A stretch of DNA of 64,000 nucleotides from a virus. The first letter of the stretch is position 1. Every line of letters starts with the position of its first letter. The notes under the pieces are model-generated. The model searched no databases. It worked only from the letters and a program-made list of their open reading frames with translations, and had not been told where the DNA came from. Positions 1 through 64,000 of this stretch are shown here, in pieces. The DNA lies in IMG/VR virus record IMGVR_UViG_3300020045_010841, positions 1 to 64,000 of that record, one strand, 5' to 3'. Both the position numbers and the translations under genes were made by a program.

Positions 1-3000
1 TTGCATTTGAACCGAAATATGATAACCCTAAACTGTTAATGGATGTTTCCCAATTATTGCCTTCTAAATCTATATTTGCCTCGTCTGCTGTTGCCGAGCC
101 TCTTGCGTCTATGTTTGCCCCGGTTTGTCCTCCATAAACATATAATTGTGATTCTGTTGGAATAGAAGAAACTTGTCCGATAGCTAATTGAGGTTGTGCA
201 GTAGAGCCTATGGGATTTGTAAAAAAAGCAAGCGTCTTGTTTTGATGGTTTTTTAAAAATAATGTACCTGATGTTGTGTTTTCAAAATAGCTATAATAAT
301 TATTTGTATTATTTTTTATAATAAATCTTGGAGCAGTACCGTTAACTTCAAGATAACTGTTGGTATTATCCCATAATATCCTTGAACTATCAGTTAGAGA
401 TGTTGTACTTGAAGTATATGGTATTCTTCCACTTGTAAACGCCCCCGCATTTGAAACTACCGAACTACTCAAAACCTTCTCAACAACCCCAGTACTCGTA
501 TTTCGTGTTAAAATGTCGTAAGTTCCTGCTGATGTTGTAGGGGCAGTTGATAAAGTTAAAGCAGTAGTTATAGTTGAGCCGTTTACTTGTAATTTGTTTA
601 CTCCATCATTCGTAGTGGTGTTAATTAAAATGTTTCCATCAAGAGCACTCACTATTCTTGATTTATATGTAGTTCCATCTGATACAAATATACCAGTTAA
701 ATCATATATAGAACCTATAGCATAAGCACCTAAAGTTGTCGCACTCCCTCCATTCAGTCCTGAAAAAACAACGCTTGATCCATTTATAGAAGTCCATCCT
801 GAATTTAATGCATATCTTGGATTACTTTCTGTTGAATAATAATAATTAAAAGCACCTCCGTTTAAGACATACTTGTCAATACTATTTCTTCCATAAATTA
901 TTGTACCACTACTAGCAGTTACTTGTAATCTATAAGTATCATCCGAACCTTTTATAGCAAGTAAATCAGCAGATTGAGAAACTGCTCCTTTTATAAGTAT
1001 TCCGTTTTTTGTAGTATCGCTTGAAACAACTTCTAATTTAGCCAGTGTAGGATTAGTTGTTCCTATCCCTACTAATGCATTACTATTAATTTTTAAAACA
1101 TTAGTACCATTTACTGCAAATTGGAAAACATTATGATTTCCTGTAATGCCATCGTTTATAGTAGCATTATTTGAAGTTCCAAACCATACACCTCCAGTTG
1201 AAGGAAAAACAACTTGTTTTGCAGATTGAACATATATTTCTAAAGCAGAAGTATTACCTCCACCAAAAAGAAATGCTTTATTTGCATTAGCATTTGTTGA
1301 ATTATATATCCCAAATTGAAGACTACTTAAACTATTGTTATTCCAAATAGTATATGATGAATAAGTACTTGGTTCTGTGTTTTTTACAGCAAGTCCTGTT
1401 GAATCAGAATATGCTAGGCTATTACTTAATGCACTAGTTCCTGCGAACTTAGGAATGTAATCAACCGTTCCTGTTCCTGTGATTGGGTTTGTTATTATAT
1501 CTTGTTTTAGATCTAATTGAGATTTAACAACTACTTGATTTGATGTTGTTGCTGGGCTTGCAGATATTGTTCCATTAACTTGTAGTTTATCAATTGTATT
1601 ATCAGTTGTCGAATTAATTAATAAATTTCCTGTAGTTTTAAATATAAAAGCGTTTGCTATGTTTGGAGATATATATATGTCTGTAGTTGCATAAAGAGTA
1701 GGTTTTAAACTGTTACTTCCCCAGTTTGTTAATCCTACCATATTATTGCCTCTCTGTGCATATATATCGCCATAAGAATGGATTGTTCCCGATGTTTCTA
1801 ATTGTGCTCCTGTTGGAGTTCTACCGATACCTACGAATCTATCAAATATAACATTATTTCCGGAGCTTTGTCCATTCACTATCATAGGATACCCCACTCC
1901 AGATTCAGTAATTCTATATTGAGTTGAACTACCATCTGTTCTCCATTTTAAAGTCCCACTAACTAAAAAATCTAATGCAGGGATAATAGTTGAATCTATA
2001 GATATATTATTTCCGAATTTTCCGCTTCCATTAACTTGCAATTTATCTACTCCGTTGTCTGTAGTGGTATTCAATAGGAAATTACCACCTATTGCAAATC
2101 TTGCTCGCTCTGTATTGTTTGTAGAAAAAATCATTCCGTGATTTGTAGTAACAACAAGCTCCATATTTCCTGAGGCTCCATTCCACATATTTATGTATCC
2201 ACTTTTACCATCAGATCCAAATGTTCCGTTTAAATTCTTTGAAAATATACCACCTGTTCCAATACTTGCCAATAAACCTGCTGTAGTGTCATAAAAATTA
2301 TATGAGCCAATTGAACTGCCTACCTGACTATAATTAGTATTAAATACAGGGCCTCTACCATCATCGTAATGATATGTTACATAATTTGAACTACTATTGT
2401 TAAATACTGTAAATCCTTTATTCCCAACACCATTTGTAATATTTGATTTGAAAACTGCCCCTCCGTTGACTTGTAAAGTGTTTGTACCGTCGTCTGTAGA
2501 AGTGTTTAAGAGTAAATTTCCATTTTGTTTTAAATGAAAAGCATCCGTGCTGGAAATTGTGTATAAATCTATCCCGGCTGCTCCATATAGTTTTGTTCCG
2601 TTAGTCCCATTAACATCTAATGACGAGAAGCCGCTTGTTCCTAAAAGAACCCCTCCTGCATCTACTTTTAAAACATTTTGAAACACCGCTGCCCCACCTC
2701 TATCTACATAGAAAGACTTTCCATTAAGCAGTGATTTTATTTGAAAAATATTTCCAGTTACAACTCCATTGTCTGTGTATTCCGCATAAAATCCACCATT
2801 ACCGTCGGTAGCGCCTAAATGAAATCCTTTTGTTGGAGTAGCTTTATTTATGCCTATCTTTCCATTTGATTCGGTTATAATGCTATTCCCCAACGTGCTA
2901 CTACCAGTAAATTTTGGTATTGTATTTATAGTTCCGCTTCCATTCACGGCATCAGTTATTCCATATCCGCTTAATGTAGTTGGCTTACTTTGCAAATCAG

Positions 3001-6000
3001 AAAAATTACGAGTAGTAAGTTGATTTAGATTTGCAAAGTTACCGGCATTCCAAACAATATTACCATTCATTAACATCCCATCAATGCTAGGGGCATTAAA
3101 ACTAAATAAGTCATCCGCTTCATTAGTCATAGTGAATATCATTCGAGTAGCTTCTCCACCTCCAGGATTTTCTAATGTGATAGAAGCAGTATCTCCTGTT
3201 CCTCCAAAGACGTTATTTGGAAATCTTACTCCATTAGTAACGCCCTCTTTCAAAATTAAAGTACCTGTTAAAGTACCTCCTGTTAAGGGAAGATATGATG
3301 TATTATCATATGATATTGTAGTACCACTTGCTTTTACAAAACCAGTACCATTTAATTGAGGTTGACCTCCTAATCCTACTAATGTGTATGTAGGTATATT
3401 TAATGTATTACCTATTAAAGTACTAGAACCGTTATTTCCTGTTACTGTAAGAGATGTAATTCTATTTGTATAAGCTGTGTTCCAGCTGGTTTGTTCTGTT
3501 GTAGTTGGAATAATATATCCAGAAGTTAAACTAAATACTCCTGTTGTATTATTATAATCTATTCCTGTTATAGTTTCAGATATTGATGCTCTTGAACGGG
3601 CATCTGTATAAAATAATTGATTTGGTCTACTTGGTAAAGATCCCGCCCCTTCTAATATATCTCCTGTTACTAATGATATAGTTCCTGTATAACCATTTAC
3701 TGATGAAACAGAGTCTGTATTATCTACTTTTCTCCAAACAGTACCATCAAATATAGCCCAGTCTCCTATTTTCCAGTCTGAAATTCCATTTAAATTTGTT
3801 GTACCATCAACATTTACTATATAATAGTAACCTTTTGTACCAACAGAAGAGGTTAATGTTGGAGTATTAGTCGAGGCATTCCATACTGATTGGAAAATTG
3901 CTCCTCCGACCATTGACGTAATTTGGTTTTGGATTTTCCCAAATGCAGTCAATATACTATCTGTCGATAATATAGAACCTCCAGTTATATTTAATCCAGA
4001 TAAAACTTTTCCTAAAACTGCACTATTAACTAATGTGGGGTTTGGATATGTACCAGCTAATTCTCCTCCCGCATTTATTCCAGATATATTAGTTAAATAT
4101 GTATTCGTATCATATGAAATAACTCCCGCAGTAGATTTTACAAAACCAGTACCACTTAAAGCACTTTGTTTATTATTGAAAGTATTCCAATCTGTATTAC
4201 TTAAATATCCGCTTTGAGATGTATTAGACTGTTGTATAGATATTGTTCTATCAGCAGTTAAATTTCCTCCTCCTAACAGTGGGGAAGTAGTATTTATGTT
4301 TCTTAAGTCTGTAGTTGGATTAAATCCATTATATGTTAATGCAGTTAAAGCTCCATTTCCGTTAATGGTTAAAGTATTAGTACCAACACCATTTTGGATT
4401 TCTAAAACATTATCTGTATCTGATATTGAACCTCTTCTTATTTGGAGAGCTCCCTTACTTGTTTCGGTTATTATTTGGGGCTGAGAAGAAACGTTGTATG
4501 CAACCTGCAAAGTAGTAGTAAGACCTCCAGTACTTCCGGTTCCCCCATTTCTATCAACATCTATAAATTGATAATCAATTCCAGCAATTCCTGTGCCTCC
4601 TGTTCCCCACGATGTTCCTTTTTTGAATATTATCCATCCTATATGCATACCATTTCGAACACCATTTGGGGAATCTATATATTGATCAGTATATATTCCT
4701 GTAATAGCAGCATCATAATTGGCATACTCTTTTTGACCTCTCTGCACCCTGATTAATGAACTTGGGAATTTCCAAACTTTGGCAGCACCAAATCTATTAT
4801 TATTTGCTAGAGGAGTTATAACACCACCAACATCAATATTATTTACATCAAATGTTTGTGTATCTGTACTCTCGGAATCGTCTCTATTTCTCATTCTAAA
4901 AGTAGAGTCTGTACTTCCATTTAATGATATTACGGGTCTTTTTGTTGTGTTACCTAAACCACTCTTTATTGCATTACCTCCAGAATGAGAAATTCGAGTA
5001 CCTGTTGTTCCGGCACTAACAACGTTAGTATATTTAAATTTATTAAAACCTAAATAATATAATATTTGATTAATATTAGTACCATTTCCCGATGAATAAT
5101 AAGGGAATGAATTGGTTACATTAATAGTAGTAAGATTAGAATGCACTAAAACCCAATATCCTATTATATTATCTAGGGATACAGGATCGGGAGGTGTTAG
5201 ACTTTGTATAACAGTATTCGAAGAATCTACCCACACATAACTTTCAGTTTGTGTATTAATATATGTAGCAGAAATACCTGAAGTATTATTTACTAATATG
5301 GGGGTCGGGATGAAAGTAGTTGGATCAACAATTTCTCCCACAACAAATATATCAAATTTAGTTGGATCTCCAGCATGAATAGATATACCTGATCCACTGA
5401 TGAATCTTGTTGATTGTATATAGTTTGATTGTTTTTGTAATAAACTTACAGAATTTTGTATACTAGAAGAAACATTTACTCTATTCCAAGTAATATTAGG
5501 GTCGAATCCTGTTAAAACTGTTGCTCTAACATCTGTAGATAAATCTCGGAATGTTTTGTTCCCAGACCAGAAATCTGTTATATTACCAGAACCACTTATA
5601 TTTGGCTCTTTTGTTAATAAAGCATTATATACAGCATTTTCACTAGGAGCTTTATTTATTATTCCAGGTGTAATAGAATTTTCTATGTCACCAACATATA
5701 AAAAGTTTCCATCTGTTAATGAAGCGTCGTATTGTGCTTTAGAGCCCGATATTCCTACTATGGTTGTCTGATCTCCACTATTTGAACCAGATAAATTTTG
5801 AATATTAAGTAATTCAAGATCCGTTACATATCTTCTATCAATACTAGACGATATATCTGATGTGGTTGCTTCGCTACCACTTACTACTAATCCTTTATTA
5901 TCATACGTTATTTTAGTGTGTGTACTACCACTTATTGGGGAGTTTTTATCTACTTTATTAGCTAAAGCATAGTAAACAGCATCTTGAGAAGGGGCAGAAT

Positions 6001-6148
6001 CTACTATTCCCGGGAATATACTATTTTGTACTTTAGAATCAGCGTATGCAGTTGTAGCTAAACTACCTGTATTATAACTACCAGTAGGGAAATTTAAATC
6101 TCTTAATTTAATAATCTCCCTACTGTTTATCTCTCTTTTTTGTCTCAT
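1..6148 (-). CDS. Long tail fibre / receptor-binding protein, 3'-truncated at the window edge (>2040 aa)
   Basis: Missing from the ORF track, consistent with no in-frame stop inside the window. ATG at 6148 gives MRQKREINSREIIKLRDLNFPTGSYNTGSL...; the frame is still open at position 2 (..GLSYFGSNA). Gly/Thr/Ser/Asn-rich, with fibre motifs YLPLTGGTLTG, KPTTLSGYGITDA, WNASTNTPTL..VGTKGYYYIV and repeated NxTTDxGxxKLQVNG. Confidence 0.88.
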   Translation of the reverse strand, partial: MRQKREINSREIIKLRDLNFPTGSYNTGSLATTAYADSKVQNSIFPGIVDSAPSQDAVYYALANKVDKNSPISGSTHTKITYDNKGLVVSGSEATTSDISSSIDRRYVTDLELLNIQNLSGSNSGDQTTIVGISGSKAQYDASLTDGNFLYVGDIENSITPGIINKAPSENAVYNALLTKEPNISGSGNITDFWSGNKTFRDLSTDVRATVLTGFDPNITWNRVNVSSSIQNSVSLLQKQSNYIQSTRFISGSGISIHAGDPTKFDIFVVGEIVDPTTFIPTPILVNNTSGISATYINTQTESYVWVDSSNTVIQSLTPPDPVSLDNIIGYWVLVHSNLTTINVTNSFPYYSSGNGTNINQILYYLGFNKFKYTNVVSAGTTGTRISHSGGNAIKSGLGNTTKRPVISLNGSTDSTFRMRNRDDSESTDTQTFDVNNIDVGGVITPLANNNRFGAAKVWKFPSSLIRVQRGQKEYANYDAAITGIYTDQYIDSPNGVRNGMHIGWIIFKKGTSWGTGGTGIAGIDYQFIDVDRNGGTGSTGGLTTTLQVAYNVSSQPQIITETSKGALQIRRGSISDTDNVLEIQNGVGTNTLTINGNGALTALTYNGFNPTTDLRNINTTSPLLGGGNLTADRTISIQQSNTSQSGYLSNTDWNTFNNKQSALSGTGFVKSTAGVISYDTNTYLTNISGINAGGELAGTYPNPTLVNSAVLGKVLSGLNITGGSILSTDSILTAFGKIQNQITSMVGGAIFQSVWNASTNTPTLTSSVGTKGYYYIVNVDGTTNLNGISDWKIGDWAIFDGTVWRKVDNTDSVSSVNGYTGTISLVTGDILEGAGSLPSRPNQLFYTDARSRASISETITGIDYNNTTGVFSLTSGYIIPTTTEQTSWNTAYTNRITSLTVTGNNGSSTLIGNTLNIPTYTLVGLGGQPQLNGTGFVKASGTTISYDNTSYLPLTGGTLTGTLILKEGVTNGVRFPNNVFGGTGDTASITLENPGGGEATRMIFTMTNEADDLFSFNAPSIDGMLMNGNIVWNAGNFANLNQLTTRNFSDLQSKPTTLSGYGITDAVNGSGTINTIPKFTGSSTLGNSIITESNGKIGINKATPTKGFHLGATDGNGGFYAEYTDNGVVTGNIFQIKSLLNGKSFYVDRGGAAVFQNVLKVDAGGVLLGTSGFSSLDVNGTNGTKLYGAAGIDLYTISSTDAFHLKQNGNLLLNTSTDDGTNTLQVNGGAVFKSNITNGVGNKGFTVFNNSSSNYVTYHYDDGRGPVFNTNYSQVGSSIGSYNFYDTTAGLLASIGTGGIFSKNLNGTFGSDGKSGYINMWNGASGNMELVVTTNHGMIFSTNNTERARFAIGGNFLLNTTTDNGVDKLQVNGSGKFGNNISIDSTIIPALDFLVSGTLKWRTDGSSTQYRITESGVGYPMIVNGQSSGNNVIFDRFVGIGRTPTGAQLETSGTIHSYGDIYAQRGNNMVGLTNWGSNSLKPTLYATTDIYISPNIANAFIFKTTGNLLINSTTDNTIDKLQVNGTISASPATTSNQVVVKSQLDLKQDIITNPITGTGTVDYIPKFAGTSALSNSLAYSDSTGLAVKNTEPSTYSSYTIWNNNSLSSLQFGIYNSTNANANKAFLFGGGNTSALEIYVQSAKQVVFPSTGGVWFGTSNNATINDGITGNHNVFQFAVNGTNVLKINSNALVGIGTTNPTLAKLEVVSSDTTKNGILIKGAVSQSADLLAIKGSDDTYRLQVTASSGTIIYGRNSIDKYVLNGGAFNYYYSTESNPRYALNSGWTSINGSSVVFSGLNGGSATTLGAYAIGSIYDLTGIFVSDGTTYKSRIVSALDGNILINTTTNDGVNKLQVNGSTITTALTLSTAPTTSAGTYDILTRNTSTGVVEKVLSSSVVSNAGAFTSGRIPYTSSTTSLTDSSRILWDNTNSYLEVNGTAPRFIIKNNTNNYYSYFENTTSGTLFLKNHQNKTLAFFTNPIGSTAQPQLAIGQVSSIPTESQLYVYGGQTGANIDARGSATADEANIDLEGNNWETSINSLGLSYFGSNA
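578..2515 (-). repeat. Four dispersed L(I/L)NxTTDxGxxKLQVNG peptide repeats in the tail fibre
   Basis: LLNTSTDDGTNTLQVNG (~2462-2512), LLNTTTDNGVDKLQVNG (~2028-2078), LINSTTDNTIDKLQVNG (~1572-1622), LINTTTNDGVNKLQVNG (~579-629). Confidence 0.8.
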
Positions 6149-6164
6149 TAAACCATATATTTCG

Positions 6165-6172
6165 TATAAATA
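6165..6172 (-). promoter_or_regulatory. Putative late promoter TATTTATA upstream of the tail fibre
   Basis: The same octamer recurs in short intergenic gaps just upstream of structural genes. Confidence 0.55.
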
Positions 6173-6186
6173 TTATACATATTTAA

Positions 6187-7068
6187 TTATAACAAAGATT
6201 CTTTAAAAACTATTTTTGTAATATTAAATGATTTACTTGATGGAGCAGCACTAGCTACGTTAATTGTATTGGGGATTATATAACCATTTACTGTTAAAGT
6301 TAAATCCGAACGAGATGCTCTATCTCCTCCTCCCTCCACCATAATTGGTGTTGGAAAAGATGTAATACTCGCTTTAAACATGAACCTTTCCTTATCTCCC
6401 CAATATGAATCAGAAGCGAATTCAATAGCTTCAATCAATTTACTCATATGTTCTACATAATCAGTAAATATGGTAAGTTTATAAGTAATTGTTACATAAT
6501 CTGGTATAATACCTACTTTATATTCAACAGAGGGTTTTTGGTTTTGAAGAACAGAAAAGTTATCATATGAGTTTCTTTTACTATATCCTTGTTTAAAATA
6601 TTGAACGTTATTTACTTTATTACCATCTAATTTATTACCTATCGATCTATTTTTTTCAAATGATTCTCGCTTAAGTATTATTAATGGTATTTGGGCTTTG
6701 CCATTTTTATCGCGATAAAAACCGTCTTTCTGTACAGACTTCCATCTTTCAGGGGAACCGTATATAACAGGTACTTCGCGTTGATTTCCGTTGATCGATA
6801 CTGTTGGTTTAATATTATTTTGTAAATAATATAAAATAGTTTCATCGTGATCTTCTAATGATATACGAAAATCACTTACAGTATCTCCTTTTAATGAAAT
6901 TTCATTCGCACGAACAAAGTTTGGTTGTCCTGGATTGGTAGGAATTGATTCTTGAGTATTATTAGAATATGGTTGTAGAGTTTGTTCCGGAATAACATAC
7001 GAATCATGTAAGTTAGTTAAGAATTGCTCTCTATTTATTGGAGTTGGTTTATCTCTATTTTTAGCCAT
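6187..7068 (-). CDS. Tail terminator / sheath stabiliser, T4 gp15-like
   Basis: VPVIYGSPERW...PLI and PDYVTITYKLTIFTDY motifs; position after the neck genes. Confidence 0.7.
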   Translation of the reverse strand: MAKNRDKPTPINREQFLTNLHDSYVIPEQTLQPYSNNTQESIPTNPGQPNFVRANEISLKGDTVSDFRISLEDHDETILYYLQNNIKPTVSINGNQREVPVIYGSPERWKSVQKDGFYRDKNGKAQIPLIILKRESFEKNRSIGNKLDGNKVNNVQYFKQGYSKRNSYDNFSVLQNQKPSVEYKVGIIPDYVTITYKLTIFTDYVEHMSKLIEAIEFASDSYWGDKERFMFKASITSFPTPIMVEGGGDRASRSDLTLTVNGYIIPNTINVASAAPSSKSFNITKIVFKESLL

Positions 7069-7931
7069 TATTTAATATTTACATCTTTATTATATACTAA
7101 TAAATAATGAGTTCTTCCATCATCTATTAATTCTGCAGAATTTCCTAAATATTTTATAGCTTCATCGAAATCATCATTATCCGCATCTTCTATAGAAAAA
7201 TTGTTTTCATCATCACCCCAATAACCATATAGTCTTTTTCCATCTTTTAATGGAATATAAGGTTGTTCCCCATCAATATAAACTACAGGTTTATTAGGAT
7301 TATTTACTTTTATTTCATTTAGTACACCAACAATTTGTTTTACTATTTTATTTCTATCTTCCTTTACTACTGTACGTGAAAATTTATTACGTAATGTTTT
7401 TAAATCTCTTATTAATGAATTTAATTTAGGACGGGAATGGAAATCTTTAAGATGAATTGCTTCAAATTTATTTAATAATTTAGTTAAATCATCCCATATT
7501 TCTTTATCGGATATTTCTTTTTTAATATTCCAAGTTACTGATTGAGTAGTCGGGTCAACATCTGTAACAGTTGATTTATGTCCTCCTGCTTGGGTGGTTT
7601 GACCTACTTTAAATTTAGAAACGTCTTCTTGCAATCCTTTTAGTATATGGTCTTTAGTTTCTTCTACTTGGGATTTATCTCCTGAATATAACCATTCTAA
7701 AGCATCGTCTAAGTCTTGTATTGTATCGGTATTTTCGACTTTATCTAAATAATTATTAAAGTCTTCAATTTCATTTTCTCCTATATTTTCTCTATAGTTT
7801 TCAAACTCTTCCTCAACACCTAATCTTAATTCGTAAAATTCTTCCATACTTAATCCCTTAGTAAGAGGATTATTTACTTTAACTTCAGTAATTATTCCAG
7901 CTAATTGCTGTAATCTTTTTATTTCTTCCAT
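7068..7931 (-). CDS. Putative internal head polyprotein: RLQQLAGI leader plus two KVNNP modules
   Basis: Starts [22 protein letters not shown]; second tag LNEIKVNNP at ~7297-7316. Confidence 0.75.
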   Translation of the reverse strand: MEEIKRLQQLAGIITEVKVNNPLTKGLSMEEFYELRLGVEEEFENYRENIGENEIEDFNNYLDKVENTDTIQDLDDALEWLYSGDKSQVEETKDHILKGLQEDVSKFKVGQTTQAGGHKSTVTDVDPTTQSVTWNIKKEISDKEIWDDLTKLLNKFEAIHLKDFHSRPKLNSLIRDLKTLRNKFSRTVVKEDRNKIVKQIVGVLNEIKVNNPNKPVVYIDGEQPYIPLKDGKRLYGYWGDDENNFSIEDADNDDFDEAIKYLGNSAELIDDGRTHYLLVYNKDVNIK

Positions 7932-8428
7932 TATATTCTTTCTTCTTTAAGTCCTAGTTTCTCAGCGCGTGTATAATGCGCAGAACAAATGATACTAAGC
8001 GATGCTCCCGTATCTTCAACACCATCACCAACTTTATAAGCATAGTCTTTATCTCGCCCTGTTATTAATTGATTTTCATCAACGTTATCTATTTCAAAAT
8101 ATTCTTCATTCCATAACATTATATCACCTATCATAGGTACAACACCTGCCTGTTCGAGGTGTAATTTTAAAAAACGAACTGTAAGGGGACGTTGCCTATC
8201 TTGACCTTCATCTCCATCTGTTGTATTATATGAACCTCTTTCAATAAGACAATTTATAAGTACTGGTCCTATAAATGTTTTATTTAAACTTTCACCATAT
8301 ATATTGGTTGGAGAGTTTTGAATGTCGGCTGAGTAATAACCCACTTTTTGTTCAATAACTTGACCTAAAAGTTCTTTATTTATATTGTAGAAAAAATCTA
8401 CGTCGCGAGATCTTCCAAAAAAGCTCAT
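7931..8428 (-). CDS. Head closure / neck protein, T4 gp14-like
   Basis: NIYGES, P-x-IGDI-x-x-W-x-x-x-YFEI motifs; synteny with the adaptor and tail terminator. Confidence 0.7.
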
Positions 8429-9114
8429 AATACATCAATTTTAAATTTCCATATAAACCCACCACATTTTTTCCCTTTATTATTACATACACCATTAATT
8501 CCAGCTTGTTGTAAATTTAATTTTCTGGAAGCTTCTTTCCCACTAGGCCATTCTTTTATAAAATTGTTATTTAAATCATATTGTATAACAGATTTGTTTT
8601 TAGCCTTAACAACTGCTTCTATATGGCAACTTCTAGGTACTCCTTTATTTTTATAGGTTTTATTTACTATATGAGGGCTCCCTTTCCTAGATTTAGACAT
8701 ACTTTCTTTATGTTTATCAGAAAATAACATCCCTTTTCTTCCCTCACTTATATTAATTTTAGTTTGATCAGATTGGGGTACGCCCTTTTTAGTATTACTA
8801 ATTTTTAATTTGGTTTCTTCAGACCTTTTTCCAGATTGAGAATTTGTTTTTGTTAAAACACAATTCAATCCTTCCTCTAATACATTATAATAATCCTGCC
8901 AATAGCGTTCTCTTATATTTAGTTGTGTTATATCACATTCTTCTATTACTTCAAAAAAATGATTTTTAACACCATATTTAATAAATGAATTGTATAATCT
9001 ATTTTTATTTTTCCCTAAAACCAGTCTATGTTCTTTCCATCTATTCTCTATATTAATAGATTGACCTATATAAATACGATTTAAGGGAGAGGTAATTTTA
9101 TAAATTCCTATCAT
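8425..9114 (-). CDS. Free-standing GIY-YIG homing endonuclease with NUMOD3-like repeats and a C-terminal NUMOD1/IENR1-like domain
   Basis: GIYKIT..IYIGQS..RW.EH; SEETKLKIS / SDQTKINIS / SDKHKESMS repeats; VIQYDL..FIKEWPS..EASR...GGFIWKF. Confidence 0.9.
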
Positions 9115-9130
9115 ATTATATTATATTATA

Positions 9131-9415
9131 TTATATTTTATTTAAAGCCATATCTATATAATCTTGAATCATTCCCTCATCTCCGAATAAATAGTCAGAT
9201 AATATCTCTCTTATTCCTTCTTCGTCTTCCTGCTTATTTATGTCTTGAATATGATCGTTGATTCCTATTACTTGGTGCTCATCATCAGTAAATTCTTTAT
9301 CTCCTTCTAATACATGTTCTAGACCTCTTTTTAATACTGAAAGCCTATCTGGTTTATTTACTTTTACTTCAGTAATAATACCAGCTAATTGTTGTAGTCG
9401 TTTTATTTCGTTCAT
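9131..9415 (-). CDS. Small acidic protein: RLQQLAGI leader plus a KVNKP module
   Basis: Starts MNEIKRLQQLAGIITEVKVNKP; TAATG overlap with the upstream gene. Confidence 0.8.
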   Translation of the reverse strand: MNEIKRLQQLAGIITEVKVNKPDRLSVLKRGLEHVLEGDKEFTDDEHQVIGINDHIQDINKQEDEEGIREILSDYLFGDEGMIQDYIDMALNKI

Positions 9416-10584
9416 TATCCTACGTATATTAACATAGGGAAACTATTTAGTGTCCCTTGTATTGAATCGTTTTCTTCTTTTCTTCTTGCCAATTGTGCTT
9501 TACGAGAGGTTTCATCTAAATCTGCTCTTAATTTTTCAATTAATGCTAATCTTTCATTTACTGAAGTAGATAATAAATCACCTTGATTTAATGTAGCTTC
9601 AGCACCCGGAATTGGTACTACACTATATTTTCCACGTATAAAAGCTAACATTTCTTTAGCTAAAGCTACTGCATATTCAAATACCCAATATCTTCCTGGT
9701 CCGTTTATTTGACCGTATACTGGATTATTATATGGAACGTTTGACATATTAGTTACTAATCCTGGTCCATATCCGAACGCCCCTTGAGGAGGAGTTATTG
9801 CATTTTTTTCACTATTTTTTACATATTTAAAGAATAAAGGTCTATCTGATGTAGGTATAGGGAATATTTTTAATTTATTATTTATTATTTCGAATGAAAA
9901 TCCAGATTTACGTACCATATCATTTAATTCAATAGCTTGTATTACGGATATATCAAAATTTAATGGCATTAACATAAAGTTAATTGCAGGACTTTGCGTT
10001 CCAAACCCAAATGAATCTAATAATTGTTGAGTACCATATCCTGTTCCAGCGTATGGATCAAAATATCTGTTTATTGCTGGTATATTTTCGTAGAATATTT
10101 GTTTTATTTCAATATTATCTCCTGGAGATAATGATGCCGATAATGATGCCCACTCAGTCATATCATAATCCTGTTCCCCCATTCTCAAATTTATAGTACC
10201 ACTATAATAAGTTGTAGTACCCCCAACCCCAACTTCTGAACCATAGTCAGAAGCTATTCTAATTACATTTCCTACTCCGGGGTTTATTACTTGGTTATTT
10301 ATTGCAGATCCTGTTGATGAAGCTTCTAACGCTAAATAATTATTTCTGATTTGGTATAGGTAAACTTCATTACCGTATGTAGTTACTGCTTCTTCAAAAC
10401 AAGTAAAAAATTGGTCTGCACCCATTTCTACATCTAGAGAAGGAAAACCTAACCTTGTAGCACAAAAATTTGCTACTTTAAGAGCGTCTGCTCTAAATAC
10501 GGGATCATTATCATAAAAACCGAAAGGGGTTGATGACCCCGAGTTAAAAATCGGTGATCCGTTCCATATCATTGAATTAGCCAT
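9415..10584 (-). CDS. Head-tail adaptor / neck protein, T4 gp13-like
   Basis: RLGFPSLDVEM, WVFEYAVALAKEML..IRGKY..PIPG...LN..DL motifs; follows the capsid gene and PhoH. Confidence 0.75.
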   Translation of the reverse strand: MANSMIWNGSPIFNSGSSTPFGFYDNDPVFRADALKVANFCATRLGFPSLDVEMGADQFFTCFEEAVTTYGNEVYLYQIRNNYLALEASSTGSAINNQVINPGVGNVIRIASDYGSEVGVGGTTTYYSGTINLRMGEQDYDMTEWASLSASLSPGDNIEIKQIFYENIPAINRYFDPYAGTGYGTQQLLDSFGFGTQSPAINFMLMPLNFDISVIQAIELNDMVRKSGFSFEIINNKLKIFPIPTSDRPLFFKYVKNSEKNAITPPQGAFGYGPGLVTNMSNVPYNNPVYGQINGPGRYWVFEYAVALAKEMLAFIRGKYSVVPIPGAEATLNQGDLLSTSVNERLALIEKLRADLDETSRKAQLARRKEENDSIQGTLNSFPMLIYVG

Positions 10585-10596
10585 TTATTATTTTAA

Positions 10597-10604
10597 TATA
10601 AATA
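10597..10604 (-). promoter_or_regulatory. Putative late promoter TATTTATA upstream of the neck gene
   Basis: Recurrent octamer 12 nt upstream of the ATG. Confidence 0.55.
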
Positions 10605-10616
10605 TATAGATAAATT

Positions 10617-10644
10617 AGAAAAATAAAGGCATCTATTGATGCCT
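10617..10644 (-). terminator. Intrinsic terminator after phoH
   Basis: AGGCATC-AATA-GATGCCT hairpin followed by TTATTTTTC on the minus strand. Confidence 0.7.
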
Positions 10645-10649
10645 AATAT

Positions 10650-11315
10650 TTACTTTCCGTATATATAATCTAATATATCACCTACTAAACCACTTCGATG
10701 ATTTTCTTTTAATTTAATATGTTCTATACCTTCAATATTTTTAGATAATTCTATTGCGAAATCAAGTCCTGTTTGTCCTCCAGTTTCTTTATCCACATTA
10801 ATATCTCTTTGAGATGAATCTCCATTTATAATTATTTTACCCGTTACTCCTAAACGAGTTAAAATGGCTTCCATTTCTCCTTTAGTCAAATTTTGAGCTT
10901 CTTCTACAATTAAAATATCATCAACTGTTTTTCCTCGAATAAATTGGATAGGGAGTGCTTGTATTTTCCCATTTTTAATAAATTCATCTATTTTAAGTCT
11001 ATCAGTACATTTATATAAATTTTCAACCAAAGCTTCCATATATGGATTAAATTTATCTTTTAAATCTCCAGGTAAAAATCCTAAACTTTTTCCTACCTCA
11101 ACGGCACTTCGAGATACAAGAATTTTATCAACTTGTTTTGTATTTAAAAAATCTAATGCAGTTATTGATCCTACTAAGGATTTTCCGGAACCTGCTCTAC
11201 CGGTAATTATAACTATTTGATTATCTAAAATTAATCTTTTTGCTTCTTTTTGCTCTTCGTTTAATTGGATATTATACTTAATTTCATTTTTGCGAGGACG
11301 ATTAGGTTCTTTCAT
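10650..11315 (-). CDS. phoH: PhoH-family ATPase
   Basis: GRAGSGKS Walker A; LGFLPGDLKDKFNPY, FIRGKT, EEAQN, LTRLG, GDSSQ, HRS motifs. Confidence 0.95.
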   Translation of the reverse strand: MKEPNRPRKNEIKYNIQLNEEQKEAKRLILDNQIVIITGRAGSGKSLVGSITALDFLNTKQVDKILVSRSAVEVGKSLGFLPGDLKDKFNPYMEALVENLYKCTDRLKIDEFIKNGKIQALPIQFIRGKTVDDILIVEEAQNLTKGEMEAILTRLGVTGKIIINGDSSQRDINVDKETGGQTGLDFAIELSKNIEGIEHIKLKENHRSGLVGDILDYIYGK

Positions 11316-11340
11316 ATAATTATTTTTTATTATTTATGGT

Positions 11341-11375
11341 AATATACAAAAGAGGCCTGGAATATCCAAGCCTCT
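11341..11375 (-). terminator. Capsid-gene terminator hairpin fused to a GTATATT promoter-like element for phoH
   Basis: Minus strand AGAGGCTTGGA-TAT-TCCAGGCCTCT-TTTGTATATT. Confidence 0.65.
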
Positions 11376-11397
11376 ATTGAGAAATATTTATATTCTA

Positions 11398-13026
11398 TTA
11401 GATAGAATCTAAGTCTGCGATAAGAATTTTACCATAGAATTCGGGCCTTAACATTTTCTTAGCATATCTTGTCATTATCCCTTTGCGAGGTGTGAAAGTA
11501 TTTGGATCATATACTAATGGAGTAGTCATAATTGGAATGTATGGAGCATATACAGCACCTGTTTCCAAGAATTGATTACCTCTGAATCCCATTAATATTG
11601 TGTTCTCAGTCATATATGGGTTTTTGTAAACTTTATAACGAGAATTTAATTGACCTACTTTTTGTACACCAAATGCGTAAGACATTTTTTCTGCACTACC
11701 ATCTGTATCAGCAGCGAATCCTGGGATTGATTCTAATACTGTAGCAACTGTTGGAGAAACTACCATGAAGTTAGCACCACCTCTTAAAGTCTTTTGGTGA
11801 ATTTGGTTAGATAATTTTTGCATTTTAACCCCCAATGTTTGGAACCAAGACATTTTAGTGTAATACAAACCAGCATTGTTTGTGTTTGTGAATGAACCAC
11901 CAGTGTATTCAACACCTACTTTTGCTGACCAATACTCAGTTGTTGGGGCGTTTGTGATTAACATATCTAATATTTCCATATCGATTTCTAATGAGATATA
12001 TTCAGACATTAATCCTGTTACTTCAGCTTCAGCATCAATTGATTGAAATGCATTTAAATCTTGAGAGAATTCTGGTGTCCAGCTTGCTTTTAATTTTTTA
12101 GTTTTAGCAACAATCGGTTCAGATTTCATTTGAATATTAAATTCAGGAATTGAAATACTATCAGATGAAGCAGCATTTGGAATTGAGAATGTACCTGCTG
12201 TACTATCTTCAAAGTCACCTCTGTTGTTATCTTTAGTTTGTTTATTATATAATACTACGGCTCCTGTTAATGTTGGGGCACCATTATAAATAAATTCAAC
12301 ATTACCACCAGATAATTTGGTAAAGTTTTGCAATACATTTGTTACACTTACTCCAGAACCAGATACCATAAATGCTCTAACACCATTAGTATCAAAATCA
12401 GTTAATGAAGATGTTGCTACAGTAATTTTTCTCAAGGTACCTGCAGAAATTGAGGCAGAATAATTTGCATCATAATTTACATCTACCATAGAAGCAGAAA
12501 CTACTGCTCCAAAACCAGCAGATGCAGAGGCAACAGAGAATTGGTTAGTTGAGTAACCATATCTACCAGCACCATATAAACCACCTTCTGCGTCGTTTGA
12601 GAATGGAGTTGATAAACTATTTTTACCATATAAAGATTCACCTTTAGCGAATGGAGATTTTGTATTACCGTATTGGAAATCTAAGAAGAAAACCAAACCA
12701 GCAGGTAATGACATAGGTTGAACAGAAACGAATTCTTTTGCGGCAATTTGACCAAATACTTTACGTACTAATGGCAATGCCACAGCAGCATATTGTTCAC
12801 CTGATCCCGCTGTGAATGTTGCTCCACCTTGGTTAGTTGTATTAGATTCTAATACTAATTGTTTTGCTTGGCTTTCTAACAATACGGCCATATTGGCTTT
12901 TTCTGTATCGTTACTAAGATTTTCTAAAAGACCTGATTTTCCCCATTTTGAAACCAATTTCATGGCACCACTCAATTGAGATTGGTATGGGTTTGATCCT
13001 TCTAATAATTGTTGTACTACTGACAT
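11398..13026 (-). CDS. gp23: Major capsid protein, T4 gp23-like
   Basis: LPLVRKVF, VSVQPMSLPAGLVFFLDF, KKLKASWTPE..QDL, EIDMEIL, YAPYIP, FTPRKGIMTRYA motifs. Confidence 0.97.
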   Translation of the reverse strand: MSVVQQLLEGSNPYQSQLSGAMKLVSKWGKSGLLENLSNDTEKANMAVLLESQAKQLVLESNTTNQGGATFTAGSGEQYAAVALPLVRKVFGQIAAKEFVSVQPMSLPAGLVFFLDFQYGNTKSPFAKGESLYGKNSLSTPFSNDAEGGLYGAGRYGYSTNQFSVASASAGFGAVVSASMVDVNYDANYSASISAGTLRKITVATSSLTDFDTNGVRAFMVSGSGVSVTNVLQNFTKLSGGNVEFIYNGAPTLTGAVVLYNKQTKDNNRGDFEDSTAGTFSIPNAASSDSISIPEFNIQMKSEPIVAKTKKLKASWTPEFSQDLNAFQSIDAEAEVTGLMSEYISLEIDMEILDMLITNAPTTEYWSAKVGVEYTGGSFTNTNNAGLYYTKMSWFQTLGVKMQKLSNQIHQKTLRGGANFMVVSPTVATVLESIPGFAADTDGSAEKMSYAFGVQKVGQLNSRYKVYKNPYMTENTILMGFRGNQFLETGAVYAPYIPIMTTPLVYDPNTFTPRKGIMTRYAKKMLRPEFYGKILIADLDSI

Positions 13027-13040
13027 TTTTTCTTTTTATT

Positions 13041-14057
13041 TTAGTTTTTAATTCCAGCTAATTTTTGCATTCTAGCAACAAAATCAACATTTTCTGTTAA
13101 TATTTGGCTAGGTCTTTGAGTAGCAACACCTGCTGGTCTTGATGCACTTCCTCTGTTTTCATTCATTGGCCTTTTTGGAGAAGTAATTAATGATTCTTTT
13201 AATGTAACGAATACATTTTCAGTTTCTTTAATAGTACCTGTTCTGTCAAAGGCGTTAATAACTTTTACTTTTTGGGATTCAGTTAAATTCATTGCTTTGA
13301 ACAATTTATTAACATGTAAAAGTTTTGAATTTAATAAATTAAGCTCTTTTAATGTTTTAGATTGTTCAGAAATAATTTGTCTAGCTTCTTGTAATTGTTC
13401 AGCGTTTTCTCTAAAACCCCCCATTTCTTTTGGTGATACACTTTTACCACCATAAAGGAAATTTGAAATAGCATCAAATCCTTTTCCTGTTTTAGCAGCA
13501 ATTTTTTTAATCAAAATTTCGATATCACCATCTCCATTTGATCCTTTTGGATTTCCTGCGGCACTACCAGCACCCCAATCTTCATCCAAACTAATTTCTT
13601 CATCGTCAGAAATTTCATCCTCAGATGTTTCAAATTCTTCTTCAGGAGCTTCAAACTCTTCTTCAGATCCACCTTCTAATTCGCCCATTACATCACGAAT
13701 GATATCTTTAAGCTCATCAACAGTAAGTTCTGCTACTTCTTCATCGCCTGCTACTTCTTCAGATCCTTCTACTTCTTCAGATCCTTCTACTTCTTCCGAA
13801 GCTTCTTCTGTTTCGGTTTCATCTACTTCATTGATTCCAGATTCTGAACCTTCTAATTCGTTTAGTAATTCATCTAAAGTAATTTCATCTTCTGATCCTT
13901 CTAATTCCTCTTCCATTTCATTTAATTGAGTTGAAAGCATTGATTTTACTTGTGGGGCGAAAGATTCGGCCATGGCTAATTTTGCATTACTAAATGCTGT
14001 TTCTCTAATGGCTTTTGCTTCAGCAATTGCGTCATTAAAAAATTTTGTTTTTGACAT
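13041..14057 (-). CDS. Prohead scaffold / core protein
   Basis: Very acidic and predicted coiled coil; lies between protease and capsid genes; many L/I-x-E sites; C-terminal RMQKLAGI. Confidence 0.85.
   Translation of the reverse strand: MSKTKFFNDAIAEAKAIRETAFSNAKLAMAESFAPQVKSMLSTQLNEMEEELEGSEDEITLDELLNELEGSESGINEVDETETEEASEEVEGSEEVEGSEEVAGDEEVAELTVDELKDIIRDVMGELEGGSEEEFEAPEEEFETSEDEISDDEEISLDEDWGAGSAAGNPKGSNGDGDIEILIKKIAAKTGKGFDAISNFLYGGKSVSPKEMGGFRENAEQLQEARQIISEQSKTLKELNLLNSKLLHVNKLFKAMNLTESQKVKVINAFDRTGTIKETENVFVTLKESLITSPKRPMNENRGSASRPAGVATQRPSQILTENVDFVARMQKLAGIKN
13730..13800 (-). repeat. 18-bp tandem repeat encoding EEVEGS / EEVAGD in the scaffold
   Basis: tacttcttcagatccttc occurs twice, flanked by degenerate copies. 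Confidence 0.8.
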
Positions 14058-14149
14058 TAAAATTTATTTTTGATTGTTTAACTGCTTATTGGAAGCAATA
14101 TAGGAAGTTTGTATTGAGGGAGATTATAGTATGATAATCTATCTATATT

Positions 14150-14157
14150 CATAAATA
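14150..14157 (-). promoter_or_regulatory. Putative late promoter TATTTATG for the scaffold/capsid operon
   Basis: Octamer variant downstream of a terminator, about 92 nt before the scaffold ATG. Confidence 0.5.
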
Positions 14158-14185
14158 TATAAGGAAGGTTCAAAAATATAAAGAG

Positions 14186-14219
14186 GGAAAAAGAAATGCA
14201 TCCTTTTCGGGGATGCATT
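14186..14219 (-). terminator. Intrinsic terminator after the prohead protease
   Basis: AATGCATCC-CCGAAAA-GGATGCATT followed by TCTTTTT. Confidence 0.75.
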
Positions 14220-14247
14220 ATATCATAAATAATATTTATGTAAATTT

Positions 14248-14862
14248 TTATCTTAAACAACATATACCAGTAGCATTACATACTATTTCTGATATTAGTT
14301 CGTTTATTTTAGTATATTTAGTATTAACTTGTGGAACATAATTTTCATTTAATCCAATAGGTTTTACAAATGCTCCCTGCGTAGATGGTTCTGATACTAT
14401 GTCAAAGCAAACTAACGAAAGATCGTCTTGTACTTCAACAGTACCTTCACCTAAGTTTTGAACTGAACCCATTGCTCTTGATGATATCCCTATTTCAACT
14501 CCACCTTTAACTAATGCTTTAACTATATTACCAGAAGGCGTATCTAATATAAGTAATTTAGCTCTTACATCATCTCCATCCCACCACACTTCAGTTATTC
14601 TGTGACAGACGTTTTTCAAATTTATTATTTGACTGTCTGGATGGTCTAATTCCCCGGTTGCTCTATTTTCAGCAACGGGCCCTTGGCTATATCGTTCGAT
14701 TTCTTTCATCAAAACCTCTTTCGGATAAACCCTTCCATTTTGATTTTTAGCGTCTGCTCTTTGAATAATACCTTCCAAAACTAAATCACCACCACTTTTA
14801 ATACTTTCAAGTAATGACTGTCTATCTAATTTTAGAGGAAAATGTTCTACTAATAATTGCAT
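14248..14862 (-). CDS. gp21: Prohead core protease, T4 gp21-like
   Basis: NQNGRVYP, GELDHP, ILDTPSG, GISSRAMGS, FDIVSEPS motifs. Confidence 0.95.
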   Translation of the reverse strand: MQLLVEHFPLKLDRQSLLESIKSGGDLVLEGIIQRADAKNQNGRVYPKEVLMKEIERYSQGPVAENRATGELDHPDSQIINLKNVCHRITEVWWDGDDVRAKLLILDTPSGNIVKALVKGGVEIGISSRAMGSVQNLGEGTVEVQDDLSLVCFDIVSEPSTQGAFVKPIGLNENYVPQVNTKYTKINELISEIVCNATGICCLR

Positions 14863-14863
14863 A

Positions 14864-15901
14864 TTATATATTACTTTTAGTTAATTGCACTCCTTTCATA
14901 CGAGCAGCATTTGATAATGAAGTTGCTTCAGTATTATCTTTTGCATATGTAATATTACCTGCTTTATCTTTTAAAACAACTGCTTCATCTATAGGATGAG
15001 TTAAATCACTTATAGATAAATCGTAATTAGATAAAACTCCTTTTACACTATCTAATGGAATTTGTTCTCCATATTCTACTCCTAAATCATTTAATGCATC
15101 TTTTGCATCAGGTAAATGATCACCTGCTAAACTAGCTAATTTAGTTAATGCCCTTAATGTAATTGTTTTCCCAACACTAGGTATCATATCTTCGTTTAAT
15201 TCAGAACGTCTTTTTAATTCATTCTCAATTTCTTCCATTACATCACTGTCTTGCATATCTTCCTCAGTAAACCCTAATTCTTCAATTATTTGTTGTACTA
15301 TTTTTTGGGTTTGGGGAGACATATTATCTAAATCCAATTCATCACACCCACAATTAGTATATGGAGATTCTTCTTCATCATCAAAATCAACATTTTCTCT
15401 TATAACGTTCTTTTTACCTTTACCTATTGCATCTAAAGTTTGTTTAGTTACTTCTTCTGGTCTTTGATTTTCTTTTTCTTGTTTTTTTTCAACATCACTC
15501 ATCATTTTTTTAGTGTAATAATAAGGCTCTGTTGTTAAGTTTTTTAATACCTTTTTCTGTGCTTTAAGCATAGAATCTTCATTCGGTAAATTATTGCCTA
15601 CGGATAAATCACATATTTCTAATTCGTAATTTATTCCTTTACTATATTCATAAGGAGAAACCATATCTATAGTAAATGATTCTACTTCAGGTAATAAAGG
15701 ATTTTTATCCGCTTTATACTTGTTTGATAATTCTTTATTTTCAGAAATTATAGATTTTTTCTTTAAAATTTGAATTGTATCAGCGAATGAATTAAAGCGT
15801 GTAATCATAGTTAAACTAGGATCACGACGTACCTCGTAAAGAAATTTATCTTTGTTTATAGTACCTTGTACTAATTGATTATATAGTGATTGTGCTGTCA
15901 T
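14864..15901 (-). CDS. Hypothetical head-associated protein
   Basis: Intact ORF in the head cluster; GINYEL...LKNL..EPYYYT segment resembles DUF5661-type motifs; several L/I-x-E sites. Confidence 0.6.
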   Translation of the reverse strand: MTAQSLYNQLVQGTINKDKFLYEVRRDPSLTMITRFNSFADTIQILKKKSIISENKELSNKYKADKNPLLPEVESFTIDMVSPYEYSKGINYELEICDLSVGNNLPNEDSMLKAQKKVLKNLTTEPYYYTKKMMSDVEKKQEKENQRPEEVTKQTLDAIGKGKKNVIRENVDFDDEEESPYTNCGCDELDLDNMSPQTQKIVQQIIEELGFTEEDMQDSDVMEEIENELKRRSELNEDMIPSVGKTITLRALTKLASLAGDHLPDAKDALNDLGVEYGEQIPLDSVKGVLSNYDLSISDLTHPIDEAVVLKDKAGNITYAKDNTEATSLSNAARMKGVQLTKSNI

Positions 15902-15906
15902 ATTAA

Positions 15907-17829
15907 TTATTGATTATGTCTTATTTTATTCATGAATATTAGAGATGATTTTGTAATATAATCCCCACCATTTGATGTATAGAATTTGGTTTGGAAATCA
16001 TTATGGCCTATATCAATTTTATTTACTAAAAAACCTCCTTTTTTAGTTACTATTATATCCCCAACCTTTATATTATCGGGATTAAAATCATGAATAGGTT
16101 TAGTAAAATCCCAATTACGGGCCGGTTTATTGATTTTTATCTCACCTAAATTTTTATTTTTTATTATATTTTGATTATTTAATCTTATCATATTATAAGT
16201 TCCAGTATCTGTTTTTATTATATCAGGACCTACCATATCTAAAATTTCTTTCTTTTCACCATTGGGATCTATAACATAATCTCCTATATTTACTTTATTA
16301 TTCCAAGATTTCCAATCATCATGAATGAAATCCCAAACTCGTTTTGGTCTATTTATTTTGACTTCGTCAACAGGACTAGATTTTGATAATTTTAATAAAT
16401 CATTATAAAATTGAGTTATTTCTATTGGAGATAAATTAGGTATTAATTCATCCAAGTATACCGCTTCAGGGTATTTATTAAAATATATATCCTCTACTTC
16501 TTCTCGTTTCCGGTCTTCTGGGATAGAATTATATAATTGAATTAAATCTTTTTCTGTTTTTATTCCAGGTGTATTTACTCTTACTTCATCAATTGAAGTT
16601 ATTTTAGATAATACTTCTTTTAATTTATCGTGTATTTTATATATACTATTTTTAGTACGTTTTAAATACTCTATTTCTTGATCACCTTCTTGTAATTCAC
16701 CCTTAATACGTGAAGTAAATTCAATTAAACGATTTACATCATCCAACTTCATACCAATTTCTTTTATTGCGCGATGAAGTATTTCTTGTGGTTTAGGTTT
16801 TGATGCAGAACGTTTAAATTGAGTGTAGCGAGACTCATTTATTGGCTCTAAATCTTGTTTTTTAACCCAAACTTCAGCTCGCCTATGTCCTTCTGGGTAA
16901 ATATATACTCTATCATCAACATATCTACTTACAATAAATTCTTCTCCATCCTCTGTTTTTACTTTTTGTCCAATTTTGAATGGTTGGGTTGGGTTGTTTA
17001 CTTTGACTTCATTAGTAGAAGATGAAAAATCTATTTCATCATCAGTCCACCAATATTCAACATTTTTATCCCCCTCAGGGAACGAGATTAAACTCCATGT
17101 TGTTGAATTTCTATCCCAAGAATCATCATATCCTTGATATTCTAATGATTTATCTATTTCGTCTTTATATTCATTATAATTAACTCCCCTTTTATAAACT
17201 AAAATATTATTTTTATCACCACTATTAAGTTTAGCTTTAATAATAAGGGGATTGTTTACTTTAATTTCATTTAAATTATCTCCTAAATAAATATATCTAT
17301 TTGGTTTTAAATTATATTTTTTTAATGCTGATTTATATAATTCTGTTGGATTTTCAATTGTAAATTCAGGCAATAATTCATCTATGCCTTGATCATGGTT
17401 TGTACTATAGTCGTCCTCACCACTATCATAAAGTAAAATGTCTAGTTGGCCTTTTGGATATTCGGTCCAATATGCTTCTCCCCAATTACTATCTCCTATT
17501 TTTCCTAATTTTGCTACTTTAACTTCTTGAGGATCCCTAGTTGCGGTAAATGCATTAACTAATCCTGGTTTGTTTACTTTTACTTCTTTCCATAAATCCT
17601 TACTATTAAGTCTTTGTTTTGGATTTACTATTTTGAATTTCATCTTTTTAGTATACATGTTTGGATTAGGAGATGATTCAAATCCAGTTGGTGATTTTAT
17701 ATCTTGTTTTTTTGGTTTACGGAAAGCAGCTTTAGTAAGATATCCTCCCGCGCCACCAGAAGTGGACATTTCTTTCATCAATTCCATACAATAAGCCTTG
17801 ATGGATGAACGTAAGATATTTCTATTCAT
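15907..17829 (-). CDS. Six-module KVNNP-tagged polyprotein (putative internal head protein)
   Basis: Tags EVKVNKP, EIKVNNP, EVKVNNP, EVRVNTP, EVKINRP, EIKINKP; N-terminal E|MSTSGGAGGY.TK.AF segment. Confidence 0.8.
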   Translation of the reverse strand: MNRNILRSSIKAYCMELMKEMSTSGGAGGYLTKAAFRKPKKQDIKSPTGFESSPNPNMYTKKMKFKIVNPKQRLNSKDLWKEVKVNKPGLVNAFTATRDPQEVKVAKLGKIGDSNWGEAYWTEYPKGQLDILLYDSGEDDYSTNHDQGIDELLPEFTIENPTELYKSALKKYNLKPNRYIYLGDNLNEIKVNNPLIIKAKLNSGDKNNILVYKRGVNYNEYKDEIDKSLEYQGYDDSWDRNSTTWSLISFPEGDKNVEYWWTDDEIDFSSSTNEVKVNNPTQPFKIGQKVKTEDGEEFIVSRYVDDRVYIYPEGHRRAEVWVKKQDLEPINESRYTQFKRSASKPKPQEILHRAIKEIGMKLDDVNRLIEFTSRIKGELQEGDQEIEYLKRTKNSIYKIHDKLKEVLSKITSIDEVRVNTPGIKTEKDLIQLYNSIPEDRKREEVEDIYFNKYPEAVYLDELIPNLSPIEITQFYNDLLKLSKSSPVDEVKINRPKRVWDFIHDDWKSWNNKVNIGDYVIDPNGEKKEILDMVGPDIIKTDTGTYNMIRLNNQNIIKNKNLGEIKINKPARNWDFTKPIHDFNPDNIKVGDIIVTKKGGFLVNKIDIGHNDFQTKFYTSNGGDYITKSSLIFMNKIRHNQ

Positions 17830-18094
17830 TTGTTTTAACTAAAATATCAAAAATTAATTCATTAGCATCATTTTCATCAAACCCATAATCTATCAAAAGA
17901 TAAATTAAGTCTTTATATTTTTTTATATCCTCCAAATCATGAGCAAATCCATTATACTGCCCAGGCTCTTGATAAAATTCTTCTTGATTTCTAAGTATTT
18001 CTCCTTTAAGAACATCAAAAGGAACTTGTCTGAAATTTGTTGGGTTATTTATTTTAATTTCAGCAATTAACTGCATCCTTTTAACTTGGTCCAT
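17822..18094 (-). CDS. Small acidic KINNP-module protein
   Basis: Starts MDQVKRMQLIAEIKINNP, a shortened leader. Confidence 0.75.
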   Translation of the reverse strand: MDQVKRMQLIAEIKINNPTNFRQVPFDVLKGEILRNQEEFYQEPGQYNGFAHDLEDIKKYKDLIYLLIDYGFDENDANELIFDILVKTNE

Positions 18095-18939
18095 TATAAC
18101 TTGGATATTTCCTTATTTAACTCGATATATTGTAGTAAAGTAATTACATAATCATCTTTCATCTTTTTAGACTCAAGGATGGGATTTATTAATGATATAA
18201 TCTCATTTACTTTAATGTTAGTAACTTGATCGTCAATTTTTTTATTATTAGCAATAAGTAATTTTTTCAATGCAATAAATTTTTTATCTATAAATTCCTT
18301 TAATACAACAGTATTGGATATATTATTTATATACGTTTTAAGTACACTTTTTTGTTCAACATCGAGCCCATCATATTTATCATTAAATTTTTCAAGCATT
18401 ACTTTATATACTAAAAATCGTTCTCCTTTATCTAAATGGGATAATTCTTGATATATTTGTGTTTCTTTTTCTACAGTAGATTCAACTAAATATTCAACTA
18501 AATTAATTTTAGATGAAATAATAATTTCAGGATTTGGATTTTGAATGAAATTTGATTCAATCAAAACATATATTGATGCAAGTGTTTTATAATTATCGAT
18601 AGAGGCTTTAAAGAAATCATCTATATCATAATGAGCTTTTATTTCTTTAATTAAATTATATTTTTCTTTAATTAGTTTTTTTCTATCAAGCCTACTAGAT
18701 AATTCTTGTATAGTATTAATTATTATATCAGCTCTATTTTCGGATAAATTTTGAGTTTTTAATAGTGTTTGATATAATCTGTTCTCTTTAGATATTTCAG
18801 TATTAGTGAAGTATTTTTTTAGAATATTAATAGCTTGAGAATCCTGATTAGTGATTGTTTCATTAGTAATTTTTCTTACCAATAATTCAAATAATATTCC
18901 AGAATTCTTATATTTAGAGTGTGAAACTTTGTTCATCAA
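18094..18939 (-). CDS. Hypothetical protein downstream of the portal (possible prohead core component)
   Basis: HSKYKNSGILFELLVR start, helical composition, position in the head cluster. Confidence 0.6.
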   Translation of the reverse strand: MMNKVSHSKYKNSGILFELLVRKITNETITNQDSQAINILKKYFTNTEISKENRLYQTLLKTQNLSENRADIIINTIQELSSRLDRKKLIKEKYNLIKEIKAHYDIDDFFKASIDNYKTLASIYVLIESNFIQNPNPEIIISSKINLVEYLVESTVEKETQIYQELSHLDKGERFLVYKVMLEKFNDKYDGLDVEQKSVLKTYINNISNTVVLKEFIDKKFIALKKLLIANNKKIDDQVTNIKVNEIISLINPILESKKMKDDYVITLLQYIELNKEISKL

Positions 18940-18952
18940 TATATTATTTAAT

Positions 18953-18960
18953 TATAAATA
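18953..18960 (-). promoter_or_regulatory. Putative late promoter TATTTATA
   Basis: Recurrent octamer in the 21-nt gap after the portal stop codon. Confidence 0.5.
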
Positions 18961-20889
18961 TTAGTCTATTTCGTTTTCCGGTAAAATATTACTTATATCT
19001 AATAAATTACTTTCTTCAAATAATTTTATTTTACGTGGAGGAAACATACTTTTAAGTGATTTCTCATTTTGTAGATATACAGCTTGAGCCACTTCTAATT
19101 TAAGTGCTCCTCCTTTTAAAGGTGGATTTAAATCAGTTACTTTTTCTTCCCCATCATCTTTCATACCCATACTACCTAATCTATCTTTACCTAATGCAGA
19201 ATTTTGTGTTCCGATATCAGACGCCTTTTCTTCTGGTCTCCCCAACACAGCATCAGGAATTTCTGTAGATCTTTCATCATATCCTTTTGGAACTTCTCTA
19301 TGTCCTTTATTACTACCCAATGCAACTAATTGATGTGGTGTACCGAATGCTTCTCCAGTATCTGCAGGATCATTTCCTTCATTCTCGATTTGATTAATTC
19401 TAAATTTACGTTTTGTATCTTCAATGATTAAATCTCTATATTCTTCATATTGTGTTTGAGAGAAGTTATAAACATGATCATATACCCAATCAGAAGGCAA
19501 TAATTTATTATCTAATATAGTTACAGCTAAGTCAGTTTTTTCTTTTAATAATGAAATTCTTTCTTGGTCGTATATAATTGATGGTGGGGTAAGAGATAAT
19601 TGGAAATTTGTTAATGCGTCTCCATCATATCCTTGAGCATATAAATGGACAATAGCAATTCTAGTTAATTCCGATACTATTATGCGTTGTATTCTTTCAA
19701 CACTACGTGCAAAACGAATATCTTCAGATGCTAATGTGCTTTTACCACTTAAATCTTTTTCATATCCTAAATAAGCTTTAGGTACTCTTAATGCGGCAAA
19801 TAATTTATCTTTCAGGTAATTAATATCATCCATTGCCATATATTCAAGACCTTTTGTTGTCTCGATTTTAGTGGAGGTATCATTACCACGAACAGGTATG
19901 TAGAAGTCTTCTAATATATTTTGAACATTAAATTTTAAATTGTAGTCTCCTGTTTTTGGATCAGTATATGGAGTTTTTTTCATCTTATTGATGGTTTTCT
20001 GCATAAATTGTTCCACTTCATTAGGAGGTATATTACCAACATTAATAAAGAATGTTCTTTTTTCAGGAGCTCTAACAATACGATGTATTAACATCGCATC
20101 TTCCATTAATTGAAGTTGTTTAAATATTTTACGAGCGGGCTCAAGATGGCTTCTTCCGTATGGAAGATAATTATAATCACTTAATAGACGGAAATGAGAT
20201 ATTTCGTAATTTTCGAATGTAATTTTTTTAGAACCAGCTCCCGCCATTAATTGTTGATGACCTAGTGGGGATTGTTGTGATGAAAATGTTGGGTCGTATA
20301 CGAATTTTACTTCTTGAGGGTTTAATGGGTCTTCACCTTCTGTTCTAATCATAGTATATGATGAGAAAGGTATTACATTATATACGCCGAATTTTTCACT
20401 TATTTCTAATTTAAGATAAAAATCACCATATTTACACATATTTCTAGTCCAAGACCATAAATTATATTCAATATTTAATATATCATAAAATAAATTATAT
20501 AGTAATTTTTGAACAGTATCATCTGAGCTTCGTATTTGTAATATTTCACCAAAGTCGTTTCTTAAACCAACCTCATCTGCAATAATATCTAATGCAGAGG
20601 CAATAATAGCATCTGTGTCCATTGCCTCATAATCAGTATATAATTGTATACGAGATGTAGGTAATGAATTTATATTTGCATATGCATTTCTACCAGATGT
20701 AGTATATACTTTATTATATTTATCATATAATGAGTTAGTTGCTAATTCACCATTAGCCTGTATTTTATTTACATCGACTACTTTTAGTTGGTTTTGGCCT
20801 GTGTTATGAAGAATAACATCAGTCGAAAATAACTTTTGTATTTTAGAAAAGAATGTGCTATTAATTTGTGGATTTTGATTGTCGTCCAT
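18961..20889 (-). CDS. gp20: Portal protein, T4 gp20-like
   Basis: YGRSHLE.ARK, EDAMLIHRIVRAPEKR.F.INVGN, EDFYIPVR, ALRVPKAYL motifs. Confidence 0.95.
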   Translation of the reverse strand: MDDNQNPQINSTFFSKIQKLFSTDVILHNTGQNQLKVVDVNKIQANGELATNSLYDKYNKVYTTSGRNAYANINSLPTSRIQLYTDYEAMDTDAIIASALDIIADEVGLRNDFGEILQIRSSDDTVQKLLYNLFYDILNIEYNLWSWTRNMCKYGDFYLKLEISEKFGVYNVIPFSSYTMIRTEGEDPLNPQEVKFVYDPTFSSQQSPLGHQQLMAGAGSKKITFENYEISHFRLLSDYNYLPYGRSHLEPARKIFKQLQLMEDAMLIHRIVRAPEKRTFFINVGNIPPNEVEQFMQKTINKMKKTPYTDPKTGDYNLKFNVQNILEDFYIPVRGNDTSTKIETTKGLEYMAMDDINYLKDKLFAALRVPKAYLGYEKDLSGKSTLASEDIRFARSVERIQRIIVSELTRIAIVHLYAQGYDGDALTNFQLSLTPPSIIYDQERISLLKEKTDLAVTILDNKLLPSDWVYDHVYNFSQTQYEEYRDLIIEDTKRKFRINQIENEGNDPADTGEAFGTPHQLVALGSNKGHREVPKGYDERSTEIPDAVLGRPEEKASDIGTQNSALGKDRLGSMGMKDDGEEKVTDLNPPLKGGALKLEVAQAVYLQNEKSLKSMFPPRKIKLFEESNLLDISNILPENEID

Positions 20890-20906
20890 TATTTATTATT
20901 TATTAT

Positions 20907-21227
20907 TTATTTTATAATATCATATTCTCTTAACCATTCTGTAAAAGAATCAAGATTTCCCTCCCAACTATCTTCCCATTCCGTGTCTAACCACAATTTT
21001 ATATCATCTTTAGTAAAGGGATTTTTTAATCCTTTTGTCATCTGTATAGCATCTGCTGTATCTTCTCCAAATTCATCCCTCAAGTCATCATAATCAATTT
21101 TTCCTTTAGATAATTTTTTATGATAAGGTATTACCCATTCTTGAAATTTATATAATTCATTTGGATTATTTATCTTTACTTCGGCAATTATTCCAGCTAA
21201 TTGTTGTAATCTTTTTATTTCGTTCAT
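20907..21227 (-). CDS. Small protein: RLQQLAGI leader plus a KINNP module
   Basis: Starts MNEIKRLQQLAGIIAEVKINNP; lies between terminase and portal. Confidence 0.8.
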   Translation of the reverse strand: MNEIKRLQQLAGIIAEVKINNPNELYKFQEWVIPYHKKLSKGKIDYDDLRDEFGEDTADAIQMTKGLKNPFTKDDIKLWLDTEWEDSWEGNLDSFTEWLREYDIIK

Positions 21228-21240
21228 ATTCTAATAATTA

Positions 21241-22851
21241 TTAACCTAATAACCAATCAAGTGATTCGATTCCGCCCCTTCCATCATCCATTTTGTATGG
21301 ATTCTCCATATATGGATTTCCATACACGGCAGGAGAGGCATAATTTATATTTTGCATACTATTTAATACAGCTCGGGACAGTTCTTCACTTTGTTTTTGA
21401 TACATTAATGTTGTTTCTCTCAAAAATAAAAATATACCAATAGGCATTACTAAGTCATCATTGTGTCCTTGTTGTGCTTGTGGTCTACCATTTTTATATA
21501 TGAACGTTCTTATTTCTTCCATTGATCGTTTAGATAATATCTCAACCGAATACTCGTTCATATACGAAATTAATTTTAAGACAACAAGTGGTCTCGTCTT
21601 TAAGGTCATAGAAAATCCAGCAACCATACCTTGTCCACTATTGTACTTAGATAAATATTGAGATGAATCTCCCATGTTATCCATTTTCGGGGAATAGTAT
21701 ATATTTTTATATTCTTTATCTATTAATCTACCTAATACATCCCATCCTATAGAAGCATTTTCGACAACACACAAAGCATTGTTCCATTCAACACAAGCAG
21801 CATGTATTATGTTAGCAAAATCTTTTGTTGATACTTGAGATTGGAATTCAGCTACTTGTCTGCATGCTTCAATATCAAAAACATGGAAAGTAGAATAATC
21901 CGCCCCATCTCCACGAGCAACATCCGCAATTAAAGCATATGAACGAGAATAATCAGGCATTTCCCATAACCAATATTCTCCATTTATTCCTCTTCGTTCT
22001 AATGGTTCTCTTGCTATGTTTTTTACATAATAATTTAATACATCTGTTTCAATAACAGACTCACCTGAAGTAATAAAATCTGCATCACATTCTTGCGCGG
22101 CAGCTTTAACTCCCAATTCTCTATCTTGTTTATTTCTCCATTCTTGATCTCGTTCTGGATGAACGGTCCAAGGTAATAATAGTGGGATAAAGTTGTTTTT
22201 CTTTTCTTGGGCTCTAGTAAATTCTCTATAAAACCAATTCCCGGTTCCATTTGGTGATGATAGGGCGACACAATGGCCCCCAGTAGCCAGAGTTTGTTGG
22301 GCACCAGTAAATATATCATCAATTCGTTCGATAAATGCGGCCTCATCTATTACAAGCAAAGTAACGGCTTCTGAACGCGCCGCATTATCTGTTGCTGCTT
22401 TAGCTTGTACTTGAGAACCATTTACTAATTTAAGAAGTAATTTATTATTTTCGGTATGTTTTAATCTCATCCAAGATGGGAGTTGATCATATGAAAATCG
22501 TACTTTAGTAATTAAGTTTTTTGCAGTATCTTGTGTAGTAGCAATTACAAGTATGTTTTTATCCTTATGGAAAATCATTAACCATAGTGAGAAAGCAGAA
22601 ACTAGGGTTGATATACCTAGTTGTCGTGACTTATTTATAATTAAATAATCTCCTTTTTGAAATTGTTTTAATACTGCTTCTTGGAATGGATATAAATTAA
22701 ATAACATTCGACCCTTAGTCGGGTGTTGAATGTAATAGTACTTTCTGCAGAAGTAAATAGGGTCTTGAGCACATTTAATGTATTCAGACTTGACGATATC
22801 TTTAAAAGATGGTGATATTGTACCCGGAGTTAATGGGGTTTGTTCTACCAT
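21241..22851 (-). CDS. gp17: Terminase large subunit, T4 gp17-like
   Basis: KSRQLGIST Walker A, LLVIDEAAF Walker B, SSPNG, ADVARGDGADYS and HNDDLVM nuclease motifs. Confidence 0.97.
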   Translation of the reverse strand: MVEQTPLTPGTISPSFKDIVKSEYIKCAQDPIYFCRKYYYIQHPTKGRMLFNLYPFQEAVLKQFQKGDYLIINKSRQLGISTLVSAFSLWLMIFHKDKNILVIATTQDTAKNLITKVRFSYDQLPSWMRLKHTENNKLLLKLVNGSQVQAKAATDNAARSEAVTLLVIDEAAFIERIDDIFTGAQQTLATGGHCVALSSPNGTGNWFYREFTRAQEKKNNFIPLLLPWTVHPERDQEWRNKQDRELGVKAAAQECDADFITSGESVIETDVLNYYVKNIAREPLERRGINGEYWLWEMPDYSRSYALIADVARGDGADYSTFHVFDIEACRQVAEFQSQVSTKDFANIIHAACVEWNNALCVVENASIGWDVLGRLIDKEYKNIYYSPKMDNMGDSSQYLSKYNSGQGMVAGFSMTLKTRPLVVLKLISYMNEYSVEILSKRSMEEIRTFIYKNGRPQAQQGHNDDLVMPIGIFLFLRETTLMYQKQSEELSRAVLNSMQNINYASPAVYGNPYMENPYKMDDGRGGIESLDWLLG

Positions 22852-23498
22852 TATAATTTTATTATATACCCAATTTTAATTCGTTTTTCGGAATCGATTC
22901 CTAATTGAAGTATGTTTTGTTTTTTATTTTGTAAATATAAATCACCTTCTACAATAGTTCGTGTATTTAATAGATCAACCGGTACTCCAACACTAATTCC
23001 AGCTAATATATGTATTTTAGGTGGATTTGTTTTTATTATTGTAGTTTTGGTTGTTTTTATTGTAGTTGGTTTAACGAAATAATCAATATCTTGATTTAAT
23101 AGTGTCCCTCTTACTTTAGAATTAACAGTTACTTTTTGAATTGAATCTTCAAAATTTTGTTTATAATCGTTTATTGTAATAGCTTCTGTATATAATTTAG
23201 CTTTTGCAACACTGTCTTTTAATTTATTATAACGAGCCATATATTCTTTATCTATCACTAATTCTTTTTGGGGAATAGGTTTGGGTGTTTTTTTATTATC
23301 AATATGACCTGCTTTGCCCGGTACCTTTACATACACCGTTTTAGTAATTATTTTATCAGGAATTGGTTTGTCATTACACCCTCTAGATAAAAATATAACT
23401 ACCACTAATAAAATTAATGATACATAATATATGGTTTTGTCTTTAGAAAACCAAGTCCCTCCAGGGAGAGACTTGATATAATTTATATAATTTTTCAT
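22851..23498 (-). CDS. Membrane-anchored protein, possible spanin-like lysis protein
   Basis: N-terminal hydrophobic stretch YVSLILLVVVIFLSRGC, TKTVYVK and DS motifs, C-terminal amphipathic beta strands. Confidence 0.45.
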   Translation of the reverse strand: MKNYINYIKSLPGGTWFSKDKTIYYVSLILLVVVIFLSRGCNDKPIPDKIITKTVYVKVPGKAGHIDNKKTPKPIPQKELVIDKEYMARYNKLKDSVAKAKLYTEAITINDYKQNFEDSIQKVTVNSKVRGTLLNQDIDYFVKPTTIKTTKTTIIKTNPPKIHILAGISVGVPVDLLNTRTIVEGDLYLQNKKQNILQLGIDSEKRIKIGYIIKL

Positions 23499-23499
23499 T

Positions 23500-24366
23500 T
23501 TATCCTATAATTGATGATACTAAATCTCTAATAGTAGGCATAGTTAATGCTTTTATTACTTCCGGTTTTTGAATGAATTTTTTCAAAGCCTGCATATCAA
23601 TGGATTTAGCCCTTTCTTGACCAGGCAATGCTTCAATTTTATTTACTTTGGTTACTATGATATTTTTATAATTATTTGCGGCTCCTACTCCAGATGCGTC
23701 TGTAGGTGTATCAACTTTTATTGAATTATCAATATCATTTTTGCCGGGTTCAATTTCTTCATCGTCATCTTCTGATGGAGTATTCCAAGTATCTTCTAAC
23801 TCATTATCTGTTGTAGGAACTTCGGCGAATGGTTGTCCTGGTGTTTGGGTTAATGATTTTGGTGATTCTGTACTTGATCCTTTTGTATTAGATATAAATC
23901 CGTTTAATTGATTGTCATGTAATTTTTCATTACCTAACGCTGTTATTACTTCAGGATTACTTTTAATTAATTTTTTTAGAGCCAATCCACTTACTTGAGG
24001 GTTATCGGATATAACTTTTTCTATTGCAGACTTTAATTCACCCGCAATTTTAGCCATTTCGTTAATAGGTGCATCTCCTTCTTTAGGACGAGCTTTACGG
24101 CCTCTTGGTTGTAATTCTCTTTGACCTTTATATAACGCAATAAACTTATTTAATTGATTATCATATAAATCATCTCCAGCCAATAAATCAATAACATCTT
24201 CATCCGCTCTAATTACTTTTTTTAAAGCTAATCCATCTAATTCAGGATTTTCTTCCATTATAGCTTCAATGGTAGCTTTTAGACCGCCAGTTATTTTAGC
24301 CATTTCATCTAATTCTTCGACATTTTCTTTTAAAAGGAAATTACGGGATGATTTTATATCAAACAT
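23500..24366 (-). CDS. Hypothetical (probable internal head) protein with a duplicated ~57 aa domain
   Basis: E|MAKITGGLK...DNQLNKFI and E|MAKIAGELK...DNQLNGFI. Confidence 0.7.
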   Translation of the reverse strand: MFDIKSSRNFLLKENVEELDEMAKITGGLKATIEAIMEENPELDGLALKKVIRADEDVIDLLAGDDLYDNQLNKFIALYKGQRELQPRGRKARPKEGDAPINEMAKIAGELKSAIEKVISDNPQVSGLALKKLIKSNPEVITALGNEKLHDNQLNGFISNTKGSSTESPKSLTQTPGQPFAEVPTTDNELEDTWNTPSEDDDEEIEPGKNDIDNSIKVDTPTDASGVGAANNYKNIIVTKVNKIEALPGQERAKSIDMQALKKFIQKPEVIKALTMPTIRDLVSSIIG

Positions 24367-24395
24367 ATATTTTTATTTATTAAGTTTTATTTATA

Positions 24396-24403
24396 TATAA
24401 ATA
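24396..24403 (-). promoter_or_regulatory. Putative late promoter TATTTATA
   Basis: Recurrent octamer at the point where structural-type genes resume after a metabolic island. Confidence 0.55.
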
Positions 24404-24414
24404 TTGGAGGGAAA

Positions 24415-24945
24415 TTACTTATTAATAATATTTAATACTTGAGAAATGCGTTCAGGTGTTGTACCAGATATTTCGTGGAAATTTTTTATATTGTGTTTAT
24501 ATCTTTCAATGAAATTTCGTATAGTAAAATCGATTAAATCCCTATATTCAGAATTAGTTTCTCTTACTCCATTTTCTTCAATATCTACTCCAACAGTAGG
24601 TATATAAAAAACATAATCATATTCGTTGATAAAAGTTTTAGCATAGTGTTCGAATAAATCCTTATCAGATTGAGATATTGATTTAGCACTTTGAGTAAAT
24701 GCCATAACATCTAATACTGTTCTATCTGTTAATATGTCACCACTCATTAATTCACTCAACCGTTCAGCCAAAAATATGGTTTGTCCCTTCAGTGTGGAAT
24801 CAGTATTTAATGGAATACCTAAATCACGCAGATATTTACTTCGTTCAGTAGCTATTTTATAATTTAGGAATTGAGGTAATTTAGCTAATTCATTTACTAA
24901 AGTTGTTTTACCTACTGAAACTGAACCTACTAATCCTATCTTCAT
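24415..24945 (-). CDS. P-loop kinase, AAA_28 / NadR-type
   Basis: GSVSVGKTT Walker A, TDRTVLD, YDYVFY, ENGVRE motifs. Confidence 0.8.
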   Translation of the reverse strand: MKIGLVGSVSVGKTTLVNELAKLPQFLNYKIATERSKYLRDLGIPLNTDSTLKGQTIFLAERLSELMSGDILTDRTVLDVMAFTQSAKSISQSDKDLFEHYAKTFINEYDYVFYIPTVGVDIEENGVRETNSEYRDLIDFTIRNFIERYKHNIKNFHEISGTTPERISQVLNIINK

Positions 24946-25187
24946 TATAGTACGTTTTTATAAGTTGGATTCTTTGACGGGGGAAGACCTATACTATCAT
25001 GTTTCACCTCTTGCCACGCATCTTTAGTATATTGAATACCATATAAATAATATTCATTTTTCATTTTCATATCTTTAGGGTATACGATTGCAGGTCCTTC
25101 TGAATTGTGTAATTTTCCATCAAATATAGTTCTAATGATACCATCAGGTGATTTAATTGTTCTTGTTTTGTAATCTTCTTTACTCAT
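24945..25187 (-). CDS. Small hypothetical protein with a GKLHxxxGPA motif
   Basis: DGKLHNSEGPAIVY...EYYLYG. Confidence 0.7.
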   Translation of the reverse strand: MSKEDYKTRTIKSPDGIIRTIFDGKLHNSEGPAIVYPKDMKMKNEYYLYGIQYTKDAWQEVKHDSIGLPPSKNPTYKNVL

Positions 25188-25202
25188 AATCTTGTTTTAG
25201 TT

Positions 25203-26516
25203 TTATTTTAATTTTAATATTGATGAAGCACAAAGTAAACCTTGGCTCGCACTTACAGCTATTCCTCTTGCACTTAAACTATCACCAATAAAGTGGATGT
25301 TTGGATAATCAACTAGTGATAAATCTTCATAATTAACTAATACCTCTTCAGATAAAAATTTAACTTCAGGAATATAAATACCATAATCATCACCGAATTC
25401 AAATACTTTATTTAAATCTGATATAAAATTGATTATATGGTCAGCATATTCTTCGTATACCTTTTGGAAGTGATCTAAATTATCTAAATCATATACATTT
25501 AATTCTTCTCCTTCTGCAGATTTAGATGGTTGTCTTTTTTTATTTGGAGAGTAATATAGACCCTTTTTTCCAACTTGACATTGTTTTACAACATCTTTTT
25601 GAAAGTCAAAAGGATTTTCTATACCTTTAATTTCCATAATAATACCAAAGTTGGTCATATTATTGATTAGGTCTTCTTGTTTAAAACTATGCCCATTATA
25701 TGATTTCATGCCATAAGTTTCCTCTTCCGCTACATAAGCAGCATTATTATTAGTACAGAATGTACGAAGAGATACTTGTTCGTTTGGTCTTTGTGTTAAT
25801 TTAAAATCATAAGAAACATCAACCAACTTTTGGAAATATTTTTGTGGTGCTTCAAATCTAACCCCTAATTGCACACTTTTAGGTTCTTTTTTTAAATTAT
25901 ATTTGGTAATTAATTTTTGAGTTAAATCAATACCTGATTTCCCTGTTCCAAATATAAGAGTATCATATGATATTCCTTTACCTACAGCCGTTTTTGGATC
26001 ACTATATAAAACTAATTGAACATCAAAATTAATGTCATGTACTTCTCTTTCCCAAATAAATCTAATTCCTTTCTCAACTAAATAATCATACCATTTTTTA
26101 CCTAATTCGTGTAGATAATTTGTCCCAATATGCCAAGTTGGAGTCATTTTAAGGTTGAAGTATGGTTTAATATATTCAGGTTCTTGTAATGGGTTTGAAA
26201 ACATTATTTTAGAGGGGTCACTATGGAATCTTTTTATAATATCAAGACCTTCTAAAACTAATTCATCTGCTCTTTCTTCACCACAATACTTATCTAAATG
26301 ACCTCCTACAGAATTATGAGCGTAAACATATTTTCCATCTGAAAAGAGCCCAGCACCTGCAAATCCTTTCATTACCTCACTCGATGGACGATTGTATGGG
26401 TCTTGACCTGCATCTATAATAGTAATTAATTCACCAGGATAACCATTATCAACTAATTTTGTTGCAGCATTAATTCCAGCTACACCTCCACCTACTATAA
26501 CTATTTTTTTATTCAT
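25203..26516 (-). CDS. FAD-dependent oxidoreductase
   Basis: IVIVGGGVAG Rossmann motif; GFAGAGLFSDGK, LGVRFEAP, RTFC, NGHS, FIGD motifs. Confidence 0.9.
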   Translation of the reverse strand: MNKKIVIVGGGVAGINAATKLVDNGYPGELITIIDAGQDPYNRPSSEVMKGFAGAGLFSDGKYVYAHNSVGGHLDKYCGEERADELVLEGLDIIKRFHSDPSKIMFSNPLQEPEYIKPYFNLKMTPTWHIGTNYLHELGKKWYDYLVEKGIRFIWEREVHDINFDVQLVLYSDPKTAVGKGISYDTLIFGTGKSGIDLTQKLITKYNLKKEPKSVQLGVRFEAPQKYFQKLVDVSYDFKLTQRPNEQVSLRTFCTNNNAAYVAEEETYGMKSYNGHSFKQEDLINNMTNFGIIMEIKGIENPFDFQKDVVKQCQVGKKGLYYSPNKKRQPSKSAEGEELNVYDLDNLDHFQKVYEEYADHIINFISDLNKVFEFGDDYGIYIPEVKFLSEEVLVNYEDLSLVDYPNIHFIGDSLSARGIAVSASQGLLCASSILKLK

Positions 26517-26535
26517 ATTTATTTAAATTATTAAT

Positions 26536-26590
26536 CGAATATACGAAATTCCATTCTAGAATCAAAATGAGTCTCAAATTGAGACTCAAA
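26536..26590 (-). promoter_or_regulatory. Terminator hairpin plus TTTG...CGTATATTCG promoter-like element
   Basis: TGAGTCTC-AATTT-GAGACTCA hairpin (26568-26588) followed by TTTTGATTCTAGAATGGAATTTCGTATATTCG; resembles the Bacteroidota -33 TTTG / -7 TAnnTTTG layout. Confidence 0.6.
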
Positions 26591-26593
26591 TTA

Positions 26594-28831
26594 TTATCTT
26601 ATTCCTGCTCTATTTTGCAGTCGTTCACGCATGAATTGTTCTTTGAATGTTTCTTTTACTTCATTAATTAATTTCACATCTTCCTTTCGAACGACCAAAT
26701 GTCTACTTCTTAAACCCATTTCTACTTTAGCATGATTTCCAAAATACTTAACAATTTCTTCAAAATTTTTTCCATCATCATAGAAACTAAAATCGTATGT
26801 TATATTATCATCTCCGAAATAGGCATTAATTTTATCTCCATTCTTTAATATAATATAAGGCAATATTTCATCATTATATACTATTGGTTTTGTAGGATTA
26901 TTTACTTTTACTTCTTTTATTTCTTTTTTCGGCGGTGCTAACTCACTTATATCAAATATTCTTCTTGGATCATTATCTATATTTGGATAACCTAATTGTA
27001 ATGGTTGATCACCAACATTATATTTATCTCCTGCTATATCTTTTTTAACTACTTTATTATTTTCATCTACAAGTACCCATTTATCATAACTATATTCATC
27101 ATTTGTTAATGGTAGAAGAATTAATTTACGTCCATTATCGTTTATAATATAAGGCAATGCATATAATAAGGTGCTATATTTTTCGTTCCCATCTACTTGT
27201 TCAGCCAAATGAATAATCACTTTTCTATCTTCAGGAGATAAAGTATTCCATTGTTTAGCTGTCATTGGTTTTGGAGTAACATCTTGAACTGGCATATCAG
27301 CCATATTTTCTAATTGTTCATCATCTAAACCAAAGTTTTTACCAAATTCCCAACTATCAAATAATTTACTATAAACAGAAAATAATGCTTTTAATTTAGG
27401 ATCTTTAATATATTTTGCTGCGTCTGCGGGCAAATAATCGAAATTTTTTATTTGATCTTGTACGTATTTTTCTGTAGCTTGTGGACCAAAATACTTATCA
27501 ATATATTCATAATTTAAATTATCATCAAAAGTAGCTAAATATTTTTGTTTAGCTTCTTCATCTAAATATTTTACATAAGGAAGTGGTATAGGTTCTTTTT
27601 CATAATTAGTATGTCTGAAACGGAATACCGCATATCTTTTAGCCAATCCTTCATTGTCTTTTAAATCTGCGTACGGGAATTTTTGACCATAATTTATGGC
27701 TAAGTTTTTTAATTCTTTGTCTAATATTTTTAATATTTCAGGTGATAAAGAACCTGCATTAGCTTGAACGTAATTTTGTTTATCTTCATAATCTAATTCA
27801 CGGAAATCATTTGCAGATAATCTTTTACCACGCATAGCAGCACCAGATATTTCTGCTTTAGAAGGAGCAACAAATTTAAATACGTCTTTTAATCCACCTA
27901 TTCTACTCCACACGGATGGAGCTATTTTAGCTAATTCTTCCCACTTTTTAAAATTTTTATCACCACTATTCTTTGCATCTGTAATCCAATATTGATTACC
28001 TCCTTCACCAACATGAATTACGAAGGCGTGGTAAGGATCAGATTCAGGTAAATTGCGATCAAACACGAAATAGAACATACGGTTAGTACCTTCCATAAAA
28101 CGATATCTATCATACATCGTATTAGAAGGTTGTGCAATACACCAACCATATTTTTTACGACCACCTTCTGTTGGGTTATAAGATATACATTTATGTTGTG
28201 CATCACCTTTATATATTTCTATACCATCTTTATCATATACTTTATCTGCATCTGTAGTAGCGGTATTTTGTTCTTCATCGCCAACTTTAGCTTGCATAGG
28301 AAATAAAGCATCCAACATGTGTTCCATTTGACCAAAATCCCAAGTGCGTGGGTCAAGATATGCGTCGTTCGGAATCAATCTTTTGGGTACTAATTTTTGT
28401 ACTTCTTGAGCACTATAATGTCCGTCTTCTGTACCATTAGATAAAGCATATTTAATATTACGTCTATTATTCATAAAACGAATAACGTAAGATGTTACAT
28501 CCCCTTTATCCATACGTTCTTTTTCAACGAACATTTGGATGGCATCTTTTTTTATCTTATCTTCCTTTTCAGGCAAGGAACGAAGTAAAGTAACCATGTC
28601 ATTCCAAGAATATTTATCTATATTAAGATAATTATTACCTTGTTTTAATTCATCAGATAATGCTATTTGTTGTAGTTTAGAGGATAAACCTGATTTAATT
28701 TGGTCAAAACGTTGTATTACTTGTCTTGCAAGATTGTCGTCGATAGAGGGAGTTAATTTCTTCCATCTATCAATTGTAGTTTGAATAGTCTTGTCACTAT
28801 ATTCTAAAATTAGTATGTCTGTTAATTTCAT
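26594..28831 (-). CDS. Large putative internal head protein with a PcfJ-like WC domain, a KVNNP module and a C-terminal RLQNRAGI
   Basis: KYGWCIA..NTMYDRY..FYFVFD segment; IKEVKVNNP at ~26895-26914. Confidence 0.65.
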   Translation of the reverse strand: MKLTDILILEYSDKTIQTTIDRWKKLTPSIDDNLARQVIQRFDQIKSGLSSKLQQIALSDELKQGNNYLNIDKYSWNDMVTLLRSLPEKEDKIKKDAIQMFVEKERMDKGDVTSYVIRFMNNRRNIKYALSNGTEDGHYSAQEVQKLVPKRLIPNDAYLDPRTWDFGQMEHMLDALFPMQAKVGDEEQNTATTDADKVYDKDGIEIYKGDAQHKCISYNPTEGGRKKYGWCIAQPSNTMYDRYRFMEGTNRMFYFVFDRNLPESDPYHAFVIHVGEGGNQYWITDAKNSGDKNFKKWEELAKIAPSVWSRIGGLKDVFKFVAPSKAEISGAAMRGKRLSANDFRELDYEDKQNYVQANAGSLSPEILKILDKELKNLAINYGQKFPYADLKDNEGLAKRYAVFRFRHTNYEKEPIPLPYVKYLDEEAKQKYLATFDDNLNYEYIDKYFGPQATEKYVQDQIKNFDYLPADAAKYIKDPKLKALFSVYSKLFDSWEFGKNFGLDDEQLENMADMPVQDVTPKPMTAKQWNTLSPEDRKVIIHLAEQVDGNEKYSTLLYALPYIINDNGRKLILLPLTNDEYSYDKWVLVDENNKVVKKDIAGDKYNVGDQPLQLGYPNIDNDPRRIFDISELAPPKKEIKEVKVNNPTKPIVYNDEILPYIILKNGDKINAYFGDDNITYDFSFYDDGKNFEEIVKYFGNHAKVEMGLRSRHLVVRKEDVKLINEVKETFKEQFMRERLQNRAGIR

Positions 28832-30780
28832 TATTTTAAATAATATATAAATACTTTTACTTTTGAAGTACCTTTAGGTACTTGAACTCTTTCTACCTGA
28901 TCTATTTTTCTAATAGTATTAGCTATTTGATCAACACCATAATAACCTAATTTATTAACTATAGCGTCTACTACTTGACCTTCTGTTATATTAGGATTAG
29001 CTTTTAAACAATTTATAATTGTAGTTTGGAGATTATTTCCTTTTTCAAATGGTTTTAATCTGTAATCAGGATTATACCTTCTAGATGGATTATTTATTTT
29101 TATTTCATCAATTCCTTCTTTATCATAAGTATCATCTTTAATATCTTGAGCAATTTCTTTTAATACTTGATTTACCCATCTCTTTTCTTGACTAGTCAAA
29201 GTTTCATTAATTGCATTTTCTATGAATTCTAAAAAATCATCATCTTCTAACTGATATATTTCAGCAAAGAAGTGTTCACGAATACGAGGGTCATTGTATT
29301 GTGAATCAGCAAATATATCATTTAATGCTTCATATATGTGTTGACCCAGACGTATATCCATAGGCTCGTTTGCTAGTGTATCTACTTTATTTACTACAGC
29401 TTGATTGGATTCTTTATCACCTTTAAAACCCTGTAATGAAACTAATTCATATAATCCTTTAATTATTTCATGGACTAACATAGGGAAATTAATTGCACGA
29501 GCTCGAATTGTTATACCGGAATCTTGTTGTTCGTTTATTTCTTCTTCATTTATAGGTTTTATCCAACCATTTTTTAAATAATGATCTTTACCAACACGCA
29601 TATTATTATTCTCTTTTGTTTTAAATAATAAACGTTTGTGATCTCCAGGTTGTATTTCTTTTTCAAATTCTAAGACTTCACCCTTAACATTATATTTTTT
29701 ACCTGGGATTAAATTTATTGGGTTATTTATTTTTACTTCATTTATAATCACCTTACTACTACCTCCAGCGGTCTTACCTCCTTGAGCTAGTTGTGATAAC
29801 ATTAAAACGATGGCGTTATCATCGTCATAGACACCAAATGAATTTTTCATTATTTCATTATACTTATCTATTAAAGATGGATCAATTGCGTCTAAATAAT
29901 CTTTAAATAAATAGAATGAGAATGCACCTTTTAATGCTGCACCTTGGGTAAGGCTATTTATTATTCGTCTTCTACCTTCGGGACTAATTCCTTCATCTAA
30001 TTGTATAGAATATTTATCAGCGTCTGAATTAGTTAGAAATAAAAATTTACTTTTATCTCCAAACATATTAACAGGATATGAACCTTTATATTCGTCCCAA
30101 TCAGGTTTGAAACCCTTTTTTTGTAATAATGAACTAACTGAGTTTAATTGTTCTAAATTATTAATATTAATCGGAAATGTTGTAGTAGTTTTTGGATTAT
30201 TTATTTTTACTTCATTTAAATGACCAGGTAATTGATAAAACTGGTATTTTCCGTCTATCATTTTAACCCTGCCCACTTCTTTACTTCTAGATTCTTTAGG
30301 ATCTAATAAATTAATCATTGCCCAAAAGTCATCAGGTGACATTCGAGGATTATAATTACCATCCTTAGTTAATTTCTCTATAGTTTTTTGTTTTGCAATT
30401 TCCATAGAACCTACTATTTCAATAGGTTCAGCATACGGATATGAACCATGATAGAAAGATAATAAATATTTTTGATTTGGTTTATTTACCTTTACTTCAT
30501 CCAATTCTCTCCCTACTTCACTCATTGGAACTATTCGTGCATCCAAAGTTATACCCTCATCTTCAATAATTGGATATAATTTTTCAACCATTTCTTTAGC
30601 TAATTCTTGGAGTTGGTCTTTATATGGTGCTTCTGCTTTTTCAATTTCACCTAACAAACGTTGGGATGAAATCATGGTTTGCATCAAAGATTTATCACCA
30701 AGCATTTTTTTAAGGTTTGCTTGACTTGACTTATTTAATTTAGCCAATGTTTCAGGGCGAAATATATCTTCGTATTTCAT
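28831..30780 (-). CDS. Putative head protein carrying four KVN/KIN modules
   Basis: Core segments RRIINSLTQGA and IRARAINFPMLVHEIIKGLYE; tags at ~30479, 30194, 29720, 29087. Confidence 0.75.
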   Translation of the reverse strand: MKYEDIFRPETLAKLNKSSQANLKKMLGDKSLMQTMISSQRLLGEIEKAEAPYKDQLQELAKEMVEKLYPIIEDEGITLDARIVPMSEVGRELDEVKVNKPNQKYLLSFYHGSYPYAEPIEIVGSMEIAKQKTIEKLTKDGNYNPRMSPDDFWAMINLLDPKESRSKEVGRVKMIDGKYQFYQLPGHLNEVKINNPKTTTTFPININNLEQLNSVSSLLQKKGFKPDWDEYKGSYPVNMFGDKSKFLFLTNSDADKYSIQLDEGISPEGRRRIINSLTQGAALKGAFSFYLFKDYLDAIDPSLIDKYNEIMKNSFGVYDDDNAIVLMLSQLAQGGKTAGGSSKVIINEVKINNPINLIPGKKYNVKGEVLEFEKEIQPGDHKRLLFKTKENNNMRVGKDHYLKNGWIKPINEEEINEQQDSGITIRARAINFPMLVHEIIKGLYELVSLQGFKGDKESNQAVVNKVDTLANEPMDIRLGQHIYEALNDIFADSQYNDPRIREHFFAEIYQLEDDDFLEFIENAINETLTSQEKRWVNQVLKEIAQDIKDDTYDKEGIDEIKINNPSRRYNPDYRLKPFEKGNNLQTTIINCLKANPNITEGQVVDAIVNKLGYYGVDQIANTIRKIDQVERVQVPKGTSKVKVFIYYLK

Positions 30781-31026
30781 TTATTTCAATTTTTGAAAAC
30801 GATCAGCTATCTTATTAGCAATATTTCTTTCTACTCCCTCAGCTTTTGGTTTTGTAGTTGGACTCTCCACAGGTGGGGTTAATGTTCGTCTTCTAGGTTT
30901 TGGAGGAGAGTCTACATCCGGTTTAACAATTGTTTCACGTTCAGGAGCTTGTCTTTGTGGTGCTACTTGTGGTCTATTTTCTAATATAGCCTCTTTAACT
31001 ATTTGTCTTAATTCAGATTTTTTCAT
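30781..31026 (-). CDS. Small Pro-rich protein with an MKKSELRQIVKE leader
   Basis: Intact ORF tightly packed with its neighbours. Confidence 0.7.
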   Translation of the reverse strand: MKKSELRQIVKEAILENRPQVAPQRQAPERETIVKPDVDSPPKPRRRTLTPPVESPTTKPKAEGVERNIANKIADRFQKLK

Positions 31027-31952
31027 GATTTTTTATTAATAAAGTAAATTCCTATATTTCTTTTTGTTTTAGGATTTTTAATTGTTCTTAATTCTATATC
31101 TTTATTATATTGTAATTCACCTAATAATTTTTGGAGATATTTTCCTCCTGAACTCATTGGGGTACTTCCTGGATGTAATATATCTAGTAATCCTTTATAT
31201 GCTAATCCAGGATTAGATTTAATTAGATTATATAACGTATCTTTTTGTTTAGAACCCTTTTCATAGTGTTTGGGATTATCAGTACTAACTATTCCTCCAA
31301 CAGGATTATTTATTTTTACTTCTCTTAAAAATTTATCGATACGATATTGTTTACCGTTTATTTTTAATGCTTCAAGTCCATCTATATTAATCATACGATA
31401 ACCTTTTGGTCCCATCCCTATTTTTAAATCATATACAGGTATTAATCCTTTATCTTTAGGACTATAAGGTAATTGTCCTCCCGATGTAAATTTTCGCACA
31501 CCCGTCATACCATTCATAACACGTCTTGTGCCATCTTTTTTAGTAAAAATAGCACCAAATATTTTACCTTTATATGATAATAATTCACGTGCGTCATTTT
31601 TAGATATAGTTATAATACCCTTATTTAAATCAGGTTCGTTTTGTCTTGGTGTAGGTGTTGTTTTAGGTTCAGATGTACTCGGGGTAGTACTTACTGTAGC
31701 TTCTGGTTCTTCTGGTTCAACTTCTGTCTCAGGTTCAGATTCTACCTCAGCTTCTGGTTCTAATTTTGGTTCAACTACAGGTACTTCTGGTTCAAGTATA
31801 GGTTCTTCCTCTTCATCCTGTTCTTTCAATAGTTTATCGTAATTACGAAGATGTAATTGTTCCGCAATTAAGCCCTTGATGTACCTCAAGTTTTTATTAT
31901 GGGAATCTTTAGATAATTCTAAAATTATGGATGCTAATTCACTTATTTTCAA
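31023..31952 (-). CDS. Protein with an acidic linker, a WYL-like Sm/SH3-fold domain and a KINNP-tagged wHTH-like module
   Basis: FTKKDGTRRVM...VYDL..KGYRMINID resembles the WYL_2/DUF2693 pattern; LREVKINNP tag. Confidence 0.65.
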   Translation of the reverse strand: MKISELASIILELSKDSHNKNLRYIKGLIAEQLHLRNYDKLLKEQDEEEEPILEPEVPVVEPKLEPEAEVESEPETEVEPEEPEATVSTTPSTSEPKTTPTPRQNEPDLNKGIITISKNDARELLSYKGKIFGAIFTKKDGTRRVMNGMTGVRKFTSGGQLPYSPKDKGLIPVYDLKIGMGPKGYRMINIDGLEALKINGKQYRIDKFLREVKINNPVGGIVSTDNPKHYEKGSKQKDTLYNLIKSNPGLAYKGLLDILHPGSTPMSSGGKYLQKLLGELQYNKDIELRTIKNPKTKRNIGIYFINKKS

Positions 31953-33251
31953 TTATGATAGTTTTAAAAATACTGATGATTCATCTAATTCACTACTTGC
32001 ATAGTTTATTAGTTGAGTTATTATTTGATCTTGAATATCTTTTGGTTGGTGTTCTATTTTTGCTATTAGTTGTAATCCAAGCAATTTGGATACTTTCCAA
32101 TCAATATTCTTTTCCAATATAAATATATCAAATTCTTCTCTAGGTAATATATCTATTTTAGTTGTAAATAATAACATTAAGGCACTTAATGCAACATAAG
32201 GATGTTCTTCCCATAATAATTTAATATCTTTGGTTGGTTTCAGTTCTATATCATATTTTTTTAATATTCCATTTATAGCACCAAATCCAATTTTACCATG
32301 ATTTGCTGTTTTACCTAATATTTCACCCGCCCAATTAGTACCAAAATTAAATGTACGAAAACATATTTTACCTCCATCATATAAAAGTGACACATCTTTA
32401 CTTTTAGATGTTGTTTTATATCCTAAATATTCATATTGTTTTTTCTTTTCTTTATCCATATTTTTCACTTCCAATTTAACTTCTTTTCCCAACTTCTTTA
32501 ATGATACACCTATTAAATCTTGTTTTACAAACATATCTTTAACTTGTATATTTAATTCATGTAAACTAGCGCTAAATCTAGTATTTAAAGCACAATCTTT
32601 TACAAACCATATATCCCCAGGATTCCATTTATCCGATTGAAAATTCGCGTTAGTATTTTTATAAGTATTATATAAATCGTTTATTAATGGGGAGTCTCTG
32701 TGGTGAGTATAATCACTCGAACTTACATAAGAATATAATATATTCGAACTAGTTAAAAAAGATTGTTGCCATGAAGGTGTTTTAGAAAATTCATATACTT
32801 CTTCTAATGGGGTAGTTGTTTGAACGTATTGATATGATTCGGATATAGAAGAATAAGTTACGTCTATCTGGTCTATTTCTTTCTTTTTTACATTTTTAGA
32901 TAAAGCATTAAATACACATTGTGTGCTTTCTTGTAATGCAGTATTTTTAGAACCTGCCCCTTGTCCTCCTCCAACACCAAATTCTTTTGTTTTGAGGAAA
33001 TTGGATAGTGATAGAGTATCATTAAATAGTTTTTTACTACCACCTAATTCACCATATTGTTTTGATTGGAGATATTTAATGCCGAGAGAAAGTTTGTCTA
33101 TAATAACAGAAGAACCATCTGTTAATTCAAATGGTTCTTGTTTCATTATTTTATCTAAAAATCTTTCACCTCGGTCTTGATATAAACCATAAAATTCGTG
33201 ATTGGAATGGTAAGGTTTTTCTAATTGGGGAGGAGATAAAGATATACTCAT
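31953..33251 (-). CDS. Hypothetical protein, possible PD-(D/E)xK nuclease fold
   Basis: KTKEFG, TALQES, DKWNPGDIW and LIGVSLKK motifs. Confidence 0.5.
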   Translation of the reverse strand: MSISLSPPQLEKPYHSNHEFYGLYQDRGERFLDKIMKQEPFELTDGSSVIIDKLSLGIKYLQSKQYGELGGSKKLFNDTLSLSNFLKTKEFGVGGGQGAGSKNTALQESTQCVFNALSKNVKKKEIDQIDVTYSSISESYQYVQTTTPLEEVYEFSKTPSWQQSFLTSSNILYSYVSSSDYTHHRDSPLINDLYNTYKNTNANFQSDKWNPGDIWFVKDCALNTRFSASLHELNIQVKDMFVKQDLIGVSLKKLGKEVKLEVKNMDKEKKKQYEYLGYKTTSKSKDVSLLYDGGKICFRTFNFGTNWAGEILGKTANHGKIGFGAINGILKKYDIELKPTKDIKLLWEEHPYVALSALMLLFTTKIDILPREEFDIFILEKNIDWKVSKLLGLQLIAKIEHQPKDIQDQIITQLINYASSELDESSVFLKLS

Positions 33252-34447
33252 TATCTTACTATTCTAAATTTTTTTACTTTTGGTTCTTCAACTTCTTTTA
33301 ATTCTTCTTCAGGTTTTTCTGGTTCCATAGTTGTTCCTTGTTCACCACCAACTTCTGGTTCTGATGTAAGATCAGAAACAAATTCATCCTTCATATCCTT
33401 TTCATTAGTAAGTTCTGATTCTGGTCCTTGTGAACCAGGAGGCATACCCATTAATAATAATTTTGATATTGCTTTTACTGCATATTCTTCATCTTTTATA
33501 TTAGACAAATAATATTGTTTACCAGCAATTTTTGCTATATAAGATTTTGGATTATAAATCATATAAAATGATTGCCCATTATGTAATAATACTTTAAATG
33601 TAGTAGGTTTTGGGGACATTACATATATACCAGTGATATAATCTCTAAATACAGGAGACATTAAATCGATTAATGCTTCGTTTAATGAAGGATATTTATT
33701 TATTATATATTCTAATGGATCTTCTTCAAATGTAGCTACTTCATCTTTTTGATTTTGTATAACATTATCGAGTTCTTCCTTTAATATTTGTTCTATATTC
33801 ATTTCTTGTAAATTATTTATTGAAGGTTTTACTTCTTTTTCAACTTCTTCAGGATAAACTAACCTAACATCAACAGTATCATCTTGTGAAAAATAATGAA
33901 TTGGAGTTGGTTCACCATTAGTTGTGAATTTATCTAAGTATTTTTTATAAGTATATCCTTTCTTATATTTTTTAGAATTATCATCCCAAATATCATACTT
34001 TTTTCCAATAATTAAGGTTGATGGTTTATTTATTTTAATTTCATTAATTGGTTTACCATTAATTTTAATAAGATCATCAAAATCCCTATTTATACTTTTT
34101 AATATATTAAAATCTATATTATTTAAAAAATCATTAACAGTACCGGGGAAATTATAAAAATTATATTTATTCAATATTTTAAATAAATTTACCTTTTCAT
34201 CTAATAAGTAATATTTCTTAATAACAGTATCAGGAGTAATAATAGGATTATTTACTTTAATTTCAAGCAATTTACCATTTATACTGATTATATTCTTGTA
34301 ATCCCTTCTATTATTGCCTATCCCAGCTTTATTAAAAAACAAGCCTTGAGTTGGATTTAACGGTTTTTCAAAACACATTACAGTATTATCTCTAAATCTA
34401 ATTTGGTCTCCTTTAGTAAGTTTTGATTTGATTTCTTGTGGAGTCAT
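33251..34447 (-). CDS. Putative head protein with two KVN/KIN modules
   Basis: LLEIKVNNP and INEIKINKP tags, followed by a PKPTTFKVLLHNGQ domain. Confidence 0.7.
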   Translation of the reverse strand: MTPQEIKSKLTKGDQIRFRDNTVMCFEKPLNPTQGLFFNKAGIGNNRRDYKNIISINGKLLEIKVNNPIITPDTVIKKYYLLDEKVNLFKILNKYNFYNFPGTVNDFLNNIDFNILKSINRDFDDLIKINGKPINEIKINKPSTLIIGKKYDIWDDNSKKYKKGYTYKKYLDKFTTNGEPTPIHYFSQDDTVDVRLVYPEEVEKEVKPSINNLQEMNIEQILKEELDNVIQNQKDEVATFEEDPLEYIINKYPSLNEALIDLMSPVFRDYITGIYVMSPKPTTFKVLLHNGQSFYMIYNPKSYIAKIAGKQYYLSNIKDEEYAVKAISKLLLMGMPPGSQGPESELTNEKDMKDEFVSDLTSEPEVGGEQGTTMEPEKPEEELKEVEEPKVKKFRIVR

Positions 34448-34689
34448 TAATATTGAGGTTTTTCACCGCGTAAAATTCGTGCTACGTTTTCAGGATCAGC
34501 TTTATCTAATATTTTATTACCACGAGATATTTGATCGTCAGGATGTTCTCCTTTAGCTATTTTAAGTAAAATATTATTTAATGTTTTTGTAGTTAAACCT
34601 TGTGTTTTACCTGTTGGAGAATATTTACTATAACCTGTTTCTTCAGATAATACCTCTTTAATTATGTCTTTTAATCTTGATTTTTTCAT
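34447..34689 (-). CDS. Small protein with an MKKSRLKDIIKE leader
   Basis: Intact ORF preceded by TATTTATG at 34704-34711. Confidence 0.7.
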   Translation of the reverse strand: MKKSRLKDIIKEVLSEETGYSKYSPTGKTQGLTTKTLNNILLKIAKGEHPDDQISRGNKILDKADPENVARILRGEKPQY

Positions 34690-34713
34690 ATGTAATTATA
34701 TTACATAAATATA

Positions 34714-35427
34714 TTATAAAAATGTAATTTGATTAGTTTCTTTATCCCAATCAAATGTCATAGGTTTATTAGTATATTTATATTGCTCATTTAATACTGA
34801 TGCATTAAAATAGTGAGTATCTCCATCAAAGTGATATCCATACCCTGAATGTATATGACCGCAGATATGAATTTTAGGTTTAATTAATTTAATTCGTTCT
34901 GCTAATAATTCACATCCTAAATGTTCTGTTCTTCTCCATTCGCAAGTATCTAATATACCAAATGCAGGACCATGTGTTATTAATATGTCTGTATTTTCAG
35001 GAATCGCTTCCCATTTTGTACTTAATCCCGGTCCATTTTTAGGTAAATTAAATGCCCAGCTCATAAACTCGGGTTGCCAAGGGCTACCATATATTCGAAT
35101 ATTATTTTCAGGTATATCTCCATTTGGTCCATCACCATATAAAACTAACTCTTCATCTTGTAAATAATTAATAAATGGGAATTTATCAATATATCCTTTT
35201 ACTTCTTCAGGGAAATTTTCAAACATTCTGTCGTGATTGCCTGCTATAAATACTTTATCTTCATAATTATCTAAACTATTAAACCAACCACAAAAATTAG
35301 TTATATCGTTTCTATTATAACCACTATTCATAAGATCTCCGGCAAATAAAAGAAGTTCTCCACCGGGCAAATCTTTTGTTACTTGTTCATGTAAAGTATG
35401 AGTATCAGAAAAAACTGTTATTACCAT
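34714..35427 (-). CDS. Calcineurin-like metallophosphoesterase
   Basis: SDTH, AGD, AGNHD, THGP and GHIH motifs. Confidence 0.93.
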   Translation of the reverse strand: MVITVFSDTHTLHEQVTKDLPGGELLLFAGDLMNSGYNRNDITNFCGWFNSLDNYEDKVFIAGNHDRMFENFPEEVKGYIDKFPFINYLQDEELVLYGDGPNGDIPENNIRIYGSPWQPEFMSWAFNLPKNGPGLSTKWEAIPENTDILITHGPAFGILDTCEWRRTEHLGCELLAERIKLIKPKIHICGHIHSGYGYHFDGDTHYFNASVLNEQYKYTNKPMTFDWDKETNQITFL

Positions 35428-35717
35428 TATATATTTTTTATTATGCGATTAATTTCATTTTCTATCAACCAATTTAATTGTGATGATTGCAAACTTGAAT
35501 AAAATCTAGATGCACCAAATTTCATTTTAATTTGAGAATAGGTAAAGTTAGGTATTAATATTAAATCTTTAAATATACTGTCTAAGAATTCTGTTACTTC
35601 AGGTATATCAAATTCTAAACCACCAAAATATTGTTTTTTAGTCTCTCCATCTTTACCAACATATTCTCTACACTCAATATATTCTTTATACTTTTCGTTA
35701 AATTCTTGTGCTGTCAT
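35427..35717 (-). CDS. Hypothetical protein
   Basis: Coupled ORF with a QIKMKFGASRFY motif. Confidence 0.7.
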   Translation of the reverse strand: MTAQEFNEKYKEYIECREYVGKDGETKKQYFGGLEFDIPEVTEFLDSIFKDLILIPNFTYSQIKMKFGASRFYSSLQSSQLNWLIENEINRIIKNI

Positions 35718-35926
35718 AATTTTTTAATTTCTTTTTCTACATTATCATAATAATCGCATAAATCATAATATCCTTCAGTATAATAACCAACTACTTTTCT
35801 AATTTCATTAACACAAATTAACGCACTTTGACGTGCGTCTTCTTTTGTATTATGATCTGATAAATGTGATAATGTTTCGTTATAGAAACGATCAAATATG
35901 CGTTGTGCTTCTAATTTATAATCCAT
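35714..35926 (-). CDS. Hypothetical protein
   Basis: Coupled ORF; ARQSALICVNEI...YYDNVEKEIKKL. Confidence 0.7.
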   Translation of the reverse strand: MDYKLEAQRIFDRFYNETLSHLSDHNTKEDARQSALICVNEIRKVVGYYTEGYYDLCDYYDNVEKEIKKL

Positions 35927-37131
35927 TATTTCTTACTATCATATAAATTGTTCATGTACTTTCCTGAGAATTTGGAATCTTGCGTACGTAATACAATTCC
36001 TTCCACCATATTTTCTTTAAAATATCCTTCACATTCCTCTTCAATTTCTTGTCTTGAATTGAATTCTTTATTAAATATTTCTTTTACCATAGGAAATTCC
36101 ATAGCTTCGCAAACATATTTTAATAATTTATATGGACATTTTTCGGCAATGCCTTGACTGTTAATACTATCTGCTCCAAAGAATTTAATATTTGGTTTTT
36201 CTTTACTAGCTGGGTTATGTTTATTACCTGATCCTTTCAAATTACCACCATTTAATTCTCCTCTTAAAACCACATTAGTATATTCTCTTTGCAATTCATT
36301 TAAATATGGCTTACCATAAACAATAAAGTCAGAATCATTTTCTACTAAATTATATAAATTTAAATCAGGTTTAGTCCAAAATAATAATTTTTCTAATAGT
36401 GTTTTAGTACGTCTTCCAACATGTTTTTTAACCAAAAGATCTAATTGTTGATTACGAGAACAAATAAAACCTTTTCCATTCTTAATACCAATAGTAATAC
36501 TTGATCCATCTACTTTTTCAGTACCGACTAAAGTAATTGGATAACCAATTTTATTTTCAATATGACCCCAAAGATTATTAATATTGGTTTCATCTGTTTT
36601 ATATAGCCCTTCAGGGAATACTCGTGAACCACCTACTTTATTACCCGCTTTATCTTTAACTTCAGGTTCTTCCCATTTTGTAATACCAAGTAATTCTGTT
36701 AAATCTAATTGATAAAAATGAATAAGTAAATTATCATCTGTATAATCATTTTTCCAAATATAATCAGCTACGTCTTTTCTTGGTAATAAAATTCCATTAC
36801 TATAAACAGGATCAATGCTTCCCTCACGTGAAAAATTGAATTTTTTAGCTCTAATACGTAATGGTACTCCCTCAACTTTACCTAACATACTTTTAGTTAC
36901 ATCCCCGTTTGGACGTAAAAAAGATTCGAATAAAGGAATATCCGAAAGGTTAAAGTCCGGTTGAATATAAACTGCTTTATCCCCTACTTGATATAAATCT
37001 TTGCCAGATACAAGGGTAAACCCGTTTTCTTCAAGTTCAATTAATTCAATTCGTTCTGCTGCTTCTCCATTTTTAAATAATGGACTTTTTTGTTTAATTG
37101 TAACGATGCTTACTGCTTGTTGTTGTTCCAT
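35926..37131 (-). CDS. ATP-dependent RNA ligase, DRB0094/Rnl2-like
   Basis: TEKVDGSS motif I, CSRN, RGELNG, EGIVLR motif IV; N-terminal AERIEL..YQVGDKAVYIQPD domain. Confidence 0.88.
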   Translation of the reverse strand: MEQQQAVSIVTIKQKSPLFKNGEAAERIELIELEENGFTLVSGKDLYQVGDKAVYIQPDFNLSDIPLFESFLRPNGDVTKSMLGKVEGVPLRIRAKKFNFSREGSIDPVYSNGILLPRKDVADYIWKNDYTDDNLLIHFYQLDLTELLGITKWEEPEVKDKAGNKVGGSRVFPEGLYKTDETNINNLWGHIENKIGYPITLVGTEKVDGSSITIGIKNGKGFICSRNQQLDLLVKKHVGRRTKTLLEKLLFWTKPDLNLYNLVENDSDFIVYGKPYLNELQREYTNVVLRGELNGGNLKGSGNKHNPASKEKPNIKFFGADSINSQGIAEKCPYKLLKYVCEAMEFPMVKEIFNKEFNSRQEIEEECEGYFKENMVEGIVLRTQDSKFSGKYMNNLYDSKK

Positions 37132-37140
37132 AATCTTAAT

Positions 37141-37311
37141 TTAGTCTTTTAATATTTGTTTTTCGTTTTGTTTAATTACAGCTTGGTAATGATGTCTACC
37201 ATCACTATAAGGACTACCCCATAGAACATAGCCTTGTCTATTTTTTAAAAATTCTTGTACTTCATCGGTAAGACTAATACTACTATAACTTTCTAATATA
37301 ATATAATCCAT
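37141..37311 (-). CDS. Small DUF1737-like protein (56 aa)
   Basis: Hand translation MDYIILESYSSISLTDEVQEFLKNRQGYVLWGSPYSDGRHHYQAVIKQNEKQILKD; directly follows a promoter-like element. Confidence 0.65.
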   Translation of the reverse strand: MDYIILESYSSISLTDEVQEFLKNRQGYVLWGSPYSDGRHHYQAVIKQNEKQILKD

Positions 37312-37332
37312 ATTTTTATTTTAATTTCAATG

Positions 37333-37362
37333 TGAATATACGAAGGCTCCTTAAAGGAGCCT
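37333..37362 (-). promoter_or_regulatory. Hairpin fused to a CGTATATTCA promoter-like element
   Basis: Minus strand AGGCTCCT-TTA-AGGAGCCT-TCGTATATTCAC. Confidence 0.62.
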
Positions 37363-37389
37363 CACGATTTAATATAAGAGTTTATTATC

Positions 37390-38484
37390 CTATTTAATAC
37401 GGAATTTTATTTCATTAGTTACTTCAGGAGAGGATGTTATTTCTCCATTTGGTTTAGTCCAAAACTCTTTAACACCGGGAATTTGTCTGATTTTTGATTT
37501 TATTCCGTCTTTAATTTCTTGTTCACTAAGTTCTTTAAATGGGAATGGATCTATTTTAATATATAACTTAGATTTTCTTGTATCTTGGGGTATATCTTCT
37601 GTTCTAACAACAGTTATACCAATTATACTTCTTATATCAGATAATATATCAGACAATAATTCATGTTCTTTAGTAACTAATAAACCATCTAATTTAATTA
37701 TTTGGTCTGGTTTTGATTCTTGGAGTTTTTTAGTATTTTTGCTTCCTGAATATTTATAATTATTAGCTTTTAACCATTTATCTCCATTTTCTTTTTTATT
37801 CTGTTTTAAATAATTCTCATATTCTATATCAATAAATCTTTGTTGTTTTCCTTTTAATAAATCGATAATTGATGATTTATTAATAATGTTTTTCAATTTT
37901 TCTCCTGTTTCTTTTGTTATAGGTCCATATTTATCTTGCATATAATCATCTATTACTTTGGATAAATTTTCTTTATTAAAATCATCAGGACCAAATTCCC
38001 AACAAGTTCCAGCATAATATGCTATTTCTTGGGCAAAATCTTTTATTGTTTTTAAATCTTTTATTTTAGAAAAACCAAAATATCCTGTTTTAATAACTAA
38101 AGGATCTTTTTTTATAAAACTAATAAAATTAGGTTCATTATTTAAAAATATTTCTACTTGAGGAGGTAAAAAACATTCTTTTAATAAATTATGAATTGAT
38201 TCTTGGAGTGGAGTTTCTGGTTTAGGAGTTACATCATATTTACCATAGAAATCATTATTTTCACTCTCGGTATTATCTTTAGTTAAATCATTGAAATCAT
38301 AAGAAGTAGTAATACCAGTTTTATCTAATTTAACGGCATAAAAAGGATGTTTAGAAAGAGTAACTATTCCTTCGTCTCCTGTTTCTACTACAATAACTTT
38401 ATCCCCTTCTTGGAATTTCGTATCTTCTTCCAACAAGCGAACAATATTTTCTCTAATAAATATCCTTAATTCAGATTTATTCAT
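37390..38484 (-). CDS. Multi-domain putative head protein
   Basis: MNKSELRIFIRE leader; KOW/SH3-like KFQEGDKVIV segment; LQE|S boundaries; C-terminal ILSDIRSIIGITVV domain. Confidence 0.6.
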   Translation of the reverse strand: MNKSELRIFIRENIVRLLEEDTKFQEGDKVIVVETGDEGIVTLSKHPFYAVKLDKTGITTSYDFNDLTKDNTESENNDFYGKYDVTPKPETPLQESIHNLLKECFLPPQVEIFLNNEPNFISFIKKDPLVIKTGYFGFSKIKDLKTIKDFAQEIAYYAGTCWEFGPDDFNKENLSKVIDDYMQDKYGPITKETGEKLKNIINKSSIIDLLKGKQQRFIDIEYENYLKQNKKENGDKWLKANNYKYSGSKNTKKLQESKPDQIIKLDGLLVTKEHELLSDILSDIRSIIGITVVRTEDIPQDTRKSKLYIKIDPFPFKELSEQEIKDGIKSKIRQIPGVKEFWTKPNGEITSSPEVTNEIKFRIK

Positions 38485-39040
38485 CCTCTTTAATTTCTTT
38501 ATCTTTTGGTGTTTTTTCTTTAGCTAATGATGCTTCTAATCTAGTTTTAAGATCTTCGAGTTTAGATAATTTAGAATATAAAGGATTTATATCAGACGCT
38601 ACTGAATCTCTATTTCCTGGATTGTCCATTCCTTGTTGGGTTTTGGCTTGAATGTCTGCTTTTATATCAGCCATCTTAGCATCAAGGTCCTTTAATTGTT
38701 GAGTACCGGTTTTAATATCTTCTTTTAATTCACCATCTCTTTGTTTGATTAGTTTACGAGAAGCAGATCTAGCTTTACCTTCACTTTTATATAAACCGGT
38801 GATATTTTCTTTAGTTAAACCTTGAGAAATCATTTCGGCTAAACCGAATACATCGGTTTCTTGAATAATACTATCTTCACTAGATTCTTTAATCGCTTTT
38901 TTTACAATCCAGAAATTACCAATTTGATCTTCTAAATTATATTCAGTTTCAGGTTGTGAATCTAACATTTCTAAATTTTCTTTTATTAATTTAGTTTTCA
39001 ATTCTTTTTTTATTAAACCTATTAATTTCTTTTTTTCCAT
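38477..39040 (-). CDS. Hypothetical coiled-coil protein
   Basis: Intact ORF preceded by TATTTATA at 39057-39064. Confidence 0.65.
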   Translation of the reverse strand: MEKKKLIGLIKKELKTKLIKENLEMLDSQPETEYNLEDQIGNFWIVKKAIKESSEDSIIQETDVFGLAEMISQGLTKENITGLYKSEGKARSASRKLIKQRDGELKEDIKTGTQQLKDLDAKMADIKADIQAKTQQGMDNPGNRDSVASDINPLYSKLSKLEDLKTRLEASLAKEKTPKDKEIKEDE

Positions 39041-39064
39041 TTTATTAATTATATAATATAAATA

Positions 39065-39643
39065 TTACAGGGATATTTGTTTTTGTTGTTTTATTTGTTC
39101 TTTAACTTTTTTAACATATTCATAGTCAATCGAGCCGCCTATCCATTTCTCTTTATCACCGTTTTCTGCAAATGTAGAATCTCCTAATGAATTAACATAT
39201 TCATCTAACACACCTTCAAAGTTAGTTAAGTGTTGATTTTTATTCAAATTCATTATATTGCGTTCATATTCTTCGTATTTGCCTTCTAATTTTAATTTTG
39301 TTTCCATTTCCGTGACACAATTAAAACAGGTACCATGAATATGATACATTTTTTTATTTAAATCAGTTAATTGAAAATGATTACCACAGCAAGGGCATTT
39401 TAGTGGGAATTTTGATGCTTGTTTTAGTGCATCAAATTTCGTTATTGTTTGTTTAATTCCATTCTTAATAGTCCATTTCTTCCCACCTTCTTCCCATTCA
39501 TCACCTTCAACATGTTCTACTTCTTGTTTTGAGTAACCAGTTTGGATTGATGTAGCATCACCATATCGTTTTTCAATAATATTTCGAATACGGGACAGAT
39601 CTTTCTCTTTGAATTCTTTTTTAAGTTGTGTATCTTGGCTCAT
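39065..39643 (-). CDS. Hypothetical protein with a zinc ribbon
   Basis: EGDEWEEGGKKWTIKNGIKQ, CPCC...CFNC. Confidence 0.7.
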   Translation of the reverse strand: MSQDTQLKKEFKEKDLSRIRNIIEKRYGDATSIQTGYSKQEVEHVEGDEWEEGGKKWTIKNGIKQTITKFDALKQASKFPLKCPCCGNHFQLTDLNKKMYHIHGTCFNCVTEMETKLKLEGKYEEYERNIMNLNKNQHLTNFEGVLDEYVNSLGDSTFAENGDKEKWIGGSIDYEYVKKVKEQIKQQKQISL

Positions 39644-39804
39644 TAAAAAGATTTTGTTTTTTCTATTACTTGTCTTATAATATCTTTTCGTTCTTGTTCT
39701 GAAATGGATTTGTTTCTTTTAATAACATAATTGTCTATGTCTTTTTGTATGTTTTTAAACATTATATTATCTTTAGCTTTTTTGTTGGGGTTATTTACTT
39801 TCAT
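39643..39804 (-). CDS. Mini-ORF starting MKVNNP (53 aa)
   Basis: Hand translation MKVNNPNKKAKDNIMFKNIQKDIDNYVIKRNKSISEQERKDIIRQVIEKTKSF; ATGA and TAATG overlaps with both neighbours. Confidence 0.75.
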   Translation of the reverse strand: MKVNNPNKKAKDNIMFKNIQKDIDNYVIKRNKSISEQERKDIIRQVIEKTKSF

Positions 39805-40337
39805 ATTCCCATTTTTTTTAATTCAAGAATAGTTGCTTCTGTATCACCTGTATATAAAATCCCAATACCATTTCGAGCACGCCAACTTAATATAGTATCT
39901 TCTCTATCGTCTATTAATATTTTATTTGGACCGGCCAATTCAGGTTTTTCATGGGCTTGTTTAAATATAATAGGATAATCACCTAAATTATCTTCAACCC
40001 ATAATTTTTTACCTTCTACTGATACATCATTTCTCGATGGAGCAGTAAGGAGTGTTGGATTATTATTTTTAATATAATCCCACAATTCATGACCTTGGGG
40101 CATCCAAGACATACCTCTGAAAAATCTTATTCCAACCTGATCATCTATTAATTCCCAAAATTTTTGAATTCCTATTTTAGGACCAAATTCTCTTTCTGCT
40201 CTATATTTATATTCTTCTGGAGTTAAACCACTGAAATGCTCAAATCTTTTTTCAAAATCACATAATACACCATCCATATCGCAGTATATTTGGTATTGAT
40301 CACTCATGCCTTCATTTAACAACTCATTTAAATTCAT
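39801..40337 (-). CDS. HAD-superfamily 5'(3')-deoxyribonucleotidase-like phosphatase
   Basis: IYCDMDGVLCDF, LLTAP, GKKLW and ILIDDR motifs. Confidence 0.88.
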   Translation of the reverse strand: MNLNELLNEGMSDQYQIYCDMDGVLCDFEKRFEHFSGLTPEEYKYRAEREFGPKIGIQKFWELIDDQVGIRFFRGMSWMPQGHELWDYIKNNNPTLLTAPSRNDVSVEGKKLWVEDNLGDYPIIFKQAHEKPELAGPNKILIDDREDTILSWRARNGIGILYTGDTEATILELKKMGI

Positions 40338-40351
40338 ATAACTTATTTTTA

Positions 40352-43255
40352 TTATTCAAATATCTCTTTATTTTCTCTACTAAATTTACGCATCATAGTA
40401 CCAGCGGTAGAGTTAGCTTCGTTCTCCCATTCATCGCCATCTTTACCAGCCCCAAGCTCTAATCTATCTTCTAAATCTTGTTTCAAATGGACCATTTCAT
40501 GGAACATACTACGAGTAATATCAGCTAAATTACGATTATTAGTAACTACTCTTATGCTTTTATCATGGGGAGAATAACCACCAAAAGATGAATATTCTTT
40601 AGTATACTCGGGATTATTAATTAATATAATATTAGGTTTTGGAACATCCAAATATTCCATAGCATATTTTACTGCTTTATCTAAAATAGGAGCATGTTGT
40701 TTTTGAAATACTTCTTTTAATCCTTCTGGAGTTGATTTTTTAATTCTACCTTGAATTTTATCCCAATCAATTACATGACTTTCATAATTTGGACTCAAAA
40801 AATGAGCATAATCCCAAGGACCTGATGGGAGTTCTTTTTGAAATCGACCCATGTATTTTCCTTTTACCCAATCATCTGTTCCAAACTCATCTACAAGGTA
40901 TTCTTTTCCTATTATAGGAACATTAGGTTTATTTACTTTTATTTCGCCCAACGTTTGTTTTAATGATTCTTTAATAACTTCTTCTACATCATTATAGGGT
41001 TCAATATTAGGTAAAATATCTGAAATATATTGTTCCACATTTATTTCTTTACCTTTGTATTGTGATTTAATTTGGGGGTATTTTTCTTGTAAATGTTGTA
41101 TAATTTTTAATACACGAGTATTATCACCTACTTTATCTAAAAATACAACAATTTCTTTTATATAATTTTGTGCATTAGGAATTTCTGTTTTAGTACCTAA
41201 ATTAACTCGCTCTTCCGCTTCATCTAAATGAGAATTGTTAGTTGTTTTTGTATTAATAACATTTCCATAATAGGAGAATGGTTGGATTTTGAAATTTTGA
41301 GATAATTTATTCCCATCTATTGTAATTCTAGCTAATGAACCAGTTACTTTTGGATCTTTTTTCCATAAATCCTTGTTTCTAGTCATTGAGAAATAATTAA
41401 CATCTTCTATTCCTTTATCTTTATAATCAGATTCTTTTTTCCTAAATGAACGAAAGTCAGGACTATATTTATCAACTTCTGTTTTAGAAGACTTAAAAAC
41501 ATTATCATATAATATACCTTGCAATCCATTATAGCTAGTAAAATGATATAAATCCCCATAATTTTTAGCTTCATCTATATGAGCAGGAGTTCGTTTCTCC
41601 ATCCCATTTGCTATATTAATTAATTGAGGAAGTGTATTTGTTTCTTTTATTCTCTCATAAAAGCGCGGAATGTTATCAGTCATCATATCATACCCAAATT
41701 TTTCTAAAATATCACTAAATTCAACTTGATTTTTAACAGAATGAATTAAATCTTCAAAATCTTGGTAAGGAATTATACCAGGCTTATTAACTTTTATTTC
41801 TTCTATACTAGCTAATTTATCGTAATATTTAGGATCTTCATAAATATGATCCATAGCTATTTCTTTTGCAACAGCTCGAGAAGTAGTATGTTCCATTTCA
41901 ACTTTTATTCCCTTAAATAATTGTGATGATAATTTAGATTTAGTTGTTGAGTGTTTTTTAGCTAAATCATCTAATGTCATACCAGAAGATAAACCACCGG
42001 GTATTTTTTCTTCATTTAAATCTAGTTTAACTTTAGATAAATCAACGCTTGACATAAGTGATGTTATTTCCTTAGTATAGTGTTTTATCTCTTTTGATAC
42101 TTCTGAAGTTGGGAGGCTCATAGATTCAGGAACACCCATAGGATTATTTTTTCCTAGATATATAACATTATTTGATATTCTTTCATTTTGAAAATACAAC
42201 TCCCCTTCATATAAATCTTCATCAAGTTTGTTAGGTGATTTAAATAATAAAGGTTTTGATGGATTATTTACTTTTACTTCATTCATATCTTCCTCAGGTT
42301 GAGCCCAAAATCTTTTTTCATATCCTGGTTCTAATAATAAAACAATTGGGTACCATTTTTTGTCATTCCATATTGTCTCAGTATCATTAATCAATGAACC
42401 ATCAAACCAGGTGTATCCATCTTTTTCAAGAATATTAAAATATCTTATTCCATTTTGTAAATCTTTTATATGGAGAGGGAATTTAATAGTTGGATTATTT
42501 ACTTTTACTTCATTTAAATCAGTAATAGCTAATAATTTATTTGATTTTTTATATAATATAATTTTTGAAGGAAAATCATAAAGTTCTGGTGTTTCTCCAT
42601 ATAACCATTTATATCCTAATAATTCTATTTTTTCTTTTATTTTATACCAATCATTAATATCATTTAATGTTATAGGAAATTCAATATTATTTGGATTATT
42701 TACTTTTACTTCATGTAATTGAAAATTTAATAAAAATTCATTTACTGTTATTCCTTCTGGTATTAACGATTTTATTGCTAATCTATTTCGTTTAGCTATT
42801 GCTTCACGCAAGGAAGTTGCAGATAAATTTTCATAATTACCGGCATCTATTATATCAACATTAAAATACTTTTCTCTATTTTCATTTATAGAATTAAATC
42901 TATCTTGTTCCCCTTTACCATATACTACAAGATAATTTTGAGATTTATCTTTAACTATGTTATATATTTCTGTTATGGGGGATTTGGATTCAGATATAGA
43001 AATTATTACATTTTGGGGTAAAACCTTTTTATATTGATTCCATACTTTTAATAATACTTCAGGAGTATATCCTTCACGTATATTATTTGAAATAATAATA
43101 TGAACGGAATCAGCAACTAAAGAAGCACGTCGAACAACTTCGACGTGACCTTTATGTGGAGGAGAAAACGATCCTGGGAAAAGTGCAACTAGTGGGGCAT
43201 TTTCTGCTATTAATTTATTTGATATTTTTTCTCCTATTTGTGTTCCTAAATCCAT
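40352..43255 (-). CDS. 967 aa polyprotein: HxGH nucleotidyltransferase, five KVN modules, DUF5661-like domain, ADP-ribosyltransferase-like domain and HExxH peptidase-like domain
   Basis: FPGSFSPPHKGH; GIKVEMEHT..IAMDH..EDPKYY; LYHFTS...FSMTR...EAEERV; FHEMVH..Q...ENEAN. Confidence 0.8.
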   Translation of the reverse strand: MDLGTQIGEKISNKLIAENAPLVALFPGSFSPPHKGHVEVVRRASLVADSVHIIISNNIREGYTPEVLLKVWNQYKKVLPQNVIISISESKSPITEIYNIVKDKSQNYLVVYGKGEQDRFNSINENREKYFNVDIIDAGNYENLSATSLREAIAKRNRLAIKSLIPEGITVNEFLLNFQLHEVKVNNPNNIEFPITLNDINDWYKIKEKIELLGYKWLYGETPELYDFPSKIILYKKSNKLLAITDLNEVKVNNPTIKFPLHIKDLQNGIRYFNILEKDGYTWFDGSLINDTETIWNDKKWYPIVLLLEPGYEKRFWAQPEEDMNEVKVNNPSKPLLFKSPNKLDEDLYEGELYFQNERISNNVIYLGKNNPMGVPESMSLPTSEVSKEIKHYTKEITSLMSSVDLSKVKLDLNEEKIPGGLSSGMTLDDLAKKHSTTKSKLSSQLFKGIKVEMEHTTSRAVAKEIAMDHIYEDPKYYDKLASIEEIKVNKPGIIPYQDFEDLIHSVKNQVEFSDILEKFGYDMMTDNIPRFYERIKETNTLPQLINIANGMEKRTPAHIDEAKNYGDLYHFTSYNGLQGILYDNVFKSSKTEVDKYSPDFRSFRKKESDYKDKGIEDVNYFSMTRNKDLWKKDPKVTGSLARITIDGNKLSQNFKIQPFSYYGNVINTKTTNNSHLDEAEERVNLGTKTEIPNAQNYIKEIVVFLDKVGDNTRVLKIIQHLQEKYPQIKSQYKGKEINVEQYISDILPNIEPYNDVEEVIKESLKQTLGEIKVNKPNVPIIGKEYLVDEFGTDDWVKGKYMGRFQKELPSGPWDYAHFLSPNYESHVIDWDKIQGRIKKSTPEGLKEVFQKQHAPILDKAVKYAMEYLDVPKPNIILINNPEYTKEYSSFGGYSPHDKSIRVVTNNRNLADITRSMFHEMVHLKQDLEDRLELGAGKDGDEWENEANSTAGTMMRKFSRENKEIFE

Positions 43256-43956
43256 TCTTTTATATGTAATTTTATATCATCAATTTCTATACTATTTTGT
43301 GATAAGAAATTTTTTAATTTTGTTAATTCAAGCCATTTAAAATCTACATTTTCACAAATTTCATTAAATTTTTTCTCTTTAATAAGTATTTGTTCCACTG
43401 TATATTCTGTTATTTCTTTTCGGAAAGTAGATGGATATTCTTTATAATCTTTTTCTAAATAATTAACCAAACAATCATATTCTAATAATATTGTTCCTTC
43501 TTCCTCAGTATATTCTGTCTCGTACACATAAATATTATCTTTTCCAAACATATTTATATAATCGTCTATTTGTGAATATACTTTTAACCACAAATCTAAT
43601 AGTACTTGTTTTGGCAAACGTCTTTCACGAGAAAAATTGCGTTTAAACGCAATAATTGGATTACAATATACTATCACGGCTTTAAATTGATATTGTTTAC
43701 TATCAATGGTTTTACGCAGAGTATTTAGGTTAGCACCGGTGGTATCTAATATAAAATTTCTTTTATCTCCCATTAATGAGGGTAAATATTCATCATAAAT
43801 ATATTTAGCAGCTTTTAATGGATTATTATAACAGCTACTTAATTTTTCCTCTACTAATAAATCTGGATTAACAATATCGTACCATATATTTAATTCTTTA
43901 ATTAATGTGCTTTTACCTGATGCAGGCGCTCCTAATATTATTATACCTTTATTCAT
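43246..43956 (-). CDS. P-loop kinase, zeta-toxin / AAA_33-like
   Basis: GAPASGKST, VNPD, ILDTTG and RNFSRER motifs. Confidence 0.8.
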   Translation of the reverse strand: MNKGIIILGAPASGKSTLIKELNIWYDIVNPDLLVEEKLSSCYNNPLKAAKYIYDEYLPSLMGDKRNFILDTTGANLNTLRKTIDSKQYQFKAVIVYCNPIIAFKRNFSRERRLPKQVLLDLWLKVYSQIDDYINMFGKDNIYVYETEYTEEEGTILLEYDCLVNYLEKDYKEYPSTFRKEITEYTVEQILIKEKKFNEICENVDFKWLELTKLKNFLSQNSIEIDDIKLHIKEWI

Positions 43957-44099
43957 TATATATCGATTAATGAGATATGATCTATTGTTATTATATTAAT
44001 ATTAGTTCTGTAAAAACCATGATCTTTTTTATATTGTCTTAACCATTCTTTTTTATCTAATTCTTTTTTAACCTTAATTATGGGATTATTTACTTTCAT
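43956..44099 (-). CDS. Mini-ORF starting MKVNNP (47 aa)
   Basis: Hand translation MKVNNPIIKVKKELDKKEWLRQYKKDHGFYRTNINIITIDHISLIDI; TAATG overlap with the kinase gene. Confidence 0.7.
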   Translation of the reverse strand: MKVNNPIIKVKKELDKKEWLRQYKKDHGFYRTNINIITIDHISLIDI

Positions 44100-44235
44100 T
44101 TCCTAGATATTTAGAGGGAATACCCGCTATTTTATATAATTCTTCTTTTATATAAGTACCTAATGCAATTCTATTAGATAATTGTTCTAAAGCTAATTTT
44201 TGTTTAGCTATATTTACAGGATTATTTACTTTCAT
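44086..44235 (-). CDS. Mini-ORF starting MKVNNP (49 aa)
   Basis: Hand translation MKVNNPVNIAKQKLALEQLSNRIALGTYIKEELYKIAGIPSKYLGNESK; first ORF after a promoter-like element. Confidence 0.7.
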   Translation of the reverse strand: MKVNNPVNIAKQKLALEQLSNRIALGTYIKEELYKIAGIPSKYLGNESK

Positions 44236-44252
44236 AACTTTTATTTTAAGGT

Positions 44253-44283
44253 GTAAATATACAAAAGGCTTCTTACGAAGCCT
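44253..44283 (-). promoter_or_regulatory. Hairpin/terminator fused to a TGTATATTTAC promoter-like element
   Basis: Minus strand AGGCTTC-GTAA-GAAGCCT-TTTGTATATTTAC. Confidence 0.62.
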
Positions 44284-44297
44284 AATATAGATTTTAA

Positions 44298-45074
44298 TTA
44301 TTGTTTGCGGGAAACCACTGTTGGAAATGAAAAATGTATTGGTTCGCTTTTTGGATTTTCAATATCGAATATAATTCTTAATGCTTTATAAATTTCAATA
44401 TTTTTTTCATGTTTACGATTCGGTTCTATAAGCTCCCATCCCTTACCTTTAATCTTTTTACCTGTTTTATCTTCACCTCTTGAACCTGATTTTAGCCAAA
44501 GTATACCAGTTTTGGCTACTTTCTTTTGGAAACATTCTTCATAACAAGCTTTATATAAGGATGTTTGAATTTCGTATGTTGATACTACTTGATTTGATGT
44601 TTTTAAATCTATAATCCATATTTCTCCATCAATTTCACAAACTATATCACATGTACCAGCAATTTTTAAAACATCAGAGAATAAATGGACTTCTGCTTCT
44701 ATTAAAGTGGGTTTAAATAATTCCCAAAATTCAACAAAATTAAGAAACATTTTCCATATATCTGGAGTGTATAATGGTTGTTGTTTTGAGTCTAAAAAGT
44801 GTAATTCTTCCCCCTTAAGATATCTCTCACATAAATCATGAACTATGGTTCCATCATCTGCCGCGCGTTGGGCTAGTACTTTTGAATTAAAACCATATTT
44901 CATTAACCATTCATCAAAATGTTTTCCTTTAGGATATATTCCTAATACGAAAGTAATTGATGGATAATACTTTCCATGTCGTCTATAATAACGAGAATCT
45001 AAATTCGTTATTTGTAAAGCGTCTTCTGATAATTCTAATAATCTAGTGTATTTTTTATTTTTTAATTTTAACAT
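44298..45074 (-). CDS. PD-(D/E)xK exonuclease
   Basis: YPSITFVL, GTIVH, AGTCD, IIDLKTS and Q..LY motifs. Confidence 0.88.
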   Translation of the reverse strand: MLKLKNKKYTRLLELSEDALQITNLDSRYYRRHGKYYPSITFVLGIYPKGKHFDEWLMKYGFNSKVLAQRAADDGTIVHDLCERYLKGEELHFLDSKQQPLYTPDIWKMFLNFVEFWELFKPTLIEAEVHLFSDVLKIAGTCDIVCEIDGEIWIIDLKTSNQVVSTYEIQTSLYKACYEECFQKKVAKTGILWLKSGSRGEDKTGKKIKGKGWELIEPNRKHEKNIEIYKALRIIFDIENPKSEPIHFSFPTVVSRKQ

Positions 45075-46006
45075 AGTTCTAATTTAAGCTTCACCAAATC
45101 ACCAAAGGTAAATGGCTGTAAATGTTCTACAATTTTATTATAGGCTTCAAATCCTATTTCAGATGGATCTTTTCCCCCCAATCTTACTACATAAACTTTT
45201 TTACCTAAGTGGATTAATTCTTCGGCTATTTTTAATGTACTTTTTAATGCATCTTCATCCAAAGCCAAAAATATGGATTTTACTTTATTTAACATCAATG
45301 TTTTTTGTAATTTTTTTGATATGCTTTTACCAAATAAAGGTATTGCATTCCTTTTTATTGCAATACTATCAAATGCTCCTTCACATATAGTTATAGGTAA
45401 ATCAAAATTAATCAATGATTCAAACCCAACAATATTTTTATCAGACACGGGAGCGTCAAACTTACGATATGGATCTTTCTCAAATGAACGGGCAATAAAA
45501 TATTCTAATACGCCTTCTTTATTATATGTGGGTATAATTATTTTATTTTTATATTTTCCCGTTTCACAAAATCCAATATTATGTTTTATTATATCTTCAA
45601 ATGATATTCCTCTATCTTTAATTAAATACTTTAAGGCATGTTTTGATATAATATTTGTTTTAGATAAAGATATAAATGGTTGGAATTCTTGAGGTAATTC
45701 TATTTTTATTTCTTGATGTATATAATCTGTTTTATATGTAGTACCTAATATTGAATTAAGTTCCTCATATTTATTACTATTTACTTTTAATGAATAAAAA
45801 AGTGATTTTAACGTGAGTCCTTTAAAATTAGTACAAGTCCAACAATGGTATGGATTTTGAGATTTTGTATTAGTTATCATATTGACTTCTAATTTACGTC
45901 CGGAATGTTTGCAAATAGGACAAACAAAGGCATAATTTCCTTTACTTGCAGGAACACCTTTTCCTAGAATGGATTCTACTAAACAAAGGAGTATGTTATC
46001 TATCAT
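45068..46006 (-). CDS. DNA primase (zinc finger plus TOPRIM)
   Basis: CPIC..H...HCWTC, IIIP...YFIAR, CEGAFD, LDEDA and KDPS motifs. Confidence 0.92.
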   Translation of the reverse strand: MIDNILLCLVESILGKGVPASKGNYAFVCPICKHSGRKLEVNMITNTKSQNPYHCWTCTNFKGLTLKSLFYSLKVNSNKYEELNSILGTTYKTDYIHQEIKIELPQEFQPFISLSKTNIISKHALKYLIKDRGISFEDIIKHNIGFCETGKYKNKIIIPTYNKEGVLEYFIARSFEKDPYRKFDAPVSDKNIVGFESLINFDLPITICEGAFDSIAIKRNAIPLFGKSISKKLQKTLMLNKVKSIFLALDEDALKSTLKIAEELIHLGKKVYVVRLGGKDPSEIGFEAYNKIVEHLQPFTFGDLVKLKLELC

Positions 46007-46008
46007 AA

Positions 46009-46164
46009 CTATTTTATATTTTTAACATCAAATAATTCATCAAATTGAGATGATGTAAATCTCTTTAGTTCTTTATAAAAATTATAAGCTTGGTCTATAT
46101 TTTCGAAATAAGACATAGTTATAGGTTCTTCTGTATTCTTATTAAATATACCAAAACGTTCCAT
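46009..46164 (-). CDS. Small hypothetical protein (51 aa)
   Basis: Hand translation MERFGIFNKNTEEPITMSYFENIDQAYNFYKELKRFTSSQFDELFDVKNIK; fills the gap between a promoter-like element and the primase. Confidence 0.6.
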   Translation of the reverse strand: MERFGIFNKNTEEPITMSYFENIDQAYNFYKELKRFTSSQFDELFDVKNIK

Positions 46165-46178
46165 AATTTATTTTTGTT

Positions 46179-46209
46179 GGAAATATACAAAAAGCCTCTT
46201 AAGAGGCCT
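46179..46209 (-). promoter_or_regulatory. Hairpin/terminator fused to a TGTATATTTCC promoter-like element
   Basis: Minus strand AGGCCTCTTAAGAGGCTT-TTTGTATATTTCC. Confidence 0.62.
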
Positions 46210-46217
46210 AATATTAT

Positions 46218-46658
46218 TTATAAAAAATCTTTACGGTGATACTTTCCAAGGATATTATGATTAAAGGTATCAGTTAATAATACATTATAAGCAAATTGGT
46301 ATTGGGCTTCATAATATGTTAGTTGTTTTGAATTATATGCTAGTTGTATTATTATTCGTTCAAATTTATCTAAACCTTGTTTTTTAATTTCTTCATTTAA
46401 TTCTTTTGAACTTCCCCAATATGTCTTCCAATCTGATTCTGTTATTACTCTTTTTGTAGTTGGTCTTCTTCCTGGTTTAATTTCAATTAATGCTAATTCT
46501 TTTTTTCCAAGTTTCTTCTTTCTATCAAATTCTAGTTGTTTTTTACCAATATATATTTTTTTAGTTTCCTTATGGGTTATCATATAAATAAACCCATATG
46601 CTGATTCAAAATCACTTAATTCTTTGTACTCTTTTCCTTGTAAATCTATCCAATTCAT
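46218..46658 (-). CDS. Short GIY-YIG-family nuclease (T4 endonuclease II-like size)
   Basis: YGFIYMIT..IYIGKK, ESDWKTYWGSS, YYEA and FNHNILG motifs; preceded by TATTTATA at 46672-46679. Confidence 0.75.
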   Translation of the reverse strand: MNWIDLQGKEYKELSDFESAYGFIYMITHKETKKIYIGKKQLEFDRKKKLGKKELALIEIKPGRRPTTKRVITESDWKTYWGSSKELNEEIKKQGLDKFERIIIQLAYNSKQLTYYEAQYQFAYNVLLTDTFNHNILGKYHRKDFL

Positions 46659-46679
46659 ATATTATTTTTAATATAAATA

Positions 46680-46955
46680 TTACATATCCAGTCTAACTAT
46701 TATACAAGTTTCAGTTGTTGATGATAATTTCAATGGTTGACCTAATTTAGCTACACATAATAATTCATTAGAATCGTTATATAAACCCACTGTTGTTATA
46801 TATGGTTGAAAATTTTCATCCACGAATGATTTATAATCACCCAATGAACCAGTTTGTAATGTTGGGTTTTGTGAATAATTAAATTCATTTTCTCTTATAT
46901 TACATCTAATTTCATTTTCATATATTATATGACTATTTTTAAATTTTATTTTCAT
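46680..46955 (-). CDS. Stand-alone C-terminal domain of a baseplate/tail protein
   Basis: NEFNYSQNPT...PYITTVGLYNDSNELLCVAKL aligns with the C-terminus of 49721..50725. Confidence 0.75.
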   Translation of the reverse strand: MKIKFKNSHIIYENEIRCNIRENEFNYSQNPTLQTGSLGDYKSFVDENFQPYITTVGLYNDSNELLCVAKLGQPLKLSSTTETCIIVRLDM

Positions 46956-46965
46956 ATATTAAATA

Positions 46966-47751
46966 TTAACATGGACTACCTTCAGGATATACATTAATTA
47001 TAACTCCAGCACTTAATTCATATACAGTAGTTCCATATTTTATCCAAGTATAAGGTACTGGGAAAGAAAATAATGAATCATGATATAAATGAGTCCCTAT
47101 ATATAATATAGATGATGGGGAATATACTACTCTTGATACAGGACCATCTATTGTTATTTCTCCTCCAAGACAACCTAAATCTCCTTCTTGTATATCATAA
47201 GTATAATAAGATGATGGTGGGGCACATACCGCATCTAATACAGACGAATATGAAGATTCTCCTGAACCATCACATATATTTTTTACTCTAAAATATACCG
47301 GAGAATATTGATTCATAGGTAATGGACTTAATGCTCCTGAACCAGATGAAATGTTTATTGTTACAAAATTAGTAGTCCCAGTATTAGATATTAATGAAGA
47401 TCCAGTAGGTCCACTAAATGTGTTACTTAAACTATATTCTATTTTACTTTGTGGTATATTTAATGATGAACTATTTATATTGTACCTCACATCATAATTA
47501 TAATCGAAAGATGAACAGTTTGATACATTAGAAAACATAATTGAAGGGGTTACACAAAATCCCGCTACAGGACAACTAATAGGATCAAATATACTATAAT
47601 AATAATTAATACCACATATTGATTCCGATATGTAGTTTGAACTCGAATTGAATGTTATTACAAAAGTTGGATTAACCTCTGAACCTGAATTAGGGCCAGA
47701 TGTAAATACTTGTGTTACATATGGGTTTATTAAATTACCTGTGTTTGCCAT
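46966..47751 (-). CDS. Cys- and Ser-rich beta-strand protein, probable virion appendage (Fn3-like)
   Basis: IEYS...VYFRVKNIC..GES.YS Fn3-like pattern; located in the baseplate cluster. Confidence 0.55.
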   Translation of the reverse strand: MANTGNLINPYVTQVFTSGPNSGSEVNPTFVITFNSSSNYISESICGINYYYSIFDPISCPVAGFCVTPSIMFSNVSNCSSFDYNYDVRYNINSSSLNIPQSKIEYSLSNTFSGPTGSSLISNTGTTNFVTINISSGSGALSPLPMNQYSPVYFRVKNICDGSGESSYSSVLDAVCAPPSSYYTYDIQEGDLGCLGGEITIDGPVSRVVYSPSSILYIGTHLYHDSLFSFPVPYTWIKYGTTVYELSAGVIINVYPEGSPC

Positions 47752-47761
47752 AAAATTTTAT

Positions 47762-49684
47762 TTATATTATTTCACAATAGGAACCACTATATATGTTTTG
47801 TCTTCCGTATATTTCTTGATATATAGTTTTATAACATCCATTTGAATCAAAAATAGATGCAGTAACGAAAGTACTATTAAGACCAATATTTGATAATTCT
47901 ATATATGGGGTATTGGTTGAATATGTTCCATATGGAGATCTTACTATATATGAATATGGAGCAATACCTCCAGATACACTCATAGATATAACAGATTGAC
48001 ATTCTTGAGCATAACTAATACTTGAAGAAACCAACATATTAGGATATGGAGATAAATATATACTTGAAGTTTGAGAACAATATCCATCATATATTTGAAC
48101 TTCATAATTTCCTGCTTCTAATCCTACAGCATGTAATGATGAAGTAAATAAGAAGGATGATGAGTTTGGATATATTAATGTTATATCTATATTATTAGAA
48201 TAATTTCCTATAAATGAATCAATGTTTATACTTCCATTATTTGTAAAACATGATAATGATTGGGTTGCCAGAGTATAAGTAAATGGATCTAAATTTGATG
48301 CGGTAAAAGAAGAAGAAAAAATTCCCCCATTAATATCGTATACTAATATATCATGAGAACCAGAAGTAACCAGTGATGGTGTTGATATACTATGAGAAGG
48401 ACCTCCATCTATATTATAATATACCCCCTGAGATGAAGTAACATATAAAGTTCCTGCATTAGTATTACATGATGGAAGAGGAATAATATTTAATATATAT
48501 GTTGTTTGTTCATAAAAAGGATCAAATGACTGAGAAACAATATTGCCTAAATAATCCTTTACATATAAAGTATTTTTTGTTGTTGAAACACTCCCTGTTA
48601 TATAAATATTAGTAAATCCTGATACACTAATGTAATTAATGTTATCGAATGAATAATAATACACGGGAGTCCCCCCATTTATATTAAAACTATGACTAGT
48701 ATTAGTTATAGTATTATATTGGACTTTTTCTATATTAAAATTATCTATCGTTAATGGGTTTTGATATATATTTAATTTAATATAAGCTAAATTACTTATA
48801 TTACCAATTCCATCTTCTATCGTATATCCTAATCTATAATGTCCTGGTATATAAGCAGATTGACTATTAATTAAACTAATAGAACCCGTTGCATCTATAG
48901 AATAACTAGGGAAAGTATAACCATCTATATTAAATATTTGAGTGCTTCCATAGTTTAAACTATTACAATCTGAAAAATCATTACTTAATATATTATATCC
49001 ATATGAATGAGAAACATTTAAATAAGATAAATTATCATTAACTGCGGTTGGAGTAGGATTAAAAAAACATACGTAATCCCCATCAGTAATTACTATAATT
49101 CCTAAAGCATAGAATATATTACCAATATAAAATTCGCCGGGAATTCCTGAATTTATTGTCTCTCTATAATTTGGTTCTGTTGAATAATCAAATATGTTCC
49201 CCTCACCATCATCTCTTATATAATATAATGATTCAGATATTATCAATGTGTTGGGTTTTATATTATTTCCATATATATTTTTGTCTATAGATATTATATT
49301 AATTAAATTCCCTTTTATATTATCCGATATAGAACCGGTCATGTTGATAAGATTCCTTATATCAGTAGTATAAGGACCTTTATATAATGTGTTTTGTAAA
49401 TAATTATCAAAAGATGAAGAATATAAAAATTCTCCATCACTTTTAATATAATTTTCGTAAAATAAATGTTTAATAGAAGAAAACATAAGTCTTTTATACT
49501 CATTATTTGTAGTTAAATAATCATCTACAGAATTAAAAGTATCTTCTCCCAAAGGGAGATTTTCTCCAATATATGAAGTAACTCCACTATTTAAACTACC
49601 TATTTCAATATCAAATTGTTTGTTAGCTTCATATTGAGATATAGAAATATCAGCAGGAGAAATTTTTTTATATGCAAAACTCAT
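47762..49684 (-). CDS. Baseplate/tail protein with Ig-like and SprB-like repeats
   Basis: IRDDGEGNI..YIGNIFYALG; PTAVND..ILSND Ig-like repeat; NGGTPVYYYS, GLEAGNYEVQIYD and SGGIAPYSY..DSNGC SprB-like repeats. Confidence 0.65.
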   Translation of the reverse strand: MSFAYKKISPADISISQYEANKQFDIEIGSLNSGVTSYIGENLPLGEDTFNSVDDYLTTNNEYKRLMFSSIKHLFYENYIKSDGEFLYSSSFDNYLQNTLYKGPYTTDIRNLINMTGSISDNIKGNLINIISIDKNIYGNNIKPNTLIISESLYYIRDDGEGNIFDYSTEPNYRETINSGIPGEFYIGNIFYALGIIVITDGDYVCFFNPTPTAVNDNLSYLNVSHSYGYNILSNDFSDCNSLNYGSTQIFNIDGYTFPSYSIDATGSISLINSQSAYIPGHYRLGYTIEDGIGNISNLAYIKLNIYQNPLTIDNFNIEKVQYNTITNTSHSFNINGGTPVYYYSFDNINYISVSGFTNIYITGSVSTTKNTLYVKDYLGNIVSQSFDPFYEQTTYILNIIPLPSCNTNAGTLYVTSSQGVYYNIDGGPSHSISTPSLVTSGSHDILVYDINGGIFSSSFTASNLDPFTYTLATQSLSCFTNNGSINIDSFIGNYSNNIDITLIYPNSSSFLFTSSLHAVGLEAGNYEVQIYDGYCSQTSSIYLSPYPNMLVSSSISYAQECQSVISMSVSGGIAPYSYIVRSPYGTYSTNTPYIELSNIGLNSTFVTASIFDSNGCYKTIYQEIYGRQNIYSGSYCEII

Positions 49685-49720
49685 ATTATTTTATTAAAGA
49701 TTTATTACTGAGGATTAAAA

Positions 49721-50725
49721 TTAAAAATCTATTTTAATTCTTAATAAACACTCTTTTGTGAAATCTTTTATTAATGGTTTACTAAGCTTAGCAACAGCCA
49801 ATAACTCATTTAAATCATTATATAAACCTACTGTTGTTATAAATGTTTGGGGATTATTAACTAAGGTAGGGTGATAAAATTCACCATTATTATTTATTAC
49901 GGATGGGTTAGTTGTATAATTAAATTCACTATTTTTAACTCTAACAAATATATAATCAGATGTAATTGTTTCTTCACTATTTAAAGAAAAATAAGCTCCA
50001 GTATTTATAGAATTAAATAATGCAACATTTGTATTTTGTAGTGCCGATGAATTATCAGAATAATCTATTGAAATTCCTATCCCCCCACTTACATAAGGTA
50101 ATGATAGTGCTCTTGGATTTAATAAAATCAATCCAACATCTGGTAAAAATTTACCATATGATCCCGAAATAGTTTTTCCACTTCCACTTATTGCAGTTCC
50201 ATTACTTCCACTAACAATGTCAAATATTCTACCCGCATCACAATAATTAATTGTTGTTGAATCTTTACTATTATTAGTTAATTTTAATGAACCTGAAGTA
50301 CTTCCTAAATACATATTAAAGGTATTTAAGAATAACTTTTCTTTATATCTAGCACGCTCTATATTTATTATATAAACATCTGGAGATGATGTATTTCCCG
50401 TTCCGAAATTAATAAAAGTATTTTCGTCTCCATTGATTAATGTTCTTATTTGACCATAATTGATTCTGGTTGGTGAATTCGTTGGTACTAAAGGATTTAT
50501 TAATGCGGAGCCTGAACCTTCTGCGTGTCCGTAATTTATAGAAAATTGAACCTCAGATAATGGGTCTACGGATGGGTTTGTAGAATATACAGGTAAATAA
50601 TTATTAGTATTTATTGAATCTTTGTATAAGGCATTTATGGTAGTTAAATTATTACTCCACAATGTTGATACTATTGAGTCTGAACTAATTTGTATGTCTT
50701 CTGCATTTATTTGGGTGAAGCTCAT
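49721..50725 (-). CDS. Baseplate/tail structural protein
   Basis: RARYKEKL, YGKFLPDVGLILLN, FITTVGLYNDLNELLAVAKLSKP motifs. Confidence 0.7.
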   Translation of the reverse strand: MSFTQINAEDIQISSDSIVSTLWSNNLTTINALYKDSINTNNYLPVYSTNPSVDPLSEVQFSINYGHAEGSGSALINPLVPTNSPTRINYGQIRTLINGDENTFINFGTGNTSSPDVYIINIERARYKEKLFLNTFNMYLGSTSGSLKLTNNSKDSTTINYCDAGRIFDIVSGSNGTAISGSGKTISGSYGKFLPDVGLILLNPRALSLPYVSGGIGISIDYSDNSSALQNTNVALFNSINTGAYFSLNSEETITSDYIFVRVKNSEFNYTTNPSVINNNGEFYHPTLVNNPQTFITTVGLYNDLNELLAVAKLSKPLIKDFTKECLLRIKIDF

Positions 50726-51381
50726 TATTTTATTTTATTTAAAGTTATTGGGATTGTTATTCTACTTCCACTATCTCTACCAGTTATGGTTAATATGGTT
50801 GATATAGAAGATAATGAACCAAATAATGTATTTACAGTTGTACCAGTGATATTTAATGTTGTACCTATAACTGTTTTAGAAACATTAGTTCCTATAGTTG
50901 AGGTTGAATTTAATTTTTGGACTTCTGGTGTAGTAATGCCCATTCCTTCAAAATTTGATAACAGTCTTGAATCCCCAATTGTAAATGTATATCCTGATGA
51001 TTCATATGTCGATGTCGAACCTAAATAATTTAAGGTTTGGGGAGTTATACTTAAAGAAGAACCCTGTTTAATATTAATATTGACATAACCAACATCAAGT
51101 ATAGGTATTTTAGCTGTTCCTCTAGGTAAAGTTATTAATTTATATTTCATCATTTGAGTTTCATCAGGGAATGCTTCTAGTACAGGCATAGCTTCTATAG
51201 CTTCACCAAAAAATGCAGAACCAGATGGGTGATTAGGATTATATAATGTATAATCTATTTCATCATCAGATAAAGCAAATTGTGTTATTTTGAATGATCC
51301 GTCATTTTTTGCCAATAATTCTCTCCCCTTTTTGGTAAGAATAGCATCTATCGATATATTGTTTCCTGCTAAATATCCCAT
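50725..51381 (-). CDS. Baseplate / fibre-attachment protein
   Basis: DAILTKKGRELLA...ITQFALSDDEIDY resembles tail-collar fibre N-terminal domains; TATTTATA at 51399-51406. Confidence 0.65.
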   Translation of the reverse strand: MGYLAGNNISIDAILTKKGRELLAKNDGSFKITQFALSDDEIDYTLYNPNHPSGSAFFGEAIEAMPVLEAFPDETQMMKYKLITLPRGTAKIPILDVGYVNINIKQGSSLSITPQTLNYLGSTSTYESSGYTFTIGDSRLLSNFEGMGITTPEVQKLNSTSTIGTNVSKTVIGTTLNITGTTVNTLFGSLSSISTILTITGRDSGSRITIPITLNKIK

Positions 51382-51414
51382 ATTATTTTGTTATTTATTA
51401 TAAATATATATAAA

Positions 51415-54400
51415 TTAAATTAGTTTTTGATCTTTTAATTGTTTTATTATATTACCCGATTTATCTTTTGTTGATTTACTTATATTTTTAGATAAAATAG
51501 TCCCAGAAGATGTTTGTCCTTCTTTTTTATTTTTGTTTATTATAATATTAGTTTCATCCAATATTTTAGATAAAAAGATAAAGTTTTGTATTTTCTTAGA
51601 TAGGTTTCTATTTTCTGGATAATCCAAACATGATTGATTAACTATTGGGTTTTTTAATTCAATAACTAATCTATTATCATATGTTCCAGATACAGGAGCG
51701 CTTAAAGGATAATGTACCGTTTTAACTTCATTTTCTAAATTTATAGGAAAAGATTTTTTATTAACATCCCAAAGTCTCACCAAATCTCCCGTTTTTATAT
51801 TAAAATTTTCAACAACATCTTCATAACCAAAAGAAAATAATTCAGGGGCAGTTTGCATTACGTTATTTCCTCTATTCACTTGATTATATATTATGTTAGA
51901 TAAATCATATGAACACGTTAATAAATTAGTTATTGAACCACTTATAACACTATTCCCTCTCTCAAAATACCAATTTTCTATAGGATTTGAATATGGATTA
52001 AATCCATTATCTAAAGCTGTATCTATATATACATATTCTGGAGGAGTAGTATTGTAATATGGAGAAGAGGGTAGACTAACTTCATTTGTTATTATTTGTG
52101 GTGATGAAGTAAATTGAATTCCTCCGGTTCCAATATTTTCAAAATTTATTTGACCTTTAATATATCCTTCAATTCCACTAATATTTTTAATTATTATATC
52201 TCCATTATTCACTCCTTTTGGTAATATTATCATCCCCTCAAAAGGAAATTCTATATCTCCAGAAATACTATTTATTCCTTCAACAGGATAGGTATTAGAA
52301 CCAGATGTGTGAGATACATTTCCTCCAAAATCATTATAAAACCAAGGATATGTTATTTTTGCATTAGTTTCACTAGCTGTAACTTTAATATAATCGACTC
52401 CCAAACCAATAGAATAATTAACAGGAGATATATTTCCTGTTCCTACTATTATAGTATGAATAGTATAATCATTAAAATTATAAAAATATGCTGTAGTTCC
52501 TATAGGTATTCTTGCACTTCCTATATTATCTTGTGGAACTATATAAGCTGGAGGGAAATTTGCATTAGTTGCTAATTGATTTACATGTATTAAATCTTGA
52601 GGAACGTTAAAAGTACCAGATAATAGTGAATTAACTGAAAATATTTGGGCCTTTAAATTTGTTGGTGGAGATATAGGAGCCATAAATTTAATAGTTCCTA
52701 CTATTCTTTGTCGTATTTCCCCAGTATATGAAGTATTTCTCCTAACGTTAATATATAATTTTGAATCTAAGGTTGAAGTGATTATTCCTGATGATACTTG
52801 GTTTTTAGGTAAAGAAATAGTTGGAGCTTGTAATGGATATATGCTTCCCAGAATTAAACTATTTAATGGTAAATTTTCTATACTAGAGGAACCACTCACG
52901 TTTGCTAATTCAATATCTTCTTCATATGATAATTCCAAATGATTATGACTGGAGTTAACATCTGTAAAATTCTGATACACCGGTTCATATCTATATCCTA
53001 CGGCAAAAGTTGATATTAGTCCGTCTAATTTTTTCTGTTCAGTTGGGTTTTGATTATCATCTAATATTATATCTACATCATCTTTTTCATATATAGATTG
53101 GACATCAAATATATGTTGATTTTGGCGAGTTAGTTCGGTAATATTAGCTTCTTCATCTATAAAATACTTAGCATATACATTATTTCTTCCAGGAAGTGTT
53201 AAATTTTGTGATGTAATTTCTGAGAAATATATGAATTTTGTTGTATTTTTATCTATGACTGGTTGTTTACCATAAGATATATCTCCGTTATTATATTTAT
53301 TATATTCTTTTGAAACCATTTTACATCCATTATATCTAGGATTGTTATGTCTAATTAAGGAATAGTTACTTTCTTGTATTTCTGCATTAATTATTTTGTT
53401 ATTTACTCCTAAAAATAATGAAGAAGTAATATAATTTATATTACCGGGAGTATTAATGTTTGAATAATAATCTACATTTAGATATTTTTTACTAGTTTTA
53501 GATTTTTCAACATTATTTAATAAAGGATTTAATATTATTTTAGAATATGAATGATATAAATCTACATTTTCTGGGCTTAATTTGTTTTCTTCATATATTA
53601 TATTAGATTTAGAAGAAGAATGAATCGTTAATCCACTTCCAAAAAATTCTCCATTATATAATTCTTTATTATCATCATTAGATATTTCTATATTTCCTAA
53701 AATGGAATTTTCAATTTTCTTATTATTGGATGAAAAAGAAGTATTTAATGGATTATCACCCTGTATAAAAGCCGTATTAATATTTCCATCAATATTTTTA
53801 TATTCTACATTAGGTTCGAATTTTTGTATTTTATTCTTTTCTAAAATGTGAGGTTTTATAACTAATCCAGAAGACAATATTGATTTCCCTGGTATAAAGT
53901 CTTTCACCATTTTAAATAAAGAATTATCAAGATAGGACAATAATTTAATAGTTCCAGATATATCTTGTTTTTTTAAATATTTTTGGAAGTAAAATAATTT
54001 AAGATTATTTAAATCTTTATATGATGTTTTATTTGAATCTTTAGGATCTCCTATATATTCATCTATGTTAAAATTTCCTAATTGACTTATTATGTCACTA
54101 TTGATTGAATTTTGAGGAGATATTCCTATTTCTATCTTAGATGAATTTTTTACTTGATTATATGTTGGTTTTTTTACTATAGAAACAATTGGGGATAATG
54201 TATTATCAGGTAATGTTTCTGTTTCTATAATTTTTATTTTTTGATTAGATTCAACAAAATTACCTCCATTAGGAACATTTATTAAATATTGTTCATAATT
54301 AGATTCATATGTAGTTTCAGCATAATTATATAATTCAGCTTTTGATATAAGTGTAACCCCATCAATAAATGAAGAAAGTGGTGAAGGATGAACGGAATAT

Positions 54401-56874
54401 AAATATTGTTCTATATTATTATCTAATTCACTCCCTAAAGGTAATCTAAATATTAGATTATCATAAGATCCAGTTTCATTTCCATATGATATTGATTTAG
54501 GATTTAATATATGTTCTTTAATATTATTTACAGGAATAGAACCAACCCAATATCTAAACTCTTGCATAACATAAGATTGTTGATTATTATATGAACCCGG
54601 GTAAATAAAATCATTTATATTCCAACACTTATTGAAATTAGATTGCAAATTTCCATCTATTGATACAGAACATGATTCCAAATATTGTATTCCATGTTCA
54701 TTTTTATTTCCTATAGTTAAAATATATTTATTATCCGAACCAGTTTCATAAGATCTAATTCCCCCATTTTCTCTAGTCCAAACTATATTCCACCAATCAT
54801 TATTATATAACGGAAGAGTAATTGATGGAGATGCAATTTCCCCTCCTAAAAGATCACCTAAAATAAAATTAATACTTGCTAAAGCACCACTGATATGAGT
54901 TATGTTTATCTTTTTAGAATCTGTTCCACTTTCAAATATTGGTTGAATAGAGTAAATATCATTTAATTTAAATCGGAATTCAATAGAATCAGGATATATA
55001 TCACTATATCCAGTATCTATATATTGTTTATTAGAGGGAAGGAAAGGGATTTCTAAAGTACCACTAACATTTAAATTTAAAGCATAATTAAACTTTTCAT
55101 TAATTTCTTCAATAAAATCTTGTTCTTTAATAACCCCTCCAAACTCTTTAACATCTAGTATTGTTTTAGGAATGCCAAAACAATTAATTAACGCGCGAAT
55201 TCCTTTTCTGGTACCACGTGATTTAAGAAGATAGGGTAAGTTATGATATATTCTTTTATACGTTTCTTTAACAATATCATTTTCTGGTATAGTATAGTTA
55301 GAAGCTGATACGTAATTAGTTATTTGATATGAACCTGTTTGAGGCAAAAATGTCCCATCAGGATTGACTCCTAATAATGAGGAATATATATTTTCATTAC
55401 TTCTAGAATTGGTATATAATTTAATACCAAAAGATTTTAATGTCTCAGCTACTAAATCTTTGGATATTCCACTATTTAATCTATTATCTGCTAAATTTTT
55501 ATTAGTTATATCTTTAACATAAGTCCATATATAATCAAAATGTTGACCCATCATAGAAATAATTAATTCTAGTTGAATATTTTGAGAGTCATATTTTATA
55601 TATTCTGGGAGATTATTCCATATATAATCTCTATTTTGATTATCATAATTAGAAGCATCTAATAACATTCCCCCATAATACCCAGAAGTATCACTGTCTG
55701 AACCTAACCACTCTAAAACTATATTATCATTGATATTATGATTTATATAAGGTTTAGTATTATTTGTTTTTGGGAAAGAATTTGACCCAGATTCATAATA
55801 CATAAAATATTCATAACCATCAAAAGTTTGGGTAATATTATCTATTTGGGAATGTAATTTTATTAAGGAATTGTTTATACTTCCCGTTTCTATAGATGAT
55901 GATAAATTATTTAAAATATTTATATCATTTTCAATTTTTTGTATTTGATCTATTTTAAATATAAAATTTTCCAATCTTCCTTTAGCAGATGAGAAATGAA
56001 CAAATTCTTCTAAATAATTGTAATCTATATTTATTTGTATATTATCACTAATTAAAGATGCTAATTGATTATAAGAAGAGGATATATTACTGTCTAATAT
56101 ATTAGATATATTTAAATACTGAGTTGAAGTACTTATTGAATCATTTATTTTAATATCGAAATTTGGTCCTCTAAGTGGAAAATTATTAATATTACTTTCT
56201 ATTACAACATCTTTATTTAATCTGTAGGATTGAGGATCAGATATTATTTCAGCAACCCATAATTGATCTTTTATTTTATAATCGTTAGATAAGGGCTCAT
56301 ATAATTTAATATATAAACTAGAAATATCTGTGTTAATATTATCTAATGCTATATTAACTCCAATTATATTTTTGTTATTACCAAAATTTAAAATAAAATC
56401 TGAGTAAAAACTTCTCTGATTGCGATTAATTATATATTCTAGGTATGATGATTGTAAATCAGAATAAACTATTTTATCTGAAGATAATTTGATTTCTGTT
56501 CTATCATTAGATATTTCTTTTATAAAGAATTTAATATTATTAGAACTACCAAATAATAGTCTATAAAAATTATATAGCACATCAAATTGCCCTTTATCAT
56601 AACCATATGATAATAGATCTTGTTCTGGGTTTACTTCTATTAAATTAAATAATGATGAGTTTTCTAAATTATTTCCATTTTTATAGTTTTTAAAGTCATA
56701 ATTAGATTCTAAAATATTTCCGGAAGGAGATAATATAAACATTTCTATAATATCATTTCCTAATCCAAATTCTTTATTTATTTGAATTGAATTTAATATA
56801 TTTGTATCCTCTAATTTATATGTTTGATTTATATATTGAGTAGAGTCTATATTTTCGATTTGAAATTCGTTCAT
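51415..56874 (-). CDS. Large baseplate wedge protein with a LamG-like domain (1819 aa)
   Basis: NLPEYI, GQHFDYIW, LPYLLKSRGTRKGIRALINCFG wedge motifs; SIEFRF..WWNIVW..MQEFRYW LamG-like segment. Confidence 0.7.
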   Translation of the reverse strand: MNEFQIENIDSTQYINQTYKLEDTNILNSIQINKEFGLGNDIIEMFILSPSGNILESNYDFKNYKNGNNLENSSLFNLIEVNPEQDLLSYGYDKGQFDVLYNFYRLLFGSSNNIKFFIKEISNDRTEIKLSSDKIVYSDLQSSYLEYIINRNQRSFYSDFILNFGNNKNIIGVNIALDNINTDISSLYIKLYEPLSNDYKIKDQLWVAEIISDPQSYRLNKDVVIESNINNFPLRGPNFDIKINDSISTSTQYLNISNILDSNISSSYNQLASLISDNIQINIDYNYLEEFVHFSSAKGRLENFIFKIDQIQKIENDINILNNLSSSIETGSINNSLIKLHSQIDNITQTFDGYEYFMYYESGSNSFPKTNNTKPYINHNINDNIVLEWLGSDSDTSGYYGGMLLDASNYDNQNRDYIWNNLPEYIKYDSQNIQLELIISMMGQHFDYIWTYVKDITNKNLADNRLNSGISKDLVAETLKSFGIKLYTNSRSNENIYSSLLGVNPDGTFLPQTGSYQITNYVSASNYTIPENDIVKETYKRIYHNLPYLLKSRGTRKGIRALINCFGIPKTILDVKEFGGVIKEQDFIEEINEKFNYALNLNVSGTLEIPFLPSNKQYIDTGYSDIYPDSIEFRFKLNDIYSIQPIFESGTDSKKINITHISGALASINFILGDLLGGEIASPSITLPLYNNDWWNIVWTRENGGIRSYETGSDNKYILTIGNKNEHGIQYLESCSVSIDGNLQSNFNKCWNINDFIYPGSYNNQQSYVMQEFRYWVGSIPVNNIKEHILNPKSISYGNETGSYDNLIFRLPLGSELDNNIEQYLYSVHPSPLSSFIDGVTLISKAELYNYAETTYESNYEQYLINVPNGGNFVESNQKIKIIETETLPDNTLSPIVSIVKKPTYNQVKNSSKIEIGISPQNSINSDIISQLGNFNIDEYIGDPKDSNKTSYKDLNNLKLFYFQKYLKKQDISGTIKLLSYLDNSLFKMVKDFIPGKSILSSGLVIKPHILEKNKIQKFEPNVEYKNIDGNINTAFIQGDNPLNTSFSSNNKKIENSILGNIEISNDDNKELYNGEFFGSGLTIHSSSKSNIIYEENKLSPENVDLYHSYSKIILNPLLNNVEKSKTSKKYLNVDYYSNINTPGNINYITSSLFLGVNNKIINAEIQESNYSLIRHNNPRYNGCKMVSKEYNKYNNGDISYGKQPVIDKNTTKFIYFSEITSQNLTLPGRNNVYAKYFIDEEANITELTRQNQHIFDVQSIYEKDDVDIILDDNQNPTEQKKLDGLISTFAVGYRYEPVYQNFTDVNSSHNHLELSYEEDIELANVSGSSSIENLPLNSLILGSIYPLQAPTISLPKNQVSSGIITSTLDSKLYINVRRNTSYTGEIRQRIVGTIKFMAPISPPTNLKAQIFSVNSLLSGTFNVPQDLIHVNQLATNANFPPAYIVPQDNIGSARIPIGTTAYFYNFNDYTIHTIIVGTGNISPVNYSIGLGVDYIKVTASETNAKITYPWFYNDFGGNVSHTSGSNTYPVEGINSISGDIEFPFEGMIILPKGVNNGDIIIKNISGIEGYIKGQINFENIGTGGIQFTSSPQIITNEVSLPSSPYYNTTPPEYVYIDTALDNGFNPYSNPIENWYFERGNSVISGSITNLLTCSYDLSNIIYNQVNRGNNVMQTAPELFSFGYEDVVENFNIKTGDLVRLWDVNKKSFPINLENEVKTVHYPLSAPVSGTYDNRLVIELKNPIVNQSCLDYPENRNLSKKIQNFIFLSKILDETNIIINKNKKEGQTSSGTILSKNISKSTKDKSGNIIKQLKDQKLI

Positions 56875-56880
56875 TATTTA

Positions 56881-57216
56881 TTATTGGGTTAAATCGTCTA
56901 TTATTTGTCTTGATTCTAATAGTTCTAATCTAAGTTGGTTTATTTCCTCTAAAAGGAGGTCTATTTCATCTGTATTTTGGGTTTCACCAACATATTCTGT
57001 ACTTCTTTTTATTAATTCTTTATGAGAATTTATTTCGCCTTCAATAGGTATATCAAAAAATAATTTATTATATAAATCAAAAAAATCATCGACTGTTGGT
57101 TCATCAGTAACAGTTAACTTAGGAGTAGTTATTAATTGGGTGAAATTAACGTCTATAACTTTAGGATATGATGTTTTATTATATACTGTTTTATTTAATT
57201 CTATTATTTCTTCCAT
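56881..57216 (-). CDS. Hypothetical baseplate-cluster protein
   Basis: FFDLYNKLFFDIP motif and a C-terminal coiled coil. Confidence 0.65.
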   Translation of the reverse strand: MEEIIELNKTVYNKTSYPKVIDVNFTQLITTPKLTVTDEPTVDDFFDLYNKLFFDIPIEGEINSHKELIKRSTEYVGETQNTDEIDLLLEEINQLRLELLESRQIIDDLTQ

Positions 57217-58217
57217 TATCTACTAACTTTAAAATAGTTATTTGGATTATCAACAATCACTACATTATTTCCTATTATTGTTTTTATTAATATTTGGTAA
57301 TATCGTTCAGGTTGTAATCCATTCATATATAAAGTAAAATAATTCCCATTATTATCTGCTCCTATTTTTGTTCCAATATTATTATAATCTATTATAATTT
57401 CTTTAGATTTAACATCTTTAAGAGCCCAATATGACTCTGATGGAAGGATTTTGTTATTTAAATATACGGAGCTTGTTTGGAATTGCCTAATCGGATATAT
57501 ATCTCTATTTTTGATTATAAATTTATGAATGCTATTTTCAGAATATAATAATTTATTATTAGTAATAGTTGTTTTAAATTCTTCATTATTAATAACTCCC
57601 AAAGATGAGGAAAATAATGTATCATTCCAATAAAATTCCAAACATGGTGGATATATAGTATGAGTATCAGATGAAAAATATCTAGTTGATATAGATAAAG
57701 AAGATTCATCAGTGTTTGAATATTTTAATATAAATCCATTATTATCAACAAGATTATTATTCCAATTATTTATTATAGAAGTAACATCACATGATATATC
57801 CTTGTTATCTTGATATCCAAAAGATTGGGATATACCAAAATCAATATAGCTTCCCCCATTCCATAATGATGATGAAGTATTAGAAGAATTCCAACAAGAA
57901 CCATTTTGGGGATTTGGATTATCTTCAAATCTTCCGGTACCCATATCCCAAGATTGAGATAAAGCGTGAATCTCTATATTATAATCTTGGGGAAGCTCCG
58001 AAGCATTTGCTAAATATAATTTTAAATTTGTTTTATAACTTCCTGATATATTATTTATTACACTGTTTATTTCTTCGCTATCGAACTGTATAATAGCTCT
58101 TGAAGAATTTGTTGTATCAGAAGATATATCTAGTATTTCATCTCTTCCGTAATTTTGAGTAGGTTTAATAGATGAAATAAAATTATCTTTTATAGGGAAT
58201 ATTAAATATGTTGCCAT
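57216..58217 (-). CDS. DNRLRE/CBM96-like domain virion protein
   Basis: KDNFIS..PTQNYG.DEIL, SRAIIQFD, LKLY, DVTSII..W...NNGFILK, FSSD...PPCL; TATTTATA at 58228-58235. Confidence 0.7.
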   Translation of the reverse strand: MATYLIFPIKDNFISSIKPTQNYGRDEILDISSDTTNSSRAIIQFDSEEINSVINNISGSYKTNLKLYLANASELPQDYNIEIHALSQSWDMGTGRFEDNPNPQNGSCWNSSNTSSSLWNGGSYIDFGISQSFGYQDNKDISCDVTSIINNWNNNLVDNNGFILKYSNTDESSLSISTRYFSSDTHTIYPPCLEFYWNDTLFSSSLGVINNEEFKTTITNNKLLYSENSIHKFIIKNRDIYPIRQFQTSSVYLNNKILPSESYWALKDVKSKEIIIDYNNIGTKIGADNNGNYFTLYMNGLQPERYYQILIKTIIGNNVVIVDNPNNYFKVSR

Positions 58218-58239
58218 TATGTTTATTTATAAATATAAT

Positions 58240-60087
58240 TTAAAAGTTAACAGTTCTACCGTGTATATCAGTATCGTTCTTTAATTCAAAAATACTGGGA
58301 TCTAATGATGGATATATGATTCCATTTATCGTTGCCGCTTTTATATCATAACCATATTTTGAATATCCATTTTCTTCACCGTTTTTATTATATATATGAA
58401 CATTTTTAACCGTTTGCACTCCTTCTACTTTATCTAGGATATTATATAATTCTGATGTAACAATGGGGTCATTTATTTTCCATTTGTCTATATTAAAGTG
58501 TTTTATTAATTCTTGTAAACACCCATTTAATACTAATCTATTATTGTAATTAGGTCTTAAAGTAATATCGAAATCTACTCCTATATTTATTATAAATGCA
58601 TCTTTTATATTTATAGCATCAGTGGATGTATTATATTCTTCTAAATATGTTTTTAGATTTGTTTTTAAAGCTAAATCAGCTGTAGTTAATTTATTATTAA
58701 TATCTTTTGATAATATATATAAAGATAATAAATTATTATCTCCATTATTGTTAAAGGAATCTTTTGTTATATAGGATTTAGAAATTATCCCAAACTCAGG
58801 AGGAAGAGAAAGGGTTCTTATTAAATAATCGTCTAATGTTACAGCACGAAGTTGAGTTGGATATGAAGATAATATATTTAATTTTAGATCTTCATTTGTA
58901 TCTCCATCTCCTCCTCCTATCCCAGGATTTGGATTATTAAAAGATAATGAATTAATAATAGTATTAGATAAAATAGAATCTAAATTATTTCCATAAAAAT
59001 TAATATTACCCGATGATAATATAGTTAATGTATTAGAAGAAACATTTGATTCTCTTCCACCCCCCACTAAATATTTAATATTTAATGTTGTGTTTGAAGG
59101 AGATATTCCATAGGTTTTAGTATATAAAAAATTAGAAGGATCAAATGCTGTATTTAATTTAGATATTCCATAAGGCAATCCCAAACCAATATTATCGAAA
59201 TTTGGGATAATTTCTTCATCTGGGGAAGAAGATATACCAGAGCCAAACTGAATTTCTAAATTGTTATTTGATTTAAATCTTGTTATAAATCGTTTTGGAA
59301 CTTTTTTTAATTTTAATAAATTTGGGGTGTTTGTTGAATATATTGATAAAGGATTATTAATATTTTTATTTTTCTCAAATATTGTTTCCTGTGCTAAATA
59401 GGGAACTTCAAACCATTGTTCCCCATCATTATCGGATACATTTAATATTTTTATTATTTTAGAATCATTTATCGAAATGGTTTTAAATCTTTCTGGTTCA
59501 TTAAAATCAAAAGAAATTGATTTTATTTCGCCCGAATATGCTTTTCTTTGTTTTTTTAATAAATAAAATTCAGGAAGTTGATTATTATTTAATGAGTAAA
59601 TACTTACTTCAGTTTCGTCATTAGAACCAGATATATTGAATTCTATTTTATCTTCTATATAAAATTTTACTTTTGAATCTAATGATGATTGAACTTGGGT
59701 ACCTTCATCTATTATTAAAGAATACGAATAATCAGGAGAAACAGAACCTGAAATAGTAATTGCAGGAACTAATTGATATATATCTAATAATGTATTAGAT
59801 ACATATGTTATTTGTGGTTTATATCCATAAACATATGCTTGGGATAGTAGGTTTTTTCTTTGTTTAGCAAATTGTAAAAAATTTTCTTGTATTTGATTAT
59901 CTTGATATAAAGATAAAACATCACCAACATATGAATTCATCTCAATTAACATCATCCCAGGAGATGATTCAGAAAAATCATTATATGTATTTGGATAATA
60001 GGTTTTAGCAAAATTTATTAATTTAGCTTTAAAACTATTAAAATCTTTTGCTATGTAATTTATATTTTTATCAATCATTTTTATCAA
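58240..60087 (-). CDS. Baseplate wedge subunit, T4 gp6 / baseplate J-like
   Basis: DFNSFK..L, YNDFSESSPG, YVGDVLS, IQFGSG, YLVGGG..SNV, RAVTLDDY motifs. Confidence 0.88.
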   Translation of the reverse strand: MIKMIDKNINYIAKDFNSFKAKLINFAKTYYPNTYNDFSESSPGMMLIEMNSYVGDVLSLYQDNQIQENFLQFAKQRKNLLSQAYVYGYKPQITYVSNTLLDIYQLVPAITISGSVSPDYSYSLIIDEGTQVQSSLDSKVKFYIEDKIEFNISGSNDETEVSIYSLNNNQLPEFYLLKKQRKAYSGEIKSISFDFNEPERFKTISINDSKIIKILNVSDNDGEQWFEVPYLAQETIFEKNKNINNPLSIYSTNTPNLLKLKKVPKRFITRFKSNNNLEIQFGSGISSSPDEEIIPNFDNIGLGLPYGISKLNTAFDPSNFLYTKTYGISPSNTTLNIKYLVGGGRESNVSSNTLTILSSGNINFYGNNLDSILSNTIINSLSFNNPNPGIGGGDGDTNEDLKLNILSSYPTQLRAVTLDDYLIRTLSLPPEFGIISKSYITKDSFNNNGDNNLLSLYILSKDINNKLTTADLALKTNLKTYLEEYNTSTDAINIKDAFIINIGVDFDITLRPNYNNRLVLNGCLQELIKHFNIDKWKINDPIVTSELYNILDKVEGVQTVKNVHIYNKNGEENGYSKYGYDIKAATINGIIYPSLDPSIFELKNDTDIHGRTVNF

Positions 60088-60481
60088 AATTTAACTGTAT
60101 GTCATCAGTTATATTAGTATTTAATATAGAATATTTTATATATATTGTTATAGTATTATTATCTGGTGTTATTATTATTTCTTCTAATTTAATATTAGGA
60201 AAATTATCCTTTACATAAGTAAATATTATATCTTCTATATTTTGTAAAGTATTATTAGATATTTGTTCAAATATTTGATTTCTTATATTTGAACCAAAAT
60301 TAGGATTTAATATTCTTTCTCTAGTCCCAGTTAATAAAAAATTTAATAAATTAGTTCTAATTGAATCTTTTGTGTTATAAGTTGTATTTAATCCTGTAGG
60401 TCCATCAAAAGGTATACTTATCCCAATACCTTTACTAGGTTGGAGATCTAAAGGGCTTATATTTTTTATTATATAACTCAT
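60071..60481 (-). CDS. Baseplate wedge / sheath initiator, T4 gp25-like
   Basis: IRTNLLNFLLTGTRERILNPNFGS...IFE motif. Confidence 0.88.
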   Translation of the reverse strand: MSYIIKNISPLDLQPSKGIGISIPFDGPTGLNTTYNTKDSIRTNLLNFLLTGTRERILNPNFGSNIRNQIFEQISNNTLQNIEDIIFTYVKDNFPNIKLEEIIITPDNNTITIYIKYSILNTNITDDIQLNFDKND

Positions 60482-60981
60482 TAAATTATTCCTTTATCTT
60501 TCATAGCCCCCATCAAATTAGAAAAATCAGGGACCACATCTATACTTATTTGATTTATATCATTTGTTTTTGGAGCACTTTGTAACATATCACCTACAGT
60601 ACCAACTTGGGTTTGAGTGGTACCATAATTATCATGAATGTATTCTTGAGCGTTACTTGAATCAAAGCCCCCAAATTGTTTCCAATCCTCTGCTGTATTA
60701 CTATATTTAGTTTCATTTAGAAGATCAATTAATGGATCTCCCGTAGTTTGATATATATTTTCATTTATAGGCAAACCTGTATTAATATATGGAGAGGGTT
60801 TATTTGTAATTGAGGATTGAGGAATTTTATTTATTCCAATATTAGTAGAACCACCGACCTTTTGGTATGGCTGTAGTATTTTAATTTGTTCCATTAAAGT
60901 AGTACGAAGATCATTCATTTCTTCTCTTACAACCTCTCTTACTGCTTCTTTTATTAATTGTTTAAATTGACTTACTTTCAT
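60481..60981 (-). CDS. Hypothetical protein with an MKVSQFKQLIKEAVRE leader
   Basis: Intact ORF; TATTTATA at 60985-60992. Confidence 0.65.
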   Translation of the reverse strand: MKVSQFKQLIKEAVREVVREEMNDLRTTLMEQIKILQPYQKVGGSTNIGINKIPQSSITNKPSPYINTGLPINENIYQTTGDPLIDLLNETKYSNTAEDWKQFGGFDSSNAQEYIHDNYGTTQTQVGTVGDMLQSAPKTNDINQISIDVVPDFSNLMGAMKDKGII

Positions 60982-61000
60982 GACTATAAATATTTAATTT

Positions 61001-62683
61001 CTAAATTTTACTAATGGTTATATTGTTATTTATTATTTTTATATTATATTTATCTTCAAAAGAAGACTCAAAAGCATTTTTAATATCTTCACTTTTATAT
61101 CCTTTATTTAATAAAGATTTCGACAATATATTTAATCTATTTTGAAGTTGAAATGTTTTATTAGTATTTACATATTGTTTAGATACCGAATTTATTATTC
61201 TTTTTATTTGTTCTACTTGAGTTGATGTTTTATTTATTTCTAATGAATCATATAATTTTTTATCATCAGGACTATTCTGTATTTGTTTATATAAAACATC
61301 ATTTACTTCTTTTTCTTTATCCGATGCTTCTTTTTCTGTTATAGATTGTAAACCTATTTGAGACATTAATTGGGATGCTTCTTCATCTGTGATATTATCA
61401 GTTCCTGAATCTAATGTTCCTTGTTCATTTTTTAAATCTATATAATATTGTCCTTCTTTTATTAATATTTGGTCTTTATTCGAATATGTTGGTGTTCCTT
61501 CATATTCAATCATATCTTGGGAATTAGTTACTATTACTCTTTTTCTTAATAAAGATGTATTATTGTCTGTTGTTTCCTCCTTTAATATAGTAATATTATA
61601 CCCTTTATATGAATTATTATTGTTAGTGTTATTAATTTTTATCGAAGGAAATAAATCTTCTAATAATATTAAATCAGATGATAAAGTATCTTTTCCTTGT
61701 TTAATAGTATCTAATAATACATCGTTAGTAAAATATGAACAAGAAGATAAATTTTCATATAATTGATTTAAACCAATTAATAATGTCATTATTTCATTCC
61801 TAATTCTTGTAATTTGTTTTATTACAGATGTAGATAAAAAAGTAGATACACTTTTTAATAATTTATCTAAATCATCAATGTCTCTATCAAACTTATTTAC
61901 CTTAGATGAAGAAGTAACTATAGCCCCAGATGTTAAATATTTAGCAGGGATTGGGAGTTTTTTAATAATATTAGAAGATAATTTATATATTTTAATTAAT
62001 ACATTTATTGTTTTAATTATTTTATTAATTAATTTTATTATATTATTAATTTGATTTATAGACTTATTTAATTTATTTACCAACTTAATTAATCTCATTA
62101 AACTAGATCTAAATTGTTCTGGTTTTATAATATTAGTTAATGTTTTATTTATTTGGTCTGCTTTACTACTTAACAATACTTCAGCTAAGTTGGAAGGATT
62201 CATGAAAGGAATTAACCTATTAGTAAGTGATTTTATTAGTAGTTTTTTATCTGATATTGATAATGCTGTATTAGTTATAACTAATGCGTCATTCAGATCT
62301 TGAAGTAGTTTAGATAATTTATCTCCTCCAGGTATTATATCTTTTAATTCTTCTGGTATTATTAAATCTTCTAATAGCAGTCTTATTTCTTCTATATCGT
62401 TTTGGATATTATCAGGATTACTATTTAATTCAAACTTATTAGTATATGAATTAATAAATTTAGTAACTTTATTTCCATATCCCTTTAATAATTTATCTAC
62501 TATTCCGTCTGGAGGTAATGTTTTAGTTAAAATATATCCCAAAGGGTTACAAAAATCAATAGAATTTATTTCTCTTACTACTTCATTTATATCAAATAAG
62601 ACATTAATAGTATCTTCCGTAATATTATTTATTTTTTTAGGAAGTTTATCTAATAATATATTTGAAAATTTAGTAGTATTCAT
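61001..62683 (-). CDS. Hypothetical helical baseplate-cluster protein
   Basis: 560 aa ORF, long amphipathic helices. Confidence 0.6.
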   Translation of the reverse strand: MNTTKFSNILLDKLPKKINNITEDTINVLFDINEVVREINSIDFCNPLGYILTKTLPPDGIVDKLLKGYGNKVTKFINSYTNKFELNSNPDNIQNDIEEIRLLLEDLIIPEELKDIIPGGDKLSKLLQDLNDALVITNTALSISDKKLLIKSLTNRLIPFMNPSNLAEVLLSSKADQINKTLTNIIKPEQFRSSLMRLIKLVNKLNKSINQINNIIKLINKIIKTINVLIKIYKLSSNIIKKLPIPAKYLTSGAIVTSSSKVNKFDRDIDDLDKLLKSVSTFLSTSVIKQITRIRNEIMTLLIGLNQLYENLSSCSYFTNDVLLDTIKQGKDTLSSDLILLEDLFPSIKINNTNNNNSYKGYNITILKEETTDNNTSLLRKRVIVTNSQDMIEYEGTPTYSNKDQILIKEGQYYIDLKNEQGTLDSGTDNITDEEASQLMSQIGLQSITEKEASDKEKEVNDVLYKQIQNSPDDKKLYDSLEINKTSTQVEQIKRIINSVSKQYVNTNKTFQLQNRLNILSKSLLNKGYKSEDIKNAFESSFEDKYNIKIINNNITISKI

Positions 62684-62686
62684 TTA

Positions 62687-63103
62687 TTATAATGTAAAAT
62701 TTTGAGTTGAATTTAATGTTTGTAATAATTTTTTTATTCTTTTGGTTGATTTTACTAAACTATTTCCCGCAGTTTGAACGGAAGGAAGAGGATTATTATT
62801 ACTATCTATTGCTATCAATAATTGTTCTCCAACATTACTTAAATCATCTAATAATTTAGTTAATAAATTTTTAAGTTCATTTCCTTTAACTAAAGGTTCT
62901 TTAGCATCAATTCCTAACTGTAAATTGGAGGTATTAATAATTACTTCTTTTTCTGTATTTAAATGGATTCCTTCATTAGAAGATAAACATATAGCTTTAG
63001 ATGAAAATAAAAATATAGAATCATCTTTGGAATTTAATACTATTCGTCCTGAATTAATTATTGCTTGTTTTCCGTCATAGGGAAATTTTGGAGAATAAGA
63101 CAT
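62687..63103 (-). CDS. Baseplate spike C-terminal part (gp5/gpV-like)
   Basis: YDGKQAIINSGRIVLNSK beta repeats, LG.DAKEPLVKGNEL. Confidence 0.6.
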   Translation of the reverse strand: MSYSPKFPYDGKQAIINSGRIVLNSKDDSIFLFSSKAICLSSNEGIHLNTEKEVIINTSNLQLGIDAKEPLVKGNELKNLLTKLLDDLSNVGEQLLIAIDSNNNPLPSVQTAGNSLVKSTKRIKKLLQTLNSTQNFTL

Positions 63104-63105
63104 AT

Positions 63106-63903
63106 TTAAAATGAGTTAGCATCAGGTATTTGAAGTGATATATTTAGACTATTGGATAAGGTAATATTAAATGATAATAAGTTTTTACAAGATAATTCTA
63201 ATGGAATTTCTTGTCCTGATGTTAAATAAATTGATGAATCGTCATTATTTATATCTTCATATATTGGAGTCCAAGGAGATGATTTGGGATTATTTGTTTG
63301 TCCGTTTCTTATTATAGTAATAGGATCTCCATCATTTCCCGATTCACTCCATGGATTTTGGATTAAACCTTGTTTTTTATTAGTGGATGAAAATCTTATA
63401 GAATTTCCAAATCTTCCTTCAAATATAATGTCTCCTTCTTCATGAATTAGATTTTTTATATTTTCTTTTTCATTAAAATTATCTCCAAAATTTAATTCTT
63501 TTGGATTATTTTCATAATTTGAAATATCGGGAAATGCATTATGATGATTACTATTCCATAATCCTATAGGAATAGGAAGATAATAGAATTCTTTAGCATT
63601 TGGATTATCATTAATATTAATAGAAGGAGCATTCAATATTAATACTAATTCATTTTTTAGGGGATATTGTTTAATATTAGAAAATAATGGTTTAGCATAT
63701 GATTTTGATATAGAATCAGAATCTACTGATTTGAATATAGGTTTAAATTCGATTGTTCCTATATCCGCCCATCCTTTTAATTTTTTAAATAATGGTTGTT
63801 CGTTGGAAAGTAAAATATCCTTAACCCTAGCAGAAAATATATTTTCTGAGGATGGAATTCCTTTAGAATTTGAATGTGTATTATTTCCAGGATATAAACT
63901 CAT
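63106..63903 (-). CDS. Baseplate spike N-terminal part (gp5 OB-fold-like)
   Basis: AKPL...YPLKNELVLI, EGDIIFEGRFGNSIRF, DPITIIRNGQ, SSIYLTS motifs. Confidence 0.65.
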   Translation of the reverse strand: MSLYPGNNTHSNSKGIPSSENIFSARVKDILLSNEQPLFKKLKGWADIGTIEFKPIFKSVDSDSISKSYAKPLFSNIKQYPLKNELVLILNAPSININDNPNAKEFYYLPIPIGLWNSNHHNAFPDISNYENNPKELNFGDNFNEKENIKNLIHEEGDIIFEGRFGNSIRFSSTNKKQGLIQNPWSESGNDGDPITIIRNGQTNNPKSSPWTPIYEDINNDDSSIYLTSGQEIPLELSCKNLLSFNITLSNSLNISLQIPDANSF

Positions 63904-63904
63904 G

Positions 63905-64000
63905 TTATACTACCGATAATTTTTGTACACTATTTAATAATTGTTCCTTTTCATCATCAGATAATTGTAGATCACCATTATCGCTTTGTTTTCCCGTATT
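63905..64000 (-). CDS. 3' end of a hypothetical gene entering from the right edge
   Basis: Open frame NTGKQSDNGDLQLSDDEKEQLLNSVQKLSVV* ends 1 nt before the next ATG. Confidence 0.6.
   Translation of the reverse strand, partial: NTGKQSDNGDLQLSDDEKEQLLNSVQKLSVV

Follow-up and report, generated by a model that had tools for sequence, protein, structure and literature searches.

Tagged genes and head genes in the window

We analyzed a 64,000-nt stretch of DNA (the window) from an uncultured, T4-like phage with a genome of 132,388 bases. On its minus strand, 10 open reading frames (ORFs) carry in-frame copies of the nine-residue motif h-x-E-[VI][KR][VI]N-x-P, the last six residues of which we call the tag. 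The tagged genes are listed below with the head genes and the small ORFs that open with the tag; tag coordinates denote the first base of the P1' codon.

7068..7931, minus strand: 287-aa protein; 16-residue leader, tag 7883, 190-aa part, tag 7313, 81-aa module
9131..9415, minus strand: 94-aa protein; leader MNEIKRLQQLAGIITE, tag (9367), module
11398..13026, minus strand: major capsid protein; four conserved untagged h-x-E sites in residues 1-60 (E9, E35, E51, E60)
13041..14057, minus strand: scaffold protein; C-terminus ...ARMQKLAGIKN, a motif common to N-terminal leaders
14248..14862, minus strand: prohead protease (Peptidase S77, gp21-type), the presumed cutter; Pfam PF03420, E 2.9e-32
15907..17829, minus strand: 640-aa polyprotein; 82-aa basic head, then six tags (17583, 17265, 17007, 16584, 16362, 16140)
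17822..18094, minus strand: 90-aa protein; leader MDQVKRMQLIAE, tag (18058), module
20907..21227, minus strand: 106-aa protein; leader MNEIKRLQQLAGIIAE, tag (21179), module
26594..28831, minus strand: 745-aa conserved protein; one cassette (26911) between core and C-terminal RERLQNRAGIR tail
28831..30780, minus strand: 649-aa conserved "protein X"; four tags (30495, 30210, 29736, 29103)
31023..31952, minus strand: 309-aa protein; one tag (31319), then a 98-aa basic C-terminal module
33251..34447, minus strand: 398-aa protein; two tags (34261, 34039)
39643..39804, minus strand: stand-alone 53-aa ORF, MKVNNP start; its ATG overlaps the upstream gene's stop codon
40352..43255, minus strand: 967-aa polyprotein; five tags (42709, 42508, 42277, 41797, 40942)
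43956..44099, minus strand: stand-alone 47-aa ORF, MKVNNP start
44086..44235, minus strand: stand-alone 49-aa ORF, MKVNNP start

A six-frame regular-expression search of the window returned exactly the 24 copies in 10 ORFs that the initial annotation had counted. The shorter pattern [VI][KR][VI]N.P also matched 24 times, always on the minus strand, and every match satisfied [ILVMWT].E[VI][KR][VI]N[NKRT]P. At the DNA level, the degenerate pattern GARRTNARRRTNAAYNNNCC had 25 matches in the window, all on the minus strand, against a mean of 0.04 and a maximum of 1 in 100 dinucleotide-preserving shuffles, which places the motif far above background frequency. The 25th match, GAA-ATG-AAA-GTA..., lies at the start of a mini-ORF. 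A scan of the whole 132,388-base genome found no further internal copies beyond the window, in agreement with the claimed absence of the motif from capsid, portal, terminase, tail, and stand-alone enzyme genes. The tagged genes at 26594-34447 and 40352-43255 have replication and metabolism genes as neighbors and are not adjacent to capsid genes.

Each copy had been described as opening a module of ~55 to 105 aa. Measured from each tag to whichever tag or stop follows it, 16 of the 24 stretches are of about this length (67 to 106 aa, all ≤110 aa), but the remaining eight (141 to 285 aa) consist of a module plus an untagged conserved domain. Internal h-x-E sites were not significantly depleted in the short modules (16 seen versus 19.7 ± 3.6 in shuffled sequences; P = 0.19).

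Five small ORFs in the 132-kb genome open with M/V(GTG)-KVNNP, three of them inside the window. The end of the system, previously set at 44235, was drawn to include such stand-alone MKVNNP mini-genes, which are outside the 24 copies, and to that extent does not delimit them. Loci taken from relatives contain five more tag-first ORFs (MKVNNP), making 10 with those found here, and the pattern ATG-AAR-RTN-AAY-NNN-CC matched nine times on the forward strand of the relative G002, with no reverse matches and none in controls. Other relatives have starts of the form MNE|IKINKP, in which a three-residue leader still provides h-x-E.

Tag grammar in relatives

G002 is a complete 175-kb genome of an uncultured relative, in which the internal DNA pattern had 23 forward matches, no reverse matches, and none in controls. 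Among 1.84 billion representative proteins, 71 carry multiple copies; relatives have up to 10 strict tags per protein, and about thirty small modules per genome bear the tag in this phage and its relatives. No cultured phage carrying tagged proteins was found in the phage collection, and a literature search did not find the tag strings. A second element in these phages is a C-terminal P-x-YEIY-stop, which occurs in about 25 to 30 small proteins.

The residue immediately before the tag is Glu in 24 of 24 copies here, in 92 of 92 unique tags of protein-X homologues, and in 207 of 207 tags of 64 further proteins, many of the 92 and 207 being at orthologous positions and hence not independent events. 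P3 is L, I, V, or M in 22/24, 92/92, and 190/207 of these sets, respectively, the 92 comprising 48 L, 37 I, 6 V, and 1 M. At P2', all 24 tags of this phage have K or R; on contig L078, P2' is T, I, or L and never K in 11 of 11 tags from three different genes, and further homologues bear tag variants of their own.

Codons in the tag had been said to vary at silent positions. Pro codons do so (CCA 14, CCT 8, CCG 1, CCC 1), and Val/Ile and Lys/Arg interchange among tag copies, but 26 of the 30 Val codons in the tag are GTA, leaving less freedom than implied. The GTA share of Val codons is 0.47 genome-wide and about 0.6 following GAA or AAA codons, and the skew within the tag hints at an added constraint at the nucleotide level. 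Among 27 tag copies from relatives, we found GAG 6 times, AAG/AGG/AGA 5 times, GTG/GTC 5 times, AAC 6 times, and three different Pro codons.

Cassettes at h-x-E junctions

Protein X has core segments at aa 1-95, 264-348, and 412-559, with four tagged cassettes between and after them. Its short homologues read ...LDE|SISPE... and ...VIINE|QQSG... where the tagged homologues have a tag...h-x-E insertion placed just after those Glu residues, and equivalent junctions hold unrelated modules in orthologues. The 745-aa and 967-aa proteins likewise have cassettes at h-x-E junctions, with contents swapped between orthologues: the L046 orthologue of the 745-aa protein has two different cassettes at the equivalent place and an unchanged tail, and eight orthologues of the 967-aa protein keep its domains while the intervening cassettes differ. 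At the C-termini of cassettes and at core junctions, h-x-E is followed by S, E, Q, or G. An AF2 model of protein X, built from an 80-row alignment, gives pLDDT values of about 90 for the cores and <50 for the stretches that contain three of the four tags, the fourth tag directly following the core strand at 340-347. Thus, the tag is not an integral strand of one shared fold: it precedes unrelated modules and lies in or beside predicted flexible linkers.

The modules are diverse and mobile. With the tag removed, 29 tagged segments and one stray fell into 26 BLAST clusters. The 81-aa module at 7313 is homologous to the cassette at 26911 (41% identity over 76 aa). A G002 gene that stands alone and opens with MKVNNP is similar to the internal cassette at 42709 (51% over 35 aa), and G003 has a module, scored as internal, that is similar to the leader-headed 9367 module (48% over 77 aa). 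The 7883 module recurs behind a different leader type (45% over 130 aa), and relatives have two genes resembling the 34261 module, L037 (stand-alone, MKVNNP start) and L038 (leader-headed). Leaders of 12 to 16 residues ending at a protease-type site head four ORFs here and 19 non-redundant segments in a count across this genome and its relatives; shorter ones of 3 to 10 residues occur in metagenome proteins.

The 967-aa protein begins with an NMNAT-like domain (aa 1-182), followed by three tagged modules, DUF5661, a tagged module, a region with an ART-like fold (~aa 560-735), a further tagged module, and a zincin-like HExxH domain (~aa 843-965) that is conserved in seven of eight aligned orthologues. 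Pfam matched CTP_transf_like (1.1e-5) and DUF5661 (5.6e-12) in this protein and no peptidase family. In a model with a mean pLDDT of 52, VIA-align gave a Z of 7.9 to 8.0 for the ART-like region against Tpt1-type ART folds and 8.2 to 8.9 for the zincin-like domain against Wss1/SprT-type zincins. Overall, the fold scores for the two were Z 6.3 to 8.9 (atlas scores, 0.84 to 0.88), those of the zincin-like domain falling in a range that unmatched models also reach, and we treat both predicted folds as leads only. Elsewhere, phrog_2267 (unknown function) matches aa 117-206 of the 309-aa protein, and in the 640-aa polyprotein only aa 7-38 have a match, to a 73-aa protein of phage immuto.

The head protease and candidate untagged sites

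In T4, the gp21 prohead protease follows a cleavage rule worded L/I-x-E. The gp21 homologue that the initial annotation had placed at 14248..14862 is well supported, since in addition to the Pfam match to Peptidase_S77 it aligns with T4 gp21 (5jbl) at an E value of 5.7e-18. Residues H74 and S127/S128 and the site G170-L-N-E173 are invariant across 48 homologues; we take His74 and Ser127/128 to be the putative catalytic residues. The gene was recorded as lying 45 bases downstream of the six-tag polyprotein, against coordinates of 14248-14862 and 15907-17829 for the two, and tags lie directly upstream of the protease gene in all three relatives in which the protease was found (G002, G003, and G005).

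The candidate h-x-E sites in residues 1-60 of the capsid protein are present also in the tag-less phage immuto, whose scaffold C-terminus reads ...RWQKLAGIIK. In a weak alignment (15 bits), the mature N-terminus of the T4 capsid protein maps near residue 53. Because the candidate sites in the capsid protein are without a tag, the tag should be unnecessary for S77 cleavage as such.

A model for tagged cargo and its alternatives

These patterns suggest that modules with a tag after a presumed cut site may constitute a plug-in system by which additional proteins are loaded and released in the capsid. The nine-residue motif would be a T4-type prohead-protease site (aliphatic-x-Glu) fused to the tag [VI]-K-[VI]-N-x-P, and the six-residue tag would become the N-terminus of the downstream module after the cut. 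The evolving unit would be a cassette made up of the tag, a module of about 60 to 110 aa, and h-x-E, which occupies four settings: behind short, presumably removable leaders, some copying the scaffold C-terminal RxQxLAGI; in tandem strings behind a small protein in the head-core position; as in-frame inserts in flexible h-x-E linkers of conserved proteins; and in stand-alone genes, where the initiator Met replaces V/I. Precursors would enter the prohead, and S77 cleavage at their h-x-E sites would free about thirty small proteins, all with the same N-terminus, inside the capsid. Judging from the sequences, we consider the chances about even that the S77 (gp21-type) head protease cuts after Glu and so exposes a shared N-terminal tag.

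Since tag copies within a lineage change together, one trans-acting partner probably reads the tag, and this partner might serve retention, docking, or ejection. Instead or in addition, the tag may be an extended protease recognition element, a pre-cleavage docking motif, or a recombination handle. A broader proposal, which we hold tentatively and consider somewhat unlikely, is that the tag is a portable N-terminal address for a dedicated receptor (in the capsid, at the portal, or in the new cell) and forms a two-tag sorting system with the C-terminal P-x-YEIY-stop; small proteins of any kind would then enter the set delivered by the virion via a tag plus h-x-E cassette, via a protease-site linker of a head protein, or via a direct Met-tag start. 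An anti-defense role for the modules is weakly supported, the leads being the NMNAT-like, DUF5661, ART-like, and zincin-like domains here and Pfam matches to Imm5 (30.3 bits; cutoff, 25) and SET (32.7 bits; cutoff, 22.4) in relatives.

The invariant junction of every internal tag with h-x-E would also be expected if the hexapeptide were the P' half of an extended S77 recognition site, making accessory proteins good or ordered substrates and having no function once cut. Concerted lineage variants fit coevolution with a single enzyme, and an alternating I-x-V would suit an extended strand in a binding groove. We nevertheless consider this explanation unlikely: the stand-alone M-KVNNP genes (10 ORFs; 9 forward matches versus 0 in controls in G002) have no P-side, conserved candidate sites in the capsid protein and in the protease itself are untagged, and cassette C-termini as well as core junctions have S, E, Q, or G after h-x-E. 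Alternatively, the motif could stay uncut, serving as a flexible linker or as a short docking motif for the scaffold core, the capsid interior, or another partner, with the modules remaining as intact beads on a string. The position of tags in or beside low-confidence linkers of the AF2 model agrees with this, and packaging without processing is on record for some polyvalent proteins, the N4 virion RNA polymerase among them (PMC5512222). Yet a mere linker does not account for the invariant Glu and aliphatic P3 before internal tags, for in-frame cassettes in conserved linkers with h-x-E on both sides, or for the mini-leader MNE| forms, and we rate it as decidedly unlikely.

If the junctions are cut, the cutter could be an enzyme other than S77, namely, the HExxH domain of the 967-aa protein or a host protease, acting in the cytoplasm or after injection. 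Conservation of that domain in seven of eight orthologues and its similarity to Wss1/SprT-type peptidases (VIA-align Z, 8.2 to 8.9) are in keeping with this, as is the autoproteolytic release by embedded metallopeptidases proposed by Iyer et al. (PMC5512222). We find it improbable, given that residues P3-P1 follow the rule of gp21-type serine proteases, that tagged strings adjoin the S77 gene, and that the HExxH domain is missed by Pfam and has fold scores within the range of unmatched models. More improbable still is that the conserved stretch (GAA RTA AAA RTA AAT ...) is mainly a DNA-level handle for in-frame cassette recombination, with the peptide incidental. Exchange of unrelated modules at identical junctions and the preference for GTA (26/30 tag Val codons) would follow from such a handle, and gene conversion could yield concerted variants; however, no position is free of synonymous or conservative changes even though the residues are held, and every copy reads in frame on the coding strand, none being intergenic. 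A recombination handle can coexist with cleavage that exposes a tag.

If cleavage by the S77 protease does expose a shared tag, this phage lineage could expand and reshuffle the proteins it brings into the next cell without inventing targeting anew: by gaining a protease site and a six-residue tag, any small domain would become a plug-in cassette, even in the linkers of conserved proteins. The removable capsid targeting sequence of T4 would be extended by a tag retained at the mature end, and the processing of polyvalent proteins would gain a junction code that is concrete and readable. This code is simple enough for sequence-based prediction of cargo sets in uncultured phages, and the tag variants of individual lineages provide a natural experiment toward finding the tag reader.

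Comparison with known systems

Picornavirus-type 2A "StopGo" peptides end in NPGP and, like the tag, are short conserved Asn/Pro peptides between polyprotein units. We rejected identity with 2A/StopGo, as the tag [VI]K[VI]N-x-P lacks NPGP and the motif is bound to a protease-type P-side; in protein-X homologues, the residue after the tag Pro is Gly in 20 of 92 cases, with no fixed Pro next.

The closest parallels are with T4. Cleavage follows Glu in the T4 and phiKZ motifs, the gp21 site being LIE-9 (PMC9026906). The T4 internal proteins IPI-III and Alt share with the system described here a gp21-family S77 protease, short leaders ending in aliphatic-x-Glu, and diverse, fast-evolving cargo behind a common address; both ends of Alt, an ADP-ribosyltransferase, are cut (PMC3012670 and PMC9026906). 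The T4 capsid targeting sequence (CTS), an N-terminal propeptide of about 10 to 16 residues on small proteins with little else in common, is matched by the leaders of 12 to 16 residues, whose targeting role is putative and rests on this analogy. In T4, the common element is the leader, which is removed, whereas here a second common element lies past the cut and would remain on the product. Also unlike in T4, cargo is arranged here as strings of 2 to 6 modules per protein, as in-frame inserts, and in leaderless tag-first genes.

The prohead proteases phiKZ gp175 and SPN3US gp245 are gp21-related and cut many head proteins after the Glu of a three-residue motif, with ejection proteins also among their substrates and several cut sites in propeptides; of the 14 SPN3US sites mapped, 13 serve to remove N-terminal propeptides. 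P3 is small (S/A/G) in these phages, with only a weak P1' Ser preference, whereas P3 is aliphatic here, and a conserved P' hexapeptide or cassette strings are not described in the excerpted accounts (PMC9026906 and PMC10052503).

Polyvalent proteins, known from phages and conjugative elements, contain two to fifteen conflict-type domains per polypeptide, often with a zincin-like metallopeptidase (Iyer et al. 2017, PMC5512222). The 967-aa protein may resemble them as a large multidomain protein with nucleotidyltransferase-type and putative ART-like and zincin-like parts, and polyvalent proteins are predicted to be packaged and processed. That class is set by domain content, with embedded peptidases as the processors, and a repeated junction peptide is not described in the excerpts (PMC5512222). 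Here, in contrast, the small modules mostly have unknown folds, and the junction code would fit a separate head protease.

The tag and its codons

A six-frame scan of the window for [VI][KR][VI]N.P returned 24 copies, all on the coding strand and in ten ORFs, which are the same 24 copies and the same ten ORFs that the initial annotation had named, and the grammar is uniform in that [ILVMWT]-x-E precedes 24 of 24. We call the hexapeptide [VI]-K-[VI]-N-x-P directly after h-x-E (aliphatic-x-Glu, the presumed head-protease site; a slash marks the presumed cut) the tag, and a unit of tag, module, and h-x-E a cassette. The comparison with shuffled sequence that the initial annotation had proposed comes out strongly in the motif's favor: its degenerate DNA pattern gave 25 matches in the window, against 0.04 +/- 0.20 in dinucleotide-preserving shuffles. 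A scan of the rest of the 132,388-base genome found no more internal copies.

Conservation had been placed at the peptide level, and codon usage agrees: Pro is written with four codons, Val/Ile and Lys/Arg are swapped, and GAG, AAG, and AAC occur, while the peptide is kept. The same combination of kept peptide and drifting codons was found in 27 nonredundant tag copies of relatives. The Val codons are skewed. GTA makes up 26 of the 30 in window tags, whereas a share of about 0.6 would be expected following GAA or AAA codons, and GTT only 2 of 30, against 42% for GTT genome-wide; in relatives, tag Val at P3' is GTA 15 times, GTG 4 times, and GTC once, both P1' Val codons are GTA, and GTT appears in none of the 22. 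This skew may reflect a nucleotide-level constraint. Internal translation initiation at the tag V/I codon was considered and rejected, since the codons there (GTA, GTT, GTC, ATA, or ATT) are not usual start codons, and 2A-type ribosomal skipping was rejected because NPGP is absent.

Head genes and the prohead protease

The window covers the first 64 kb of a single-contig virus record of 132,388 bases with 28.5% G+C, and its minus strand carries nearly all genes. Judged by sequence matches, the core gene set is that of a T4-like myophage, and the gp21 homolog recognized by the initial annotation is borne out by both of its matches.

Head genes in the window
11398-13026, major capsid protein (T4 gp23 match, E 6e-27)
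13041-14057, scaffold
14248-14862, minus strand, prohead protease of the gp21 type, here the S77 protease (Pfam Peptidase_S77, E 2.9e-32; T4 gp21 5jbl, E 5.7e-18)
15907-17829, minus strand, six-tag polyprotein of 640 aa
18961-20889, portal
21241-22851, large terminase

The closest cultured phage is Flavobacterium phage vB_FspM_immuto (immuto), which has gene order in common with this phage. Protein identity is 44 to 56% for conserved genes, among them those for portal, terminase, capsid, and protease, and drops to 30 to 43% for the scaffold and some others. Immuto has no tag copy in 160,410 bases. Two further observations concern the gene content of this region. In a close relative (L046, 10319-13099) the large terminase has 926 aa, versus 536 aa here, and what looks like a long intein- or homing-endonuclease-like insert interrupts its conserved sequence. 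At 8425-9114, amid the head-region genes, a 229-aa ORF starting MIGIYKI...IYIGQS looks, from its translation, like a candidate GIY-YIG homing endonuclease.

The six-tag polyprotein sits between the portal and protease genes, a position that in T4 is held by small prohead-core genes, and tags lie directly upstream of the protease genes in three relatives (G002, G003, and G005). Four h-x-E sites fall within the first 60 residues of the capsid protein and are kept in this phage, two tagged relatives, and the tag-less immuto; the mature N terminus of T4 gp23 aligns near capsid residue 53 in a weak alignment of 15 bits. Within the protease family, GLNE173 is invariant (48 homologs). Beyond it, a cluster of Cys residues near the C terminus (C195, C201, and C202) is likewise invariant in these homologs, and this C-terminal piece may be removable. 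Complex prediction for protease residues 1 to 175 (48 rows) with the first 45 residues of a 94-aa leader-plus-tag protein (6 rows) scored 0.07 and 0.06, where the mark is 0.32, and speaks neither for binding nor against it.

Cassettes at h-x-E linkers

Protein X, a conserved tagged protein of 649 aa (28831-30780, minus strand), has more than 170 homologs of 376 to 1,101 aa, and 51 of the 120 listed carry 1 to 8 tags. Alignments reveal three conserved core segments. In short homologs the cores are contiguous, with joins at ...LDE/SISPE... and ...VIINE/QQSG..., while tagged homologs have at least one unit of tag, module, and h-x-E directly after those junction Glu residues, so that h-x-E flanks the unit on both sides. 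The same junction holds unrelated modules in different orthologs. Anchor motifs allowed the junctions to be placed in 51 of these 120 homologs, the other 69 being dropped since at least one anchor regex failed. In a more distant clade of protein X both tag and insert are absent, and the first junction lacks Glu.

Two other proteins are built similarly. In the 745-aa protein at 26594-28831, the place between the core and a conserved C-terminal tail is taken by a single cassette in this phage and by two different ones in L046. Among nine orthologs of a 967-aa protein, the NMNAT-like domain ends ...NFQ[LI]HE/[VI]KVN.P in 9 of 9, DUF5661 is kept in 6 and the HExxH domain in 8, and the intervening cassettes vary. 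Depletion of internal h-x-E within short modules was tested and was not significant.

Protein X was modeled with AF2 from an 80-row alignment, with a mean pLDDT of 74 and about 90 in the cores. In this one model, three tags (residues 96-101, 191-196, and 560-565) are predicted to lie in, or mostly in, linker stretches with pLDDT under 50, and the fourth (349-354) directly follows core strand 340-347. Foldseek found no match for the fold in the PDB at E <= 0.001 and one in BFVD, an uncharacterized phage protein. The initial annotation had set against its own reading a tag that forms an integral strand of one shared fold. We rejected this arrangement because the modules are diverse (with the tag removed, 29 tagged segments of the genome and one stray loose-regex match fall into 26 BLAST clusters) and because tags lie in or adjoin linkers in the protein X model.

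Leaders, tag-started genes, and shared modules

Across the whole genome, five small ORFs start directly with the tag. They lie on the coding strand in gaps between genes; in one case the ORF overlaps the stop codon of the upstream gene.

Starts of tag-started ORFs
44235, ATG
44099, ATG
39804, ATG
111171, ATG
129552, GTG

Loci of relatives added another five, and in the complete G002 genome the pattern ATG-AAR-RTN-AAY-NNN-CC, whose matches are candidate starts, occurs 9 times forward, 0 times in reverse, and 0 times in controls. A third form, M-N-E/IKINKP in metagenome proteins, has a three-residue leader that still gives aliphatic-x-Glu.

Leaders, the short N-terminal pieces before a first tag, recur as well. 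RxQxLAGI ends the scaffold at 13041-14057 (...RMQKLAGIKN), the immuto scaffold (...RWQKLAGIIK), and the 745-aa protein; as a leader it stands at the start of three small proteins (7068-7931, 9131-9415, and 20907-21227), and it was also noted at L001, 19818-19910. By sequence, the RLQQLAGI leaders copy the scaffold C terminus, and they look like capsid-targeting leaders mimicking the scaffold tail. Immuto has one RxQxLAGI-type leader followed by ITE/SQFNEE, without the tag, which argues that the leader-plus-site grammar is older than the tag. Tagged proteins of relatives may also start with another kind of leader, MDI(A/K)...(N/Q)FLLSE/ (L037, 13111; L040, 10505). Similar starts, MFDIKSSRNFLLKE at 23500-24366 of the window and MDIASSRNFLLKE at 7897-8574 of L046, are followed by N and no tag.

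Comparison with relatives found related modules behind different heads. One such pair is the internal cassette at 42709 and a stand-alone MKVNNP gene of G002 (51% over 35 aa). In another, a G003 module that the script scored as internal is similar to the leader-headed one of 9131-9415 (48% over 77 aa), and the module of 7068-7931 recurs in L040 behind another leader, MDIKQHKQFLLSE/ (45% over 130 aa).

Distribution and variants of the tag

Uncultured low-G+C viral contigs carry tag copies, and the scan of related genomes that the initial annotation had suggested found the same strand bias in the complete 175-kb G002, with 23 copies forward and 0 in reverse; the 90-kb G003 has 9, and G004, G005, and G006 have 3, 6, and 2. 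A profile made from the 24 window copies and searched on 1.84 billion representative proteins (E <= 0.001) matched 71 proteins, the longest of 1,967 aa, in 2 to 11 stretches each; at least two of these proteins (P0244 and P0257) are the window's own or nearly identical to them. In the 64 proteins with new ids, each of the 207 strict tags has Glu before it, the residue counts at P3 are L 111, I 60, V 12, M 7, T 7, W 4, F 4, Q 1, and Y 1, and tag-to-tag spacing has a median of 95.5 aa and a minimum of 57. L077, taken up as a relative of P0016, has 0 tags. The protease family had no match in G001, a fragmentary record (28% complete), and none in the named control genomes either.

Two large conserved tagged proteins had no counterpart in a phage collection of 50,697 GenBank records, cultured and uncultured, except weak partial matches in uncultured huge phages. 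The exact peptide EVKVNNP occurs in 29 stretches of IMG/VR, with leader context in only 1 (L020); the other 28 look like chance.

Elsewhere in the protein X family, lineages differ in the form of the tag they use, and within one protein that form is constant.

Variant tags in protein X lineages
ITIN[KN]P, 3 copies
I[TI][VI][AVSG].P, 8 copies
[IV]K[IV][IF]SGT, 3 copies
IKI[DKE]..., 4 copies

Concerted variation across genes was observed on one metagenome contig, L078, where 11 tags in three genes have T (8), I (2), or L (1) at P2' and never Lys, whereas all 24 window tags have K or R there. On sequence grounds, such concerted variants point to one trans-acting reader or to homogenization by recombination.

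A different, C-terminal word was also noted. QYEIY and PQYEI occur 21 times each in the genome's ORFs, beyond the window, and P-x-YEIY-stop occurs 26 times forward, 0 in reverse, and 0 in controls in G002 (region C1:67008-90844), once in G003, and not in immuto. The N- and C-terminal tag systems thus co-occur, the second being present in the tagged G002 and absent from the tag-less immuto.

Cargo domains

Pfam and PHROGs searches gave no informative family for 6 of 7 larger tagged proteins, and most modules are without a known family in either. The 967-aa protein has a cytidylyltransferase/NMNAT-like domain and DUF5661. Its model (9 rows, mean pLDDT 52, usable at about residues 565-750 and 850-967 only) suggests an ART-superfamily-like fold (VIA-align, Tpt1 Z 7.9-8.0 and DarT Z 6.3-6.9; atlas DarT/PARP score 0.88), which we treat as leads only, and a zincin-like HExxH domain (Wss1/SprT Z 8.2-8.3); VIA-align scores in this range are also reached by unmatched models. 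Foldseek found no match for the model at E <= 0.001.

Pfam matches among 16 large tagged metagenome proteins
Imm5, 1/16, passes the cut-off
SET, 1/16, passes the cut-off
DUF5661, 5/16
CTP_transf_like, 5/16, two of the five just under the cut-off
Pol-beta-type nucleotidyltransferase, 2/16, one model (NTP_transf_2) just at its cut-off
No Pfam match, 8/16

These cargo domains are compatible with conflict-type polyvalent proteins (PMC5512222), and antidefense is at most a candidate role.

Proposed mechanism and comparison with known systems

The best-supported mechanism from the sequence data is that the S77 protease would cut after Glu and thereby expose [VI]K[VI]NxP as the N terminus of each module, an end state that the Met-tag genes would reach without a cut. 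We infer prohead entry, cleavage, and a later role of the tag. One rival explanation is that the tag is an extended recognition site only; against it, tags are also found at the start of genes, and none of the capsid h-x-E sites or protease GLNE173 bears one. Another rival holds that the tag is a docking linker that stays uncut, and the placement of tags in or beside predicted linkers of protein X speaks for it.

The tag could also be a DNA recombination handle; for it, homogenization by recombination is one of the two readings of the concerted variants, and against it, the peptide is kept as its codons drift. Finally, the junctions could be cut by another protease, the specificity of the S77 protease here being drawn by homology with T4 gp21 (PMC9026906). 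Cleavage by the S77 protease with exposure of an N-terminal tag remains our preferred reading.

The motif was not described in the literature searched, by tag strings and by tag, polyprotein, and prohead-protease topics; the supplementary tables of PMC5512222 and PMC10052503, outside that scope, might list related architectures or sites. Relative to the accessible text on T4, phiKZ, and SPN3US, which does not describe them, the new elements are the product-side hexapeptide, the cassette strings, the in-frame inserts at protease-site linkers, and the tag-started genes. T4 internal proteins have a removable leader in common (PMC3012670 and PMC9026906), so the shared element in T4 is the part removed, whereas here it is a hexapeptide on the product side. 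For the phiKZ and SPN3US proteases, which also cleave after Glu, little P' preference is reported (PMC10052503), in contrast to the conserved hexapeptide that follows the Glu here.

Follow-up and report, generated by a model that had tools for sequence, protein, structure and literature searches.

Introduction

T4-type phages are known to fill the head with exchangeable proteins whose leader is discarded. The T4 protease gp21 cuts after L/I-X-E and removes N-terminal targeting peptides of 10 to 20 residues at such sites, and the portions of the reviews considered here name very few determinants beyond L/I-X-E (PMC9026906, PMC5694885). Polyvalent proteins combine at least two unrelated effector-type domains, often with a zincin-like metallopeptidase, and these chains have been proposed to enter with the DNA and to be split into units by the embedded metallopeptidase (Iyer, Burroughs, Anand, de Souza, Aravind 2017, PMC5512222). 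In the portions considered here, that paper names no conserved interdomain tag, and its main text lacks the word "linker"; its supplementary domain tables might mention such joints. In T4-type genomes, promoter-early plus stem-loop (PeSL) cassettes, which are intergenic regulatory DNA, shuffle ORFans (Arbiol et al. 2010, PMC2839356).

The window analyzed here is a 64,000-nucleotide stretch of a 132-kb contig from an uncultured T4-like phage (positions 1 to 64,000 of IMG/VR record IMGVR_UViG_3300020045_010841). As with the T4 internal proteins (IPI, IPII, IPIII, Alt), whose capsid targeting sequence (CTS) is removed by gp21 in the reviewed accounts (PMC9026906, PMC5694885), the phage combines a gp21-family S77 protease with L/I-x-Glu sites, and like T4 CTS cargo it has short conserved leaders on unrelated proteins near the head genes, with variable, exchangeable cargo genes. 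In T4, as described there, the conserved peptide precedes the cut site and is lost, whereas here a second conserved peptide, termed the header, follows the predicted cut and would be retained by the product. Unlike in those accounts of CTS cargo, the header also punctuates long polyproteins, and a set of mini-genes has no leader and starts with the product-side peptide itself.

The neighboring 967-residue protein resembles the polyvalent proteins of PMC5512222 in joining unrelated domains to a C-terminal HExxH peptidase-like domain. The mini-genes differ from the proteins described there in encoding 47 to 53 residues, and the one that was modeled (m1) is a single helix. Compared with the proposal in the main text of that paper, each joint here consists of a gp21-type site with one fixed header after it, and free-standing genes for products of 40 to 80 aa begin with that header too. 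The arrangement of m1, the only mini-gene so placed, behind a composite of hairpin and promoter-like motif recalls the PeSL cassettes as far as they are described in PMC2839356, as does a slot holding different small genes in related phages. Unlike those cassettes, the recurring joint here is also coding (six codons), functions in frame inside proteins, and is conserved at the amino acid level.

A full-text literature search did not find the header or leader peptide strings. The literature searched describes neither a conserved peptide that is retained on the product nor one that both punctuates polyproteins and starts free-standing genes. On balance, we lean toward the view that one cassette unit exists in two forms, free-standing as the mini-genes and strung into large, probably capsid-loaded polyproteins.

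Three small genes start with the same hexapeptide

An earlier note on this DNA had reported three ORFs starting with MKVNNP, and all three were recovered with the lengths and positions given there (Table 1). The pattern ATGAARGTNAAYAAYCC had 3 matches in the window and none in 100 dinucleotide-preserving shuffles, and MKVNNP was the only start hexapeptide in the contig common to more than two starts. The proteins diverge after the hexapeptide, as had been claimed: tblastn gave tag-driven or insignificant matches only. The coupling to neighboring genes was likewise evident in the junction sequences. The start of m3 (39804) overlaps the stop of the upstream NT5C-like gene (ATGA), the stops of m3 (39643) and m2 (43956) each overlap the next start (TAATG), and the TAA stop of m1 sits within the header DNA of m2, an overlap of 14 nt. 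Stop codons were located 1 to 41 codons 5' of the three starts, with no upstream Met. Two additional header-started genes lie outside the window, one of them with a GTG start.

Table 1. Features of the mini-gene region, the head region, and the contig outside the window
Feature	Position	Strand	Remarks
Mini-gene m1	44086..44235	-	49 aa, starts MKVNNP; first gene behind promoter-like motif
Mini-gene m2	43956..44099	-	47 aa, starts MKVNNP
Mini-gene m3	39643..39804	-	53 aa, starts MKVNNP; between NT5C-like gene and 192-aa gene
Promoter-like motif GTATATTTAC	44253..44262	-	27 nt before m1 start, just after hairpin
Terminator-like hairpin AGGCTTC-GTAA-GAAGCCT	44266..44283	-	Upstream of m1
PD-(D/E)XK nuclease gene	44298..45074	-	Upstream of slot; synteny anchor
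P-loop kinase-like gene	43246..43956	-	After m2, same transcription unit
967-aa polyvalent-type protein	40352..43255	-	Chain of unrelated domains
Internal FPI cassette 1	42509..42709	-	Residues 183-249 of 967-aa protein; header plus small "FPI" domain
Internal FPI cassette 2	42278..42508	-	Residues 250-326 of 967-aa protein
Prohead protease, T4 gp21 family	14248..14862	-	Pfam Peptidase_S77, E 2.9e-32; PHROG head maturation protease
Acidic scaffold-like protein	13041..14057	-	C terminus DFVARMQKLAGIKN resembles cargo leader M.EIKRLQQLAGII[TA]E
Gene with N-terminal leader	7068..7931		Leader ends L/I-x-Glu
Gene with N-terminal leader	9131..9415		Leader ends L/I-x-Glu
Gene with N-terminal leader	20907..21227		Leader ends L/I-x-Glu
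MKVNNP-type gene outside window	110977..111171		ATG start, 64 aa
Header-started gene outside window	129430..129552		GTG start, 40 aa

The bodies of the three mini-genes are short and rich in lysine and glutamate. In an AF2 model, m1 formed a single long helix (residues 6 to 37) with the header outside it. The m3 product was already a called protein in a public protein collection, and a homology search of 5.8 billion proteins with it returned only itself; the m1 product matched an ESM Atlas entry letter for letter, with no usable neighbor there. Pfam and PHROGs gave no relatives of the mini-proteins, the sole match (E 0.045) being meaningless.

Per-codon coding scores of the tag-free bodies ranged from 0.40 to 0.74 (0.74 for m1), compared with 0.355 +/- 0.25 for accepted small genes and -0.33 +/- 0.19 for off-frame ORFs. 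The frames were open in 0.06 to 1.6% of 20,000 shuffles each (0.8% for m1), and in no more than 2% across both genomes. In the related 175-kb genome G001, tag-started genes occupied the same three slots: an MKINNP gene was syntenic with m1, and MKVNNP genes of 48 and 47 aa were syntenic with m2 and m3, respectively. These had similar lengths and the same starts, with bodies only 28 to 36% identical. In a second relative, G002, the genes flanking the m3 slot abut directly with no gene between them, and tblastn of the tag-free bodies against this genome gave nothing below E 0.09.

The three ORFs therefore look like real small genes by these sequence measures, and their translation is predicted; a look for expression evidence turned up neither an RNA run nor a proteome. 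It is extremely unlikely that they are chance frames or decayed polyprotein pieces under no selection. Such an origin would fit the three in-frame codons before the m2 ATG, which read Ile-stop-Glu like a broken I-x-E junction, and the bodies' lack of relatives in the collections searched. It fits poorly with coding scores at or above the small-gene mean, with the rarity of such open frames in shuffles, with slots, starts, and lengths kept in G001 despite low body identity, and with start and stop codons coupled to neighboring genes. Decay without selection, which the earlier note had named as a way its idea could fail, is also contradicted by the header conservation described below.

The header follows Glu inside polyproteins

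Taken together, the contig, nine related fragments, and G001 contained 70 matches to [MVI]K[VI]N[NK]P. Fifty-one were internal, 18 were at the start of free-standing ORFs of 40 to 80 aa, and 1 odd copy lay within a terminase insertion. Related genomes thus contained the MK[VI]N[NK]P starts for which the note had proposed a scan. Every internal copy had Glu at P1 (51/51), and 44 of the 51 had Leu or Ile at P3; at P1', Ile was found 34 times, Val 15 times, and Met twice. Hence, 69 of the 70 matches, the three mini-genes included, either start a protein or directly follow Glu. The two copies with Met at P1' occur in a related contig as LDE/MKVNNP and LNE/MKVNNP (the slash marks the predicted cut), and Met is therefore tolerated at that position. 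This agrees with the claim that Met replaces the Val or Ile exposed by cleavage, the cleavage itself being predicted. By the specificity of methionine aminopeptidase, Met normally stays on when Lys is the next residue.

The 967-aa protein carries a CTP_transf_like (cytidylyltransferase/NMNAT-like) N terminus, DUF5661, and a C-terminal HEMVH motif, and five [LIM]xE/[VI]KVN[NK]P sites divide its modules. Its G002 orthologue has 331 residues and reads ..FQIHE/KK.. exactly at the module insertion point of the window protein. A tag-free HMM built from three free-standing G001 genes detected two of the internal cassettes (cassette 1, E 1.3e-8; cassette 2, E 1.3e-5) and a third internal module of the window polyproteins (E 2.2e-4, among 74 modules). 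These values are from round 1 of the search only, rounds 2 and 3 being contaminated by long modules. By this sequence comparison, one small domain (FPI) exists both inside polyproteins and free-standing, in the latter case in G001 as MK[VI]NNP genes. The bodies of the window mini-genes had no detectable relatives among the internal modules. The AF2 model of cassette 1 had a mean pLDDT of 82, with header residues 1 to 5 below 50, and so, as modeled, the header would not be part of the fold.

These counts also bear on another account, in which ATG-AAA-GTA-AAT-AAT-CC is kept as an A-rich, unstructured translation start in a non-Shine-Dalgarno host and the likeness to internal copies is secondary. 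The mini-gene starts do lack a Shine-Dalgarno sequence and have A-rich surroundings. However, this account leaves the 51 internal copies, all after Glu, unexplained, and most other contig genes start differently; the equally related G002 has no header at all, including none among 342 ORF starts. We regard it as very improbable.

Four other candidates were rejected. A 2A-like skipping motif was rejected on the variable residue after Pro and the absence of NPGP. For a programmed frameshift between m1 and m2, there was no slippery run, and the header DNA has stops in both other frames. An N-glycosylation sequon was rejected by eye, and a C-terminal YEIY tag ends none of the five mini-proteins.

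Cleavage probably does not need the header

From its family assignment, the S77 protease of the window probably acts at the [LI]xE sites. Three genes in the window have N-terminal leaders of the expected type (Table 1). The three mini-genes have no propeptide of 10 to 20 residues and begin directly with MKVNNP. Sites without the header were found in several places: the capsid protein and the scaffold have L-x-E sites lacking it, the G002 insertion points ..IHE/ and ..LWE/ are kept without tags, and in Flavobacterium phage immuto the leader ..RMQKLAGIITE is followed by SQFN. The header is therefore probably unneeded for cutting as such. The earlier note had suggested that the header may act as a free N-terminal signal rather than only as a protease P' determinant. 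The second half of that statement gains from these comparisons; for the signal proposed in the first half, no candidate reader was found.

The header is conserved while the bodies drift

Conservation was counted in four pairs of genes from the contig and G001, namely, the three mini-genes and the GTG-started gene. At header positions 2 to 6, 18 of 20 residues were identical, and both differences were Val/Ile. In the bodies, 54 of 143 aligned columns were identical. The header codons of these pairs showed five synonymous differences, and the Pro codon differed in 3 of the 4 pairs. This combination indicates that the header of the free-standing genes is not a decaying relic, and it supports, at the level of sequence comparison, protein-level selection for keeping it. 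For the GTG-started gene, the G001 gene is an orthologue with 56% body identity (z 8.9), and both keep the header.

Homology of the remaining bodies was less clear. For m2 and m3, 22 and 13 of 300 shuffles, respectively, reached the score observed with the same-slot G001 body, so homology is not demonstrable by sequence alignment. For m4 and the same-slot tag gene of L079, 51 of 300 shuffles did so, and the bodies were taken as unrelated. Some of the header conservation could therefore come from recurrent swapping of genes at a DNA joint instead of lasting selection on a single gene. At header position 3, Val was encoded 18 times by GTA and once by GTT, against 48:41 genome-wide. This strong skew may point to an effect of the DNA itself or to copies that share a recent ancestor.

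An explanation built on these features gives the header no function as a free N terminus. It would be the prime-side part of the protease site plus DNA microhomology, and the free-standing genes would keep it through repeated excision and exchange. Several observations favor this. Bodies with little or no relationship share a slot and the header (m2 and m3 versus G001; m4 versus L079). Contig and G001 DNA match closely across the hairpin, the promoter motif, and the ATG plus header, after which the identity collapses, and the Val codons are skewed. The tagged lineages, which alone share two proteins of 745 and 649 residues, are also those with many inserted cassettes, G002 having neither headers nor these cassettes, and T4-type phages are described as recombining at short conserved motifs, at least in the case of PeSL cassettes (PMC2839356). 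The synonymous header codons between syntenic pairs and a Pro codon that follows genome usage imply, however, that amino acids rather than bases are kept. Retention of the header by the GTG-started gene and its true orthologue points the same way. So does the persistence of the header in at least 27 free-standing clusters, each less than 50% identical to the others. A header serving solely as a cut-site part and joint is thus considered rather unlikely.

The breadth of the family was examined with a profile search of 1.84 billion representatives, which gave 63 matches, 36 short and 27 long. Of the short matches, 27 start with MK[VI]N[NKD]P, a proportion that is biased upward because the profile contained the header. 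As a partial control of this bias, the 63 matches were rescored with a tag-free profile; 6 reached at least 36 bits, 5 of them tagged and four close to the queries. A word-indexed search with the tag-free alignment found 4 proteins, three being the queries' own clusters. The long matches carried up to 9 internal headers each. No cultured phage with the header was found, either by tblastn of GenBank phages with a free-standing FPI protein, which gave no match, or in the 41.6-kb head region of the cultured relative immuto.

A proposed cassette unit with two possible ways to the same N terminus

In the reading that we favor, the mini-genes and the internal cassettes share one unit, a small variable body headed by [M/V/I]-K-[V/I]-N-[N/K]-P. 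Predicted S77 cleavage after [L/I]-x-Glu would leave the header as the new N terminus. In the free-standing genes, ATG or GTG would take the place of the Val/Ile codon, with no leader and no cut. Plain translation would thus yield the N terminus that cutting yields in the polyproteins. The header may then be a functional handle on the mature protein and not just a determinant of the cut site. Whichever way the N terminus arises, the header would be read alike, and its reader would most plausibly be part of the machinery for head loading, retention, or processing. Its short, near-identical DNA could double as an in-frame joint for cassette swapping.

A bolder extension, which we put forward tentatively and think unlikely, takes the hexapeptide as a mature-end address, read on a free or flexible N terminus by the head-loading or ejection machinery. 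The N terminus might come from the protease or from the start codon alike, and leaderless mini-proteins could be loaded into the capsid. The header codons would then be a shuttle joint, with genes moving at the same six codons between an "expressed early" and a "pre-packed and injected" form.

A header that is read at a free N terminus would represent a new type of short address tag and could become a tool for directing proteins to the inside of capsids. A header that acts mainly in recombination would show how phages move small effector domains in frame between early genes and injected cargo. The free-standing genes carry the header without a cut site, so the two functions are experimentally separable, and either way these genes offer a clean test of the role of the header.

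Promoter context of the mini-gene unit

The GTATATT-type promoter motif that had been claimed for this region is present as GTATATTTAC (44262 to 44253) ahead of the m1 start at 44235. Neither the stretch separating m2 from the kinase gene nor the surroundings of m3 contained a second such motif. The whole contig contains 28 sense and 0 antisense copies of GTATATTTAC, and G001 contains 29 and 0; most copies lie 23 to 47 nt before a start codon. The upstream hairpin (44283 to 44266) is kept in G001 with changes on both arms, and G002 has a similar hairpin in the same position.

The promoter context has some bearing on whether the mini-proteins could be decoys or regulators, as the earlier note had suggested. 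Being product-like, they would occupy the header-recognizing site of the protease or loading machinery and, for example, delay or tune processing. They present the exact product-side sequence without a scissile bond, their promoter class differs from that of the head genes, and the header, as modeled, is a flexible overhang that would be free to bind. Such a role is nevertheless quite improbable. The header alone would suffice for a decoy, yet there are five distinct bodies in the contig genome and nine in G001, many of them from a folded domain family that occurs as cargo too, and nothing ties the mini-genes to the protease gene.

The composite of hairpin and GTATATTTAC is repeated about 28 times ahead of small variable genes. 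The promoter type of the mini-gene unit is that of these small-gene regions, and the unit does not lie among the head genes. A cytoplasmic role agrees with this setting no less than capsid loading does.

Tag-started mini-genes and their slots

Three mini-genes (m1 to m3) in the window, the initial 64 kb of the phage contig (132,388 bp, 29% G+C, nearly all genes on the minus strand) start with MKVNNP and then diverge, as the earlier note had described. The overlaps with neighbors reported there were also recovered: m3 and the gene upstream of it share the start-stop overlap ATGA, and TAATG occurs at 39643 and at 43956. The stop of m1 is a TAA inside the tag DNA of m2. The DNA pattern of ATG plus tag had three matches in the window against none in 100 shuffles, and MKVNNP was the only hexapeptide common to more than two predicted starts of the contig.

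That these ORFs are not genes is scarcely credible. With a coding-versus-background codon table, the tag-free bodies of m1 to m3 scored 0.40 to 0.74 per codon (reference values: 85 accepted small genes, 0.355 ± 0.25; off-frame ORFs, −0.33 ± 0.19; antisense ORFs, −0.11 ± 0.32). Their frames stayed open in 0.06 to 1.6% of shuffles each, and those of the G001 counterparts in 0.9 to 2.0%. G001 (175 kb, tagged) and G002 (180 kb, tag-less) are relatives fetched complete and about equally distant from the contig (median protein identity, 62% and 60%). The same slots in G001 are also occupied by tag-started genes: a pair lies between the nuclease and kinase-like genes, and a single one separates the NT5C-like gene from a 192-aa gene. 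In G002 the former slot is filled by an unrelated, untagged 66-aa ORF, marking it as a hot spot of small-gene turnover, and the latter holds no gene; tag-started genes were absent from both slots in more distant relatives.

Coordinates of features (window positions unless a sequence is named)
Feature	Position	Strand	Remark
Mini-gene m1	44086-44235	-	49 aa
Mini-gene m2	43956-44099	-	47 aa
Mini-gene m3	39643-39804	-	53 aa
Fourth mini-gene	contig 110977-111171		ATG start, 64 aa; outside window
ORF directly upstream of fourth mini-gene	contig 111168-111350		Starts MKVNKN, possibly a degenerate header
GTG-started mini-gene	contig 129430-129552		GTG overlaps upstream stop as GTGA; outside window
Genes with cargo leader at N-terminus	7068-7931, 9131-9415, 17822-18094, 20907-21227
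GIY-YIG-like ORF	8425-9114		Between two leader-plus-tag genes of head region
Gp23-type major capsid protein	11398-13026
Scaffold-like protein	13041-14057		C-terminus DFVARMQKLAGIKN
Prohead protease, Peptidase_S77 (T4 gp21 family)	14248-14862
640-aa protein	15907-17829
Portal protein	18961-20889
Large terminase	21241-22851		536 aa
745-aa protein	26594-28831		81% identical over 640 aa with G001
649-aa protein	28831-30780		Common to contig and G001
RNA-ligase-like protein	35926-37131		Common to contig and G001
967-aa protein	40352-43255
Tag DNA with TAA in both other frames (example)	44083-44099
Promoter-like motif (examples)	44253-44262, 46179-46188
ORFs whose starts appear chaperonin-like (GroEL/GroES type)	contig 125942-127869		539 and 101 aa; starts judged by eye
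G001 large terminase	G001 152859-155639 (L044)		926 aa
G002 slot ORF	G002 21827-22067 (L047)		66 aa

Internal tags and their putative cleavage context

In ten window proteins, 22 internal tag copies with Val or Ile first were found, all in frame, on the coding strand, and preceded by Glu. Degenerate variants, among them VRVNTP and VKINRP, were also present. G001 contained 19 internal copies of the tag along with nine free-standing genes that start with it, and neither kind was present among the 342 ORFs of G002. When the contig, G001, and nine related fragments were pooled, the pattern [MVI]K[VI]N[NK]P gave 70 matches, comprising 51 internal copies, 18 free-standing starts (ORFs of 40 to 80 aa), and one odd copy in a G001 terminase insertion. 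The internal copies had Glu at P1 in 51/51 and Leu or Ile at P3 in 44/51, with Ile (34), Val (15), or Met (2) at P1'. Both Met copies were from the related sequence L117 (LDE/MKVNNP and LNE/MKVNNP; slash, putative cut), and Met is therefore tolerated at tag position 1.

PMC9026906 and PMC5694885 describe T4 gp21 as cutting after L/I-X-E with very few further determinants, and T4 cargo as carrying N-terminal targeting peptides of 10 to 20 residues that are removed at such sites. In several genes here the tag stands behind an initial M.EIKRLQQLAGII[TA]E, and this 16-residue leader is similar to the C-terminus of the scaffold-like protein. On the simplest reading, the S77 protease would cut after Glu, leaving the tag as the new N-terminus of each released module. 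Alternatively, the 967-aa protein might do the cutting through its metallopeptidase-like domain, metallopeptidase processing being the route proposed for polyvalent proteins in PMC5512222; however, the domain is missing from nine of the ten tagged window proteins, and the cut sites are of the gp21 type.

The tag itself is probably not required for cutting. L-x-E sites without it are abundant in the scaffold and in the N-terminal region of the capsid protein, and G002 retains cut-type sites without any tags. The same leader type was seen in G002 (..ARMQQLAGIKILNE) and in phage immuto (..RMQKLAGIITE/SQFN), in which no tag was found in 41.6 kb around the head genes. Leader and cut site are thus of greater age and wider distribution than the tag. 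The free-standing genes are informative because they carry the tag without any cut site.

Free-standing and internal cassettes

Comparison with G002 identified the tagged modules as insertions into older proteins at preexisting cut-type sites. Both ends of the 967-aa protein align with a G002 protein of 331 aa, with ..FQIHE/KK.. in G002 against ..FQLHE/VKVNNP.. plus extra modules at exactly the same point, and the 640-aa protein matches a 217-aa one (..DLWE/ against ..DLWKE/VKVNKP..). The inserted modules were not the same in the contig and G001.

An HMM of the FPI domain, built from three free-standing G001 genes with tags removed, was searched against 74 tag-stripped modules. It matched residues 183 to 249 (E = 1.3e-8) and 250 to 326 (E = 1.3e-5) of the 967-aa protein and, in the 649-aa protein, a single module (E = 2.2e-4). 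Judged by these profile matches, one kind of unit exists in both free-standing and internal form. The AlphaFold model of module 183-249 had a mean pLDDT of 82, with tag residues 1 to 5 below 50, which makes the tag an overhang outside the fold; Foldseek returned no PDB match for this fold. A larger search (1.84 billion representatives, E ≤ 0.001) found 63 proteins with a profile that included the tag and was thereby biased. Among 36 short matches (≤110 aa), 27 started with MK[VI]N[NKD]P, three had degenerate tags, one had none, and five had a leader of 10 or 16 residues with a final Glu, followed by IK[VI]NNP; the 27 long matches had internal tags, up to nine each. With the tag-free profile only 6/63 reached at least 36 bits, five of them tagged, making the unbiased sample small.

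The mini-genes are most likely free-standing cassette units, in which the start codon would take the place of the Val/Ile codon, so that the product would begin like a released module. That such products are decoys or regulators of processing is improbable. The system resembles T4 internal-protein loading and polyvalent proteins, but the mini-genes have no leader, the defining feature of the former, and their single domain departs from the defining feature of the latter. A full-text literature search returned no paper with the tag or leader strings, and no conserved interdomain joint is described in the consulted passages of the polyvalent-protein paper (PMC5512222).

The 745-aa, 649-aa, and RNA-ligase-like proteins, shared by the contig and G001, had no match in G002. 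The first two have conserved N-terminal parts with variable tagged cassettes behind and might serve as carriers or read the tag.

Probable constraint on the header

Four syntenic mini-gene pairs were compared between the contig and G001. Header positions 2 to 6 were identical in 18/20 cases, both differences being Val/Ile, and bodies in 54/143 aligned columns; by our own arithmetic, such header identity is very unlikely at the 38% body rate. The header codons had five synonymous differences, with the Pro codon differing in three of the four pairs. Header identity above the body rate together with synonymous change points to constraint acting on protein rather than DNA. A translation-start optimum would be a very improbable account of the header.

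Other observations point the other way. The m2 and m3 bodies had no significant similarity to their G001 slot-mates (22/300 and 13/300 shuffles reached the observed score), the related sequence L079 has a tag-started gene in the slot of the fourth mini-gene but with an unrelated body (51/300), and GTA is overrepresented among the Val codons of the tag. Contig and G001 DNA identity was high across the hairpin, promoter motif, and ATG plus tag and then fell, so bodies may also be exchanged at a fixed joint. A functionless relic of site and joint is rather unlikely, and we lean toward a header that works as a handle on the mature protein and doubles as an in-frame joint.

The tag DNA AAA-GTA-AAT-AAT contains TAA in both other frames, so that an overlapping upstream frame terminates within it; m1 stops in this way in the tag of m2. 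One of these two stops comes from GTA, which is strongly favored over GTT as the codon for the second Val.

Putative promoter context

The start of m1 lies 27 nt after GTATATTTAC, itself preceded by a hairpin. Contig-wide, (C/T)GTATATTTAC occurred in 28 sense and 0 antisense copies (29 and 0 in G001), 23 to 47 nt ahead of many small genes and often behind a hairpin or AT-rich box. Almost all copies lay ahead of small genes at contig 44 to 130 kb and none before head genes; hence the mini-genes probably share with the kinase-like gene and the 967-aa protein one transcription unit of the class that serves small genes. The motif resembles the Bacteroidetes promoter −7 element TAnnTTTG. The hairpin-plus-motif arrangement before m1 is like that of the PeSL cassettes of T4-type phages (PMC2839356). 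In G002, the untagged slot ORF is likewise preceded by a hairpin-plus-promoter motif of this kind.

Related phages and the G001 terminase

Among named phages, those closest in capsid protein were Flavobacterium phage vB_FspM_immuto (54% identity), Microcystis phage Mel-JY01, and Rhodothermus phage RM378. An insertion of ∼360 aa, which may be an intein or homing element, makes the large terminase of G001 longer than that of the contig; the insertion contains the sole tag copy that follows neither Glu nor a start (LLDY/IKVNNP).
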